Positions 1-46,574 of a DNA stretch of 46,574 nucleotides are shown piece by piece. The notes under the pieces are model-generated. The model had not been told where the DNA came from, ran no database searches, and saw nothing but the letters and a program-made list of their open reading frames with translations. Position 1 is the stretch's first letter. Each line of letters opens with the position of its first letter. The DNA is taken from contig CAYPQR010000001.1 in the NCBI GenBank assembly GCA_964412865.1, forward strand, positions 1 through 46,574. The letters run 5' to 3'. This DNA is from an uncultured Intrasporangiaceae bacterium (lineage in GTDB: Bacteria > Actinomycetota > Actinomycetes > Actinomycetales > Dermatophilaceae). The translations under genes were made by a program, and so were the position numbers.

Positions 1-409
1 CCATCGCCCAGGCGCCACCGTCCGAGCCGATGGGCACCCGCGACATCGACTCCACACCGCCCGCCAGCAGCAGCGAGTCCCAGCCGGAGGCGACCTTCTG
101 GGCCGCCGTGTTCACGGCCTCGAGGCCCGAGGCACAGAAGCGGTTGAGTTGCACGCCGGCGACCGTCTCCGGCAGCCCGGCGGCCAGTGCCGCGATGCGG
201 GCGATGTCCGAACCCTGGTCGCCGATCGGCGACACGACTCCGAGCACGACGTCGTCGATGCGGTCGACGTCGAGATCGGGGTTGCGCTTGCGCATCTCGT
301 CGATCAGGCCGACGACCAGAGAGATCGGTTTGATGCCGTGCAGCGAGCCCTTCTTGCCCCGGCCTCGCGGCGTGCGGATGGCGTCATAGATGAATGCTTC
401 GGTGCTCAC
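1..409 (-). CDS. Acetyl-CoA C-acyltransferase (thiolase), N-terminal part; runs off the window edge
   Basis: Manual minus-strand translation from GTG at 409 gives [23 protein letters not shown]...[15 protein letters not shown]...[11 protein letters not shown], which carries the thiolase active-site Cys motif and GGVESMS. Absent from the ORF track because it has no stop inside the window. Confidence 0.93.
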
Positions 410-610
410 GGTGAGCGTCCCTTCACGTGGTGGCCAAGCGTTGGCGTGCCGTCAACGCCGTCAGCGTAACTCACCGGTAGTGCGCCGGCGCGGCAGGGAC
501 TACTGATCAGTAACAAAGCGGGCGGATGCGCACCGTCCGCCCGCTGCCGAGCGGCGTGCACACGACGGTCGGGCAGTGCGGCACCCGTCGACGGGGTGCA
601 TGCTGGAAGC

Positions 611-3767
<3,157 letters not shown>

Positions 3768-3814
3768 CCCGGGCTGCCAGGGTCACGTCGGCGATGCCGT
3801 GAGGAGGATGCAGC

Positions 3815-4684
3815 GTGGTCGATAGCGGTGATGACTCGGCCCTGCCGCTGGCGGGGGTCCGGGTGCTCAGCCTGGCCGTCAACCTTCCCGGGCCGGCCGC
3901 CGCGGCCCGGCTGTGCCGGTTGGGCGCAGACGTGACGAAGGTCGAGCCTCCCGCGGGCGACCCGTTGAAGGCACTCGTCCCCGCCTACTATGACGCGCTC
4001 GCCGATGGCCAGCACGTCGTCGAACTCGACCTGAAGAACGCCGGCGGCCGCGATGAATTGTGGCGTCTCCTCGGGCGGGCCGACCTGCTGTTGACGTCGT
4101 CGCGGCCGTCGGCTCTGGCACGGCTGGGGCTGGACTGGGTGACGGTGCACCGGCGACTGCCCCGGCTGTGCGTGGTGTCCATCGTCGGGCAGCCGGGAGC
4201 GCAGGCCGAGGTCGCCGGTCACGATCTGACCTATCAGGCGGGGGTCGGCGCGCTCACTCCACCGCAGATGCCGCGGTTGCTGGTGGCCGACCTGGCCGGG
4301 GCCGAGCGTGCCGTCGCGGACGGCCTGGCGGCCCTGCTCGCTCGCGCACGCACCGGCGTCGCCGTCCGCCGCGAAGTGGCCCTCAGCGAGGTCATGACCG
4401 ATCTGGCCGCACCGATCCGGCACGAACTCACGACGCCGGGCGGGCCGCTGGCCGGTGGATGGCCGCAATACGGGATCTATCCCGCGGCAGACGGGTATGT
4501 GGCGATCGCGGCGCTCGAGCCGCACTTCTGGAGTCGGCTGACCGATCTGCTGGGGACCGACGGGTCGAGGGACGGCCTGATCGAGACTCTGCGCCGACGG
4601 TCTGCGGGCGATTGGGAGCAGTGGGCGACAGCGCACGACCTGCCGCTCGCAGCAGTGCGACCGCCGAGCGCCGGCACTGTATGA
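3815..4684 (+). CDS. CoA-transferase family III (CaiB/BaiF-like)
   Basis: PLAGVRVLSL..NLPGP, LGADVTKVEPP.GD and AGHDLTY motifs. Confidence 0.88.
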   Translation: MVDSGDDSALPLAGVRVLSLAVNLPGPAAAARLCRLGADVTKVEPPAGDPLKALVPAYYDALADGQHVVELDLKNAGGRDELWRLLGRADLLLTSSRPSALARLGLDWVTVHRRLPRLCVVSIVGQPGAQAEVAGHDLTYQAGVGALTPPQMPRLLVADLAGAERAVADGLAALLARARTGVAVRREVALSEVMTDLAAPIRHELTTPGGPLAGGWPQYGIYPAADGYVAIAALEPHFWSRLTDLLGTDGSRDGLIETLRRRSAGDWEQWATAHDLPLAAVRPPSAGTV

Positions 4685-4686
4685 CG

Positions 4687-4718
4687 AAGCGGCCGCCCCC
4701 CGGAAGGGACGGCCGCTT
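4687..4718. terminator. Probable bidirectional intrinsic terminator hairpin
   Basis: Inverted repeat AAGCGGCCG...CGGCCGCTT directly after the CoA-transferase stop, between convergent genes. Confidence 0.65.
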
Positions 4719-4740
4719 GCGCGACAGGAGGATGTCCGTG

Positions 4741-4992
4741 TCAGGCGGCGAGATCGAGGCCCGGCCGCGCCGCGACGGGGCTCGTCGCCAGACGGTCGAC
4801 TGCAAACATCACGCCGACCCCGGCAACGATCGCACACGCGGTTGCCCCGGCAACCACGACCCAGGCCACGCCACTGCCGACCAGCAATGGGGCAGCGACG
4901 GCGAGCACGATCGAGGCGACGATCGCCAGGACCAGACCCGCGACGACCATCATGCGGCCCTGAACCTTCTGCACCGGTGCGTTTGCACTCAT
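4741..4992 (-). CDS. Small hypothetical membrane protein (two TM helices)
   Basis: 83 aa with two long hydrophobic stretches; strong RBS AAGGAGG upstream on the minus strand. Confidence 0.7.
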   Translation of the reverse strand: MSANAPVQKVQGRMMVVAGLVLAIVASIVLAVAAPLLVGSGVAWVVVAGATACAIVAGVGVMFAVDRLATSPVAARPGLDLAA

Positions 4993-5085
4993 CGGACAAC
5001 CTCCTTCAACGTCTTATCGGTGATTACGCTCCTCATTCTAGATCTTCGAAATGAAATATCTCTAGCGCGAGCAATATGATTTGCG

Positions 5086-6072
5086 TCACCCTCGGACGAC
5101 CGTGCCGTCCACCCATGCCCGCACCACGTGCTCGTCCCATCGCGCCGCCGACCGTCCGGCCGCGGACATCGCCACCATCGCCGCGCCGATCCGGCCGGCG
5201 GAAGCTCCCAGCCGGGATGCGCGGATGACCGGCGGCGCCCTCCACGCGAGCCGCTCGGTCACCGCTTCGCGCAACGGCCCGAGGAGGGTCTCGCCCGAGC
5301 GCGAGACGCCTCCCCCGATGACGATGAGGGTCGGGTCGACCATGAGCGTGGTCGTGACCAGCCCGAGGGCCAGGGCCTCGACCGCCTCCCGCCACACCTG
5401 CGCGGCCACGGGATCGCGTGCGATGCGTGCGGCCACCTCAGCCGCATCGATGCGGACACCGCCCGAGCGCGCCGCATAGCGGCGTGCGATGCCGGCGCCC
5501 GATGCATACGCCTCAAGGCATCCCCGCTGTCCGCAGACACACCAGTCGCCCGCCGGATGGACCGGAACGTGCCCGAGCTCACCGGCCGCGCCACCGCTGC
5601 CGCTGAAAGCCGATCCCCGCGAGACCAGGGCGGCGGCGACACCCGTCCCGACCGGCACGTGGACGAACTGATCGATGCCCTGGGCACAGCCGACCAGCCC
5701 CTCGGCGAGGCCCGCGCTGCGCACATCATGGTCGATCTCCACGGGGAGCGCGAGCCGCCGACGCACCTGATCACCGAGCGCGACGTCGCTCCATCGCAGA
5801 TTCGACGCGAAGGTGACGATCCCGCGGCCGCGGTCCACCACACCGGGCGTCACGACACCCGCCCCGACGGGGCGGAGTCCGGCTGCTCGTGCTCTCGTCC
5901 GCAGCGTCTCGAACAGATCGAGCAGCCGGGCGAGATTGTCGGGGCCATCGGCACCGGTCTCCGTGTCACATCGGCCGAGCGGCGCCCCCTCGACGGAGAC
6001 GACGGCACCCTTCATCGACGTGCCGCCCAGATCGACGGCCAGGACCACCTCCGTTCCGCCCGCCGACATCAC
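5086..6072 (-). CDS. ROK-family sugar kinase
   Basis: LAVDLGGT ATP motif, GELGH and CVCGQRGCLE zinc motif; no N-terminal HTH. Confidence 0.9.
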   Translation of the reverse strand: MMSAGGTEVVLAVDLGGTSMKGAVVSVEGAPLGRCDTETGADGPDNLARLLDLFETLRTRARAAGLRPVGAGVVTPGVVDRGRGIVTFASNLRWSDVALGDQVRRRLALPVEIDHDVRSAGLAEGLVGCAQGIDQFVHVPVGTGVAAALVSRGSAFSGSGGAAGELGHVPVHPAGDWCVCGQRGCLEAYASGAGIARRYAARSGGVRIDAAEVAARIARDPVAAQVWREAVEALALGLVTTTLMVDPTLIVIGGGVSRSGETLLGPLREAVTERLAWRAPPVIRASRLGASAGRIGAAMVAMSAAGRSAARWDEHVVRAWVDGTVVRG

Positions 6073-6785
6073 GAGTCCACCCCGCCGTTGCGGCCCAGGG
6101 CGCGTCGCACCTCACGGATCACGCCCGCCGACGTCGCGACCACCGTGCCGCGCTCGACACCTTCGGCGCGCAGATGGACCTCGGGCACCTGCGTCGCCCG
6201 GACGATCCGCGCGACATTGTGCGGACGGATCGAGCCGCCGGCCATCACGGTCAGCCGGCCGTCCGCGATGCGCACCAGCCGGCGAAGCACCGGGACACCG
6301 CTCTCGGCGTCGGGTGCGCCGCCCGAGGTGAGCACCCGCGTGACACCGCAATCGATCACGGCCTCGAGGGCGCGTTCGATGTCCGCCGTCTCGTCGATGG
6401 CCTTGTGGAAGGTCGCGGGTGCGCCGGCGCACGCCTCGACGAGCGCCCGGGTCGAGGGCTCGTCGACGTGACCGTCGCCGGTCAGAGCGCCGAAGACGAG
6501 ACCGACGCTCCGCGAGGCTTCCGCGGCCAGGGCACGCACCGACGCGATCTCGTCCAGCATCGCATCGAGCTCGCCGGGGCGCAGCACGAAGTCTCCGCCG
6601 CGCGGCCGGATCATCACCCGCACATCGATCGACGGCGTCCGCGAGAGGACGTCGCGGACGGTGTCGACGTGCGGTGTCGTGCCCCCGACCGACAGGTCGG
6701 CGCACAGCTCCACCCGGTCCGCGCCGGCGGCGAGCGCTCGTCGCGCCTCGTCCGCCGTCGACAGGCAGATCTCGACCAGCGTCAT
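6069..6785 (-). CDS. cutC: CutC-family protein
   Basis: GADRVELC, GGTTP, VMIRPRGGDF, TFHKAID and RVLTSG motifs. ATG 6785 overlaps the upstream stop. Confidence 0.9.
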   Translation of the reverse strand: MTLVEICLSTADEARRALAAGADRVELCADLSVGGTTPHVDTVRDVLSRTPSIDVRVMIRPRGGDFVLRPGELDAMLDEIASVRALAAEASRSVGLVFGALTGDGHVDEPSTRALVEACAGAPATFHKAIDETADIERALEAVIDCGVTRVLTSGGAPDAESGVPVLRRLVRIADGRLTVMAGGSIRPHNVARIVRATQVPEVHLRAEGVERGTVVATSAGVIREVRRALGRNGGVDS

Positions 6786-8446
6786 GCGCTTGCCCGCCAG
6801 GCCTCGCGGCGTAGTGCCTGTTCGTGCGGGTCCGGCACCGGAGCGGCAGCGAGCAGCGTGCGTGTGTATGCGTGGCGCGGCTCCCGAAGCACCCGCGCGG
6901 TCTGGCCCTGTTCGACGATCTCGCCACGACGCATCACGGCCACTCGCTCCGTCAGCGAGTCCACGACCGCCAGGTCGTGACTGATGAACAAACATGCGAA
7001 TTCGTATCTCTGCTGCAGGTCCGCAAGCATGTCGAGCACGCTCGCCTGCACGAGCACGTCCAGGGCGCTGGTCGGTTCGTCGGCCAGCAGCAACTCGGGC
7101 TCCAGCGAAAGCGCGCGAGCCAGGCTGACCCGCTGCCGCTGACCCCCGGACAGTTCGTGCGGGTAGCGATCCGCAGCCCCCTTGGGCAGTTGCACGGCAT
7201 CGAGCAGCTCCGAGACTCTGGCCCGTCGCCGAGATCGAGGAAGGGCACGATGCACCGCGATCGGCTCGGCCACGCAGTCACCCACGCTCATCCGCGGGTC
7301 CAGCGAGGCGGCCGGATCCTGCAGGATCACCCCGATCCGGCGCCTCACTCTCAGCGCGTCACGCCGGCGCAGCGTCGCGAGGTCATGACCGAAGAGTTCG
7401 ACCCGGCCGGACGACGGCGGCAGCAGGCCGAGGGCGACGCGGCCCACCGTCGATTTCCCTGAGCCGGACTCCCCCACCAACCCGACGAATTCACCCGCAC
7501 CGATGCTGAGATCCACACCGTCCACGGCACGGAACGCCCGGCCGCGCCGGCCGTAGTCGACGCACAGATCGTGCATCGCCAACACTGCCCCGCCCGTGAC
7601 CGGGGCGGTCCGAGACGGGCCCTCAGGCTCGTCGCGCACGGATTCGACCACGTCGAGCCTCGGCAGCGACGGGACGGCATCGAGGAGCCGACGGGTGTAT
7701 TCGTGCCGAGGCTCGGTGAGCACCTGATGACTGGTCCCGACCTCGAGCAGATCGCCGCGATACATCACCGCGACCCGATCACAGAGATCGGCGACCACAC
7801 CCATGTTGTGGGTCACGAGCAGGATCGACAGGCCGCTGTCTCGCTGCAGATCCCGAAGCAGACCCAGGATCTCGGCCTGGACCGTCACGTCGAGCGCTGT
7901 CGTCGGCTCGTCGGCGATGATGACGGCGGGCTCACAGGCCAATGCCATGGCGATGACCACCCGCTGACGCTGTCCGCCCGACAGCTCGTGCGGGAAGCTG
8001 CGGGAGCGTCTCGCCGGGTCGGGTATGCCGACCTGGGTGAGCAATTCGACCACTCGACGCTGTGCGACGTCCTTGGTGCGGCCGTGGTTGAGCAGAACCT
8101 CCGCGATCTGGTCACCCACCCGCATGAGCGGGTTGAGAGCGGTCATCGGCTCCTGAAAGACCATGGCGGCGCCGGCGCCGCGCAGCTCGCGCAGCCTGTG
8201 CGGCGACATCGACATCACGTCCTCGCCCATGACCTCCACCGACCCCGACGCCCGCGCCGCACCGGGCAACAGGCCGAGCGCGGCGAGCGCCGTGAGGGTC
8301 TTGCCGGATCCCGATTCACCGACCAGCGCGAGGGTTTCACCGCGTCGCACCTCGAGATCCAGGGTCTTCACGGCATGAACGGCGCCGTCCGGAGCGTCGA
8401 AGGTCACGTCGAACGAGCGGTATGAGAGAGCGGGTGCGGCGTTCAT
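6782..8446 (-). CDS. Peptide/nickel-type ABC transporter ATP-binding protein (two fused ATPase domains)
   Basis: Two copies each of Walker [16 protein letters not shown] and ADEPT. Confidence 0.95.
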
Positions 8447-9330
8447 CACTGTCCTCCTCGGACCTCGAACATGTCGCGCAGGCCGTCGCCGACGAAGTTG
8501 AATGCCGCAACCACGACGACGATCAGCAGGCCGGCGGGGATGATCAGCCACCATGAGCCGGCATACACGTAATCCATTCCGTTGGAAAGCATCCCGCCCC
8601 AGTCGGTCGCGGGAGGCTGCACGCCGAGGCCGAGAAAGCTGACATACGCGACCAGCAGGATCGCGTCGGCGACCTGGAAGGTGGCGTTGACCATGATGGT
8701 CCCGATGGTGTTGGGCACGATGTGCCGCACGATGGCACGTCGATGCGTGCCGCCGATCGCTCGCAGCGACAGCACGTAGTCGCGGGTCTTCAGCGACATC
8801 GCCTCCGCCCGCACCAGGCGCGCGGGGACCAGCCACGACACGACACCGATCACGGCGATCATCACCGGGACGGTCGGAGTGACGATCGCCGCGATCACCA
8901 GCAACAGGAACAGCGCCGGTATGGCGATGCCCGCGTCGACCACCCGCATCATCACCGCATCGACCTTGCCGCCGGCGTAACCTGCGACCGCGCCCCAGGC
9001 CGTGCCGATCACCGTGGCGAGCACACCGGCCGCCATACCGATGATCAGGGAGGTCTGGCCCCCGACCATCAGCCGGCCGAGGACGTCGTATCCGAGCTGG
9101 TTGGTGCCGAGCAGGTGACCGCCGGTCCCGGGCGAGAGATTGGCCTGGCGCAGGTTGGTGTGCACCTGGTCGGTGTGATGGACGACCGGCCCGAGGAAGG
9201 AGAAGAGCACGAGCAGGACGATGGCCACCAGGCCGGCGACGGCCAGTCTGTTGCGGGTGAACCGTCGCAGCGCTCCGGCGCGGGCTCCGAAGGTCTGCTC
9301 CTGCTCGGCGATGGTTGCGAGTGCGCTCAC
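8446..9330 (-). CDS. ABC transporter permease (OppC/DppC-like)
   Basis: HLLGTNQLGYDVLGRL and SFLGLGVQPP motifs; GTG at 9330 coupled to the upstream stop. Confidence 0.93.
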   Translation of the reverse strand: MSALATIAEQEQTFGARAGALRRFTRNRLAVAGLVAIVLLVLFSFLGPVVHHTDQVHTNLRQANLSPGTGGHLLGTNQLGYDVLGRLMVGGQTSLIIGMAAGVLATVIGTAWGAVAGYAGGKVDAVMMRVVDAGIAIPALFLLLVIAAIVTPTVPVMIAVIGVVSWLVPARLVRAEAMSLKTRDYVLSLRAIGGTHRRAIVRHIVPNTIGTIMVNATFQVADAILLVAYVSFLGLGVQPPATDWGGMLSNGMDYVYAGSWWLIIPAGLLIVVVVAAFNFVGDGLRDMFEVRGGQ

Positions 9331-10280
9331 AGCGTCGCTCCTTTCACGCGAGGGTCGATCACGGCCTGGAGGACGTCGGCCAGCAACGAGCCGACGACCG
9401 TCGCCAGGGCGATCACGACGACCACGCCGAGTAGCACCGGGAAGTCCGAGGTCTGCGCCGCGTTCCAGAACAGCAGGCCGATGCCGGGGTAGTTGAACAT
9501 CGACTCCACGACGAGACTGCCGCCGAACGCCACGGGCAGGTAGTAGCCGAGCATCGTGATGATCGATACCAGCGAGTTGCGCAGCACGTGCCGGGTGAGC
9601 ACTGTGCGCTCCGGCGTGCCCTTCGCCCGTGCGGTGCGCACATAGTCCTCGGAGAGCGCGTCGAGAGTCGACGAGCGCATGTATCGGCTGAAGGCGGCAA
9701 TGGTGACCAGGGCACCGGTCACCACCGGCAGCACGAGCCCTCCCGGCTGCCCGAGGATCTCCCCGATCGAAGTGCCTTGCGGCGCCTGAGCCGGGAAGAT
9801 CGGCAACACCTGTGCGAACAGGATGATCAGGATCAGGCCGAGGAAGAAGACCGGCGTCGAGTAGACCACGATCGAAAGCGCGGTCGCCGTGTAGTCGGAA
9901 GGCCGGTTGCGCCGCGACGCCTGCCACACACCCATGGGTATGGCGATGACGAGGGCGAGCAGGGTCGACAGACCGGTCAGCAGGATCGTCTTGGGGAGCC
10001 GGTTCTCGAGCAACGTCGACACGGGCGCATTCAAGGTGAAGGAGTCACCGAAGTCACCGTGCAGCATCCGCGTCAAGTAGTCCCAATACTGTTGCCACAG
10101 CGGAGCATCGAAGCCGTGCGAGTGATTGAATGCCGCAATCTGCTGGGGTGTGGCCTGCGGTCCGAGAATGCCTCGCGCCGGGCCTCCCGGCAATGCATGC
10201 AGCAGCGCGAACACGGCGACCGTGACGATGAGCACGACCACCACGGCCTGCAGGATCCGTCGGATCAGGAACTGGGTCAT
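9327..10280 (-). CDS. ABC transporter permease (OppB/DppB-like)
   Basis: LPGGPA, GDFGDS, DYVRTARAKG, FNYPGIG and IDPRV motifs. Confidence 0.95.
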   Translation of the reverse strand: MTQFLIRRILQAVVVVLIVTVAVFALLHALPGGPARGILGPQATPQQIAAFNHSHGFDAPLWQQYWDYLTRMLHGDFGDSFTLNAPVSTLLENRLPKTILLTGLSTLLALVIAIPMGVWQASRRNRPSDYTATALSIVVYSTPVFFLGLILIILFAQVLPIFPAQAPQGTSIGEILGQPGGLVLPVVTGALVTIAAFSRYMRSSTLDALSEDYVRTARAKGTPERTVLTRHVLRNSLVSIITMLGYYLPVAFGGSLVVESMFNYPGIGLLFWNAAQTSDFPVLLGVVVVIALATVVGSLLADVLQAVIDPRVKGATL

Positions 10281-10284
10281 GCTC

Positions 10285-12099
10285 TCACTTCTGTCCTTTC
10301 GCCCAGTGCCACCGTTGTGGGAAGAACTCGGCCAGTGGGTCCTGGCCCCCGATCTCCAGATCCTCCTTGATGGCCGAGATCTGATACGCCGGCTGCGGCA
10401 GCCACACGACGGGGAGGTCCTTGGCGAGCAGGGCGCTGTATCGCTTCATCGCACCGGGTGCGTTCGCCTTCAACGTGTCTCGGATCGCGCGATCTGCCTT
10501 CGGATTGGCATAGTGCCCGAAGTTGGCGGTGCCGCTCGTGGCGAAGAGCCGATCTCCGCTGGGATATGCGGCGAAGTACCAGCTTCCCTGGGCGCCGAAG
10601 AACGACAGTTGCCAATCGCACGACGCCTGGTCCGGTGTGCACGGACCGGACTGATCGAGCACCTGATTCAGTGGTGCCGACTTGATCGTCATCTCGATGC
10701 CCGACCGGCTGAGATCCGACTTGATCACGGCCATCATGTCGTCGGTCACTTTCGACCCGCTCTGCGTGAGCACGGTGAACGCGAACTTCGTGCCCCGTGC
10801 GATGCCCTTGCCGCACTGCTCGGGCCCGGTGCCGGGATTCACGCAGGTCATCGGTCCGTCACCGTGGCGCTTCCATCCATGAGAGGTCAGCAGGTGTCGC
10901 GTCCGCGCGAGATCGAACGGATAGGGGTTGTGGCGCTGCTGATCGGACAGGAACGAGGGTTGGGCGCTGTTGGGCACCGGACCGAAGGTGGGATCGGCCG
11001 TCCCGTGCCAGATCACCTTGGCGATGTTCTTCTGGTCGACGGAGTGTTGGATGGCCTGGCGGGCATACAACTGCTTGAAGACCGGGCCCATCTCGGGGTT
11101 GTTGAAGTTGTAGGGCATGTAGGTGATGGCATAACCGTCCCAGGGCCTGACCTTGTAGCCCTGAGAGGTGAACTGCTCCTTCTGCCCGACGGACCGGGTC
11201 GGCAGGTAGCCGTAGTCCACCTGGCCGGCTCGCAGGGCGTTCAGTTCGGCCTGGGCGCTGGTGAACGGTTGCAACACGACCGTGCTGTGCGCAGGATCGT
11301 CGCCGTCGTACTTCGGATTGGCGGTGAGGGTGACCTGGCCGGTGCCGGTCCACCTCTTGACCGTGTAGGGACCGTTGACGACCTTCCACAGCGGGTTGGT
11401 GGAATACCGCTGCACGTGCTCGGCCTCGTCGACGAGGTAGTCCCAGACCTTGACCGCCCCCGCCCGGCTCCGGTCGAAGTCGCCGACCTGACCGTGGTCG
11501 CTGGTCTTGTCCCACGCATGCTGCGGCATCGCGGTCAGCATCGTCAGTTGGTTGAACAGCAGCCAGTCCTGGTTGTACTTCTCATCGAAGACGAGGGTGA
11601 ACGACCGTTCGCCCGTGATGCGGAAGGCGGTGACGTTGTCGGGCATACGGCCCTTCGAATAGTTGCCCCAACGCGTCTTGTTCGCCTTCACCAGGTCGAA
11701 CCAGAACTGCACATCGCGGGACGTCACGGGTTTGCCGTCACTCCAGTGCATGTCCTTGAGGCGCACGTGTGCCCGACGGCCGTCCGTGCTGAAGTCCACC
11801 GACCGCGCCAGGCTGCCCTTCTTGTCCCACCCGACGTCCTGTCCCGCGCCGTTGACATTGAACAGCGGTGTCCACATGGTCTGCTTGATCGCGCTGTTGT
11901 ACGTGGCGAGATGCTCGGGGCCCGAGATCGGAAGGATCCAGTTCGGGGTCGCATTGGGCGGCAACGCGTAACGGATGGGCCCCCGATGGGGTCCGCCCGC
12001 ACCCGAGTCGCCCTGGGCACATGCCGCCATCGCAACGGCCAGCGGCACCACGGCTGCGGCTGCACGCAGCCGGTGCCATCGCCTCCGGAGGTGGGGCAT
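10285..12099 (-). CDS. ABC transporter solute-binding lipoprotein, family 5
   Basis: Lipobox AMAAC, WSDGKPVTSRDV and NGPY motifs; RBS AAGGAG upstream of ATG 12099. Confidence 0.92.
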   Translation of the reverse strand: MPHLRRRWHRLRAAAAVVPLAVAMAACAQGDSGAGGPHRGPIRYALPPNATPNWILPISGPEHLATYNSAIKQTMWTPLFNVNGAGQDVGWDKKGSLARSVDFSTDGRRAHVRLKDMHWSDGKPVTSRDVQFWFDLVKANKTRWGNYSKGRMPDNVTAFRITGERSFTLVFDEKYNQDWLLFNQLTMLTAMPQHAWDKTSDHGQVGDFDRSRAGAVKVWDYLVDEAEHVQRYSTNPLWKVVNGPYTVKRWTGTGQVTLTANPKYDGDDPAHSTVVLQPFTSAQAELNALRAGQVDYGYLPTRSVGQKEQFTSQGYKVRPWDGYAITYMPYNFNNPEMGPVFKQLYARQAIQHSVDQKNIAKVIWHGTADPTFGPVPNSAQPSFLSDQQRHNPYPFDLARTRHLLTSHGWKRHGDGPMTCVNPGTGPEQCGKGIARGTKFAFTVLTQSGSKVTDDMMAVIKSDLSRSGIEMTIKSAPLNQVLDQSGPCTPDQASCDWQLSFFGAQGSWYFAAYPSGDRLFATSGTANFGHYANPKADRAIRDTLKANAPGAMKRYSALLAKDLPVVWLPQPAYQISAIKEDLEIGGQDPLAEFFPQRWHWAKGQK

Positions 12100-12344
12100 G
12101 AGAATCTCCTTGTCCATGCGTCCCGATGGTTCCTACGATCAGCTCGACAGTTCTGACCGATGTCCGAACTAGCGAGGGGACGTTATGGCAGAAGTGTCCT
12201 GGTTCACAAGTCGGCTTCTCATTCTGCAAGATGGGCGATCTGCCCGCGATCCCTGATTCGAAAGCTATGCCACGGCTTATGACGGGATTCTGCTAGCATC
12301 GACTCCCGAAGTAAGTGACTGCACTTCTACCATGACGAGGCACT

Positions 12345-13535
12345 GTGATCTCCCTCGACTTCCCCCGCGACAAGACCGCCGCCGACATGCTCGGCCTGAT
12401 CTCCTCCGATCGCGCACCGTCACGTGCCGACCTCGCGCGCGAACTCGGTCTGGCCGCGTCGACCGTCTCCCTCCACGTCCAGCAACTCATCGACGCAGGG
12501 CTGGTCATCGAGTCAGACACCGGCCGGTCCACCGGTGGCCGGCGCCCCCGCGTCCTGCAACTGAACCCGGGAGCCGGACATGTGCTGGCGGCGGACCTCG
12601 GGGCGCACCACGCCCGGATCGGGGTCATCGACCTGCTCGGGCGTCTCGGCGCGGTCGAGGAGATCGTCCTCGACGTCGCCGACGGCCCGGAGTCGGTCCT
12701 CACGGAGCTGGCGCAGCACCTGGAACAGCAATCGGCGAGCGGCGTGTTGCGTGGCGTGGCGATCTCGCTGCCCGCGCCGACGAGCATCGAGCACGGTTGG
12801 GTGCAGTCGCCATCGCGGATGCCCGGCTGGCACCACTATCCGGTGCGCGACCGGCTGACGGCTCACTTCGGCGTGCCGTGCACCGTCGAGAACGACACCA
12901 ATGCCATGGCGGTCGCCGAATACACCTCCGCGCAGGGGCGATTCCGCGACCTCGTCCTCGTCAAGGCGGGGGCCGCCATCGGATGCGGCATTATCGTCGA
13001 CGGCAAGGTGCACCACGGCTCGACCGGTGCCGCCGGCGACATCACCCACGTGCGGGTCGCGGCCGCCGGCGAGCACCCCTGCAGCTGCGGCAACGTCGGC
13101 TGCCTGGAGACCATCGCCAGCGGTGCCGCCCTGGTGCGAGACCTCCGGGCCGAGGGGTATGACGTGTCGACGACCTCCGAAGTGGTCGCCCTCGCCCGCG
13201 ATGGTGATCCCGGTGCCACCACCTACATCCGCACGGCGGGGCGTCACCTCGGCGAGACCCTCAGCACGGTCGTCAACTTCATCAACCCCGACGCCGTCCT
13301 GCTCACCGGCTCACTGTCGACCCTCGAACCCTTCGTCGCGGCCGTCCGAAGCAGGCTCTACGAAGGCTGTCACCCGTTGGCCACCCAGCACCTGGTCATC
13401 GACCGTGCCGCATCGGGCGCCGACGCCGGTCTGCTCGGCGTCGGTCGGCAGGCACTTGCTCAGGCGCTCGGTGGCATCGACCCGGCCACGACGCCCGTCC
13501 GACGCCCGACACCGACCCCGGAGGCATCCGAATGA
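12345..13535 (+). CDS. ROK-family transcriptional regulator
   Basis: N-terminal HTH (SRADLARELGLAASTVS), STGGRRP, VENDTN and CSCGNVGCLE; divergent from the ABC operon. Confidence 0.93.
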   Translation: MISLDFPRDKTAADMLGLISSDRAPSRADLARELGLAASTVSLHVQQLIDAGLVIESDTGRSTGGRRPRVLQLNPGAGHVLAADLGAHHARIGVIDLLGRLGAVEEIVLDVADGPESVLTELAQHLEQQSASGVLRGVAISLPAPTSIEHGWVQSPSRMPGWHHYPVRDRLTAHFGVPCTVENDTNAMAVAEYTSAQGRFRDLVLVKAGAAIGCGIIVDGKVHHGSTGAAGDITHVRVAAAGEHPCSCGNVGCLETIASGAALVRDLRAEGYDVSTTSEVVALARDGDPGATTYIRTAGRHLGETLSTVVNFINPDAVLLTGSLSTLEPFVAAVRSRLYEGCHPLATQHLVIDRAASGADAGLLGVGRQALAQALGGIDPATTPVRRPTPTPEASE

Positions 13536-14992
13536 CTCACCCGCGTATCGGCATCGCCGGTATAGCCATCGAATCCAGCACCTTCTCGCCGCACCGCGCC
13601 GGCCTCGACTCGTTCGACCTGGTGCGCGGCGACGACCTGATCGCACGGTATTCGTTCCTCTCGCCCGGCTCGCGGATGCGGGAGTGCGCCGACTGGGTCC
13701 CTCTGTTGCGCGCGGGGTCCCTGCCCGGGGGTCCGGTGCCTCTCGCCGTGTATGAGCAAATGCGCGACGAGATCGTCGAAAGGCTGCGCGACGCGGCGCC
13801 TCTCGACGGACTCTTCCTCGACATTCACGGAGCGATGAGCGTCGTCGGCCTCTGCGACCCGGAAGCCGATCTGCTGCGCGCCGTGCGCGCGGTCGTCGGC
13901 GACGCGACCATGATCTCCGCGTCGATGGACCTGCACGGCAACGTGTCTCGCGCCCTGGTCGAGCGGCTCGATCTGATCACGTGCTACCGGATGGCTCCTC
14001 ACGAAGATGCCTGGGAGACACGGGAGCGTGCCGCGACCAACCTGGTCGACCGCCTGGCGGACGGCGGCCGGCCCGCCAAGGCGTGGGTGCAGGTGCCCGT
14101 TCTCCTGCCCGGGGAGAAGACCAGCACCCGGATCGAGCCGGCCGCCGGGATCTATCGCCAGGTCGCTGCGGCCGCGGAACGCGAGGGCGTTCTCGACGCC
14201 GCCGTATGGGTCGGATATGCGTGGGCCGACGAACCGCGCAACCAGGCAGCCGTGGTCGTGACCGGCGACGACCGCGAAGTGATCCGCGACGAGGCGGCCC
14301 GCCTTGCGCGGGCCTACTGGGAGGCTCGCGACGACTTCGCGTTCGTCGCACCTGTCGGCACCTTGCAGGAATGTGTGGACGCAGCGCTGAGCAGCTCGGC
14401 CCGGCCATACGTCATCAGCGACTCCGGTGACAACCCGACGGCGGGAGGCGCCGGCGACGTCACCTGGACCCTCGCCCGGCTCCTGACCAATGAGCACCTC
14501 ACTGGCAACGGTCGAACCACTATCTATGCCAGCGTGTTCGACGCCGAGGCGGTGTCCGCGTGCTTCGCGGCGGGGCGTGGGGCATCCGTGGACCTGCGGG
14601 TCGGCGCGAACGTCGACGGCATCCACGAGGGGCCGGCGCACCTCGCGGGCCGCGTTCACTCACTGGTCGAGGGTGACCCGGTGGCGGGCAGGATCGCGGT
14701 GGTGGCCGTCGGGGGACTCCACGTCATCGTCACAGAACGGCGCAAGCCCTATCACCTGGTCGCGGACTTCACCGCCCTCGATCTCGACCCGGCCGCCGCC
14801 GACATCGTCGTCGTGAAGATCGGCTATCTGGAGCCGGAACTCTTCGACATGGCCGCCGACTGGCGCATGGCCCTCACGCCTGGCGGCGTCGACCAGGATC
14901 TTCTGCGGCTCGGGCACCGCAATCTCCGCAGGCCGATGTTCCCCTTCGACCGCGACATGGCCGACCCGGACCTCACCGTCCAGTTGGTCTAG
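13532..14992 (+). CDS. M81-family metallopeptidase/amidohydrolase (MlrC-like)
   Basis: IESSTFSP, LDIHGAM, DLHGN, YRMAPHED and SDSGDNPTAGG motifs; ATGA overlap with the regulator. Confidence 0.9.
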   Translation: MTHPRIGIAGIAIESSTFSPHRAGLDSFDLVRGDDLIARYSFLSPGSRMRECADWVPLLRAGSLPGGPVPLAVYEQMRDEIVERLRDAAPLDGLFLDIHGAMSVVGLCDPEADLLRAVRAVVGDATMISASMDLHGNVSRALVERLDLITCYRMAPHEDAWETRERAATNLVDRLADGGRPAKAWVQVPVLLPGEKTSTRIEPAAGIYRQVAAAAEREGVLDAAVWVGYAWADEPRNQAAVVVTGDDREVIRDEAARLARAYWEARDDFAFVAPVGTLQECVDAALSSSARPYVISDSGDNPTAGGAGDVTWTLARLLTNEHLTGNGRTTIYASVFDAEAVSACFAAGRGASVDLRVGANVDGIHEGPAHLAGRVHSLVEGDPVAGRIAVVAVGGLHVIVTERRKPYHLVADFTALDLDPAAADIVVVKIGYLEPELFDMAADWRMALTPGGVDQDLLRLGHRNLRRPMFPFDRDMADPDLTVQLV

Positions 14993-15059
14993 GACCGCGT
15001 GACCACGCGCGCGGCCGGTCCCCCGGGCGGTCATACATCGGGCGCCCGGCACGCCGCGA

Positions 15060-15401
15060 TCAGACCTGCTTGGGCAGATGAGCAACCAGCGGTGTGTCCA
15101 CACCGAGCGCGCCGAGCTTGGCGGCCCCTCCCGGTGATCCCAGCGGCTCGTCCCGTCCTGGCAGGACCTCGCTGAAGAAGGCGTCGTTGTCCTTCAGGTA
15201 GGGCACCAGGTCCTCGGGCAGATCGTCCTCGTAGTAGATCGCCTCGACCGGGCAGACCGGCTCGCACGCACCGCAGTCGACACACTCGTCCGGGTGGATG
15301 TACAACGTGCGCGCGCCCTCGTAAATGCAGTCCACGGGGCACTCGTCCACGCATGCCCGATCCATTACGTCAACACACGGCTGACCGATCACGTACGTCA
15401 T
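15060..15401 (-). CDS. fdxA: Ferredoxin (FdxA, 7Fe type)
   Basis: [26 protein letters not shown]...[14 protein letters not shown]. Confidence 0.95.
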
Positions 15402-15413
15402 GCCGGTAGTTTA
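15402..15413 (-). promoter_or_regulatory. Putative -10 element for a leaderless fdxA transcript
   Basis: Minus strand TAAACT, 6 nt, then ATG; no Shine-Dalgarno. Confidence 0.5.
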
Positions 15414-15493
15414 CACGAAGAGATAGTGCAAAATATCGTCCATCTCGCGCCTCGAGCGATGCCGCGAAGGAGACGACCCCCGCCCACAGATCC

Positions 15494-17227
15494 TCAGTGC
15501 TCGACGCCGATCGAACCCAGGTCGGGATACATGGCAACCGCAGGGTTGTTGATGTAGCCGGTGATGTTCGATCCGCGCACCAGATAGAACTTCTCGACGC
15601 CCAGCGGAATGTAGGCAACGTCCCTGGCCAACTGCTCGTCGATCTTGGCATAGACCGTGGCCGCGGCATCCGCGGACGTCTGACTCTCGGCCTTGTCGAT
15701 CATGCGGTTGACCTTCGCACTCTTGAACGACCCGTAGTCCTGCCCGTTGGAGTGTGGAGTCAGGTTGACCCTCGAATCGAACAGCGGCGGAATGACGGTC
15801 GACATCGCCGGCCAGTCCGAACCCCATGCACCCCACAGCAGGTCGGCGTCGAAGTGTGGGTTCTGCACGTCGCTCCAATAGGTGTCGGCGACGCCGTCGA
15901 GCGTCACCTTGAATCCGGCCTTCTCGTAGCCGGCCTTCAGCGCCGCGAACTGCTTGTCGGCCGTCGGAGTGCCGCCCGAATACGCGAGTTTGATGCGGTA
16001 GGGCAGCTTGACACCCGCCTCCTTCAGCAGCTTCTTCGCCTTCTTCGGGTCACCCTGGTCGGGCACCTTCGCGAAGATGGGATTCTTCTGGTAGCCCTTC
16101 ACCGACGGATTCACGATCGAATAGCCCATCGTGTATGCCTTGCTGCCTCCGCCGGCCTGGATGTAGCTGGCCTTGTTGGTGGCCCACAGCAGCGCCTGGC
16201 GCACCTTGGGGTTCTTGATCTTGCGGAAGTTCGGCACGAGGTAGTCGACATAGTGACCGGGTGGGTTCACGGCTCGGTCGGTGACGGACCCGGTGACCTG
16301 GCTGAACAGGGACGGCGGCAGGCTCTCGTTGGTGACCGCGTCCCGGTCCTTGCCGCTGTCGGCGATCATGCGCTTGCCTGCGACGTCCGGCGCCACGCCG
16401 GCCTCGAACACGATCTTGTCCGGCAGCGCCTTCCGCACGCCATCGGTCTTCGGGTCGTACTCCTCGTTACGGACGAACGTGCCTCCGCTGCCCTTCGTCC
16501 ACTTCCCTTTCAGCTTGTACGGGCCGTCCGAAAAGATCTGGTAATTGGACTTGTTGCCGTGGTCCTTGTCCTTGCGATATGGGTCGAACGCAGGAAGGCG
16601 CGCAATGGCGAGGTTGAAATCAGGCCAGGGCTTCTTGAAGTGATAGGTGATCGTCTTGCCCTTGCAGGTGATCGCCTGGTCGAAATACTTCTTGCCGTCG
16701 TTCTTGTAGGGGCCGTCGTAGACCGGCAAGCCCTTGCGCTTGCCCGTCTTCGTCACGGGGATGTCCAGGTACTTCAGCAGGTAGTTCGGCCCTCCGGTGA
16801 TCACGTCGGTCGCGAAGGTGCGTGATGCGCCGTACTTCACGTCGGCGCAGGTGACCGGCTTGCCGTCCTGCCACCGGATGCCGTCCTTCAGCGTGAAGCT
16901 CCAGGTCTTGCCGCCGTCCGACACCTTCCCCGTGCCCTTGGCCAGATCCGGCACCGGAGTCGTCGCCTTCTGCCGGTTGGACGTGACCGGGAACTGCACG
17001 AGCCCGCGGGACCAGAGACGATCGATGTTGGCCATCTCGACACCGACGTAGTCCCGCTGCGGGTCCCAGTGCTCGACCGGCTTGTCATAGAGGTAGTAGA
17101 GGGTGCCGCCCTTGCTCGACTTCTGCGTGCTCCCCGCGCTCGCACCACCCCCACCGCAGGCGGCCAAGGTCGTGCAGGCCAGCACCGTCGTCCCGGCGAT
17201 CGACAGACATCTGATGGTCTTGTTCAT
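15494..17227 (-). CDS. Orphan ABC solute-binding lipoprotein, family 5
   Basis: Lipobox TLAAC, WDPQR, PDLA and WQDGKPVTCADV motifs; no adjacent permease or ATPase. Confidence 0.9.
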   Translation of the reverse strand: MNKTIRCLSIAGTTVLACTTLAACGGGGASAGSTQKSSKGGTLYYLYDKPVEHWDPQRDYVGVEMANIDRLWSRGLVQFPVTSNRQKATTPVPDLAKGTGKVSDGGKTWSFTLKDGIRWQDGKPVTCADVKYGASRTFATDVITGGPNYLLKYLDIPVTKTGKRKGLPVYDGPYKNDGKKYFDQAITCKGKTITYHFKKPWPDFNLAIARLPAFDPYRKDKDHGNKSNYQIFSDGPYKLKGKWTKGSGGTFVRNEEYDPKTDGVRKALPDKIVFEAGVAPDVAGKRMIADSGKDRDAVTNESLPPSLFSQVTGSVTDRAVNPPGHYVDYLVPNFRKIKNPKVRQALLWATNKASYIQAGGGSKAYTMGYSIVNPSVKGYQKNPIFAKVPDQGDPKKAKKLLKEAGVKLPYRIKLAYSGGTPTADKQFAALKAGYEKAGFKVTLDGVADTYWSDVQNPHFDADLLWGAWGSDWPAMSTVIPPLFDSRVNLTPHSNGQDYGSFKSAKVNRMIDKAESQTSADAAATVYAKIDEQLARDVAYIPLGVEKFYLVRGSNITGYINNPAVAMYPDLGSIGVEH

Positions 17228-17404
17228 GACGTTTGCTCCCTCGGCGTGCGTGCCCGGCAGTGGTAAGGTTTCCGCATTAAAGGTCTTAAGGCAATGCCTT
17301 TCATCAAATCGTCATCAGCCGTCGCACAGGAGCCGGATCACGGGCGAGCCCACCACCGGCTGGTGGCAGTGACACGTGTGCGCTTCGGAGCCAAGGAGAT
17401 CCCC

Positions 17405-18262
17405 ATGAACACGCGACGACCGCCTCGGGCGCTGAGGGCCGCCAGTCCCCCGCTTCCCACGTCGGACGGTCTGGCGCGCCTGCTGTCCGACGCGCTCGAC
17501 CAGGCCACATCATCACCGGTGCTGGGCCCTGTCCGCGCGACGACCGTCGTCGGAGAGACCGTCGACCGACTGCTGACCGCCGTCGCGATGGGTGAGTTCC
17601 TGCCCGGCGAGGCCATGCCGTCCGAGCGGAAGCTGACCGAGATGCTGGGCATCAGCCGGGTGGCGGTCCGGGAGGCCCTGAGCCAGCTGGATGCCGTCGG
17701 CGTCACCGAGGCGAGACGCGGCCGGGGTGGTGGCCGCTTCGTGCGCACCGGGTGGGTCGAATCATCGGCGGCCGCCGTGCGGCACACCCTCCTGCCGCGC
17801 TGGCAGGAGATCGAGCAACTCCTGGATCTGCGCGCCCTGATCGAGGAACTGGTCGGCCGCACCGCCGCCGAGCGAATCGATGCGGCGGGCCTGGAGACGG
17901 TGCAGGACGCTCTCGAGCAATATGACCGGTCCGAGACCCTACGCGACGAGCATGTCGCCGACGCGAGGTTTCACGGCGCCATCCTCGAGTCCACGGGCAA
18001 CGACCAGCTGGTCGCCCTGAGCCGGCAACTGCTCGCGCGCACGAGCATCGCCTTCCCCTGTGAGCCCTGGGGCAATGAGAGTATGCCCGCCGACGACCCC
18101 GAGTTCCGGGACGCGCGCACCGACCACCGGCAGATCTACCTGGCCCTGAGCGCACGCGACGTCGAACTGACCGGCCACCTGTGCCGCATCCACTTCGGCA
18201 TCACTGCCGCGATGTTCCGTGCGGTCATGAGCCAGGCCCAGTCGGGATCGGACCACGACTGA
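17405..18262 (+). CDS. GntR/FadR-family transcriptional regulator
   Basis: PGEAMPSERKLTEMLGISRVAVREAL HTH and FCD domain (DARFH...GNDQL); RBS AAGGAG upstream of ATG 17405. Confidence 0.92.
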   Translation: MNTRRPPRALRAASPPLPTSDGLARLLSDALDQATSSPVLGPVRATTVVGETVDRLLTAVAMGEFLPGEAMPSERKLTEMLGISRVAVREALSQLDAVGVTEARRGRGGGRFVRTGWVESSAAAVRHTLLPRWQEIEQLLDLRALIEELVGRTAAERIDAAGLETVQDALEQYDRSETLRDEHVADARFHGAILESTGNDQLVALSRQLLARTSIAFPCEPWGNESMPADDPEFRDARTDHRQIYLALSARDVELTGHLCRIHFGITAAMFRAVMSQAQSGSDHD

Positions 18263-18290
18263 GCATCGCCCGCGGTGACGTGTCGGCGCG

Positions 18291-18680
18291 TCAACTGCCT
18301 CGGTGCGTGCTGATGCGCGGAGGTGTGCGCAGGGTGTTGGTGACCCAGCAGAGCCGCCGGGCCGGCTCGAGGAGGCGCTCGACGAGTTCAGGGTCCGCAT
18401 CCGCGCGAACGGCGATGTCGATCGCGCAGATGCGCGGCCCGTCGTAGTCGGCGGAGACGTCCACCGCAAGGCCGGGCAGTACGGCGTTCCGCTTGCCGGC
18501 AACGAACGCCATGGCGATGGTGAAGCACGATGCGACGGAGGCGAGCAACACCTCGGTGGGCAGCGGTGCGGGTGAACCGTCGGCGAGAGCCGCGTCGTGG
18601 CCGATGTCCCAGGACGATCGGCCGACGGCGACGGTGGCACTCTGGCCGCCGGTCCAGGTCGCCGAGACGTGCCGACTCAC
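18291..18680 (-). CDS. OsmC/Ohr-family protein
   Basis: P.PTEVLLASVASCF and ARRLCWVTNTL, with both conserved Cys; GTGA coupling to the DUF1116 stop. Confidence 0.85.
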   Translation of the reverse strand: MSRHVSATWTGGQSATVAVGRSSWDIGHDAALADGSPAPLPTEVLLASVASCFTIAMAFVAGKRNAVLPGLAVDVSADYDGPRICAIDIAVRADADPELVERLLEPARRLCWVTNTLRTPPRISTHRGS

Positions 18681-20101
18681 GTGTGTCCCCCCGGCGCCGG
18701 CCGGTCCTCCGCCGCCAGCGCAAGCACGGCGTCCCGGAAGCACGCGATGGGCGCGGTCGCCACCCCTGCGCCGATCTGACCGACACCCGAGTCGGCGTGC
18801 AGGATGCCGGTCGTGATTCGCGGCGGTAGGCCGAGTTCGACGACATAGCGGGCATCGACACCGAGCGGAGTTCCCTGGGAGTCCCACGTGGGCAGTGTGA
18901 AGCGGGTGGAGTGGGTCACGCAGGTCTGGGCCATGTCCTCGGTGACAACCCGCGCATCCGACATGTGACCTCCGAGAAATCCTGCAACAGCGGGAGATCC
19001 GGCCGCGGCCGCACCACCGAGGCCGACGAGTTCCAGCACGGCGCTGTCGCCGATGTCCGGCGCACTCGTGTCCGGTCCGTAGTCCGGGTAGTACATCGCG
19101 TCCAGGATGGGCGGGGCGTCGGCGAGGAAGAGACGGTCGTTGCCCGCGAGCCGCAGCCCGAACGTCGTGCCGTTGCGACACATCGTCGTCACCACACTGG
19201 ACCCTTCGACCCGTTCGGCCCACATCGTCAGCGACCTGGCCGCGGCCATCGCGAGGTTGAGGAAGAAGAGATGGTTGCCCGAGAGGAACCTCGCGAGCTC
19301 GACGCGTCCGGCGTCCGGGAGTGCGGCAAGGTGCGGCAGCAGGTTGCGGACCATGAGGTTCGTCGTGCCCTGGGTGCGCATGTGCACGTCGTCGCCCATC
19401 TGCACGCCTTGCGCGGCGAGCGCCATCACGTCGATCGGACCGGCGGCGCCGACCGCCTCGCGCAGCATCGGTCCAGCCACCTCCCGCAGGAACCGCAGTC
19501 GTGCGACCGCGCCGTCGGTGTCACGGCCGAACCAGGCCGTATCGCCGGGGCCCTGGTTGATCGGCGAGAACGCCCGGGTGCCCCCGGCCTCGTTGTCCAC
19601 GACGAAGACCGGTGTGGCCGGACCCATCGCCGTCGCCATCGGCACGACAACTCCGAAGTCACCGGCAGGGCGCAGCGCGATGGCGCCGTCCTCGATCAGC
19701 CGGCCGGCCTCGGCGACGTCGTCCGCCCATCCCTCGGCGACGGCGGCGGCACGCATCGAGCGACGCAGCGGATCGCACACCTCCGGCCACTCGATGGGCG
19801 GCCCGCAATGCAACAGCGTGCGCGGCGGCAGACCCTCGATGGCCTCCCCCGCCGGTGCGATGCCCACGAGTGTCGGCACGCCCTCGTCGAGACGACGCAC
19901 CACCTCGGCGTTCGCGCGGTCGATGTCCCCCGCCCGTGGACCGTGCAGACGCGTCAGAGCCGTCACCACCTGTGGGTCCCCGCCACCGGGGATCCGCCAG
20001 TCGAGTTGCTGCACCGGCCGGTCCTGTTGCGAGATCGCGTCGGCAAACAACGGTAGCCCGATGTTCACCACGGAGAGGGTTTCGGGAATGTCGATACTCA
20101 T
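18677..20101 (-). CDS. DUF1116 protein (YahG/YlbE/AllG-like carbamoyltransferase subunit)
   Basis: LLHCGPPI.W, QGVQMGDDVHMR, FFLNLAMAA, PDIGDSA..E..GLGG and ITTGILH...GQIGAG motifs. Confidence 0.9.
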   Translation of the reverse strand: MSIDIPETLSVVNIGLPLFADAISQQDRPVQQLDWRIPGGGDPQVVTALTRLHGPRAGDIDRANAEVVRRLDEGVPTLVGIAPAGEAIEGLPPRTLLHCGPPIEWPEVCDPLRRSMRAAAVAEGWADDVAEAGRLIEDGAIALRPAGDFGVVVPMATAMGPATPVFVVDNEAGGTRAFSPINQGPGDTAWFGRDTDGAVARLRFLREVAGPMLREAVGAAGPIDVMALAAQGVQMGDDVHMRTQGTTNLMVRNLLPHLAALPDAGRVELARFLSGNHLFFLNLAMAAARSLTMWAERVEGSSVVTTMCRNGTTFGLRLAGNDRLFLADAPPILDAMYYPDYGPDTSAPDIGDSAVLELVGLGGAAAAGSPAVAGFLGGHMSDARVVTEDMAQTCVTHSTRFTLPTWDSQGTPLGVDARYVVELGLPPRITTGILHADSGVGQIGAGVATAPIACFRDAVLALAAEDRPAPGGHT

Positions 20102-21609
20102 CGCTCCTCCTCGAATGTTCCGGCGACCGTGCGAGCCTCGGCGAGCAGCGCCGCAGTAGCCTCGCCCAGGTCGGCCCGCCGAGCCTCTGCACGGTTCGCG
20201 AGGTCCCGTGACATCTCCCGGCAGTGCTCGACCATCTCGGTGACCGCCGACGGGGCGGCCCCGCCGAGCGCGGCACGTGTCGTCACGATGTTCATCGGAT
20301 CAAGCACCTCGGTCAGGTCCAATCCGGCCAGGTTCCAGTCGCGTCCGGTGTCACGGCGTGCCGTGTCGTCGAGCATCCGCCCGGTGATGTCCTTCCCGGG
20401 GATCCCCCGCCGGCTCGCCTCTCTCACGGTGTTGCCGACGACGGTGTATGCAGTGCGGTAGTCGACTCCGCAGTGTTGGGTGATGTATTCGGTGAGGTCG
20501 GTCGCCTGCGTGTAGCCGGCATCCAGGCTCTCCCGCATACGTTCCGCGTTCACCGTCAGGGTCGCGACGACACCGGCCATGAGGCGTGTCACGCGGATCG
20601 AGAGGTCGAGGGCCCGTGGCACCTCGCCATACGCGAAGATCAGGTTGTCGCTGCGCGCCGACGGGCTCTTGGCGACGGCCAGGAATCCGCTCAGCCGGCC
20701 GATCAGGATGCCGGATGCGCCGCGCACGATCGATAGCGAATAGGGGTTGCGCTTCTGCGGCATGAGGATGCTGGAGCGGGTGTAGCCGTCGTCGAGGTCG
20801 ACGAAGTCGAATTCGCTGCTGGACCAGATCTCGAGGTCCTCGGCCAGCTTGCTCTGGGTGGAGGCGAGGCTCGCGGCCGTGGCCAGCACGTGGATCAGAC
20901 CGTCGACCTGCCACATGGCGTCTCGGGTGTGCTCGATGACCCCGGTGAAACCGAGGGCGCGGGCGATGTGGCTGCGGTCCGCGAGCAGGCGTGTGCCATT
21001 GACGCATCCGGCACCGCCGGGGCTGTGGTTGACCCAGTCGAAACCGCTCAGCAGCCGGTCACCGTCGCGCATGGCCGGATACGCGAAGTTCAAGATGTAG
21101 TGGCCGAAGGTCGACGGCTGAGCCTGTTGCAGGTAGGTCTGGTCGGGCATCAGGGTCGCCACGTGCGCAGCGGCCTGATCGGCGCATGCCGCCACGAACC
21201 TACTCGTGTGTCCCACGAGTTCCAGCAGCTGGTTGCGGACGAACAGCCGCAGCGCGATCCTCGCGGCCTCGCGCCGGGGGCGGCCTGCATGCAGCCAACC
21301 GGCCACATCCCCCAGGTGCGCGACGAAGTACCTCTCACGAGAGTTGTAGGGTTCGCCGAACTCGGGTTCGTAGGGGAACTCGTCAGCGCTCAGCCGATGC
21401 ACGTCGAGCAGCAGACCCAGGATCTGACGGGCGGCCTCTGCAGGAATGATCCGCCGACGCAGCAGATCGAGCACGTGCGCCATGTCGGCGAGGTTCAGAC
21501 CCTCGTGCAGGAATGGTGCGTCATCGTTCTCGAGCGCGAATCCGGAGTCGACGAGTTCGGGTGCAGGGCCGCTCGTCGGCGGACCGCTGCGGCGCGGCTT
21601 GCGGCTCAT
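20098..21609 (-). CDS. Argininosuccinate-lyase-like aspartase/fumarase-superfamily enzyme; candidate CoM-pathway (Xcb) lyase
   Basis: LHAGRPR, MPDQTYLQQAQP (His replaced by Tyr relative to ArgH), SSILMPQKRNP signature, ATDLTEY. Confidence 0.85.
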   Translation of the reverse strand: MSRKPRRSGPPTSGPAPELVDSGFALENDDAPFLHEGLNLADMAHVLDLLRRRIIPAEAARQILGLLLDVHRLSADEFPYEPEFGEPYNSRERYFVAHLGDVAGWLHAGRPRREAARIALRLFVRNQLLELVGHTSRFVAACADQAAAHVATLMPDQTYLQQAQPSTFGHYILNFAYPAMRDGDRLLSGFDWVNHSPGGAGCVNGTRLLADRSHIARALGFTGVIEHTRDAMWQVDGLIHVLATAASLASTQSKLAEDLEIWSSSEFDFVDLDDGYTRSSILMPQKRNPYSLSIVRGASGILIGRLSGFLAVAKSPSARSDNLIFAYGEVPRALDLSIRVTRLMAGVVATLTVNAERMRESLDAGYTQATDLTEYITQHCGVDYRTAYTVVGNTVREASRRGIPGKDITGRMLDDTARRDTGRDWNLAGLDLTEVLDPMNIVTTRAALGGAAPSAVTEMVEHCREMSRDLANRAEARRADLGEATAALLAEARTVAGTFEEER

Positions 21610-21611
21610 CG

Positions 21612-22562
21612 TCACTCCTCGAGGCCTTCCAGGGCGGACGCGATGCCACCCGTGCACCAGAACACGTAGGGGCCCGGGTCGCTCGCGACGAGCGCACGCA
21701 GCACGGTCATCGCCTTCGCACCGTATGTGTCGTCCAACAGCAACCCGCCCGCGTGGAATGCGACGCGCGCGCTCTCGCGATCCGCGGCGCCGGCGATGCC
21801 GAATCCCGGGCCGACCGCGTCACGCACCTCGGCGAGGTCGGGCTCCGGTCCACCGAGCACACTTGCGCACTCATGGGCGAGTCTCCCCACGCGGGAACGG
21901 ATTTCGTCCGCGGGTCTGCTCACCGACGCGCCGACGATCCGCATCGAGAGCCCGAACCGTGAGCAGCCCGCCAGCAGGCCTGCTTGGCTGCCACCCGAGC
22001 CGGTGGGTAGCACCACCGTGCCCGTGGCGATGCCGGCTTGTGCGCACTGCTTTCCCAACTCCTCCGCCGCCAGGGCGAACCCGACGCAGCCCACCGCAGT
22101 CGCCCCGCCTCGCGGCACGGCATAGGGTCGCCGCCCGGCGGCTCGCAGTCGGGCGGCATGCGCGGCGACGAGGCCGTCCAAGTCGCCGCGGGTCGCGCCG
22201 GGCTCGAAGTGCAGCCTCGCACCCGCTGCCAACGACAGTCTCATGGCCGTGGGCGGGTCATCGGGTGCCTCGCCACTGTGCACGATCTCGCACGCGAGAC
22301 CCGCCAGGCGTGCCGCGATCGCCGCAGCCGCGCAGAAGTTCGAGTGTGGCGAGCCCGCGGCGACGAGCACGGTGGCGCGGCGGGCGAGGGCGTCGCCGAG
22401 CAGGTATTCCAGCGACCTCGCCTTGTTGCCGGCCACTGCGAGCCCGGTGAGGTCATCGCGCTTCAGCCAGATCGGTCCGCCGCCGAAGGCGCGTTCCAGC
22501 CCGTGAGCACGATGCAGGGGCGTCGGAGTCACGGCCAGCGGAAAGCGTTCTGGGAGCATCAT
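21612..22562 (-). CDS. PLP-dependent D-cysteine desulfhydrase / ACC deaminase homolog (XcbE-like)
   Basis: PTPLH, WLKRDDLTG..AGNKAR.LEYL (PLP Lys), SNFC, GSGGSQAGL and LDDTYGAKA motifs. Confidence 0.9.
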   Translation of the reverse strand: MMLPERFPLAVTPTPLHRAHGLERAFGGGPIWLKRDDLTGLAVAGNKARSLEYLLGDALARRATVLVAAGSPHSNFCAAAAIAARLAGLACEIVHSGEAPDDPPTAMRLSLAAGARLHFEPGATRGDLDGLVAAHAARLRAAGRRPYAVPRGGATAVGCVGFALAAEELGKQCAQAGIATGTVVLPTGSGGSQAGLLAGCSRFGLSMRIVGASVSRPADEIRSRVGRLAHECASVLGGPEPDLAEVRDAVGPGFGIAGAADRESARVAFHAGGLLLDDTYGAKAMTVLRALVASDPGPYVFWCTGGIASALEGLEE

Positions 22563-23920
22563 GGGCACCACCGTTCCGGCTCGACCGCACGCGCCGCTCC
22601 GGCCGCCGCGACGACGCGGTCGACCATCTCGGGCGCGACGCCGGCCGGGGGCCCGCCGACCCACGCGTCGGCTTCGGACTCGGTGGCGATTCCGGACTCG
22701 ACCACCTGTGCGGCGAGGTCGCCGCCCTCGTCGGAGGCCGAGAGGTCCTGCAGCATCCGCTGCGCCCGATGCTTGCCCTCACGCGCCGCGAGACCGGCGA
22801 GCAGCCGCTCGGACGTGATCTGCGCACGCATACGCTCGACACCCGCAGCCATCGCCTCGACATCCACGCGGAGGCCCTTGGCAAGACGCAACGCGGTGCG
22901 CAGGGAGACCGCGGTCAGCTCGCACACCTCCGGCAGCGCGATCCACTCGGCCTTCCACGCGCGCCCATCTCGCTCGTGCGCACCCGCCATACCCTCGACG
23001 AGCACTGCGGCGCTGGCACGGGCCAGCCGCGCCAGGGTGTCAAGGTGCTCGCTGGCCTCCGGATTGTGCTTGTGCGGCATGGTGATCGAACCGACGGCGT
23101 CCGGGTCCATCGGCTCGTGCAGCTCTCCGATCTCGGGGCGGCAGAGTTCGTAGACCTCGTCTCCGAACCGAGCGAGCGTGCTGCAGACCATCGCGAGGAC
23201 GGTGCCGAACTCGGCGATCCGGTCGCGGGCCGTGAGCCATGAGATGTCCGGTTCACCGAGGCCGAGTTCGATGCAGAATTCGTGACGCAACCTGAGGGCG
23301 TCCGCGCCGAAGAAGCCGAGGGTCCCGACGGCGCCGCCGAGCTGGCCGACCAGCAGACGCCGGCGAGCCTCACGGAGCCGCTGCACGTGACGGCGCACCT
23401 CGTCCGCCCAGCCGGCCGCCTTGAATCCGAAGGTGATCGGCGCTCCGGGCTGACCGTGCGTGCGACCCAGCATGACCGTGTCGCGGTGCCGCTGCGCGAG
23501 CTGCAGGAAGGCCTCCTCGAGGGCCCTCAGGTCTCGCCAGACGATCGAACCGACGTCGCGAATGACGAGGGCGAACCAGGTGTCCGTCAGATCCTGGACC
23601 GTGGTGCCGTAATACACGTATTCACGGGCCGGTTCGGGCAGCTGCCGCTGCAGTGCGTGGATGAGTCCGAGCGTCGAGTGCGAGGTCGACCGGGTCTGCT
23701 CGGCAATCAGATCGAGATCCAGGCTCGAGGCATCCATCCGCGCGCAGATCGTCTCTGCGGCGTCCGACGGGATGATGCCGACCCGCGCCTGTGCTCTCGC
23801 GAGCGCAGCAAGGATTGCGACCCAACTCGCCAGACGGGCTCGCTCACCGAGGATGCCCTCGAGCTCGGGTGTCCCCCAAAGATGGCCGTATTGGCGCGAG
23901 TCGCTCAGACGGGTTCCCAT
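22559..23920 (-). CDS. Adenylosuccinate-lyase-like aspartase/fumarase-superfamily enzyme (XcbD-like)
   Basis: YYGTTVQDLTDT, GRTHGQPG.PITFG, GGAVGT, GSITMPHKHNP and HERDG motifs. Confidence 0.88.
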   Translation of the reverse strand: MGTRLSDSRQYGHLWGTPELEGILGERARLASWVAILAALARAQARVGIIPSDAAETICARMDASSLDLDLIAEQTRSTSHSTLGLIHALQRQLPEPAREYVYYGTTVQDLTDTWFALVIRDVGSIVWRDLRALEEAFLQLAQRHRDTVMLGRTHGQPGAPITFGFKAAGWADEVRRHVQRLREARRRLLVGQLGGAVGTLGFFGADALRLRHEFCIELGLGEPDISWLTARDRIAEFGTVLAMVCSTLARFGDEVYELCRPEIGELHEPMDPDAVGSITMPHKHNPEASEHLDTLARLARASAAVLVEGMAGAHERDGRAWKAEWIALPEVCELTAVSLRTALRLAKGLRVDVEAMAAGVERMRAQITSERLLAGLAAREGKHRAQRMLQDLSASDEGGDLAAQVVESGIATESEADAWVGGPPAGVAPEMVDRVVAAAGAARAVEPERWCP

Positions 23921-24831
23921 GTCGGCTCCCAAGTGTCAGCGAGTGCGCGCAGGGCCTGCTCGACCTGGCCGAGAGACGCGCCCCAGGGGACGGTGACCTG
24001 TCCGCCGTCCACCCGGATCTCGTGCTCGAGCTGGTCGCACTTCGTCAGCAGCGCGCCGTCCACCGGTGCGCGATGTCCGGGGCACATGTCGATGAAGGAG
24101 GCGGCGCGATGGCCATAGAACGATTCGTGGATCTGCTGCGAGCGCTCTGGTCCGATGAGCGTCCAGCGGTGCTCGGCCGGATGCTCGTCGAGATAGAACA
24201 CCTCCGCCCCCGGCATCGCGAGACCACTGCCCCGGCAAGGCACGAGATAGCAGTCTGCAGGCCGAGCCGCCGCGAGGCCGGCCAGATCGACGACGTCCGG
24301 AACCAACTCGATCGGCGGGAGCTCCTCGGCGACGGTCAGCACCCTGCGAGCCTGATCGAGTAGCTTCGGCGGCTCGGGAGGCGTGACTTCGCGCACGGTG
24401 ACCCTCAACGGCCGAGGGTTGATGATGAAGCTGACATGCTCATAGAGCCCTTGGACGACCACGGCCGGGCGCTCGGTCCGTGCTCCCGCCGCTGCCGCCG
24501 CGAGCGCTGACGGGATGGCCGTGTCGGTCTGTGGACTGTGCAGGTACGTGCAGTCGTCCGGCGCGGCGATCACCTGGACCCGGGTTATCGGTGCGAAAAG
24601 CGCATCGGGGTCATCGCGCCACACTCGGGCGATCGCTGTCAGGCCCTCGTTGCGCGCGACGACGAAACGAGTCCGCCGATATGCGGGGATGCCGAGCAGG
24701 TGTGAGGAGAGCGACCCCGGGTCGAGCGGGATATCGAGGCGGGAGACCGCGACTCCGCGGTATCTGCCCGGGACGACATTGTGGCCAGGCATCCCGGTGA
24801 GTGGCTGTGCGTCCGTCAGATCGGCAGCCAT
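23905..24831 (-). CDS. Hypothetical protein (308 aa) with several Cys motifs, inside the comA operon
   Basis: Overlaps both neighbours by 16 nt. Contains YLVPCRGSG, DMCPGH and LTKCDQLE; no family recognised. Confidence 0.82.
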   Translation of the reverse strand: MAADLTDAQPLTGMPGHNVVPGRYRGVAVSRLDIPLDPGSLSSHLLGIPAYRRTRFVVARNEGLTAIARVWRDDPDALFAPITRVQVIAAPDDCTYLHSPQTDTAIPSALAAAAAGARTERPAVVVQGLYEHVSFIINPRPLRVTVREVTPPEPPKLLDQARRVLTVAEELPPIELVPDVVDLAGLAAARPADCYLVPCRGSGLAMPGAEVFYLDEHPAEHRWTLIGPERSQQIHESFYGHRAASFIDMCPGHRAPVDGALLTKCDQLEHEIRVDGGQVTVPWGASLGQVEQALRALADTWEPTWEPV

Positions 24832-25589
24832 TGTCGACTCAGTCCGAAGGTGTCGGCGCGCAGTCCGAGGCGCAGCGTCTCGAGCGCGATCGCCTGTGTT
24901 GCGGCCACGTTGGCGAGGTTGACGCTCGGGCCGAACTCATGGATGAACCACGCTTGTTGATCCTTGCGGGGCGCCTCGAAGAAGATGGTCTCCACTCCCC
25001 CGGCGCGGGTGATGGCAGCGACGATGTCGGGGCGCACCGTCCCGTCCTCTTGGTATACGCCGACGGAACCGCTCTCGCGGCCTTCGGCGATGACCCACCG
25101 GGCACCGGCATCCCGGTCGCCGGCGATCTCCTCCGTCCACTGATGGGCGGACAGCTCCTCATGGGAGTCCTTGCGCCCGACCTCGGAGAACACGGCGAAT
25201 GAGCGTGCGGCCTGCCGGATCAGCGCATGCTTCTCGGACACTTCCATGGCGGCGACACCGCGTGACACCTCGACCGAGACGAACCCGGCGTCGCGGGCCC
25301 ATGCGAGGCAGTCCGCTGCCTTACCCTGTGCCCATGCGACCTCGAGCATGGTGCCTCCGAGGCAGGTTCGGATGTCGTGCGCCGCGAGAAGCGCCAGTTT
25401 GGCCCGAAGTGTCGGGTCGACATAGGCGGTGCCCCAACCGCACTTCCACACGTCCAGATATCCGGAGGCGGCGTCGAGGATTCCCGTCATCGTCTGCAGA
25501 TCGATCCCGTTGTCCAGCACATGCGTCATCCCGGTGGATCTGGGTTTGCTGGAGCGGGGCGGCAGATCCAGGAAGCTTGGCAGCGACAT
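24816..25589 (-). CDS. comA: Phosphosulfolactate synthase (CoM biosynthesis protein A)
   Basis: LPPR..KPR.TG.THVLD.G, YLDVWKCGWGT, GGTMLE, VEVS.G, SEVGRK, VIAEGRESG, FEAP.K.QQ, GP.VNLAN and LETLRLGLRADT motifs. Confidence 0.95.
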   Translation of the reverse strand: MSLPSFLDLPPRSSKPRSTGMTHVLDNGIDLQTMTGILDAASGYLDVWKCGWGTAYVDPTLRAKLALLAAHDIRTCLGGTMLEVAWAQGKAADCLAWARDAGFVSVEVSRGVAAMEVSEKHALIRQAARSFAVFSEVGRKDSHEELSAHQWTEEIAGDRDAGARWVIAEGRESGSVGVYQEDGTVRPDIVAAITRAGGVETIFFEAPRKDQQAWFIHEFGPSVNLANVAATQAIALETLRLGLRADTFGLSRQWLPI

Positions 25590-25610
25590 ATGACTTATGA
25601 TAAACGTCTC
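25590..25610. promoter_or_regulatory. Overlapping divergent -10 elements (leaderless comA operon and AIR-synthase-like gene)
   Basis: Minus strand TATCAT, 7 nt, then the comA ATG; plus strand TATGAT at 25596-25601. AT-rich patch in a 61-nt intergenic gap. Confidence 0.55.
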
Positions 25611-25650
25611 GTCCACTTTCCGACAGCAACACGCGCAGATGGGAGCGACC

Positions 25651-26625
25651 ATGGCAGCACCCCATGGCGTGGATGACGTCACCTCGCTGGCCGTTGTTCT
25701 CCGCAACAATCCGTCGCTGACGGCCAAGCGGGAAATCGCGCTGGTCGGTGACGTGCTCGGCCGTGGTGACTGGATCACCGGCCCGGGCGATGACGGAGCA
25801 GTCATCACGACCGATCCTCCGCAGGCGCAGGACATCATCGCGTGCGGAGAGGCGCTGCTGCCCGCCTTCGTCCAGGCCGACCCGTATGGTGCGGGACTCG
25901 CCGCCGTGCTGACCAATGTCAATGATCTGGCCGCCATGGGAGCAATCCCCGTCGGCATCGTCGACACCGTCGTCGCCGGCGAGTCCGTCGCCCGCGAGGT
26001 GCTCGAGGGCTTGCGCGCGGGGAGCGAGATGTATGAGGTGCCCCTCGTGGGCGGACATCTGACGATGCATGACGGTGCGCCGGCGTTGTCCGCGTTCGGC
26101 ATCGGGCGCGCGCCGCGCCCGCTCTCGTCGACCGCTGCCGCCCCCGGACAGACATTGTTGCTGGCGTGTTGCACGGAGGGGACGATGCGGGGGGACTTTC
26201 CCTTCTTCGCGTCGTTCGACCAGCGCGGCGAGCACCTCGCCGAGGATGTGCGCACCCTCGCCGCGGTGGCCGAGACCGGGTCGTGTGTGGCGGCGAAGGA
26301 CGTCAGCATGGCAGGTGTGATCGGCTCGCTCGCCATGCTCCTGGAGCACCGCGGGCTCGGTGTCACCGTCGACCTGGACGTCCTGCCGCGGCCCGCCGAC
26401 GTGCCACTCGAATGGTGGCTGACCTGCTTCCCCGCCTTCGCCTTCCTGCTGTGCGCACCTGCGGACCGGGCCGAGGAGTGCGCCGCCGCGTTCACCGGGC
26501 GCGGGCTGCGGGCGGCCGCCATCGGACGACTCGACGACAGCGGCGTGCTCGCGATCCGAGCCGGACGCGAGACCGCCGCCGTCCTCGATCTGCGAGTCGA
26601 CACGGTGACCGGCCTTCCGCGCTGA
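25651..26625 (+). CDS. AIR-synthase-related protein (Sll0787 / NitF / MSMEG_0567 C-terminal family)
   Basis: GDDGAV, TNVNDLAAMG, PLVGGH, AAKDVSMAG..GSL.MLLE and WLTCFP motifs. Confidence 0.88.
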   Translation: MAAPHGVDDVTSLAVVLRNNPSLTAKREIALVGDVLGRGDWITGPGDDGAVITTDPPQAQDIIACGEALLPAFVQADPYGAGLAAVLTNVNDLAAMGAIPVGIVDTVVAGESVAREVLEGLRAGSEMYEVPLVGGHLTMHDGAPALSAFGIGRAPRPLSSTAAAPGQTLLLACCTEGTMRGDFPFFASFDQRGEHLAEDVRTLAAVAETGSCVAAKDVSMAGVIGSLAMLLEHRGLGVTVDLDVLPRPADVPLEWWLTCFPAFAFLLCAPADRAEECAAAFTGRGLRAAAIGRLDDSGVLAIRAGRETAAVLDLRVDTVTGLPR

Positions 26626-26635
26626 GCACGCCCGC

Positions 26636-27193
26636 TCAGTGGCGGATCCCCGCCGACAGTTCCCGCACGGCTCGCGAGCCGTCCTCCGGCGCCGGCAGGT
26701 CGATCGACATGCGCTGGTGCGCCAGACCGACATACATCTCGGGATCCCCGTCGGCCAGCCACCCCAGATGCGTGAAGAACCTGACGTTGGGCAATTGGAT
26801 GTGCGCCACCATGCGATCGCCGCCGTGGGCACCGGCGGTGGCGACGGCGCAGCGCACCAGCGGGGCTCCGACCCCGTGCACCCGGAACGGCGGCAGGACA
26901 CAGAGTCTGTCGCCCTGCCAGAGCCCGTGCTCGTCGCCGAGCGGGAAAAGCCGCACGGCGCCGGCGGGCATTCCGTCGTAGCAGCCGAGCAGATGGATCG
27001 TGTGCGCGTCGTCGTCGTGCGGGTCACGATCCGAACCGGTGAAGACGGCCTGCTCCCCCACGAACACCTCCTGCCTGATCCGGTGATGCACCGCGAGGTC
27101 TTCCGACGAGTCGGCGGGGCAACAGGTGATGAGACCGCCGGACCGGATCGAGGCAACGTCCGCGCTGCCCGGTGACAGTGTCACGTCGCTCAC
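26636..27193 (-). CDS. GNAT N-acetyltransferase (Sll0786 / NitE / MSMEG_0567 N-terminal family)
   Basis: IRQEVFVGEQ.VF.GSDRD..D, GAVRL, LVRCAV.TA and AHIQ..NVRFF..LGW motifs; GTGA-coupled to the radical SAM gene. Confidence 0.88.
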   Translation of the reverse strand: MSDVTLSPGSADVASIRSGGLITCCPADSSEDLAVHHRIRQEVFVGEQAVFTGSDRDPHDDDAHTIHLLGCYDGMPAGAVRLFPLGDEHGLWQGDRLCVLPPFRVHGVGAPLVRCAVATAGAHGGDRMVAHIQLPNVRFFTHLGWLADGDPEMYVGLAHQRMSIDLPAPEDGSRAVRELSAGIRH

Positions 27194-28347
27194 GCGCCGT
27201 CGGCCGTCGTGAGTGGCTCGAATGCGCGCATCCCCGAGCAGGCTTGGCAGCGCGCACAACCCGCCTTCGCAACCGTCGAATACATACCACGCCGAGCCAT
27301 GTATGACACGACGTCACGATTGATCCTGGTCGTGTATGCCGTGTCGGGCGGCGACACGTCGGCCATCAGGCTGCCGGCGACCGGCCGTAGCGGCACCACG
27401 AAGGGATACACCCCGATGTCGATGGCACGACGACACCCGTCGATGGTGACGTCGGGATCCTCGCCCATGCCGAGGATGACGTAGGTCGTCACCTGCCCCT
27501 TGCCGAAGATCTCGACCGCCCGCTCCCAGGTCTCGAAATATCGCTCGATGCCGGTGCGATACTTTCCGGGCGCGACATGCTCCAGCACTCGCGGGTCGAA
27601 CGTCTCGACATGAATGCCGAGGGTGTCGATGCCCAGGTCATGGATCTCTTCGAGCACCTCGAGGTCGCGCGGCGGCTCGAACTGCACCTCGACGGGCAGA
27701 CCGGTCGCCTCCTTCACGGCATGCCCGCACCGGGCGACGTAGCGCGCTCCACGGTCGGGTGCCTTGGAGCTTCCGGTGGTCAGCGTGACGTCGACGGCGC
27801 CGTCGAGATCCCTTGCCGCGAGGGCGACTTCGGCCAACTGTTCGGGCGTCTTCTTCACGATCGTCCGACCGGCCTGCAGTGAGAGCTCGATCCCGCAGAA
27901 CTTGCACTGGTCTTCCGTGCCCCAGTAGGTGCACGTCTGCACCACGGTGCTCGCGAACGAATCGAGGTGCAGCAGCCCGATCTTCCAATACGGGATCCCG
28001 TCATCGGTCTGCAGGTCGTAGAACCGTGGTCGTTCCTGGCCGTGGGCGTCCGCGAGACGGACACCATCGCGGTAGATCCCGTAGCCGTCGTCCTCCGCCT
28101 TCAGCACGAACGGGGAGTCCGCGGCCGTCGCGTTGTCGGTCGGCACGGTGAGCGAATAGCCGCCCACCCACAATTGACCGGAGTCCGACGGTCCCGCGCC
28201 GCCACGGCGGCCCTCGATCGGCGACTCGACCCGCAGACCGTGGGCCTGCAGGTCGACCAGTAACTCTGCGAGTGCACTCTGTGCGCGCCGGTCCTCATCG
28301 GTGGATGTCGTCCGAGGAGCAGGGCCACCAGCCATCTGAATACTCAT
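27190..28347 (-). CDS. Radical SAM protein, MSMEG_0568 / NitD family
   Basis: GRRGGAGPSD, PRFYDLQT.DGIPYWKI, STVVQTC-x8-C-x2-C, YPFVVPLRP and C-terminal AGCARCQACS. Confidence 0.93.
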   Translation of the reverse strand: MSIQMAGGPAPRTTSTDEDRRAQSALAELLVDLQAHGLRVESPIEGRRGGAGPSDSGQLWVGGYSLTVPTDNATAADSPFVLKAEDDGYGIYRDGVRLADAHGQERPRFYDLQTDDGIPYWKIGLLHLDSFASTVVQTCTYWGTEDQCKFCGIELSLQAGRTIVKKTPEQLAEVALAARDLDGAVDVTLTTGSSKAPDRGARYVARCGHAVKEATGLPVEVQFEPPRDLEVLEEIHDLGIDTLGIHVETFDPRVLEHVAPGKYRTGIERYFETWERAVEIFGKGQVTTYVILGMGEDPDVTIDGCRRAIDIGVYPFVVPLRPVAGSLMADVSPPDTAYTTRINRDVVSYMARRGMYSTVAKAGCARCQACSGMRAFEPLTTADGA

Positions 28348-28380
28348 GCTCAGGCCTTCCATACATACACTCCACGACAT

Positions 28381-28580
28381 GAGTCGTGTCCTTTAAGACA
28401 AGCTGCTCCCCGGCGCACTGTCAAGGATGTGTTTGTTTCCTTGCCTGGAATCTGGCCCGTACAAACGAGATTCCGTCTCTTGTTTGAGGGATTCGCGTCT
28501 ACTATGCTACATGTATACGTCATATGGTTTATGCCTCGTCGGGTCGTCACCGGGCATCCTGAACGACCCGGGGCAAGGAG
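28381..28580. promoter_or_regulatory. AT-rich divergent promoter region between the radical SAM operon and the carbamate kinase operon
   Basis: Minus-strand TTGACA (plus 28419-28424), TGTC-N6-GACA repeat at 28387-28400, TACATGTA palindrome near 28508 and RBS AAGGAG at 28575-28580. Confidence 0.5.
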
Positions 28581-28589
28581 TTGGGCAAC

Positions 28590-29573
28590 GTGTCGAAGCT
28601 GGCCGTCGTGGCGCTCGGAGGCAACGCCTTCACGGTCGAGAACGAGGCCGGCCGCTATGAGGATCAGGCCCGGCACGCCGCCGCCATGGCCACGCTGATC
28701 GGCGACATGCTGGCCGACGGCTGGGGTCTCGCGCTGGTGCACGGCAACGGTCCCCAGGTCGGCAACCTGGCCATCCAACAGGAGGACGGTGCCGCGCTCG
28801 TGCCTCCACAACCGCTGTTTTCATTGGTCGCCATGACCCAGGGCGAACTGGGCAGCCTCATCGCGCTCGCCGTGCGCAACGCCACGGGGCGGACCGACGT
28901 CACGGGCGTGGTGACGCATGTCGTGGTCGACCCCGAGGACCAGGCATTCAGCGACCCCTCCAAACCGATCGGCCCGTTCCTGCGGGAGCAGGATGCGAAG
29001 CGACTGGCCCAGGAGCGCGGATGGAAGATCCGCGAGGACTCCGGTCGCGGCTGGCGGCGCATCGTCGCCTCGCCGCGGCCGGTGCGCATCGTCGAGGTCG
29101 ACGCGATACGGCAGCTGCTGCACTCGGGCCAGGTGGTGGTGACCGGTGGGGGCGGCGGCATTCCCGTCGTCCGTGGGGGCAGCGGCCGCCTCGAATGCAC
29201 CGATGCCGTCATCGACAAGGATTACGTCGCCTCGGAGCTGGCCGCCGCGGTCGACGCCCGCGCACTGGTGATGGTCACCGCGGTCGACTCCGTGCATCTC
29301 GACTTCGGCACGCCGGACCAGCGGCCCATCGCCCAGATGGACGTCGAGGAGGCGGAGCGGCACCTGGCGGAGGGCCAGTTCCCGGAGGGCAGCATGGGCC
29401 CGAAGATCCGCGCGGCCAGCTACTTCCTGCGCCACGGGGGTGATCTGGCCGTCATCACGACCGCAGCCCGCGCAGCCCGCGGATTGCGCTGCGCCGACCC
29501 GGACGACACGTCTGCCGGCACTCGTCTGGTGCGCCACCGGGCGGATGCCCCGTCACGAGGGAGGACGTCGTGA
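28590..29573 (+). CDS. arcC: Carbamate kinase (ArcC/YahI/AllK-like)
   Basis: VVALGGNA, HGNGPQVG, PSKPIGPF, WRRIVASP.P, GGGGIPV, AVIDKD and GSMGPKI motifs. Confidence 0.95.
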   Translation: MSKLAVVALGGNAFTVENEAGRYEDQARHAAAMATLIGDMLADGWGLALVHGNGPQVGNLAIQQEDGAALVPPQPLFSLVAMTQGELGSLIALAVRNATGRTDVTGVVTHVVVDPEDQAFSDPSKPIGPFLREQDAKRLAQERGWKIREDSGRGWRRIVASPRPVRIVEVDAIRQLLHSGQVVVTGGGGGIPVVRGGSGRLECTDAVIDKDYVASELAAAVDARALVMVTAVDSVHLDFGTPDQRPIAQMDVEEAERHLAEGQFPEGSMGPKIRAASYFLRHGGDLAVITTAARAARGLRCADPDDTSAGTRLVRHRADAPSRGRTS

Positions 29574-31108
29574 CCGAGGCCATCAGGCTGTTCTCGGACA
29601 CCTACGTGGACTCCGTGGTCGCCCTGCGAGGCATGCGAGCGATGCGCGAAACGGCGGGCGTGCGATGGGCGACGGCCGTCGCCGCGACGCCCGCGAATCT
29701 GGCCGCCCTGCGCGAGGACGGCATCGCCGACGACCGGCTCGAGAACGCGACCGCGAACGACTTCTGCCTCGCCGTGCGCGCCGACGACGGCGACGCCGCG
29801 GACAACGCCCTGGAGGCCGGGCGACAGGCGGTCTTCGCGGCACGCCCGCAAGAGGCCGACGCCACGCGGCGAGCACCTCGAACGGTCCGGGACGCAGTCG
29901 CCGCGGCACCGGATGCCAACGTCGCGATCGTTTCGGTGCCCGGCGACTACGCGGCGCTGGCGGCCTACCAGGCGCTGGACGCCGGGATGCATGTGCTGCT
30001 GTTCAGCGACAACGTGCCGCTCGCCGACGAGGTCGCGCTGAAGACGTATGCGCGAGCCCGTGGCCTGCTCGTCATGGGCCCGGGTGCCGGCACGGCGATG
30101 CTCGCCGGCACCGGTCTGGGCTTCGCCAACAGCGTCCGCAAGGGCCCGGTCGGCGTCGTGGCCGCCGCCGGCACCGGGGCCCAGGAGGCCATGACACTGC
30201 TCCATCGCTGGGGCCTCGGCGTCAGCCAGGTGATCGGCGTCGGCGGACGCGACCTGAGCACGGACGTCGACGGGCGCATGGCCCGATCCGGAGTCGAATA
30301 CCTGCGCGACGATCCCGACACCGATGTGATCCTGCTGGTCTCCAAGCCCCCGGCTCGGGAGGTCGCCCAGAAGGTGATCGAGGCTGCGGGCGAGACACCC
30401 ATGGTGGCGGCCCTCATCGGACTCGACGAACACGGTCTCACCGCACCCGAAACGGTGACGCTTACCGGCACCCTGGAGTCCGGGGTGGCGGCGACGCTGA
30501 GGACCCTCGGACGGACACCGCCCGACACGACGCTCCTGGCCGGACCCTCACTCGCCGACGCATCGGCGAGGATCGGCCCGGGACGCAAGACCGTCCGCGG
30601 GCTCTTCTCCGGAGGCACCCTCTGCTACGAGTCGCTGGTCATTCTGAGTCGACGGCTCGGGGAAGTCCGTTCGAACACCCCCATCAACCCCGACTGGGGG
30701 CTACCCGCACCACCCGGCAGTCACCAGTGCCTCGATCTGGGCGAAGAGGAATACACCCGCGGGCGGCCGCATCCGATGATCGACCCGGAGGCGCGGATCG
30801 AGGTGCTGCGCGAGCACGCGGCCGACGACGATGTCGCCGCGATCATCCTCGACGTCGTGCTGGGATACGGCTCCAACGCCGATCCTGCCGGTGCACTCGC
30901 CCCCGTCTGCGCCGACATCATGTCGAGCGGCGGACCACAGATCGTGACCTACGTCCTCGGCACCGATCGCGACCCACAGCGACGTCGCGCGCAACGTGAC
31001 ACACTCGTGGATGCCGGCTGTATCGTCACCGAAACGGCGGCACGCGCATCGCTTGCCGCGGCGGCCCTTGCGACCGGTGACCTGTCGTTGATCGAGAGTT
31101 CGCTATGA
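29570..31108 (+). CDS. FdrA/YahF-family protein (acyl-CoA-synthetase-like; AllF-like subunit)
   Basis: YVDSV, SVPGDYA, LFSDNV, LVMGPG.GT, IGVGGRDLS, GLFSGGTL, DLG..EYTRGRPHPMIDP and LDVVLGYG motifs. Confidence 0.93.
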   Translation: MTEAIRLFSDTYVDSVVALRGMRAMRETAGVRWATAVAATPANLAALREDGIADDRLENATANDFCLAVRADDGDAADNALEAGRQAVFAARPQEADATRRAPRTVRDAVAAAPDANVAIVSVPGDYAALAAYQALDAGMHVLLFSDNVPLADEVALKTYARARGLLVMGPGAGTAMLAGTGLGFANSVRKGPVGVVAAAGTGAQEAMTLLHRWGLGVSQVIGVGGRDLSTDVDGRMARSGVEYLRDDPDTDVILLVSKPPAREVAQKVIEAAGETPMVAALIGLDEHGLTAPETVTLTGTLESGVAATLRTLGRTPPDTTLLAGPSLADASARIGPGRKTVRGLFSGGTLCYESLVILSRRLGEVRSNTPINPDWGLPAPPGSHQCLDLGEEEYTRGRPHPMIDPEARIEVLREHAADDDVAAIILDVVLGYGSNADPAGALAPVCADIMSSGGPQIVTYVLGTDRDPQRRRAQRDTLVDAGCIVTETAARASLAAAALATGDLSLIESSL

Positions 31109-32280
31109 ACATGCCGCGCGTCGCCCTGGTCAGCTACTCCACCCGCCCGCGCGGCGGCATGGTGCACACCCTCTCGCTCGCCGACGCGCTCGTCGCACGA
31201 GAGGCACCCGTGCGGGTCGTCGCGCTCGACCGGCAACCGAGTATCGGCTTCTTCCGCCCAGTTTCGGCACCGTCGACGCTCATCCCCGGGCCGACACCGT
31301 TACCGACGCTGGAGGAACGCGTCTTCGCGTCCGTCGACGCGCTCGAGGACGGATTGCGCGACGTGGCCCGCGAAGTCGACATCCTGCACGCCCAGGACTG
31401 CATCTCCGCCCGCGCCGCGGCACGCGTGCGAGACGCCGGCGCCCCCGTCAAGGTCGTGCGCACCGTGCACCACGTCGACGACTTCACGACGCAGGCACTC
31501 GTCGACTGCCAGCGCCAGGCCATCCTCGAACCGGACGAGTTGATCGTCGTGAGCGATGACTGGCGACGCCGCCTGTCCGACGAGTACGGCGTCCGGGCGA
31601 CAGTCATCCACAACGGAGTCGATGTGGAGCGCTTCGGCCCGATCGCACCGAAGGCACGCGATCGCCTGCGGGAACAGGCCGGCGTCTCGAAACGCTTCGT
31701 GTTCCTCGCCGTGGGCGGCATCGAGCCGCGCAAGGGCACGATCGGGCTCTTCCGAGCTCTGGCGAAGGTGCACGAGCATCCTTTGCAGCCCGTGCTCGTC
31801 ATCATCGGCGGCCATTCGTTCCAGGACTACACCGCATACCGCGACAGGGCCTTGGAGCTGCTGGATGAACTGGGGCTCACCCTCGGAGTCGACGTGATCC
31901 AGGCCGGCACGGTGAGTGACGAAACCCTGCACCAGTGGTACCGGTCCGCAGACGCGCTGGCCTTTCCCTCTCTCAAGGAAGGCTGGGGACTCGCCGTGCT
32001 CGAGGCGCTCAGCGCCGAGCTGCCGGCGGTCACCAGCGACATCCCGGTGCTGCACGAATACCTCACAGACGGAGTCGACGCCGTGCTGACCGAGGCAGAC
32101 GACCCCGGCGACCTGGCTCGCGGTATGCGTGCCGTCATGGACGACCCGCGGTTGCGCTCACAGCTCGCGAGAGGCGGGACGGCCCTCGCGCGGCGCTTCA
32201 CCTGGTCGCGAACCGCCGCGGAGCACGAGCGGCTGTATCAAGCGGTGGTCGGCACCCCGCACAGCCGCGCAAACGCCTGA
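31105..32280 (+). CDS. GT4 glycosyltransferase, MSMEG_0565 family
   Basis: YSTRPRGGMVHTL.LADAL, HAQDCIS, RTVHHVDDF...LVDCQ..AI, GGIEPRK and FPSLKEGWGL motifs. Confidence 0.93.
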   Translation: MNMPRVALVSYSTRPRGGMVHTLSLADALVAREAPVRVVALDRQPSIGFFRPVSAPSTLIPGPTPLPTLEERVFASVDALEDGLRDVAREVDILHAQDCISARAAARVRDAGAPVKVVRTVHHVDDFTTQALVDCQRQAILEPDELIVVSDDWRRRLSDEYGVRATVIHNGVDVERFGPIAPKARDRLREQAGVSKRFVFLAVGGIEPRKGTIGLFRALAKVHEHPLQPVLVIIGGHSFQDYTAYRDRALELLDELGLTLGVDVIQAGTVSDETLHQWYRSADALAFPSLKEGWGLAVLEALSAELPAVTSDIPVLHEYLTDGVDAVLTEADDPGDLARGMRAVMDDPRLRSQLARGGTALARRFTWSRTAAEHERLYQAVVGTPHSRANA

Positions 32281-32303
32281 CAACCGACGGAAAGGACGGG
32301 ACG

Positions 32304-33638
32304 ATGGCAAGACGAATCGTGATCATCGGAGGTAGCGCCGCCGGGATGGGAGCCGCCGGTGCCGCCCAACAGGTGGACCCCGACGCGCACATCATCGTCT
32401 ACACGGAACTCGCGGACGTCGCCTACAGCCCGTGCGGCATCCCCTACGTGCACGGCAAGGAGATCGACTCGTTCGACCGCCTGATCCTGCAGGGGAAGCA
32501 GTTCTATGCGGACCGCGGATTCGAGATCCACTACGAGACCGTCGTGAGCGCGATCGACACCAAGAAGCGCACGATCGAGGTGCCCGGCCAGGGATCGGTC
32601 TCCTACGACCAGCTGGTGATCGCCACCGGATTCAAGTACGAGCAGCCGAACGTGCCCGGCGCCGACCTCGGCAACCTCTACTATGTGCGCGACATCCGCA
32701 ACGCGCAGAAGTGGGACGTCATCCTCGACTCGGTCCACCAGGCGGTGATCGCCGAGGCCCAGCCGATCGGCGTCGAGATGGCAACCGCACTCGCGCATCG
32801 CGGCATCGAGACGCACCTGGTCGACCCGCATCCCTGGCCGATGGCGGAGATCACCGACCCGGACATCATGGAACCGGTCGAGGAATCGTGGCAGGAACTG
32901 GGTGTGCACCTGCACCTGAACACCACCATCGACGCATTCCTCGGCACCGAACGGGTGCAGGCGGTCCGCACGTCGGACGGCGAAATCCCTGTCGACATGG
33001 TCGTCGTCGGCACCAAGAAGCTGCCGAACAACGATCTGGCGGCCGCGGCGGGCGTCAAACGCGGGTCGACCGGCGGGCTGATCGTCGACGAGCACATGCG
33101 CACGTCGGTGCCCGGAGTCTTCGCCGCGGGAGACTGCGTCGAGGTGCCGCAGGGCACGACCGGCGTGCCCGTGCAGGGATTGTCCGGAAGCCACGCATAT
33201 GCGCAGGGGAAGATCGCCGGCAGCGGTGCCGCCGGCACGCTGCGCAGCTATGCACCCGTGCACGTGCCATGGGGTCTGGTCGCCGGCAAGTGGATGATCG
33301 GCGGGGTCTCGTTCGGTGAGACGCTCGCCGGGGCGCTGGGCATTCCCTACGTCAAGGGCGTCGCCGAGGGAATCTCACGAGCGCGCTACTACCCGGGCTT
33401 CAAGAAAATCCGGGTCAAGCTGCTGGCAGAGCCCGGCACACTCAAGCTGATCGGTGCTCAGCTCGTCGGCGGCGAAGGGGTCAAGGAGCGTTGCGACTTC
33501 CTCGCCATGGCAGCGCGCAAGGGCCTGACACTGCACGATATCGCGTGGATGGAGAACGTCTATTCACCTGCCATGGGTGCTCTTTCGGAGCCCATGGCAC
33601 TTGCGGCACAGAACGGACTGGCGGCGGTGGCGTCATGA
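32304..33638 (+). CDS. FAD-dependent CoA-disulfide reductase / NADH oxidase-like flavoprotein
   Basis: IIGGSAAG FAD motif, YSPCGIPY single redox Cys, LVIATG, VFAAGD, SRARYYPG and YSP motifs. The NAD(P)H-binding motif is degenerate. Confidence 0.88.
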   Translation: MARRIVIIGGSAAGMGAAGAAQQVDPDAHIIVYTELADVAYSPCGIPYVHGKEIDSFDRLILQGKQFYADRGFEIHYETVVSAIDTKKRTIEVPGQGSVSYDQLVIATGFKYEQPNVPGADLGNLYYVRDIRNAQKWDVILDSVHQAVIAEAQPIGVEMATALAHRGIETHLVDPHPWPMAEITDPDIMEPVEESWQELGVHLHLNTTIDAFLGTERVQAVRTSDGEIPVDMVVVGTKKLPNNDLAAAAGVKRGSTGGLIVDEHMRTSVPGVFAAGDCVEVPQGTTGVPVQGLSGSHAYAQGKIAGSGAAGTLRSYAPVHVPWGLVAGKWMIGGVSFGETLAGALGIPYVKGVAEGISRARYYPGFKKIRVKLLAEPGTLKLIGAQLVGGEGVKERCDFLAMAARKGLTLHDIAWMENVYSPAMGALSEPMALAAQNGLAAVAS

Positions 33639-33880
33639 ACCGGCTCTTCTGGTGGGTGCGCACCAATTCGCAGAAGTACCTCCTGGAAGCCACCCAGGCG
33701 GACCTCGCACGTCAGCATGGCCGCACGGGCCCCGTGGGCCGCAAGACCCCCGAAGTGGTCTTCTGGAAATACGTGTTCGTGCCGCTGTACCGCCGCCTGC
33801 CGTGGCAGGTGAAGCACCGGGTGATCACGGCCATGCCGGGCAGCCACAGGAAGGACTGGTCCTCGTCCCGGGAATCCTGA
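33635..33880 (+). CDS. Small hypothetical protein (81 aa, basic, Trp-rich)
   Basis: ATGA overlap with the reductase stop; followed by a strong terminator. Confidence 0.72.
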   Translation: MNRLFWWVRTNSQKYLLEATQADLARQHGRTGPVGRKTPEVVFWKYVFVPLYRRLPWQVKHRVITAMPGSHRKDWSSSRES

Positions 33881-33891
33881 GCCCGCATACG

Positions 33892-33928
33892 TCGAGGTGG
33901 CCCGCACACACGCGGCGGGCCACCTCGA
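33892..33928. terminator. Bidirectional intrinsic terminator
   Basis: Perfect 14-bp stem TCGAGGTGGCCCGC / GCGGGCCACCTCGA with a 9-nt loop, between convergent operons. Confidence 0.85.
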
Positions 33929-33943
33929 TTTCCGTGAGAAGCG

Positions 33944-34429
33944 TTACATCGTCCAGGTGTTCAGAGTCAGTGCGTGCTCCTTCCACGCGGTGATCGCAGC
34001 ATCCAGCACGTCCTTCGGGTTGATCGGCTTGACGCCCTCCATCATGTCGATCTCACGCATGCCGTAGAGCGCGGCGGCCGAGAACCTGCATGCGTATGCG
34101 TGCCCGCCCTCATCCATGAACCGCCGCAGCAGATTGTTGTAGTTCATGTTGCCCGGGAACCCTTCGTCACCGACCTTCGGGAATCCGCGGGTCGCGGCCG
34201 CGGCGAGTGACCCCGGCCCGAACATGACGAAGTGTGTCTCGAACCCCTTCCGCAGGATTCGGGTGGCGGTCAGCAAGTTGACCAGAGAGGCAGAACTCTC
34301 GAACGGCACGCAGTGGTAGAAGACGAAGGCCTTCTGCCCGGGTTCCGCTTGATGATCAGGAAAGACCTTGTCCTCGTAATCGACGATGGCGTCTCCTGCG
34401 CTCACCCGTTCACCGACGAAATCCACCAT
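33944..34429 (-). CDS. MSMEG_0572 / Sll0783 / NitB family DsrE-like nitrogen-starvation protein
   Basis: GD..VDYEDKVFPD..A.PG.KA, LVNLL.A.R..RKGFE, RGFPKVG.EGFPG and YACRF..AALYG motifs; RBS AAGGAG. Confidence 0.92.
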   Translation of the reverse strand: MVDFVGERVSAGDAIVDYEDKVFPDHQAEPGQKAFVFYHCVPFESSASLVNLLTATRILRKGFETHFVMFGPGSLAAAATRGFPKVGDEGFPGNMNYNNLLRRFMDEGGHAYACRFSAAALYGMREIDMMEGVKPINPKDVLDAAITAWKEHALTLNTWTM

Positions 34430-34484
34430 TGGCTTCTCCTTTCCGATGGATGACGATCTCAAAACGCCTACGAAAGCTCGGGTA

Positions 34485-35312
34485 TCAGTCGTACAGAGCA
34501 GCGAAGTTGTCTCGCAGGACGAGCTGGGCCAGCTCGCCGTCTCCGGTGGCGGCCTTCATCCGAGCCAGTTCACCGGCCTGGTCGCCCCACGGCTCGTCGC
34601 TCGCATACAACAGGTGGTCCTGCCCGATGCCACGCTTGTCGATCTCCTTGACGAGCCATCGCGGCGCAAAACCGACCGCCCAGCTGGTGTCCGTGTAAAC
34701 CTGCTTGCCCGCCTCGATCCAGTCGAAGAAGCGGTGACCGATGAGCTTGATGTGGGCGCTGACTCCCCCGCCCATGTGCACCAGGTGGATCTTGACGTCG
34801 TCGGCATAGCGGTCCACCAGCGTGCCGACGACATCGATGTCGGAATTGCCGCCCGGGGACGTGTGCACGTGGACGACGAGGTCATGCTCACGCGCCGCCG
34901 CAAAGATCCTGTCGAGCTGGACGATGCAGTCGGGATCGTCGGCCCGCCCGCCCAGCAGGAAGCTGGTCTTGAGCACCTTCACCCCGGACTCACCGGCGAG
35001 GGCCAGGGCCTTGTCGTTCAGTTCCGCGTCCTGGGGCCGTGGAGAGGTCCAGATCCCACACCTGATCCGGTCGTCGGCCGCGGCGGCCTCCAGCGCGAGC
35101 TCGTTGAGAGAGAACGACACCTTCGGATCCGGTACGCCGTAATTCGGTATCACCAGAGCACGTTCGGTCCCTTCTCGGTCCAGGTCGGCGATGAGTTCGG
35201 CGACCGTGGCACGCGCAGAGATGTCGGGATGCACCGGCGGCCCGCCATAGAACGGATACTCGGGCATGATCCCAATGTGGCGATGAGCATCGTTGACAAG
35301 CGAACTGGACAT
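34485..35312 (-). CDS. Metal-dependent amidohydrolase (amidohydro_2-like TIM barrel)
   Basis: DAHRH (HxH), VHVHT, LVHMGG, YTDTS and ASDEPW metal-ligand motifs; true start ATG 35312 inside the 645-aa ORF. Confidence 0.88.
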   Translation of the reverse strand: MSSSLVNDAHRHIGIMPEYPFYGGPPVHPDISARATVAELIADLDREGTERALVIPNYGVPDPKVSFSLNELALEAAAADDRIRCGIWTSPRPQDAELNDKALALAGESGVKVLKTSFLLGGRADDPDCIVQLDRIFAAAREHDLVVHVHTSPGGNSDIDVVGTLVDRYADDVKIHLVHMGGGVSAHIKLIGHRFFDWIEAGKQVYTDTSWAVGFAPRWLVKEIDKRGIGQDHLLYASDEPWGDQAGELARMKAATGDGELAQLVLRDNFAALYD

Positions 35313-35330
35313 ACCGATCACGATACAACA
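35313..35330 (-). promoter_or_regulatory. Putative -10 element, leaderless amidohydrolase transcript
   Basis: Minus strand TATCGT, 7 nt, then ATG; no SD. Confidence 0.5.
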
Positions 35331-35425
35331 GAAACGTATCGGATAGTAGAGGTCGCGTCTTCCTTGCCATACACGACACCCACGTCTTGTATCACCGGAA
35401 CTCCTAGCATCGTCAGCTATAGTTG

Positions 35426-35782
35426 ATGGCCGTGAGCGAGTCCGGAACGCCCCCTGAATCCGCTGAGGACAGCGCAATTGCTGCCTCGACAGACGAGCGC
35501 GAACGCGCCGCCGCGGAGCGCTGGCGGGCCGCGGAGGGCCGGCTGTATCCGCTGATCGTCGCCGACCCCGACCTGTATACGCTGGCGGTGGAACTCGTCG
35601 TCGAAGTGCGGGAGTTGCTGCGGGTCGAGTGTGCGTCGGTCGACGCGCTGATCGGTGCCGCGGCCACCAACGTGCTGTCACGCTGCGGCACGACGGCGAA
35701 GGTCCGGGCCGAAGGCTTCGACCCTGTCGTCGCCTTCGATGCGGCCCGGGCGGCACGACTACGCGAACTCCGACAGTCCTGA
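35426..35782 (+). CDS. Hypothetical protein (~117 aa)
   Basis: Helical protein-like ORF (RWRAAEGRLYPLIVADPDLY) preceded by TATAGT at 35418-35423; the start may be GTG 35432. Confidence 0.72.
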   Translation: MAVSESGTPPESAEDSAIAASTDERERAAAERWRAAEGRLYPLIVADPDLYTLAVELVVEVRELLRVECASVDALIGAAATNVLSRCGTTAKVRAEGFDPVVAFDAARAARLRELRQS

Positions 35783-35792
35783 GGGGGCACCA

Positions 35793-36482
35793 GTGAAAAA
35801 CGCGATGACGGCGGACCGTTCCGCCCGAGATATTCCCCGCCGCTCCACCAAGGCAGCAGTGCCTGCGAGGGCCGCCCATTCCCATGGCGGCTCGTCCCAT
35901 GCGGCCCGCGTCGACGAACACGTCACCGGGATCGTCAATTCGATCGGCGCCAAGGTGAAGCACTTGCGCAAGACGCAGCGCCTGTCGCTGCAACAGCTCG
36001 CCGCCAAGGCGGATGTCTCGGCGGCAGCCATACACAAGGTCGAGCGCAACGACATGGTGCCGACGGTCACGACTCTGCTGAAGATCGCGACGGCGCTCGA
36101 CTGCCCCGTCGGGTATTTCATCGGCGACGACCGGCTGGCCGATCCCGTCGCATTCATCCCTGCGGGGCAGCGCGAAGAAGTGTTCACGCCGCATGCCGGT
36201 CTGCACCTGGCCGGCGTCTCCGGGCCCTACTCGCCGTTCCACAGCGCGGCCGCAATGGCAACCGTGGACCCGGGCGCGGACAGCGGGAGCAAGCCGCTCT
36301 CCCATCCCGGCGAAGAACTGGTCTTCATCGTCAGCGGTGGCCTGACCTTCGAGATCGCGGGCACGGTGTATCGACTGCGGCGGGGCGACTCGCTGCACTT
36401 CCTCGGCGACCAGCCCCACCACTGGGCCAATGAGCGCAAGACGGCGACGCGGGCGCTCTGGTATGTGCTGCGCGACTCATAG
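35793..36482 (+). CDS. XRE-family HTH regulator with C-terminal cupin domain
   Basis: IGAKVKHLRK..RLSLQQLA.KADVS..AI.KVER...PT HTH and HPGEELVF....G...GDSLHF..DQPH cupin. Confidence 0.92.
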   Translation: MKNAMTADRSARDIPRRSTKAAVPARAAHSHGGSSHAARVDEHVTGIVNSIGAKVKHLRKTQRLSLQQLAAKADVSAAAIHKVERNDMVPTVTTLLKIATALDCPVGYFIGDDRLADPVAFIPAGQREEVFTPHAGLHLAGVSGPYSPFHSAAAMATVDPGADSGSKPLSHPGEELVFIVSGGLTFEIAGTVYRLRRGDSLHFLGDQPHHWANERKTATRALWYVLRDS

Positions 36483-36565
36483 ACCTTGTCGAGGGTCGGG
36501 TATCCCATCTCGCGGCGCTGCCGGTCGGCAGCACCGTCGTCCCAGGACAGACGGATAGCTGACCC

Positions 36566-37411
36566 GTGGCGGCCTTGACGGGTGTGACGGCGCAGGGAGC
36601 ACGATGGTCGTGCCCGGTCTCGGCCGTGAGCCGGCCGGCGTTGCGCCTGCTGTCAGGTCGCACCGGGCTGAGCGTCCACTCGGTCTTCAGTGCGGCGGTG
36701 AATCTGCGGGTGGGCGATCGACTCGTCACCTGCACGTCCGGGGGCGATCGAGCGCCTCACGGTGTGGCCGTCAACGCGTCAGGGCTGAGCCAACTACAGC
36801 GGTCGGTGAGTGCGGAGCGGGCCGTCCTGGGATGGGTTGCCGAGGCTGAGCCGACGCAGCGCGCTGTCGTCTATGACCCGTCGGTGCCCAGGGTGGATGC
36901 TGCTGCGGCACGCACCGGAGCCCACCGACTGCTCGAGCATCTCGAGCGGGCTCGCCCATCGACCGGGTTCGGCGATGACTGGGCACGACTGGCCAGAGAT
37001 CCGGCACTCTCGGCGATGGTCCACTCCGCGAGTCGTGGCGTGATCGGAGAGGCTGTCCTCGCCTGCCTGGGAAGGGGGCCCGGCCTGACCCCGAGTGGTG
37101 ATGACGTGCTGGTCGGTGCCGTCTGCGCGCTGCGGTCGATCGCTGAAGTGGACGCGAAGCGTCTCGCCCGGCTCGACGAGCTGCTCGAGGGACACGGCCA
37201 TGACCTCACGACCGACGTGTCCGTCGAGTACCTGCGCTATGCCTGCCGTGGTATGGCGAGCGGCGCGGTGGTAGAACTGCTGACGGCCCTCGGTGGACCT
37301 GAGGTCACCGTCATGATCCACGCGGTCGATCGACTACGCCGCTTCGGCCACACCTCCGGCATGGACATGTTGCTGGGCGTCATCATCGCCCTGACGGCCG
37401 ACGCCACCTGA
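36566..37411 (+). CDS. DUF2877 protein (YahE/YlbF/AllH-like)
   Basis: VHSVFS.AVNL, LG.GPGLTPSGDD.LVG, TTDVS and GHTSG.D.L.G motifs. Confidence 0.9.
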   Translation: MAALTGVTAQGARWSCPVSAVSRPALRLLSGRTGLSVHSVFSAAVNLRVGDRLVTCTSGGDRAPHGVAVNASGLSQLQRSVSAERAVLGWVAEAEPTQRAVVYDPSVPRVDAAAARTGAHRLLEHLERARPSTGFGDDWARLARDPALSAMVHSASRGVIGEAVLACLGRGPGLTPSGDDVLVGAVCALRSIAEVDAKRLARLDELLEGHGHDLTTDVSVEYLRYACRGMASGAVVELLTALGGPEVTVMIHAVDRLRRFGHTSGMDMLLGVIIALTADAT

Positions 37412-37646
37412 GGCTGTCGGCAGACCCGGACCCCCGGAAGACGCGCTGAGGGCCGGCCGGGCGTAGTTCGTATCGCCACACCTGCCCGCCGACCAGGACA
37501 CGACCCTTCCACCGGCCCGTCGTTCGCCAGGCAAGCACACGCTCGGGTTCGGCCCCGATGACGTCGTTGACACCGCGATAGCGCAGCGTAGATGGCGTGT
37601 GGTGCCGCCGCGATCGGGCGCTCCACTCACACCCACGTCGAAGGTC

Positions 37647-38177
37647 TCATGGCGTCACCGTGCGCGCTGTGGCCCGGCGTGCGTAGGAGACGGTGACGGC
37701 CGCCAACAACGGGCCCCACGCGACCAGCGGGAGGTATGCCAGCCCCACCAACACCGCTCCGGCCTCGGTCATGCCGGGATGATCAATGGCCCACCACGCC
37801 AGATTGGGTGTCCAGATCACCGTCAGGATTCCGGCGCCCACCGCCGCGACGGTGACCACCCAGCGTGTGCGCAGCGGACGCCGGCCGTATCTCGGCACCC
37901 AGCGTGGAACCGCTTCTCCCCAGGGCGCGACCAGACCGATGGTCAACAGCGCGGCCACCTCGGTCGCGACGCTCAAGGCGATCAGGTATGCACGGCCATC
38001 CCATCCGCCGACTCCGAGATCGTCCAGACCGGCTTCGGTATAGCCGGCGGACAGTCCCAGCGCCAGCGCGAGCCGCCACACTGCGGAGGGCACCGGCGTC
38101 AGCGCCGCCGTGTGCGCCGCGATCCGCGCCCAGCGAGGCGGCGACGCACGCGCGGCGTCTACCGGGCACCAATTCAT
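37647..38177 (-). CDS. Hypothetical integral membrane protein
   Basis: About four hydrophobic segments; PSAVWRL, WGE.VPRW.P and WGPLL motifs; start uncertain (38177 or 38183). Confidence 0.75.
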   Translation of the reverse strand: MNWCPVDAARASPPRWARIAAHTAALTPVPSAVWRLALALGLSAGYTEAGLDDLGVGGWDGRAYLIALSVATEVAALLTIGLVAPWGEAVPRWVPRYGRRPLRTRWVVTVAAVGAGILTVIWTPNLAWWAIDHPGMTEAGAVLVGLAYLPLVAWGPLLAAVTVSYARRATARTVTP

Positions 38178-38344
38178 CCCCAATCACACCCTGTGATGCT
38201 CGAGCGGACCCGTGGCTGACACCGTAGGTAACTCCGCCGCGGCGGTCCACCGCATTAACCGGTGATCTGCCGGAACGTCACGTGAGCGCACCTGCTCGGA
38301 CAAAACCGGTCGTGCTATCCCCGGTTCGTTCGTATGGTCGCCCC

Positions 38345-38770
38345 ATGACACGAGTCGATCTTTGGCGCGACCGCCCCGACGATCTGCACGCCATCCAGGA
38401 CCTCGTCCGACGCGCCCACCGATCGCAGCACGACGTGGACGCGTTGGTGGGGCTGCACACCGAGGGCGCGGTGATCGTCAACCTCGCGGGCCGGCGCGTC
38501 CTCGGCGCCACGGCTTTCGCCGAAGCCATGTCCGCCGCACTGGCCTCTCCGCTTGCGGACGTCCACACCACGGTGGAGATTGTCGATGTGCGTCCGTGCG
38601 GCGAGGACAGCGCGATTGCCAGTTGCATCAAGACGGTTCGCGATGAGCGGAGCACCGGTGAAGCGGATGAGGGTCTGCCTTCTCGGGCAGCGCTCTCCTA
38701 CGTCGTGGTCAAGGTCGAAGGCGCCTGGAAGATCGCCCTCGCCCAGTCCACGCCGATGATGGGCATTTAG
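38345..38770 (+). CDS. NTF2-like / SnoaL-like (SgcJ/EcaC-type) protein
   Basis: AVIVNLAGRRVLG, DVRPCG.D.AIA and YVVVK..G.WKIALAQSTP motifs; TATGGT, 6 nt, then ATG suggests a leaderless start. Confidence 0.82.
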   Translation: MTRVDLWRDRPDDLHAIQDLVRRAHRSQHDVDALVGLHTEGAVIVNLAGRRVLGATAFAEAMSAALASPLADVHTTVEIVDVRPCGEDSAIASCIKTVRDERSTGEADEGLPSRAALSYVVVKVEGAWKIALAQSTPMMGI

Positions 38771-38800
38771 CGAGCCCGGAGCGCACGACGTCGCGCGGCA

Positions 38801-41506
38801 TCAGCGTCGCGGATCCGTCACCCTGCCGTGCACCTTCTGAGTGAATTCCTTTCCGCTCGTGGTCAGGTCGAGCACGACGTCGATCGTCCAGGAACCGGCA
38901 ACGGGGTGATTCGTATACAGGCTCGCCTTGGCGATGCGCTTGCCCTGGGCATTCTCGGCCGGGTGACTGTCTGCGGTGCTCACCACCTCACCGCTGGGGT
39001 TCACGAGGTAGAACGTGAACGGGTTGTTCGCACTCGCGTCCTTCGTGTGGAACGCGACGCGCAGATACTTCCGCGCCCGAGGCACGTCGATCTTGTAGGT
39101 GCTGATCTGCCCGACGCTGCGCCCGACACTGCTGGTGATCAATGTGGTGAATCTCCCACCGTGAGAGGGGATCACGGTGCGGCGTGCGATCGGTACAGAC
39201 GTCGCGGCGCCGTTACCCGCGGTCAACTGCACCGACTCGGGGTGATCTCCTGGCTTCCGCGGCATGGCGATCCGCAGCGGGACACTCGCGCTGGAGTGCG
39301 CCGGGATCCGCACAGGGACGGCAGCCCTCCTGGTCGTGTAGTTGCGACCCGACGCCTTGAACGAGATCGGACCCCGGTAGCTGCCTGGGGTGGCGGGTGG
39401 GGAGGACAGGTCGACGTCCAGCCCGGCCCAGAGGATCTTCGCGGTCCAGCGACCCGGAGTCGGGTCGCTCACGGCGGCGTGCTGGATGTCGGGCACCTCG
39501 TCGGTGGGAGTGTTGATCGTGTGCCCGCCTCCCGGGTCGTCGAACGACTCTTGCACCAACTCACCCTGAGGGTTGAACAACTGGAAGGACAGGATGTTGC
39601 TGTTGGTCGAGTCCGGCCAGATCATGTCCGCATCCAACTGGTCCAGCCCGGCCGGCACGTGGAAATGGATCGTCTTGGCGGCCCGCGCGCCCTCGGGTGG
39701 CAGAGCCTTCCCCGGCCGGGGCGCCGTCACCTTCTCGGTCTTCACGTGCCCGAGAGTATGGGCGGCGCCGAGGACCCGGTAGCGTGCGCGCACCGTCGTC
39801 GCCGCCTCGCCGGTGTTGTACACCCTGAGGCTCCGGCGCGCCGTGTGCCCACCGCGAGCCGTGACGTCGAGCTGAGTCGGCGAGACCACCAGGCTCGGCG
39901 CGTCACCAGGGCCGCGGGTGGCGGTGGTGCCCTTCATCTGCTGGGCCGCCTTGACCGCGCGGTAGACGTTCAGCAGCCCCGCGCCCTGCTGGTCCGCCGG
40001 CGCATCCAGATCGGTGGCGGAGCTGGTCAGGATCTGCTTCACCACGGCGGGTGTCGGACTGGCGCCGTGGTGGCTGTCCCGATAGGCCTGGATGACGTCC
40101 GCCGCCGCGCCGGCGATCAGTGGAGCGGCCTCGCTGGTCCCCCGCATCGACTCCGTCGGATACCCGGGCGGGCAGCCTCCGGAGCCCTCCGCACAGGCTC
40201 CCTCGATGCCGTACCAACCGGGTGCGACCAGGTCCACGACCTTGCCGGTCACCGCCGTGCCGCCGGATGACAGCGCCGCCATGTTGTTGCTTGCATACTT
40301 GCGGTAACCGTCGGCCATCGCCACCAGCCGCAGGCTGTCCACAGCGCCGGCCGCGATGACCATCGGGTCGTCCGCGGCGGCGATCACCGTGCCCGAACTG
40401 CCGCTGTCGCCAGAGGACTCCACGACGGTCACCCCCGCCTCGACCGCAGCGTCATTCGCGTCTCGCAGCAGTTGACCGAACGCACTTCCCGGAAGAGAGG
40501 ACGATCCGAAGGATTCGGAGATGACGTCGGCGTGCACCGTGGTGGTCATCCGATTGATGTTGTCGAGGACCTGCGACAACAGCAGGATCGGCGTGTCGAT
40601 CTGTGACAGGTCGACCAGGGAGGCGCCCGGGGCGTCGCCCTTGATGTAGAAGCGGCACCCTGAGGGCATCGGTGAGTTCGGCAGTGCGTTGGAATAGTCG
40701 TATGTCACGGTGCCCTGAGCCGCGATCGAGGACGCGTCTCCGTATGACTCCGCACCGCCGTGATCGGCGGTGTAGTCCGGTGCGTCGATGATCACGTGCG
40801 AACCGTCCGCACGCTGAAAGTTGGGATTGCCTGCCAGGGCGTTCATCCCGGAGTTGGCCACGATAACGCCCTGGCCGGTGGCGATGGAATTACCCATGTC
40901 GCTGCTACGAGGATTGCCCGTCGAAGCGTGCACCTGCGTGTTCGCCTCGCCCTCCTGCAGTGGCTGACGCCTTCCCGCCGGGTTGAAGGGACACGACTGG
41001 TCGGCCTGCGCCTTGCTCTTCACCGTGACGCCGCTCGCCGCTGTCGACCCGACAGTCCGCATCGACTGTGTCGTCGGAGGCGTCCCCGCGACCCTGACCT
41101 TGATGTCCGGGACGATTTCCTTGACGGCCGGGTTGTGCCGCAGTGTCGCGACGGCCGCCTTCGACAGATGTGCGGCCACCGCGCTCGGCGCCACCAGCCG
41201 GCGTACCTGCGTGCCACCGTGCGCCTTGATGGCGGCGACCACCGGCGCTTGATCCGCATGGGCCCGGGTCGTGCGAGCCTTGGCCTGCGTGCGCAGATTC
41301 AGGCCCGTATGCTGCTTCTTCAGCACCACGATCACGCGGCCGCCGGACGACGCTCCCGCGATGGCCGGTGCCGGAGTCGTGCTGCCTGGATGGCGATGAC
41401 CGCTCGATGTTGTCGCGGCCAGCGCAGGTGTGGCTCCACCCACGGCCAGAGCGAGGCCTGATACCAGCACCGTCCCGACCTTCAACGTGCGCTTGCGTGT
41501 AGTCAT
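38801..41506 (-). CDS. Secreted subtilase (S8/S53-like serine peptidase) with I9-type prodomain and C-terminal beta domains
   Basis: Signal peptide ending ALA, VIVVLK prodomain, VISESFG, SSGDSG, VDLVAPG, GTSEAAP and QGAGLLN motifs. Confidence 0.88.
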   Translation of the reverse strand: MTTRKRTLKVGTVLVSGLALAVGGATPALAATTSSGHRHPGSTTPAPAIAGASSGGRVIVVLKKQHTGLNLRTQAKARTTRAHADQAPVVAAIKAHGGTQVRRLVAPSAVAAHLSKAAVATLRHNPAVKEIVPDIKVRVAGTPPTTQSMRTVGSTAASGVTVKSKAQADQSCPFNPAGRRQPLQEGEANTQVHASTGNPRSSDMGNSIATGQGVIVANSGMNALAGNPNFQRADGSHVIIDAPDYTADHGGAESYGDASSIAAQGTVTYDYSNALPNSPMPSGCRFYIKGDAPGASLVDLSQIDTPILLLSQVLDNINRMTTTVHADVISESFGSSSLPGSAFGQLLRDANDAAVEAGVTVVESSGDSGSSGTVIAAADDPMVIAAGAVDSLRLVAMADGYRKYASNNMAALSSGGTAVTGKVVDLVAPGWYGIEGACAEGSGGCPPGYPTESMRGTSEAAPLIAGAAADVIQAYRDSHHGASPTPAVVKQILTSSATDLDAPADQQGAGLLNVYRAVKAAQQMKGTTATRGPGDAPSLVVSPTQLDVTARGGHTARRSLRVYNTGEAATTVRARYRVLGAAHTLGHVKTEKVTAPRPGKALPPEGARAAKTIHFHVPAGLDQLDADMIWPDSTNSNILSFQLFNPQGELVQESFDDPGGGHTINTPTDEVPDIQHAAVSDPTPGRWTAKILWAGLDVDLSSPPATPGSYRGPISFKASGRNYTTRRAAVPVRIPAHSSASVPLRIAMPRKPGDHPESVQLTAGNGAATSVPIARRTVIPSHGGRFTTLITSSVGRSVGQISTYKIDVPRARKYLRVAFHTKDASANNPFTFYLVNPSGEVVSTADSHPAENAQGKRIAKASLYTNHPVAGSWTIDVVLDLTTSGKEFTQKVHGRVTDPRR

Positions 41507-41898
41507 TACTTCGTCCTTGCTCTCCTTTGTCACTCCGCCTCAGTAAGGAGTGACTGCACAGCGTCAGGGGTCAGCGGGTTTCGGATTACCTTGACACGTA
41601 GTTCGATTCGGCTCGACAACCACTGTTGAGCGCCGCAACGGCATCCGGCGGAGGTGGCTTCGAACGCAAGCCATCGATGGATGACAGAACGCACCACGAC
41701 CCGCCTGGCTCCCTGCCACACGATTCGGTGAGGATCGGGTCCTCGTGAAGGGGCCTGAGGGTCAAGGCGATCGCGCGACTGACTGTGCCCACCCGGAATT
41801 GGGTGACCGCTTATCGGGATATCACGAAGCGTGAGAGCCGGTCAAGCACAATGCGATTCAGAGCTGCTGCTATGACGTGACGACGAGGGGAAGCTCTT

Positions 41899-41976
41899 GA
41901 CCTCGTCATGACGAACCTTACGAGGTCTTGGTCCTATCGTCGCGAATTGAATACTCTTTCATGACGACATCATGAC
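41899..41976. promoter_or_regulatory. Palindromic operator-like sites
   Basis: Perfect 12-bp palindrome TCGTCATGACGA (41903-41914), inverted repeat GACCTCGT/ACGAGGTC (41899-41927), and further TCATGAC copies at 41959 and 41970. Confidence 0.5.
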
Positions 41977-42153
41977 TTACTGGACGTCGTGGCTGGAAAT
42001 AATTTGCACCGTCGATGGCGCACCACGCAGGTCGGAATCCGAGCCAGAATCGTGACTGCCGCACACGTCCCGGAGGGCCCGGCCGAAGCAGCCGCTCGAC
42101 ATACGGGACGAAGGGCCCTGGCCGGACTGCCGACCCCGCTCGACGATCGATGC

Positions 42154-42594
42154 ATGCAGACCTCGACGCATCCGCGAACCGTGCACTTGACCCCCGACCA
42201 GTGCCTCCAACTCCTCGGCAGCACACGCATCGGGCGACTCGGCGTGATCGTCGCCGGTCGTCCCGAGATCTATTCGGTGAACCACACGCTGCTCGACGGA
42301 GACATCCTCTTCCGCAGTGGATCGGGCACGAAGCTCGACGCCGCCGCGGGTCAGTATGTCGCCTATCAGGCCGACGGCTTCGACCCGAACACGACGATCG
42401 CATGGAGCGTCCTGGTGGGTGGGGTCGCCCGTGTCCTCCAGCTGCACGAAACGCTGGACCTGCTGAGACTGCCCGTCTTCCCATGGGAACCCGGAGCGAA
42501 GCCGCACCTCGTGCGCATCCACCCCGAGACCATCAGTGGGCGACAGTTCGTCGCCGCCGACCTGCTCGGGGACGTCGTCGTGGGCCGCGAATGA
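42154..42594 (+). CDS. Pyridoxamine 5'-phosphate oxidase-like (split-barrel flavin-binding) protein
   Basis: LT..QCLQLL....IGRL, P.I..VN, I.FRS..GTKL and WSVLV.G motifs. Confidence 0.87.
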   Translation: MQTSTHPRTVHLTPDQCLQLLGSTRIGRLGVIVAGRPEIYSVNHTLLDGDILFRSGSGTKLDAAAGQYVAYQADGFDPNTTIAWSVLVGGVARVLQLHETLDLLRLPVFPWEPGAKPHLVRIHPETISGRQFVAADLLGDVVVGRE

Positions 42595-42754
42595 CTCACC
42601 ACGGCTCACGCCTGACCCAGGACTCGGCGAGAGTCCGATCGGCGCTGCGAAGTGGCCCGGGAATCAATGGGATCGCCTGGGTGTCCGTGCCCACATCAAC
42701 GCAGGAGGCGTCGCAAGAAGCATCTTCCGTGTCCGAATACGCAAGAATGACTGC

Positions 42755-44134
42755 ATGGTGGGAGAGTTCTCGGACTCCGAGTGGGTCGGCCTCAGTCTGG
42801 TCCTGCTGGGGATCGTGTTGCTGGCGGCGCTGTTCATCCGCGCACGAGTCCCCGGTCTTGCCGCGACACATGTCCCCGGCAGTGTGATCGCCGGGTTTCT
42901 CCTGCTGCTCGTCGGGCCGCAGGCGCTCGGAAGTTGGACCGGGAGCAACGGACTGGTGCCGCAGCAGGTCGTGGACATCCTCTCCCGGCTTCCCGGATTG
43001 ATGATCAACATCGTCTTCGCGGGCATCATGATCGGGAAGAAGCTCCCATCGATTCGTGACATCTGGACCGAGTCCGCACCCCACGTCATCCTCGGCAGCG
43101 TCTACTCATTCGGTCAGTTCGCCCTCGGGGCACTGGCGGTGACGTTCGTTCTCACCCCGTTCTTCGGTCTGCCCGACGCGGCGGGGTCGATCATCGAACT
43201 GTCCTTCGCGGGCGGACACGGCACCATCGCCGGGATGGGCGGGATCCTGGCGGACGCGGGCGCCCCCGAGGTCATCGACATCGGCCTCGGCCTCGCGACG
43301 ATCAGCATGATCACCGGTGTCGTCGGCGGCTCGATCCTGGTCAACTACGCCATCCGCAGCCCCAAGATCGACGTGGCGCGCACCCGGCCCGTCGACGCGG
43401 CTGCGCCGACATGCCTGCGAGACGTCGCACCGAACTCCGGCGACCAGGATGCCGGAGATGTCGGGCTCGGATCAATCAGCCGCAGCTTCGGCGCGATCAC
43501 GGTCGCCATCGCCATCGGCATCGTCATCCTCTGGATTCTGCGGGCCATCGCCCACGCGTTCGGCTCGGACCTCTTCGACAACTTCCCGCTGTTCCCGTTC
43601 ACCGTGATCGGCGGCTTCGCCGTCCAGCTCGTGCTCACCAAGATCGGACATGAGGGACTGATCGAGCGCCGGACCGTCAACGACCTCACCGGCCTGGCAC
43701 TCGACATCCTGATCGCGGCGGCGATCGGGACGATGTCGCTCGCGGCGCTGGGCGCGAACATCTGGAGCCTGGTCATCCTGACCGTGCTGGCATTCGGGTG
43801 GAGCGTGCTCGGCATGCTCTGGCTCGGGCCGAAGATCCAGCCGGACAACTGGTTCGAGCACTCGATCGCCGACTACGGGCAGTCCCAGGGCAACGTCGCG
43901 ACCGGTTTCATCCTGGCCGAGATGGCGGACCCGGCTCGGGTCACGGCCGCGGCACGCGCATACGGCTACAAGCAGCTGATCTACGAGCCCTTCCTCGGCG
44001 GCGGTGTGCTCACCGCGCTCAGCGTTCCGATCATCCTGCAGATCAGTTCGTTGTGGTTCGGCGTGGCCTCGGCCGTGTTGACCGGCCTGTTCATTCTCTG
44101 GGGGTTGCGCCGGAGCCGGTCCGCACAAAGTTGA
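42755..44134 (+). CDS. Sodium:glutamate symporter family (GltS) transporter
   Basis: VPGSVIAGF and FAGGHGT motifs, YGQSQG..ATG, DP; more than 10 TM segments. Confidence 0.88.
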   Translation: MVGEFSDSEWVGLSLVLLGIVLLAALFIRARVPGLAATHVPGSVIAGFLLLLVGPQALGSWTGSNGLVPQQVVDILSRLPGLMINIVFAGIMIGKKLPSIRDIWTESAPHVILGSVYSFGQFALGALAVTFVLTPFFGLPDAAGSIIELSFAGGHGTIAGMGGILADAGAPEVIDIGLGLATISMITGVVGGSILVNYAIRSPKIDVARTRPVDAAAPTCLRDVAPNSGDQDAGDVGLGSISRSFGAITVAIAIGIVILWILRAIAHAFGSDLFDNFPLFPFTVIGGFAVQLVLTKIGHEGLIERRTVNDLTGLALDILIAAAIGTMSLAALGANIWSLVILTVLAFGWSVLGMLWLGPKIQPDNWFEHSIADYGQSQGNVATGFILAEMADPARVTAAARAYGYKQLIYEPFLGGGVLTALSVPIILQISSLWFGVASAVLTGLFILWGLRRSRSAQS

Positions 44135-44161
44135 CCGCGGGGCCGGTACGGTGATCACACC

Positions 44162-44185
44162 TGACCCCGGCAATCATCGGGGTCA
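44162..44185. terminator. Hairpin between the symporter and usp (terminator or operator)
   Basis: TGACCCCG-N8-CGGGGTCA inverted repeat. Confidence 0.4.
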
Positions 44186-44212
44186 ATCACCATCTCGCGG
44201 AAAGGCTCCCAA

Positions 44213-45094
44213 ATGTCCGGTCGGATCGTGGTGGGCATCGACGGCTCGCAGCACAGCGCCAACGCCCTCGAATGGGCGGTGGGCCGGGCGCGGCTCGGCG
44301 GCGAGCAACTCGAGCTGGTGAACTCCTACAGCATGACGTATACCGTCGACTTCTACGGCTATCACGGTGTCGCCGCAGAATCGATCCACTGGCTGACCGA
44401 GTTCTCCACGGAACTCCTCGACACAGCGGAAGCGCGGGTGCATGAGTTGGCACCCGAGTTGATCTGCACTAAGACCTCGGATCTGGGACACGCCGCCGAC
44501 CTCCTCGCGTCGCGGTCGAAGGGAGCCGATGCCCTCGTCGTAGGACGGCGTGGCCTGGGCGGCGCGGCGAGCGCCTTGCTGGGTTCGGTGAGCAATCGAC
44601 TCACCAGTCAGGCCGGCTGCCCCCTGGTCGTCGTCGGGGACGGCGACCTGCCCGCGTCCGGACCGATCGTCGTGGGCATCGACGATTCCGATTTCAGCAC
44701 GAATGCGCTTCGCTACGCCATCGCGGAGGCGGAGGTCCGCAGGACATCGGTGCGCGCCGTCGCTGCATACGAGGTGCCGCGGCAGGGGTTCCTGGCAGAT
44801 CCCGAACTCGGCACTCGGATGCGGGCCGCCGCTGAGGCGGCGGTCTCGGACGCGATCAACCAGGCGCTCGGCGGAGCCCGGGGCGCGGATTCTGCCTCGG
44901 TGACGGTCGAATCGGTCGTGGCGGAGGGTCGCGCCGCGGACGTGATCCTCGGCCACGCCGAGGACGCCCAGCTGATCGTCGTCGGCACCCACGGCAAGGG
45001 CCTGGTGCGGCGGATCCTCCTCGGGTCGGTGAGCCGCCGCGTCCTCACCGACGCCGACCGTCCGGTCGCGGTCATCGACCTCCCCGAGGGCTGA
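44213..45094 (+). CDS. Tandem-domain universal stress protein
   Basis: Two repeats of IVVGID.S...VVG..G.G....LLGSVS. Confidence 0.95.
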   Translation: MSGRIVVGIDGSQHSANALEWAVGRARLGGEQLELVNSYSMTYTVDFYGYHGVAAESIHWLTEFSTELLDTAEARVHELAPELICTKTSDLGHAADLLASRSKGADALVVGRRGLGGAASALLGSVSNRLTSQAGCPLVVVGDGDLPASGPIVVGIDDSDFSTNALRYAIAEAEVRRTSVRAVAAYEVPRQGFLADPELGTRMRAAAEAAVSDAINQALGGARGADSASVTVESVVAEGRAADVILGHAEDAQLIVVGTHGKGLVRRILLGSVSRRVLTDADRPVAVIDLPEG

Positions 45095-45177
45095 TCGATC
45101 AGACACTCGGCGCTCTCAGTGAGGGTGCCTCTTGCGACCTCCCAAATTGTCAACTGTGGTTGACATCTGGTCGAATC

Positions 45178-45264
45178 GCCGAGGAACCCGGTCACGATCC
45201 CTGGGCGCACCCGGAAGGACAGATCATCCACGGCCAGGGTCGCCCCGAGCCGCTTGGTCAGCCC
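45178..45264 (-). pseudogene. Remnant of an ABC transporter ATP-binding gene (N-terminal fragment)
   Basis: GLTKRLGATLAVDDLSFRVRPGIVTGFLG, then similarity ends exactly where the Walker A (PNGAGKS) should continue. Confidence 0.65.
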
Positions 45265-45274
45265 TGGACCCGAA

Positions 45275-45817
45275 TCATGACTGAGCCTCCTGACGTGTGC
45301 CCGGAGCACCGGCGTCCAGGAGGCCGTCGACGGCCCGGGCAGCGGTCGCGGCTCCGTCCTCGGCGGCCAACAGCCCAGACAGGTGCTGCGCGCGGTGCCG
45401 GTATCCCGGATCGCTGGTGGCGGCGCGCAGCGTGTCGGCCAGCCACGCGGTGTCCAGGTCCGGTCGCCGGCGGGCGGCGGGCGCGACGCCGAGGTCGACC
45501 AGCCGCTTGGCCCAGTACGGCTGGTCCATGATGCCGGGCACCGGCACGGCCGGGACGCCAGCGCGTATCCCGGCGGCGGTGGTGCCGGCCCCGGCATGGT
45601 GGACCACCGCAGCCATCCGCGGAAACAGCCAGGAGTAGGGAACCGGGCCGATGGTCAGCACGTGCGCGGCGTCGGAGGCCAGCCCGGACGAACCTGCCTG
45701 CAGCACGACCCGGACCCCGGCCTGACGGGCGGCGCCGACCGCGATCTGACTCAGCCGCGCCCCGGCGGTGGTCGCGGTGCTGCCGAAACCGACGAACACC
45801 GGCGGGAGCACGCTCAT
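45275..45817 (-). pseudogene. 5'-truncated family 1 glycosyltransferase (C-terminal nucleotide-sugar domain only)
   Basis: PPVFVGFGS, VPYSWLFPR.AAVVHHAGAGTT.AG and DQPYWA motifs. The N-terminal acceptor domain is missing; the toxin gene lies directly upstream. Confidence 0.75.
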
Positions 45818-45863
45818 CCCAACAGAGCGCAAAGCCGTGTCTCGCACCCAGCGAATAGCGACC

Positions 45864-46106
45864 TCAGGGCAGGAGCTCCCAGTACTGCTTGCGGGCAGAC
45901 ATTGCGTGGATCACGAGCTCGTCGCCGCTCTCGAAGATCAGCACGACAGTCTCGAGCAGCCGCGCTTGTGTATCGAAGCCAAGTCGCAGCTCACGGTGCG
46001 GCCAGTCGTCATCGCCAAGGGGTTCGATCCACTGCGCCCAGTCTGCCGCCTGCACCGCGTCCTCTCGAGACACCCCGTGCTTGAGCGCGCTCTGGTGCAC
46101 CCTCAC
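45864..46106 (-). CDS. Putative type II toxin (BrnT/RelE-like ribonuclease fold)
   Basis: 80 aa, V..SALKHGVS.ED...LG.D...RLLE.V......VIHAM.AR; GTGA-coupled to the RHH gene. Confidence 0.72.
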   Translation of the reverse strand: MRVHQSALKHGVSREDAVQAADWAQWIEPLGDDDWPHRELRLGFDTQARLLETVVLIFESGDELVIHAMSARKQYWELLP

Positions 46107-46336
46107 GCGGCAAAATCGGCGAGCGCGCGCCGAATCGTCTCCGACCGCGACAGGTGCTCCCGTCTGGCCGCAGCATCCAGCGCAGCGATCTCCTCGGCGG
46201 TCAAGCGCACAGCAATCACTTGCATCGGCTCGGCTCCACGCCCCGGACGGCCACGCCCGCGACGCTTCAGCTCCGCGACGTCGTACCCCGCCTCGGCTTC
46301 GTCCGCCCACTGCTGGATCTGCTCGTCGTCGACCAT
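46103..46336 (-). CDS. CopG/ribbon-helix-helix antitoxin
   Basis: WADEAEAGYD, RGRGRP and C-terminal RHH (IAVRLT..E..ALD..A.....SRSETIRRAL). Confidence 0.85.
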   Translation of the reverse strand: MVDDEQIQQWADEAEAGYDVAELKRRGRGRPGRGAEPMQVIAVRLTAEEIAALDAAARREHLSRSETIRRALADFAA

Positions 46337-46356
46337 GCCATAATCGTATAACGAAA
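46337..46356 (-). promoter_or_regulatory. Leaderless promoter with overlapping operator for the toxin-antitoxin pair
   Basis: Minus strand TACGAT, 6 nt, then ATG; TCGT-N3-ACGA inverted repeat overlaps the -10. Confidence 0.55.
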
Positions 46357-46574
46357 ATCGGACATCGGCGAACGCGCTGCCTTCAGCCCGACGCCTCCGG
46401 TACGTCGGATCGACGGTCAGATAGAGCATCAATCCGCCGCGTATGCCGCGCCGCTGGATCGCCTCGGCCCCAGTCCCCGCAAGCCTCATCCACGCGTACG
46501 CACTGCCGAACTTCTAGTAGCTCTCGTAAGGTGCCGGCGTGGACACGTTGCGAGCACCTACTACAAAAAGTGGA

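Follow-up and report, generated by a model that had tools for sequence, protein, structure and literature searches.

Coenzyme M genes are joined with Nit1C genes in one conserved 20-gene cluster

The DNA analysed here, referred to as the window, is a stretch of 46,574 nucleotides from an uncultured Intrasporangiaceae bacterium. Between positions 17405 and 37411 it carries 21 ORFs, 20 of which are members of one cluster: xcbA-E, for coenzyme M (CoM); five Nit1C genes; fdrA, allG and allH; and genes for a carbamate kinase, a CoA-disulfide-reductase-like flavoprotein, an OsmC-like protein, an amidohydrolase and a regulator. A first-pass annotation had placed about 19 genes there, in several mixed operons. 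All the genes that it named are present where it put them, and the mixed operons were confirmed; the count was revised. Two unannotated ORFs, of 81 aa at 33635 and 118 aa at 35426, were added, and the GntR gene at 17405 proved to be a mere neighbour, with a match in 0/80 related loci, which also rules it out as cluster regulator. The other candidates for conserved genes (c0, c1, c3-c5 and d0-d16) matched no family and turned out to be mere opposite-strand shadows of true genes. The locus was compared with 50 clusters that are its closest relatives by XcbA, and hence kin rather than independent cases; 16 genes were each found in 44 to 50 of them.

All five xcb genes lie in one operon on the minus strand, in the order comA-xcbA-xcbD-xcbE-xcbC, followed by allG and osmC, with overlapping junctions. 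They encode ComA/XcbB phosphosulfolactate synthase (24816..25589; TIGR03849/PF02679, 255 bits for Pfam ComA; 48/50 clusters), an XcbA family [2Fe-2S] reductase (23905..24831; NF052538, 318 bits, cut-off 150; 42% identical to that of Xanthobacter Py2), an XcbD-like 3-sulfopropionylcysteine synthase (22559..23920; NF052536, 578 bits, cut-off 600; 43% to Py2; 50/50), an XcbE-like PLP enzyme with the PLP lysine kept (21612..22562; NF052537, 237 bits, cut-off 450; 40% to Py2; 47/50) and an XcbC-like phosphosulfolactate phosphate-lyase (20098..21609; NF052535, 436 bits, cut-off 575; 38% to Py2 XcbC; 49/50). The comA transcript is likely leaderless. Residues E107, E136, K140, R240 and R244 of ComA, K47 of XcbE, H155, S278, K284 and N286 of XcbD and T158, Y159, S280, K286 and N288 of XcbC are identical in all four alkene clusters used for comparison. 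XcbA keeps C199, C250 and C265, but two of the five family-conserved cysteines are replaced in the present lineage: positions 228 and 266 are Cys in 50/52 aligned sequences and in all four alkene proteins, not here. As XcbA lacks these two cysteines, and as it alone exceeds its NCBIfam cut-off (XcbB-E being below theirs), the product may not be CoM.

In Xanthobacter autotrophicus Py2, XcbB-C-D-E-A make CoM from PEP, sulfite and cysteine (PMC9457059); all five genes are common to the two loci, at 35-43% identity. Identity rises to 38-54% with the actinobacterial proteins from the alkene clusters of Nocardioides JS614 and Mycolicibacterium NBB4 (PMC8727900), whose gene order is the same. The lyase, PLP and ComA residues and a nearby CoA-disulfide-reductase-like gene are also shared with alkene clusters. 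The present locus differs from them in that neither an epoxyalkane:CoM transferase nor an alkene monooxygenase is linked, in the appended allG and osmC, in the two XcbA cysteines, in a flavoprotein that lacks the NAD(P)H motif, and in xcb proteins that form a separate clade.

The coupling of DUF1116 and OsmC genes to the end of the comA operon, described in the first-pass annotation, was verified: allG (18677..20101, minus; Pfam AllG, 218 bits; 50/50) overlaps the xcbC stop codon, and the gene of the OsmC-like thiol peroxidase (18291..18680, minus; Pfam OsmC; both cysteines kept; 47/50) overlaps that of allG. Likewise, 4-nt overlaps join the genes of carbamate kinase (28590..29573, plus; NF009007, 295 bits, above the cut-off of 266; 44/50), FdrA/AllF (29570..31108, plus; NF004760, 409 bits, cut-off 433; 47/50) and the MSMEG_0565-family GT4 glycosyltransferase (31105..32280, plus; TIGR04047, 361 bits, above cut-off; 48/50). 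FdrA matches PDB 3dmy and succinyl-CoA synthetase alpha chains. AllH/DUF2877 (36566..37411, plus; Pfam AllH, 97 bits) is an accessory member, found in 20/50 clusters with a profile built from the loci. The window thus holds AllF, AllG, AllH and carbamate kinase, all four homologous to the oxamate carbamoyltransferase AllFGH and the carbamate kinase AllK of E. coli. The E. coli enzyme acts on an N-carbamoyl compound without a thiol, and the carbamate kinase family yields ATP, NH3 and CO2 (PMC11326118). Unlike in E. coli, the genes are spread over three operons and allantoin genes are not conserved nearby; the substrate is likely not oxalurate.

Four further genes belong to Nit1C. The NitF-like AIR-synthase (AIRS)-fold ATPase (25651..26625, plus; 47/50) has TIGR04049 as best match, below cut-off (246 bits against 321); ThiL and HypE are its nearest relatives in the PDB, and an alignment of 49 AIRS proteins showed the C-terminal cysteine to be absent. 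Its gene is separated from the divergent comA by 61 nt (25590-25650), as annotated. Next come a NitE-like GNAT acetyltransferase (26636..27193, minus; TIGR04045, above cut-off; 46/50) and the radical SAM enzyme NitD (27190..28347, minus; TIGR04043, 390 bits, above cut-off), with a Cx8Cx2C and a C-terminal CxxCxxC motif, whose cysteines are invariant in 49 sequences. NitD was found in 44/50 clusters, and elsewhere in the genome for 5/5 tested of the other six; its predicted structure resembles the LipA, BioB and HydE folds, a placement at superfamily level only. NitB/MSMEG_0572 (33944..34429, minus; TIGR04044, 208 bits, above cut-off; 48/50) is DsrE-like, with an invariant cysteine in ACRF. A sequence search of solved structures returned nothing for NitB, the radical SAM enzyme or the amidohydrolase. 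The module had been called nitrilase-less, and so it is: NitC, the Nit6803-family nitrilase, is absent from the window and 0/50 genomes have a match above the TIGR04048 cut-off (weaker nitrilases occur elsewhere in 16/50). The description has to be extended, since NitG and NitH are also missing (0/50 clusters; no TIGR04046 match above cut-off in the own genome, which is 72% complete).

NitB, NitD, NitE, NitF and the glycosyltransferase are shared with the Nit1C/gpr clusters (nitBCDEFGH, PMC1199592 and PMC7815647; MSMEG_0565-0572, PMC6039565). In place of NitC, NitG, NitH and the carbon-nitrogen hydrolase, the present cluster has an amidohydrolase or cobalt nitrile hydratase, the flavoprotein and the 81-aa protein, FdrA/AllG/carbamate kinase and xcbA-E; it is also divided among several operons, has an XRE-cupin regulator, and carries a palindrome that a scan of gpr-type loci did not reveal. 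These papers state that Nit1C is required for growth on cyanide, that its nitrilase is poor on free cyanide and has unsaturated nitriles as best laboratory substrates (PMC7815647), that the M. smegmatis gpr cluster raises NADPH and confers peroxide resistance (PMC6039565), and that related clusters are induced >500-fold by nitrogen starvation (PMC7815647, PMC6039565).

The CoA-disulfide-reductase-like flavoprotein (32304..33638, plus; 48/50; best PDB matches 6ruz and 3cgb) keeps its FAD motif and its redox cysteine (Cys44, in 47/48). The NAD(P)H-binding GxGxxG is lost, both glycines being replaced (proline in 47/48), whereas the three alkene-cluster homologues keep it. Of 7997 protein clusters that were scored against it, 2483 reached E ≤ 1e-150. 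Overlapping its stop codon is the gene of the 81-aa protein (33635..33880, plus; 48/50), which has no Pfam or NCBIfam match and conserved W-R, F..P and PGSH..W; in a protein atlas it fell in unnamed clusters only, at a recognition below the useful level. The 118-aa ORF (35426..35782, plus) matches no known family and is a short form of the roughly 215-aa family present in most clusters (43/50, with one query of the longer form).

The remaining enzyme is a TIM-barrel metalloenzyme of the Amidohydro_2 family (34485..35312, minus; Pfam PF04909, also the protein atlas assignment), with invariant D8, H10, H12, K115, H148, H150, H179 and D239. The folds nearest to its model (pLDDT 83.8) are 13-19% identical, which places it at superfamily level only. 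It is found in 31/50 clusters, and it and nitrile hydratase (NHase) exclude each other almost throughout: 29 clusters have the amidohydrolase only, 17 the NHase only, two have both and two neither, the last two being cut by contig ends. The exchange took four changes on a 40-tip xcb tree. Both genes often neighbour nitB, at a distance of up to 1 kb and in the same orientation (8/13 and 11/13 measurable cases for amidohydrolase and NHase, respectively). The alpha subunit of the cluster NHases has a CTLCSC motif, which we take to be cobalt-type; these NHases score above the nitrile hydratase cut-off (306 bits) and below that of thiocyanate hydrolase (199 of 291). The own genome (72% complete) has no TIGR01323 (nitrile hydratase) match. 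Because the amidohydrolase trades places with a cobalt nitrile hydratase, it likely hydrates a C≡N group, as a predicted functional stand-in that is not itself a nitrile hydratase. This reading replaces the earlier one, an amidohydrolase opening an N-rich substrate that sequence could not define: with the swap, the substrate class can be narrowed.

The slot has other occupants. A Methylocystis cluster has a Nit6803 nitrilase there and no carbamate kinase within 20 kb. The same amidohydrolase is present in CoM-free gpr-type operons (10/80 metagenome loci), together with NitG, NitH and/or carbon-nitrogen hydrolases whose best match, sub-threshold, is N-carbamoylputrescine amidase; these amidase-type hydrolases may be a second way of removing the group handled by FdrA/AllG and carbamate kinase. 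Three gpr-type operons (G245, G387 and G398) have neither amidohydrolase nor NHase within the stretch examined, which counts against the cyano-carrier scheme proposed below.

One palindrome lies upstream of all three modules. It is found at 25590-25605 in the comA/nitF gap (10.6 bits), with a second conserved box just beyond; at 28497..28512 between the radical SAM and carbamate kinase genes (17.0 bits, the fourth-best site in the genome); and twice in the amidohydrolase/118-aa ORF gap (35336..35427), at 35336 (8.8 bits) and 35412 (11.6 bits). Among related comA gaps, 39/48 scored at least 10 bits, against at most 4 for shuffles. The XRE-cupin regulator (35793..36482, plus; HTH_3 and Cupin_2; 45/50) is a candidate binder. 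Motifs obtained from 200-nt windows upstream of comA and of the XRE gene were discarded, being coding sequence of the divergent gene. A GlnR direct-repeat pattern had no match in three promoter gaps, and a sigma-70 and terminator scan (0 and 0) was uninformative here.

According to record titles, members of the Actinomycetes, Acidimicrobiia and Dormiibacterota also have the gene set, with its order shuffled, and a Methylocystis plasmid carries it reshuffled as well, which suggests more than chance. In an even sample of 400 genomes of Actinomycetota, 6/8 xcbA carriers had nitB within 13 kb. The first-pass proposal that the three modules form a unit is thereby supported; it was to fall if they never co-occurred or were not co-regulated, and both co-occurrence and a common upstream palindrome were seen. 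Cultured hosts include Pseudonocardia, Nonomuraea, Streptomyces, Nocardioides and Methylocystis. The 50 clusters yielded no further conserved gene, allantoin genes included, and no conserved amidase, transporter, exporter or metal-enzyme target. Three clusters (G238, G420 and G475) have no xcbA match and retain the flavoprotein, the 81-aa ORF or its site, OsmC, FdrA, AllG, carbamate kinase, the amidohydrolase and Nit genes; an aminotransferase, a luciferase-like monooxygenase and a PLP decarboxylase occupy the xcb place, and comA is elsewhere in each genome. CoM is therefore not obligatory.

We propose, with a probability of about 0.38, that the cluster makes CoM, whose sulfur carries a cyano group that is hydrated to a carbamoyl and leaves as carbamoyl phosphate, to give ATP, ammonia and CO2. 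By homology, XcbB-C-D-E-A would make CoM from PEP, sulfite and cysteine. The flavoprotein, the 81-aa protein, OsmC and NitB might form a thiol relay that keeps CoM oxidised, with an electrophilic sulfur, so that cyanide or a cyanide-releasing compound could attack it to form NC-S-CoM. This is the weakest step, and one in which the radical SAM, GNAT, AIRS and glycosyltransferase proteins may assist. The amidohydrolase, or elsewhere the cobalt nitrile hydratase, would convert NC-S-CoM to H2N-CO-S-CoM, and FdrA/AllG, with or without AllH, would swap thioester for phosphate like succinyl-CoA synthetase, releasing carbamoyl phosphate and HS-CoM. Carbamate kinase would then yield ATP, NH3 and CO2, and the XRE-cupin protein may control all operons through the palindrome. 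Recovery of the carbamoyl group as ATP had already been suggested, and carbamoyl phosphate remains the best reading of FdrA/AllG with carbamate kinase: since no amidase or transporter is conserved, the amide must exit that way, and the substrate likely diffuses in. A Nit1C nitrilase poor on free cyanide, in a cluster needed on cyanide, fits a carrier-bound substrate, and the raised NADPH in M. smegmatis fits an oxidative route. Several facts count against the cyano-carrier scheme: three clusters do without xcbA, the XcbA of this lineage lacks two conserved cysteines, carbamate kinase is not nearby in 6/50 clusters, AllH, which the E. coli enzyme needs, is in only 20/50, FdrA and AllG persist in Methylocystis beside a nitrilase that would render both superfluous, the flavoprotein has no NAD(P)H motif, and the scheme offers no obvious place for four Nit enzymes whose folds look biosynthetic.

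In the best of the alternatives, which we nevertheless consider unlikely, the cluster is biosynthetic and its chemistry runs backwards. CoM would receive a carbamoyl group from carbamate kinase and FdrA/AllG, and the AIRS-fold enzyme would spend ATP on dehydrating that group, which gives a cyano donor. A new sulfur-containing cofactor or metabolite would then be built by the radical SAM, GNAT and glycosyltransferase proteins. The precedent is cyano-ligand synthesis by HypF/HypE, where carbamoyl phosphate is used and the carbamoyl is dehydrated on a protein cysteine, HypE carrying a C-terminal cysteine. As there, S-carbamoyl and S-cyano states could be interconverted with the help of carbamoyl phosphate, a thiol carrier and an AIRS-fold ATPase; unlike there, no HypF was found, hydrogenase is not conserved, and the AIRS protein, without its C-terminal cysteine, would need a free thiol. 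The affinities of the AIRS protein to ThiL and HypE and of the radical SAM model to LipA, BioB and HydE, the presence of larB, larC and larE in 7-8/50 clusters and the persistence of FdrA and AllG beside the Methylocystis nitrilase all speak for it. But the hydratase points the opposite way, as nitrile hydratase, its stand-in or a nitrilase in every uncut cluster would undo the dehydration; AIRS also occurs in CoM-free operons without carbamate kinase, neither an exporter nor a metal-enzyme target is conserved, and the need on cyanide and the induction by nitrogen starvation of related clusters do not suit a biosynthetic role.

Slightly less probable still is a substrate of another kind, either a common organic nitrile or an N-cyano compound (a cyanamide, for example). 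Its hydration would give an amide or urea for direct cleavage by FdrA/AllG, and CoM would serve only as reductant or as the nucleophile that attacks a carbon skeleton, unsaturated or radical-activated. The bit scores of the cluster NHases, the thiol-free E. coli AllFGH and the preference of NitC for unsaturated nitriles agree with this. Against it, no transporter, amidase or carbon-skeleton pathway is conserved, conversion of a carbon-linked amide to carbamoyl phosphate would chemically need C-C cleavage, and an N-cyano substrate gives no reason for five xcb genes to share the palindrome. We find it improbable that CoM is a low-molecular-weight redox buffer, recycled and used against peroxide by the flavoprotein and OsmC beside a Nit module that does not need it. 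The frequency of both proteins, the peroxide resistance given by the gpr cluster and the three clusters without xcbA are in its favour; the loss of the NAD(P)H motif is not, the hydratase swap is left unexplained, and allG fused into the xcb operon and nitB placed after the flavoprotein show that the modules are interleaved. Finally, an accidental mosaic around xcb genes serving alkene/epoxide metabolism, as in Xanthobacter and Nocardioides, is largely refuted and was rejected: despite the shared gene order and some soluble di-iron monooxygenase in 28/50 genomes, EtnE and EtnC are in 0/50 clusters within 28 kb, no di-iron monooxygenase on the same contig comes closer than about 95 kb, identity to EtnE peaks at 35.5% in 41 loci of 10 genomes whereas known transferases share 45-77%, the own genome (72% complete) has no EtnE-level match, the xcb proteins form a branch separate from those of the four alkene clusters, and the four alkene stretches examined have no Nit or All gene (a blank PF02332 search of the own genome says little, control genomes being equally without match).

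To conclude, the function of Nit1C has been an open question since 2005, its nitrilase being a poor cyanide enzyme, and the literature found ties bacterial CoM to alkene/epoxide metabolism only, as against 6/8 xcbA carriers beside Nit1C. Our searches returned no description of coenzyme M with Nit1C, nothing joining phosphosulfolactate synthase, nitrile hydratase and radical SAM, nothing on thiocyanate with nitrile hydratase and thiocarbamate, and nothing on coenzyme M with cyanide, nitrilase and carbamoyl phosphate. Three swaps (a nitrilase, a nitrile hydratase or the amidohydrolase; FdrA/AllG with carbamate kinase or else amidase-type hydrolases; NitG/NitH or flavoprotein with the 81-aa protein) reduce the Nit1C problem to three straightforward assays of enzymes on defined small molecules. 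If the cyano-carrier scheme is true, this cluster would be the commonest setting of CoM genes in Actinomycetota and would give the cofactor a new job. A broader form of it, a little more tentative, is that CoM, known as a carrier of methyl and epoxyalkyl groups, has a third role and carries cyano/carbamoyl groups while cyanide is oxidised to ammonia and CO2 with a yield of ATP. The route would include a thiol flavoprotein independent of NAD(P)H and a new hydratase of amidohydrolase fold, for nitriles or thiocyanate, which is a candidate second and unrelated kind of nitrile hydratase. The swaps would reveal the logic of all Nit1C clusters: C≡N is activated on a heteroatom and hydrated, and the resulting carbamoyl group is removed by hydrolysis or phosphorolysis.

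The first-pass annotation had listed the genes of this region, and its inventory was borne out by Pfam and NCBIfam scans of the 55 ORFs of the window, together with inspection of the sequence. The CoM genes lie in a minus-strand operon, comA-xcbA-xcbD-xcbE-xcbC-allG-osmC (25589 to 18291), in which the junctions are overlaps or a 2-nt gap. At 61 nt from it, on the plus strand, lies the AIRS-fold gene (25651-26625), which is convergent with radical SAM-GNAT. The carbamate kinase, fdrA and glycosyltransferase genes overlap by 4 nt at each junction; downstream of them lie a CoA-disulfide-reductase-like flavoprotein gene and an 81-aa ORF. Then come amidohydrolase-nitB (minus strand; amidohydrolase at 34485-35312, nitB at 33944-34429) and, on the plus strand, a 118-aa ORF, an XRE-cupin regulator gene and allH. 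A peptide/sugar ABC import operon (5086-14992; with ROK kinase, CutC, ROK regulator and MlrC-like M81 metallopeptidase) is separate from the cluster. The window also carries a 966-aa ORF (867-3767) whose match to NADP glutamate dehydrogenase begins only at residue 524 and whose first half, overlapping DUF488 and another opposite-strand ORF, is probably non-coding; a subtilase-family gene (38801-41533); a short glycosyltransferase C-terminal piece (45275-45847), with a weak match, far below cut-off, to rifamycin/macrolide glycosyltransferases; and a ribbon-helix-helix ORF (46103-46489).

The cluster is real and conserved. An XcbA alignment search of genome_contigs gave 256 relatives, the best 80 of which (a non-random sample, nearest to the query) were used; among them the closest named relative was Leekyejoonella antrihumi (locus L010, 78%). 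Fifty of the 80 loci, i.e. 46 of at least 20 kb plus four, were taken further, with up to 28 kb covered per side of xcbA. The 50 clusters contained ComA (48), XcbA (50), XcbD (50), XcbE (47) and XcbC (49); OsmC (47), flavoprotein (48) and 81-aa ORF (48); NitB (48), AIRS (47), GNAT (46), radical SAM (44) and glycosyltransferase (48); AllG (50), FdrA (47) and carbamate kinase (44); XRE (45) and GntR (0) regulators; and, with a profile built from the loci, AllH (20). Six genomes had no nearby radical SAM gene, and the five tested all had one elsewhere. Clustering of the remaining ORFs of the 50 clusters revealed no further conserved gene, amidase and transporter included. A full-length XcbA match was present in only one of 60 relatives, and the distribution is therefore patchy.

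Against the selection bias of the nearest-relative set, 400 genomes were drawn evenly from the phylum. XcbA was found in eight and NitB in 14; nitB lay 7-13 kb from xcbA in six of the eight, and the three of these six that were examined were all of the amidohydrolase type. In the seventh, xcb, osmC and allG share a contig of 9 kb; in the eighth, xcbA is on one of 3.4 kb. XcbA matches were also found on two Methylocystis iwaonis plasmids. The one examined has the gene set in a changed order, with a Nit6803 nitrilase; carbamate kinase and AllH were not found in the 41 kb examined. Pseudonocardia spinosispora and Nocardioides guangzhouensis are, like M. iwaonis, carriers that have been cultured.

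A few side features were seen. Genes larB, larC and larE (nickel-pincer cofactor) occur in 7-8 of the 50 clusters (L054, L059, L060, L068, L079 and extensions of genomes G072 and G081), with no conserved larA-like gene among the clustered ORFs. A family of about 115 aa with Cys-x3-Cys and HHDRLL motifs, absent from the window and without Pfam or NCBIfam match, adjoins osmC or comA in 20 of the 50 (e.g. L049:8832-9191). The Methylocystis cluster (L009) has a Pnap_2097 (LnmK-like) gene inside and two DJ-1/PfpI genes near (L009:13652-14578, 28018-29920); DJ-1/PfpI genes are also present in L049, L061 and L066. In G408 (L304:8459-10100), comA and xcbA each align as two pieces, which suggests frameshifts or sequencing errors.

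The cluster is likely co-regulated. One palindrome, of consensus gTtnACtATaGTnaAc, emerged when the regions ahead of the flavoprotein, carbamate kinase and amidohydrolase genes were sampled for motifs; its seed was chosen by eye and its matrix trained on 84 of the 88 carbamate kinase and flavoprotein upstream regions. Scores of at least 10 bits were reached ahead of comA in 39 of 48 clusters, versus 0-4 for operon-internal genes. With locally shuffled sequence the count averaged 1.15 of 48 and never exceeded 4, and among the 126 divergent gaps in the own genome (assembly 72% complete) four had a site. Counts for the XRE, AIRS and 118-aa families refer to gaps common to other genes. Sites in the window are at 25590, 28497, 35336 and 35412; in Methylocystis they are next to fdrA and ahead of comA. 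In most clusters the comA site runs up to the start codon and takes in what is likely the -10 hexamer of a leaderless transcript. With its period of 10 bases the repeat differs from the GlnR box and gives no indication of nitrogen control. In seven gpr-type stretches (the CoM-free Nit1C operon type) and five xcbA-less ones, there were two hits in total (11.5-11.9 bits), none in an identifiable cluster promoter.

With 35-43% identity to their Xanthobacter Py2 counterparts, the five Xcb proteins retain the residues common to four alkene clusters but branch apart from these. Two cysteines found in 50 of 52 sequences are missing from XcbA, here and in its closest relative. The redox cysteine is still there in the flavoprotein, but not the NAD(P)H glycine motif, which its three alkene-cluster homologues retain. 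No epoxyalkane:CoM transferase was found in 41 loci from 10 genomes (best 35.5% identity; none in the own genome), a check that leaves out 19 of 49 matches, nearly all in G109. FdrA aligns with E. coli FdrA and succinyl-CoA synthetase alpha. The radical SAM model (pLDDT 91.2) matched LipA, BioB, RlmN and HydE about equally in a fold search. A C-terminal cysteine is absent from the AIRS protein; HypF/HypE carry out cyano-ligand synthesis. The AIRS protein also matches TIGR03267, 'methanogenesis marker 2', a family from archaea that use CoM (169 bits against a cut-off of 365), and the XcbA profile has a weak match in Methanosarcina acetivorans. NitB in the window carries an additional cysteine close to its first conserved motif; at 93-97% identity to the NitB of four other genomes, it represents a distinct subtype.

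XcbA-E are defined in PMC9457059, AllFGH in PMC11326118 and Nit1C in PMC1199592, while the gpr cluster is named, with GlnR control and an effect on NADPH, in PMC6039565, and alkene and epoxide CoM clusters are treated in PMC8727900 and PMC11507031. The terms FdrA, carbamate and radical SAM do not occur in the accessible text of PMC8727900, nor do 'nitril' or 'iwaonis' in that of PMC11507031. In contrast to Nit1C, the cluster is missing NitC, NitG and NitH. The literature searched (few subscription papers, no supplements) contained no description of a joint CoM and Nit1C-type setting, a mention in a table being possible.

What the cluster might do is approached here from the place taken either by the amidohydrolase or by nitrile hydratase (NHase), whose motif we take to be of the cobalt type. 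Of the 50 genomes, 31 have the amidohydrolase, in single copy and always within about 18 kb of xcbA; NHase, as alpha and beta genes with their accessory genes, is present in 19 of the 50 clusters. Counted among kin and not independent genomes, 29 clusters had the amidohydrolase only, 17 NHase only, two both and two neither, the last two running into a contig edge. This label changed four times on a tree with 40 tips built from four Xcb proteins (shuffles: mean 11.7, minimum 7); the swap therefore occurred more than once. When nitB was on the same stored stretch, 8 of 13 amidohydrolase genes shared its strand and were at most 1 kb away, as did 11 of 13 genes for NHase beta. No nitrilase exceeded the NitC cut-off in the 50 genomes. 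The amidohydrolase, a predicted TIM barrel only 13-19% identical to LigI, IDCase and ACMSD in fold comparison, keeps a complete metal site in 30 sequences.

A metagenome scan returned at least 537 amidohydrolase relatives. Among the 80 listed, 55 had a cluster gene alongside (30 of 36 for loci of at least 8 kb), and 10 were accompanied, in operons of the gpr type, by NitG, NitH and/or one or two carbon-nitrogen hydrolases; the stored DNA of these 10 had no xcb, flavoprotein or All genes. One or two such hydrolases occur in L274, L280, L281, L283, L286, L288 and L289. Their best match was N-carbamoylputrescine amidase (57-130 bits, far below the cut-off of 410). Of two inspected, one keeps the Glu-Lys-Cys catalytic triad, and the other has Asp in place of both Glu and Cys and is possibly an inactive subunit. 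We infer that the slot enzyme hydrates a C≡N group and that the product leaves by hydrolysis in the gpr type, and by phosphorolysis and carbamate kinase in the CoM type. Two such exits point to a product X-CO-NH2, X being a heteroatom, for which the simplest choice is the thiol that this cluster makes.

Several observations weigh against a CoM-based route. The non-xcb part of the cluster is kept, without an XcbA match, in three genomes of a single family (G475 L294:8562-15370, G238 L298:6149-15471, G420 L296:18064-L297:1671), where carbamate kinase and fdrA are separated by an aminotransferase, a luciferase-like monooxygenase and a PLP decarboxylase. The decarboxylase is LysA-fold, a small ORF of no known family adjoins the 81-aa homologue, and in two of the three genomes allG is followed by a methyltransferase. 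The extra genes may supply another small carrier (sulfur or amine), or CoM may be dispensable. No hydratase was present in the fetched stretch of three gpr-type operons, Methylocystis retains FdrA and AllG beside a nitrilase, and the radical SAM, GNAT, AIRS and glycosyltransferase proteins are given no step. In the light of these four points, the route in which CoM carries the cyano and then the carbamoyl group, on to carbamoyl phosphate and ATP, NH3 and CO2, is tentative (probability about 0.38). That the cluster runs the reverse way and builds a new sulfur cofactor or metabolite is less likely, if far from negligible. To conclude, the cluster is an undescribed setting of CoM genes, where CoM may serve as such a carrier.

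What the first reader, a model, noticed from the sequence alone, without database searches (positions are those of the whole stretch)
20098..25589. Bacterial coenzyme M biosynthesis operon with no alkene/epoxide genes nearby
Seen: comA, an unknown gene, an adenylosuccinate-lyase-like gene, a PLP D-cysteine-desulfhydrase-like gene and an argininosuccinate-lyase-like gene, all overlapping or within 2 nt of each other. Known: this family set (ComA, aspartase/fumarase-superfamily lyases, PLP desulfhydrase homolog) matches the Xanthobacter autotrophicus Py2 xcb route from PEP, sulfite and cysteine to CoM. In bacteria CoM is established mainly for epoxide metabolism. No alkene monooxygenase, epoxyalkane:CoM transferase or 2-KPCC is in this window. 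Inference: CoM serves a different role here. I cannot assign exact Xcb orthology by eye.
Basis: partly seen in the sequence, partly recalled or inferred. Interest (0 to 1): 0.88.

Follow-up and report, generated by a model that had tools for sequence, protein, structure and literature searches.

The report
Coenzyme M for nitrile-nitrogen scavenging
This actinobacterium carries all five genes of the bacterial coenzyme M pathway inside a widespread gene cluster for nitrile, carbamoyl and thiol chemistry instead of beside alkene-degradation genes, so the cofactor likely has an undescribed job, predicted to be carrying cyano/carbamoyl groups during nitrogen scavenging.

Summary
Observation confirmed and extended. 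The five genes are xcbB-A-D-E-C; the 'unknown' gene is XcbA (318 bits, cut-off 150). The overlap chain runs on through allG and osmC. The operon is one unit of a ~19 kb cluster (18291-37411): Nit1C-type radical SAM, GNAT, AIR-synthase-like, NitB and GT4 genes, AllFGH plus carbamate kinase, an amidohydrolase, and a CoA-disulfide-reductase-like flavoprotein with an 81-aa partner (predicted complex 0.89, best control 0.02). No EtnE/XecA or alkene monooxygenase was found in this 72%-complete genome. Of 31 sampled XcbA-positive genomes, 18 have this context; 17 of those lack an EtnE-like gene and one is ambiguous. A shared promoter motif suggests co-regulation. Nitrile hydratase or nitrilase replaces the amidohydrolase in other copies. 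NitH is in 5 of 5 canonical Nit1C genomes and 0 of 10 xcb-type. Best guess (0.4): CoM carries cyano/carbamoyl units to carbamoyl phosphate, ATP and ammonia. Caveats: nothing is assayed; XcbE is diverged; this XcbA lacks two conserved cysteines; three genomes have the module without xcb. Not found in the literature searched; this scan has noted the cluster at least 11 times on other DNA.

The parts
24816..25589 (-). xcbB/comA, phosphosulfolactate synthase
   Evidence: PF02679 259 bits; TIGR03849 233/280; 48% to JS614 XcbB; motifs shared with alkene-type XcbB
23905..24831 (-). xcbA (DUF7714), [2Fe-2S] thioaldehyde reductase family; this copy has Pro228 and Asp266 where the family has Cys
   Evidence: NF052538 318/150; Cys columns; model pLDDT 93, no clear fold match
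22559..23920 (-). xcbD, adenylosuccinate-lyase-like 3-sulfopropionylcysteine synthase
   Evidence: NF052536 578/600 vs purB 256; HSTLG and HERDGRxWK motifs shared with Py2/JS614 XcbD, absent from own PurB/PcaB
21612..22562 (-). xcbE, PLP D-cysteine-desulfhydrase-like enzyme (most diverged of the five)
   Evidence: NF052537 237/450, best model; groups with Py2/JS614 XcbE apart from three paralogues, support 0.94; PLP lysine kept
20098..21609 (-). xcbC, argininosuccinate-lyase-like phosphosulfolactate phosphate-lyase
   Evidence: NF052535 436/575 vs argH 283; TYLQxAQP in place of ArgH THMQHAQP; tree
25597..25625 (-). predicted promoter of the xcb operon: TGTCGG-N17-TATCAT, 7 nt before the comA ATG (likely leaderless), with motif AAAGTGGACG in the spacer
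   Evidence: conserved in 37 of 67 upstream regions, 0 of 15 alkene-type; motif counts
18677..20101 (-). allG (YlbE/DUF1116) carbamoyltransferase subunit, sixth gene of the operon
   Evidence: PF06545 218 bits; 4-nt overlap with xcbC; in 19 of 21 clusters
18291..18680 (-). OsmC-family two-cysteine protein, seventh gene of the operon
   Evidence: PF02566; both Cys conserved
25651..26625 (+). sll0787/NitF AIR-synthase-like (PurM fold) protein; start inferred, longest ORF begins 25597
   Evidence: TIGR04049 246/321; PDB hits ThiL and HypE at equal strength, E about 2e-7
26636..27193 (-). NitE-type GNAT acetyltransferase
   Evidence: TIGR04045 94.8/68.5
27190..28347 (-). NitD-type radical SAM protein (Cx8Cx2C, C-terminal GCARCQAC)
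   Evidence: TIGR04043 390/304; weak LipS2 hit 1e-10; motifs
28581..29573 (+). carbamate kinase
   Evidence: TIGR00746 319/358
29570..31108 (+). allF (FdrA) carbamoyltransferase subunit
   Evidence: NF004760 409/433
31105..32280 (+). MSMEG_0565-family GT4 glycosyltransferase
   Evidence: TIGR04047 361/260
32304..33638 (+). CoA-disulfide-reductase-like flavoprotein: Cys44 kept (SPCGIPY), NAD(P)H-binding GxGxxG replaced (AEAQPIG)
   Evidence: TIGR03385 252/579; PDB hits CoADR and persulfide reductases; motif change in all 21 cluster copies
33635..33880 (+). 81-aa basic orphan protein, predicted partner subunit of the flavoprotein, with a free amphipathic helix
   Evidence: follows the flavoprotein in 27 of 27 loci; ipSAE 0.89 vs best control 0.02; helix 41-55 moment 0.47; no Pfam hit
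33944..34429 (-). NitB / MSMEG_0572 / Sll0783 DsrE-like protein
   Evidence: TIGR04044 208/110; YACRF cysteine conserved
34485..35312 (-). Amidohydrolase_2 metal-dependent TIM barrel, substrate unknown
   Evidence: PF04909; metal-ligand His/Asp residues conserved; Atlas clusters unnamed
35423..35782 (+). small conserved orphan protein of the cluster
   Evidence: homologue in 14 of 21 clusters; no family
35655..36482 (+). XRE-cupin regulator, candidate for the shared promoter motif (true start likely near 35800)
   Evidence: HTH_3 + Cupin_2; in 17 of 21 clusters
36566..37411 (+). allH (YlbF/DUF2877) carbamoyltransferase subunit
   Evidence: PF11392 97 bits

Best explanation
The five genes are the bacterial xcb set and likely make coenzyme M, which a likely co-regulated Nit1C-type module is predicted to use as a cyano/carbamoyl carrier to win nitrogen and ATP from cyanide or nitriles. 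Shown: gene identities, operon structure, conserved linkage, EtnE not found, shared promoter motif. From Py2 biochemistry (PMC9457059), inferred here by homology: PEP + sulfite -> phosphosulfolactate (XcbB) -> sulfoacrylate (XcbC) -> cysteine adduct (XcbD) -> thioaldehyde (XcbE) -> CoM (XcbA). Inferred, untested: (1) the flavoprotein plus its small partner interconverts CoM thiol and disulfide, probably with a membrane acceptor rather than NAD(P)H; (2) cyanide, or a cyano group handed on by NitB and the radical SAM/GNAT/PurM-fold core, gives CoM-S-CN; (3) the amidohydrolase (nitrile hydratase or nitrilase in other copies) hydrates it to S-carbamoyl-CoM; (4) AllFGH moves the carbamoyl group to phosphate; (5) carbamate kinase yields ATP, NH3 and CO2, and CoM is freed. 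My odds: CoM is made, about 0.75; its use is not alkene metabolism, about 0.9 given that; this particular carrier route, about 0.4 overall.
For: Xcb models are the best hit for all four non-ComA proteins. Ethene oxidisers JS614 and NBB4 also fall under the XcbC/XcbE cut-offs (XcbC 332, 396; XcbE 313, 328). allG is translationally coupled to xcbC here and present in 19 of 21 clusters. Motif AWRGTRRAYR lies upstream of xcbB in 38 of 58, carbamate kinase 18 of 36, the flavoprotein 10 of 22 loci (shuffle means 0.07-0.27), 0 of 15 alkene-type xcbB and 0 of 167 regions before xcbD, xcbC, allG and GT4. The hydrolase position holds amidohydrolase in 13, Co-type nitrile hydratase in 2 and Nit6803 nitrilase in 1 of 21 clusters, never two kinds, 5 loci cut short; metagenome loci add 5 nitrile hydratase and 2 amidohydrolase of 80. 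NitH passes its cut-off in 5 of 5 canonical Nit1C genomes, 0 of 10 xcb-type. Nit1C genes nitA, nitB, nitC are needed for growth on cyanide in Pseudomonas, yet cyanide is a poor NitC substrate (passages, PMC5939895, PMC7815647). AllFGH interconverts oxalurate with oxamate + carbamoyl phosphate and is paired with carbamate kinase (passages, PMC11326118). Flavoprotein-partner model 0.89 vs best control 0.02, contacts agree at least 95% between runs, partner pLDDT at least 82; that mark was reached by 116 of 157 solved and 2 of 215 mismatched pairs, counts only roughly valid here. In Methylocystis iwaonis cydAB lies directly beside the cluster.
Against: No assay of any kind. Three genomes (G249, G483, G429; 97-99% complete) carry the same module without xcb genes or an XcbA/XcbE homologue. 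G497 (95%) has xcbA, D, C but no XcbE was found. This XcbA lacks two cysteines kept in 76 of 79 cluster-type and 13 of 13 alkene-type copies. XcbE scores below JS614/NBB4 (237 vs 313, 328) and Py2 XcbE hits two paralogues more strongly than it. The amidohydrolase also occurs in canonical G424 next to C-N hydrolases and NitH, so it is not a strict stand-in for a nitrilase. The cluster nitrile hydratase is an ordinary Co-type, much closer to nitrile hydratases (1e-85) than to thiocyanate hydrolase (1e-48). Carbamate kinase was seen in only 14 of 21 and allH in 7 of 21 clusters (some loci cut). No GlnR-like box was found (recalled pattern). The promoter motif was chosen after seeing these sequences. 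Roles of radical SAM, GNAT, PurM-fold and GT4 proteins are not explained.
Confidence: 0.4

Rival explanations
1. CoM is a low-molecular-weight redox thiol: OsmC removes peroxides with it and the flavoprotein recycles the disulfide, protecting the Fe-S enzymes of the cluster.
For: osmC is in the xcb operon and in 16 of 21 clusters. A related flavoprotein sits beside xcb in alkene clusters. The M. smegmatis gpr operon gives peroxide resistance and raises NADPH/NADP (passages, PMC6039565). CoM overproduction protects Methanosarcina from H2O2 (abstract, PMC12713407).
Against: Does not explain coupling to allG, allF, carbamate kinase and nitrile hydratase. The NAD(P)H motif is lost in all 21 flavoprotein copies, which fits poorly with a plain NADPH-driven reductase.
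Confidence: 0.22
2. CoM or an Xcb intermediate is a building block or sulfur donor for an unknown cofactor or protein modification made by the radical SAM, GNAT, PurM-fold and GT4 enzymes; carbamoyl phosphate is then consumed, not produced.
For: These four enzyme types are biosynthetic in kind; the radical SAM has a C-terminal CxxC like LipS2's auxiliary-cluster ligands (passages, PMC9585515). PurM-fold HypE dehydrates an S-carbamoyl group to thiocyanate (recalled; HypE is among the PDB hits). AllFGH was assayed in the carbamoylating direction (PMC11326118).
Against: The same four enzymes work in canonical Nit1C genomes without ComA (G256, G424: 0 of 2), so their product does not need CoM. HypE and ThiL match equally.
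Confidence: 0.16
3. The diverged Xcb set stops short of CoM or makes a different sulfonate or thiol, such as the cysteine adduct.
For: XcbC, XcbE and XcbA of this context form their own clades or splits. XcbE has LLLDDxYG in place of LDPV(F/Y). This XcbA lacks two cysteines (13 of 120 top homologues share the Pro change). G497 lacks XcbE.
Against: All five genes are kept together in 18 of 21 clusters (one of the other three is cut by a contig end inside xcbD). XcbB, C and D motifs match alkene-type enzymes. In vitro, cysteine can bypass the XcbA cluster as reductant (PMC9457059).
Confidence: 0.14
4. CoM serves an epoxide pathway encoded in the missing 28% of this genome, and the neighbourhood is incidental.
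For: G000 is 72% complete in 955 contigs. G002 has a di-iron monooxygenase that could co-oxidise alkenes. A broken xecA-like remnant lies 5 kb from the M. iwaonis cluster. G804 has a 37% EtnE-like gene beside a second comA.
Against: 17 of 18 same-context genomes (all at least 90% complete) show no EtnE/XecA orthologue, against 13 of 13 XcbA genomes of other contexts that carry a 47-84% match.
Confidence: 0.05

Closest known systems
xcbABCDE of Xanthobacter autotrophicus Py2 (PMC9457059) and the xcb operons of Nocardioides JS614 and Mycolicibacterium NBB4
   Same: All five families; gene order B-A-D-E-C as in JS614/NBB4; 34-43% identity to Py2, 41-52% to JS614; a CoA-disulfide-reductase-like gene nearby in both contexts.
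   Different: No etnE/xecA, 2-KPCC or alkene monooxygenase; operon extended by allG and osmC; own promoter motif; separate clades; XcbA lacks two cysteines.
Nit1C cluster (nitBCDEFGH; Synechocystis sll0783-0787; M. smegmatis gpr, MSMEG_0565-0572)
   Same: NitB, radical SAM NitD, GNAT NitE, AIR-synthase-like NitF and the MSMEG_0565 glycosyltransferase.
   Different: No nitrilase NitC and no NitH in the cluster; instead xcb, AllFGH, carbamate kinase, amidohydrolase, OsmC and a two-subunit flavoprotein. NitG was not searched by model.
E. coli oxamic transcarbamylase AllFGH and carbamate kinase AllK (PMC11326118)
   Same: All three subunit families plus the kinase are present.
   Different: Genes are split over three transcription units, no allantoin genes lie in the window, and the acceptor is unknown.
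CoA-disulfide / persulfide reductases (e.g. PDB 6ruz, 3cgb, 8a56)
   Same: Fold family and single redox cysteine.
   Different: GxGxxG nucleotide motif lost in all 21 copies; a conserved 81-aa partner is predicted to bind.

Membership tests
Bacterial xcb CoM-biosynthesis operon | All five families XcbA-E present and clustered | tested here: met
   Best NCBIfam models and overlaps
Bacterial xcb CoM-biosynthesis operon | Lyases are XcbC/XcbD, not ArgH/PurB/PcaB | tested here: met
   XcbC 436 vs argH 283 bits; XcbD 578 vs purB 256; motifs; own ArgH, PurB-like, PcaB-like elsewhere. The XcbD tree alone is unclean: the PcaB-like outgroup joins Py2 XcbD, support 0.70
Bacterial xcb CoM-biosynthesis operon | PLP enzyme is XcbE rather than D-cysteine desulfhydrase or ACC deaminase | tested here: inconclusive
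   Best model and tree (0.94) say XcbE; score 237/450 and BLAST from Py2 prefers paralogues
Bacterial xcb CoM-biosynthesis operon | Scores above curated cut-offs for XcbC, XcbD, XcbE | tested here: not met
   436/575, 578/600, 237/450; JS614 and NBB4 XcbC and XcbE miss them too, JS614 XcbD passes
Bacterial xcb CoM-biosynthesis operon | XcbA binds a [2Fe-2S] cluster | tested here: inconclusive
Bacterial xcb CoM-biosynthesis operon | CoM is produced | not testable with these tools
   Needs LC-MS or reconstitution
CoM-dependent alkene/epoxide catabolism (etn/xec) | EaCoMT (EtnE/XecA) and alkene monooxygenase in the genome | tested here: not met
   G000: only a MetE hit, 23-24%, no PF02332 match, 72% complete; G002: 27% MetE-type hit only
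Nit1C cluster | NitB, NitD, NitE, NitF present | tested here: met
   TIGR04044, TIGR04043, TIGR04045 above cut-off; TIGR04049 best model but 246/321
Nit1C cluster | Nitrilase NitC and flavoprotein NitH in the cluster | tested here: not met
   Neither in the window; TIGR04046 not found in G000; two 36-37% nitrilase homologues lie on other contigs
Nit1C cluster | Induced by nitrogen starvation or cyanide | not testable with these tools
   No expression data examined; recalled GlnR-like pattern found in 2 of 220 upstream regions
Oxamic transcarbamylase AllFGH | AllF, AllG, AllH families all present | tested here: met
   NF004760, PF06545, PF11392
Oxamic transcarbamylase AllFGH | Acts on oxalurate/oxamate | not testable with these tools
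   Substrate needs an assay; no allantoin pathway genes among the 41 ORFs scanned

The most novel reading that the evidence does not exclude
Soil Actinomycetota (and some Alphaproteobacteria) run an undescribed CoM-dependent pathway that oxidises cyanide or nitrile carbon through CoM-thiocyanate and S-carbamoyl-CoM to carbamoyl phosphate, gaining ATP and ammonia, with a membrane-anchored two-subunit CoM oxidoreductase passing the electrons on. This would be a third physiological role for CoM, at least as common among bacteria as alkene metabolism, and would point to the chemistry of the Nit1C cluster.
Probability: 0.3. Interest if true: 0.92.

Novelty: new variant of a known kind. Interest (0 to 1): 0.76.

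Why it matters
A 2024 paper states that CoM biosynthesis genes are known only from methanogenic archaea and alkene-utilising bacteria (passage, PMC11507031). In my samples of Actinomycetota, 18 of 31 XcbA-positive genomes have them in this other context, so xcb genes are not a safe marker of alkene or vinyl-chloride degraders. The linkage also gives a concrete handle on Nit1C, whose role is still called obscure (PMC7815647): CoM can be measured and is commercially available, named cultured strains carry the cluster (L005, L010), and each step of the proposed route can be assayed with simple substrates.

Tried and rejected
True ArgH/PurB: rejected by motifs, scores and separate housekeeping copies; the argH model does pass its cut-off narrowly (282.6 vs 279.5), so automatic annotation would mislabel XcbC. 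A second comA in G000 (C90 end, C232 start) sits beside a prpD-like gene, not alkene genes. GntR at 17294-18262 has no match in any other locus and is left out. Direction of descent between alkene-type and Nit1C-type xcb is unresolved: XcbC nests the Nit1C type inside alkene types, XcbB and XcbD suggest the reverse, outgroups are long (quick or FastTree only). Generic promoter/terminator scan found nothing. GlnR-like boxes not enriched. The motif has 114 single matches in G000, so no regulon was called. The amidohydrolase has no PDB sequence match; its single-sequence model was poor (pLDDT 57.5) and gave only generic TIM-barrel hits. The XcbA model (pLDDT 93) had no Foldseek match at E<=0.001 and best Z 7.1 over 83 residues, within background. 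The 80 metagenome loci are the best of 481 ranked by likeness to this XcbA, so their split (52 Nit1C-type, 6 alkene-type, 22 too short) is biased and not used as a frequency. The first radical SAM query was out of frame and was corrected. Sequencing-run tools were not used.

Full report
Observation. The five ORFs are present and intact on the minus strand, with junction gaps of -16, -16, -4 and +2 nt; the chain continues with 4-nt overlaps into allG and an osmC-like gene. The window is contig C1 of a 4.0 Mb, 955-contig, 68% GC assembly that is 72% complete. The closest named relative found is Leekyejoonella antrihumi C5-26, 78% identical in XcbA, with the same gene order.

Identity of the genes. 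NCBIfam's best models are ComA, XcbA, XcbD, XcbE and XcbC. Only XcbA passes its cut-off, but XcbC and XcbE of the ethene oxidisers JS614 and NBB4 miss theirs too; JS614 XcbD passes. tblastn with Py2 and JS614 proteins finds XcbA, B, C and D best in this window; for XcbE, two paralogues score higher from Py2 and one from JS614. In trees the window's XcbC falls among Xcb proteins away from the genome's ArgH and XcbE groups with Py2/JS614 XcbE apart from three paralogues (0.94); the XcbD tree is disturbed by a long outgroup branch. Motifs settle the lyases: TYLQxAQP in XcbC against ArgH THMQHAQP, and HSTLG and HERDGRxWK in XcbD. Two warnings: XcbE is the most diverged member, and XcbA has Pro228 and Asp266 where 76 of 79 cluster-type and 13 of 13 alkene-type copies have Cys; 13 of the 120 listed homologues (of 3156 found) share the Pro change.

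No alkene pathway found. In G000, EtnE/XecA queries hit only MetE (23-24%), EtnA/EtnC nothing and 2-KPCC only generic disulfide reductases at 23-31%. Because the assembly is incomplete I tested other genomes. XcbA passed its cut-off in 2 of 120 relatives, 8 of 400 phylum genomes and 21 of 400 class genomes. Of these 31, 18 have the window's context. Seventeen of the 18 have no EtnE/XecA match above 30% over a long stretch; G804 has a 37% match beside a second comA, outside the EtnE/XecA clade in a small tree (thresholds differed between calls). The other 13 all carry a 47-84% match. Kin are not independent, so this is a tally, not a test.

The larger cluster. From 18291 to 37411 lie NitB, radical SAM, GNAT, AIR-synthase-like and GT4 genes of the Nit1C/gpr type; allF, allG, allH and carbamate kinase; an amidohydrolase; a CoA-disulfide-reductase-like flavoprotein; OsmC; an XRE-cupin regulator; and two small orphans. 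The same set surrounds xcb on a Methylocystis iwaonis plasmid, in another phylum. Over 21 clusters (20 genomes, one plasmid; several cut by contig ends) allG occurs in 19, allF 18, radical SAM 19, flavoprotein and its small neighbour 17, NitB 17, osmC 16, carbamate kinase 14, allH 7.

Co-regulation. Upstream of comA lies TGTCGG-N17-TATCAT, 7 nt before the ATG, conserved in 37 of 67 upstream regions and in 0 of 15 alkene-type ones; this looks like a leaderless promoter (inference). The motif AWRGTRRAYR occurs before xcbB (38 of 58), carbamate kinase (18 of 36), the flavoprotein (10 of 22) and radical SAM (6 of 43), with shuffle means under 0.3, and before none of xcbD, xcbC, allG, GT4 or nitB. 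The window has the exact motif at 25619 and a one-off variant at 28505. The pattern was chosen after looking at these regions.

Clues to the chemistry. First, the hydrolase differs between copies: amidohydrolase in 13, cobalt nitrile hydratase in 2, Nit6803 nitrilase in 1 of 21, never two kinds together. That points to a C-N triple bond substrate; against it, canonical G424 has the amidohydrolase beside C-N hydrolases. Second, NitH passes its cut-off in 5 of 5 canonical Nit1C genomes and in none of 10 xcb-type or 3 related genomes, so the thiol/carbamoyl module likely does NitH's job another way. Third, the flavoprotein keeps its redox cysteine but has lost the GxGxxG motif in all 21 copies, while the 8 alkene-cluster homologues keep it. 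The 81-aa gene follows it in 27 of 27 loci. The predicted complex scores 0.89 against a best control of 0.02, with contacts agreeing at least 95% and partner pLDDT at least 82; the mark was reached by 116 of 157 solved and 2 of 215 mismatched pairs, counts that hold only roughly here. The partner's residues 35-52 are outside the interface and form an amphipathic helix, which would suit a membrane anchor (inference).

Mechanism. I commit to CoM as a cyano/carbamoyl carrier: CoM-SCN is hydrated to S-carbamoyl-CoM, AllFGH forms carbamoyl phosphate, carbamate kinase gives ATP and ammonia, and the flavoprotein cycles thiol and disulfide. Every step after gene identity is inferred. It accounts for xcb, allFGH, kinase, hydrolase and flavoprotein, and fits the cyanide phenotype of Nit1C mutants and the poor activity of NitC on cyanide. 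It does not account for the radical SAM, GNAT, PurM-fold and GT4 enzymes. Three genomes (G249, G483, G429) have the module without xcb; there a PLP aminotransferase and an SsuD-like/decarboxylase-like fusion sit between carbamate kinase and allF, and their comA lies elsewhere. So CoM synthesis by xcb is not essential to the module; another thiol, another route or uptake may serve. G497 lacks XcbE.

Literature seen. PMC9457059: parts 1-3 of 5 of the text. Passages: PMC11326118, PMC6039565, PMC11507031, PMC11049912, PMC7815647, PMC9585515, PMC5939895, PMC8727900. Abstract: PMC12713407. Partovi 2018 was not read; no supplements were opened, and a supplement could list such clusters. Nine searches showed no listing that links xcb genes to Nit1C or AllFGH; the library holds open-access papers only. 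HypE chemistry and the Prm label are recalled.

Earlier notes of this scan. At least 11 notes on other genomes describe the same cluster; none exists for this genome. They agree with the reading I had stated before the first look-up and are not counted as evidence.

Verdict. A real, complete xcb-type operon in an undescribed and common non-alkene context. New variant of a known kind; interest 0.76. CoM made about 0.75; proposed carrier route about 0.4.

Noticed in passing
G000 C90:7008-8902 and C232:1-254 (L002, L003): A second, distant comA split over two contig ends, directly after an MmgE/PrpD-like gene.
   Followed up: partly
L135:3149-5410 and 11107-12471 (G249); L137 (G483); L139-L140 (G429): Module without xcb; a PLP aminotransferase and an SsuD-like monooxygenase fused or adjacent to a diaminopimelate-decarboxylase-like domain lie between carbamate kinase and allF. 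A taurine/sulfonate ABC binding protein lies about 6 kb away in G483.
   Followed up: partly
L006:2814-5563, L090:1-2100, L095:1883-4712: larE-, larB- and larC-like genes (labels recalled from sequence) flank three nitrile-hydratase-bearing copies; L006 also has a CbtA-like cobalt transporter gene.
   Followed up: no
L134:13600-14000 (M. iwaonis plasmid 203664-204007): Broken xecA-like remnant (51-61% over short pieces) 5 kb from the cluster, with cydAB in between.
   Followed up: partly
L163-L167, L179 (G600, G614, G641, G653, G664, G675): A third xcb layout: xcbA-D-E with xcbC convergent, no comA or etnE adjacent, EtnE-like genes elsewhere in the genome.
   Followed up: partly
L195:241-2372 (G804): Second comA directly followed by a methionine-synthase-II-family gene 35-37% identical to EtnE and a larE-like gene; possibly another CoM transferase.
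   Followed up: partly
L145-L149: A more distant MSMEG_0568-like radical SAM group (267-312 bits) occurs without other Nit1C genes, beside an acyl-CoA-synthetase-like gene in two loci viewed.
   Followed up: no
window 5086-14992: ROK kinase, CutC, peptide ABC transporter, ROK regulator and M81/MlrC metallopeptidase: an ordinary-looking uptake and catabolism cluster.
   Followed up: no
window 15494-17227 and 17294-18262: Lone family-5 solute-binding protein and a GntR/FadR regulator next to the operon's end; not conserved in other copies.
   Followed up: partly
window 38801-41533 and 42536-44134: Large subtilase (910 aa) and a 532-aa ORF without Pfam or NCBIfam match.
   Followed up: no
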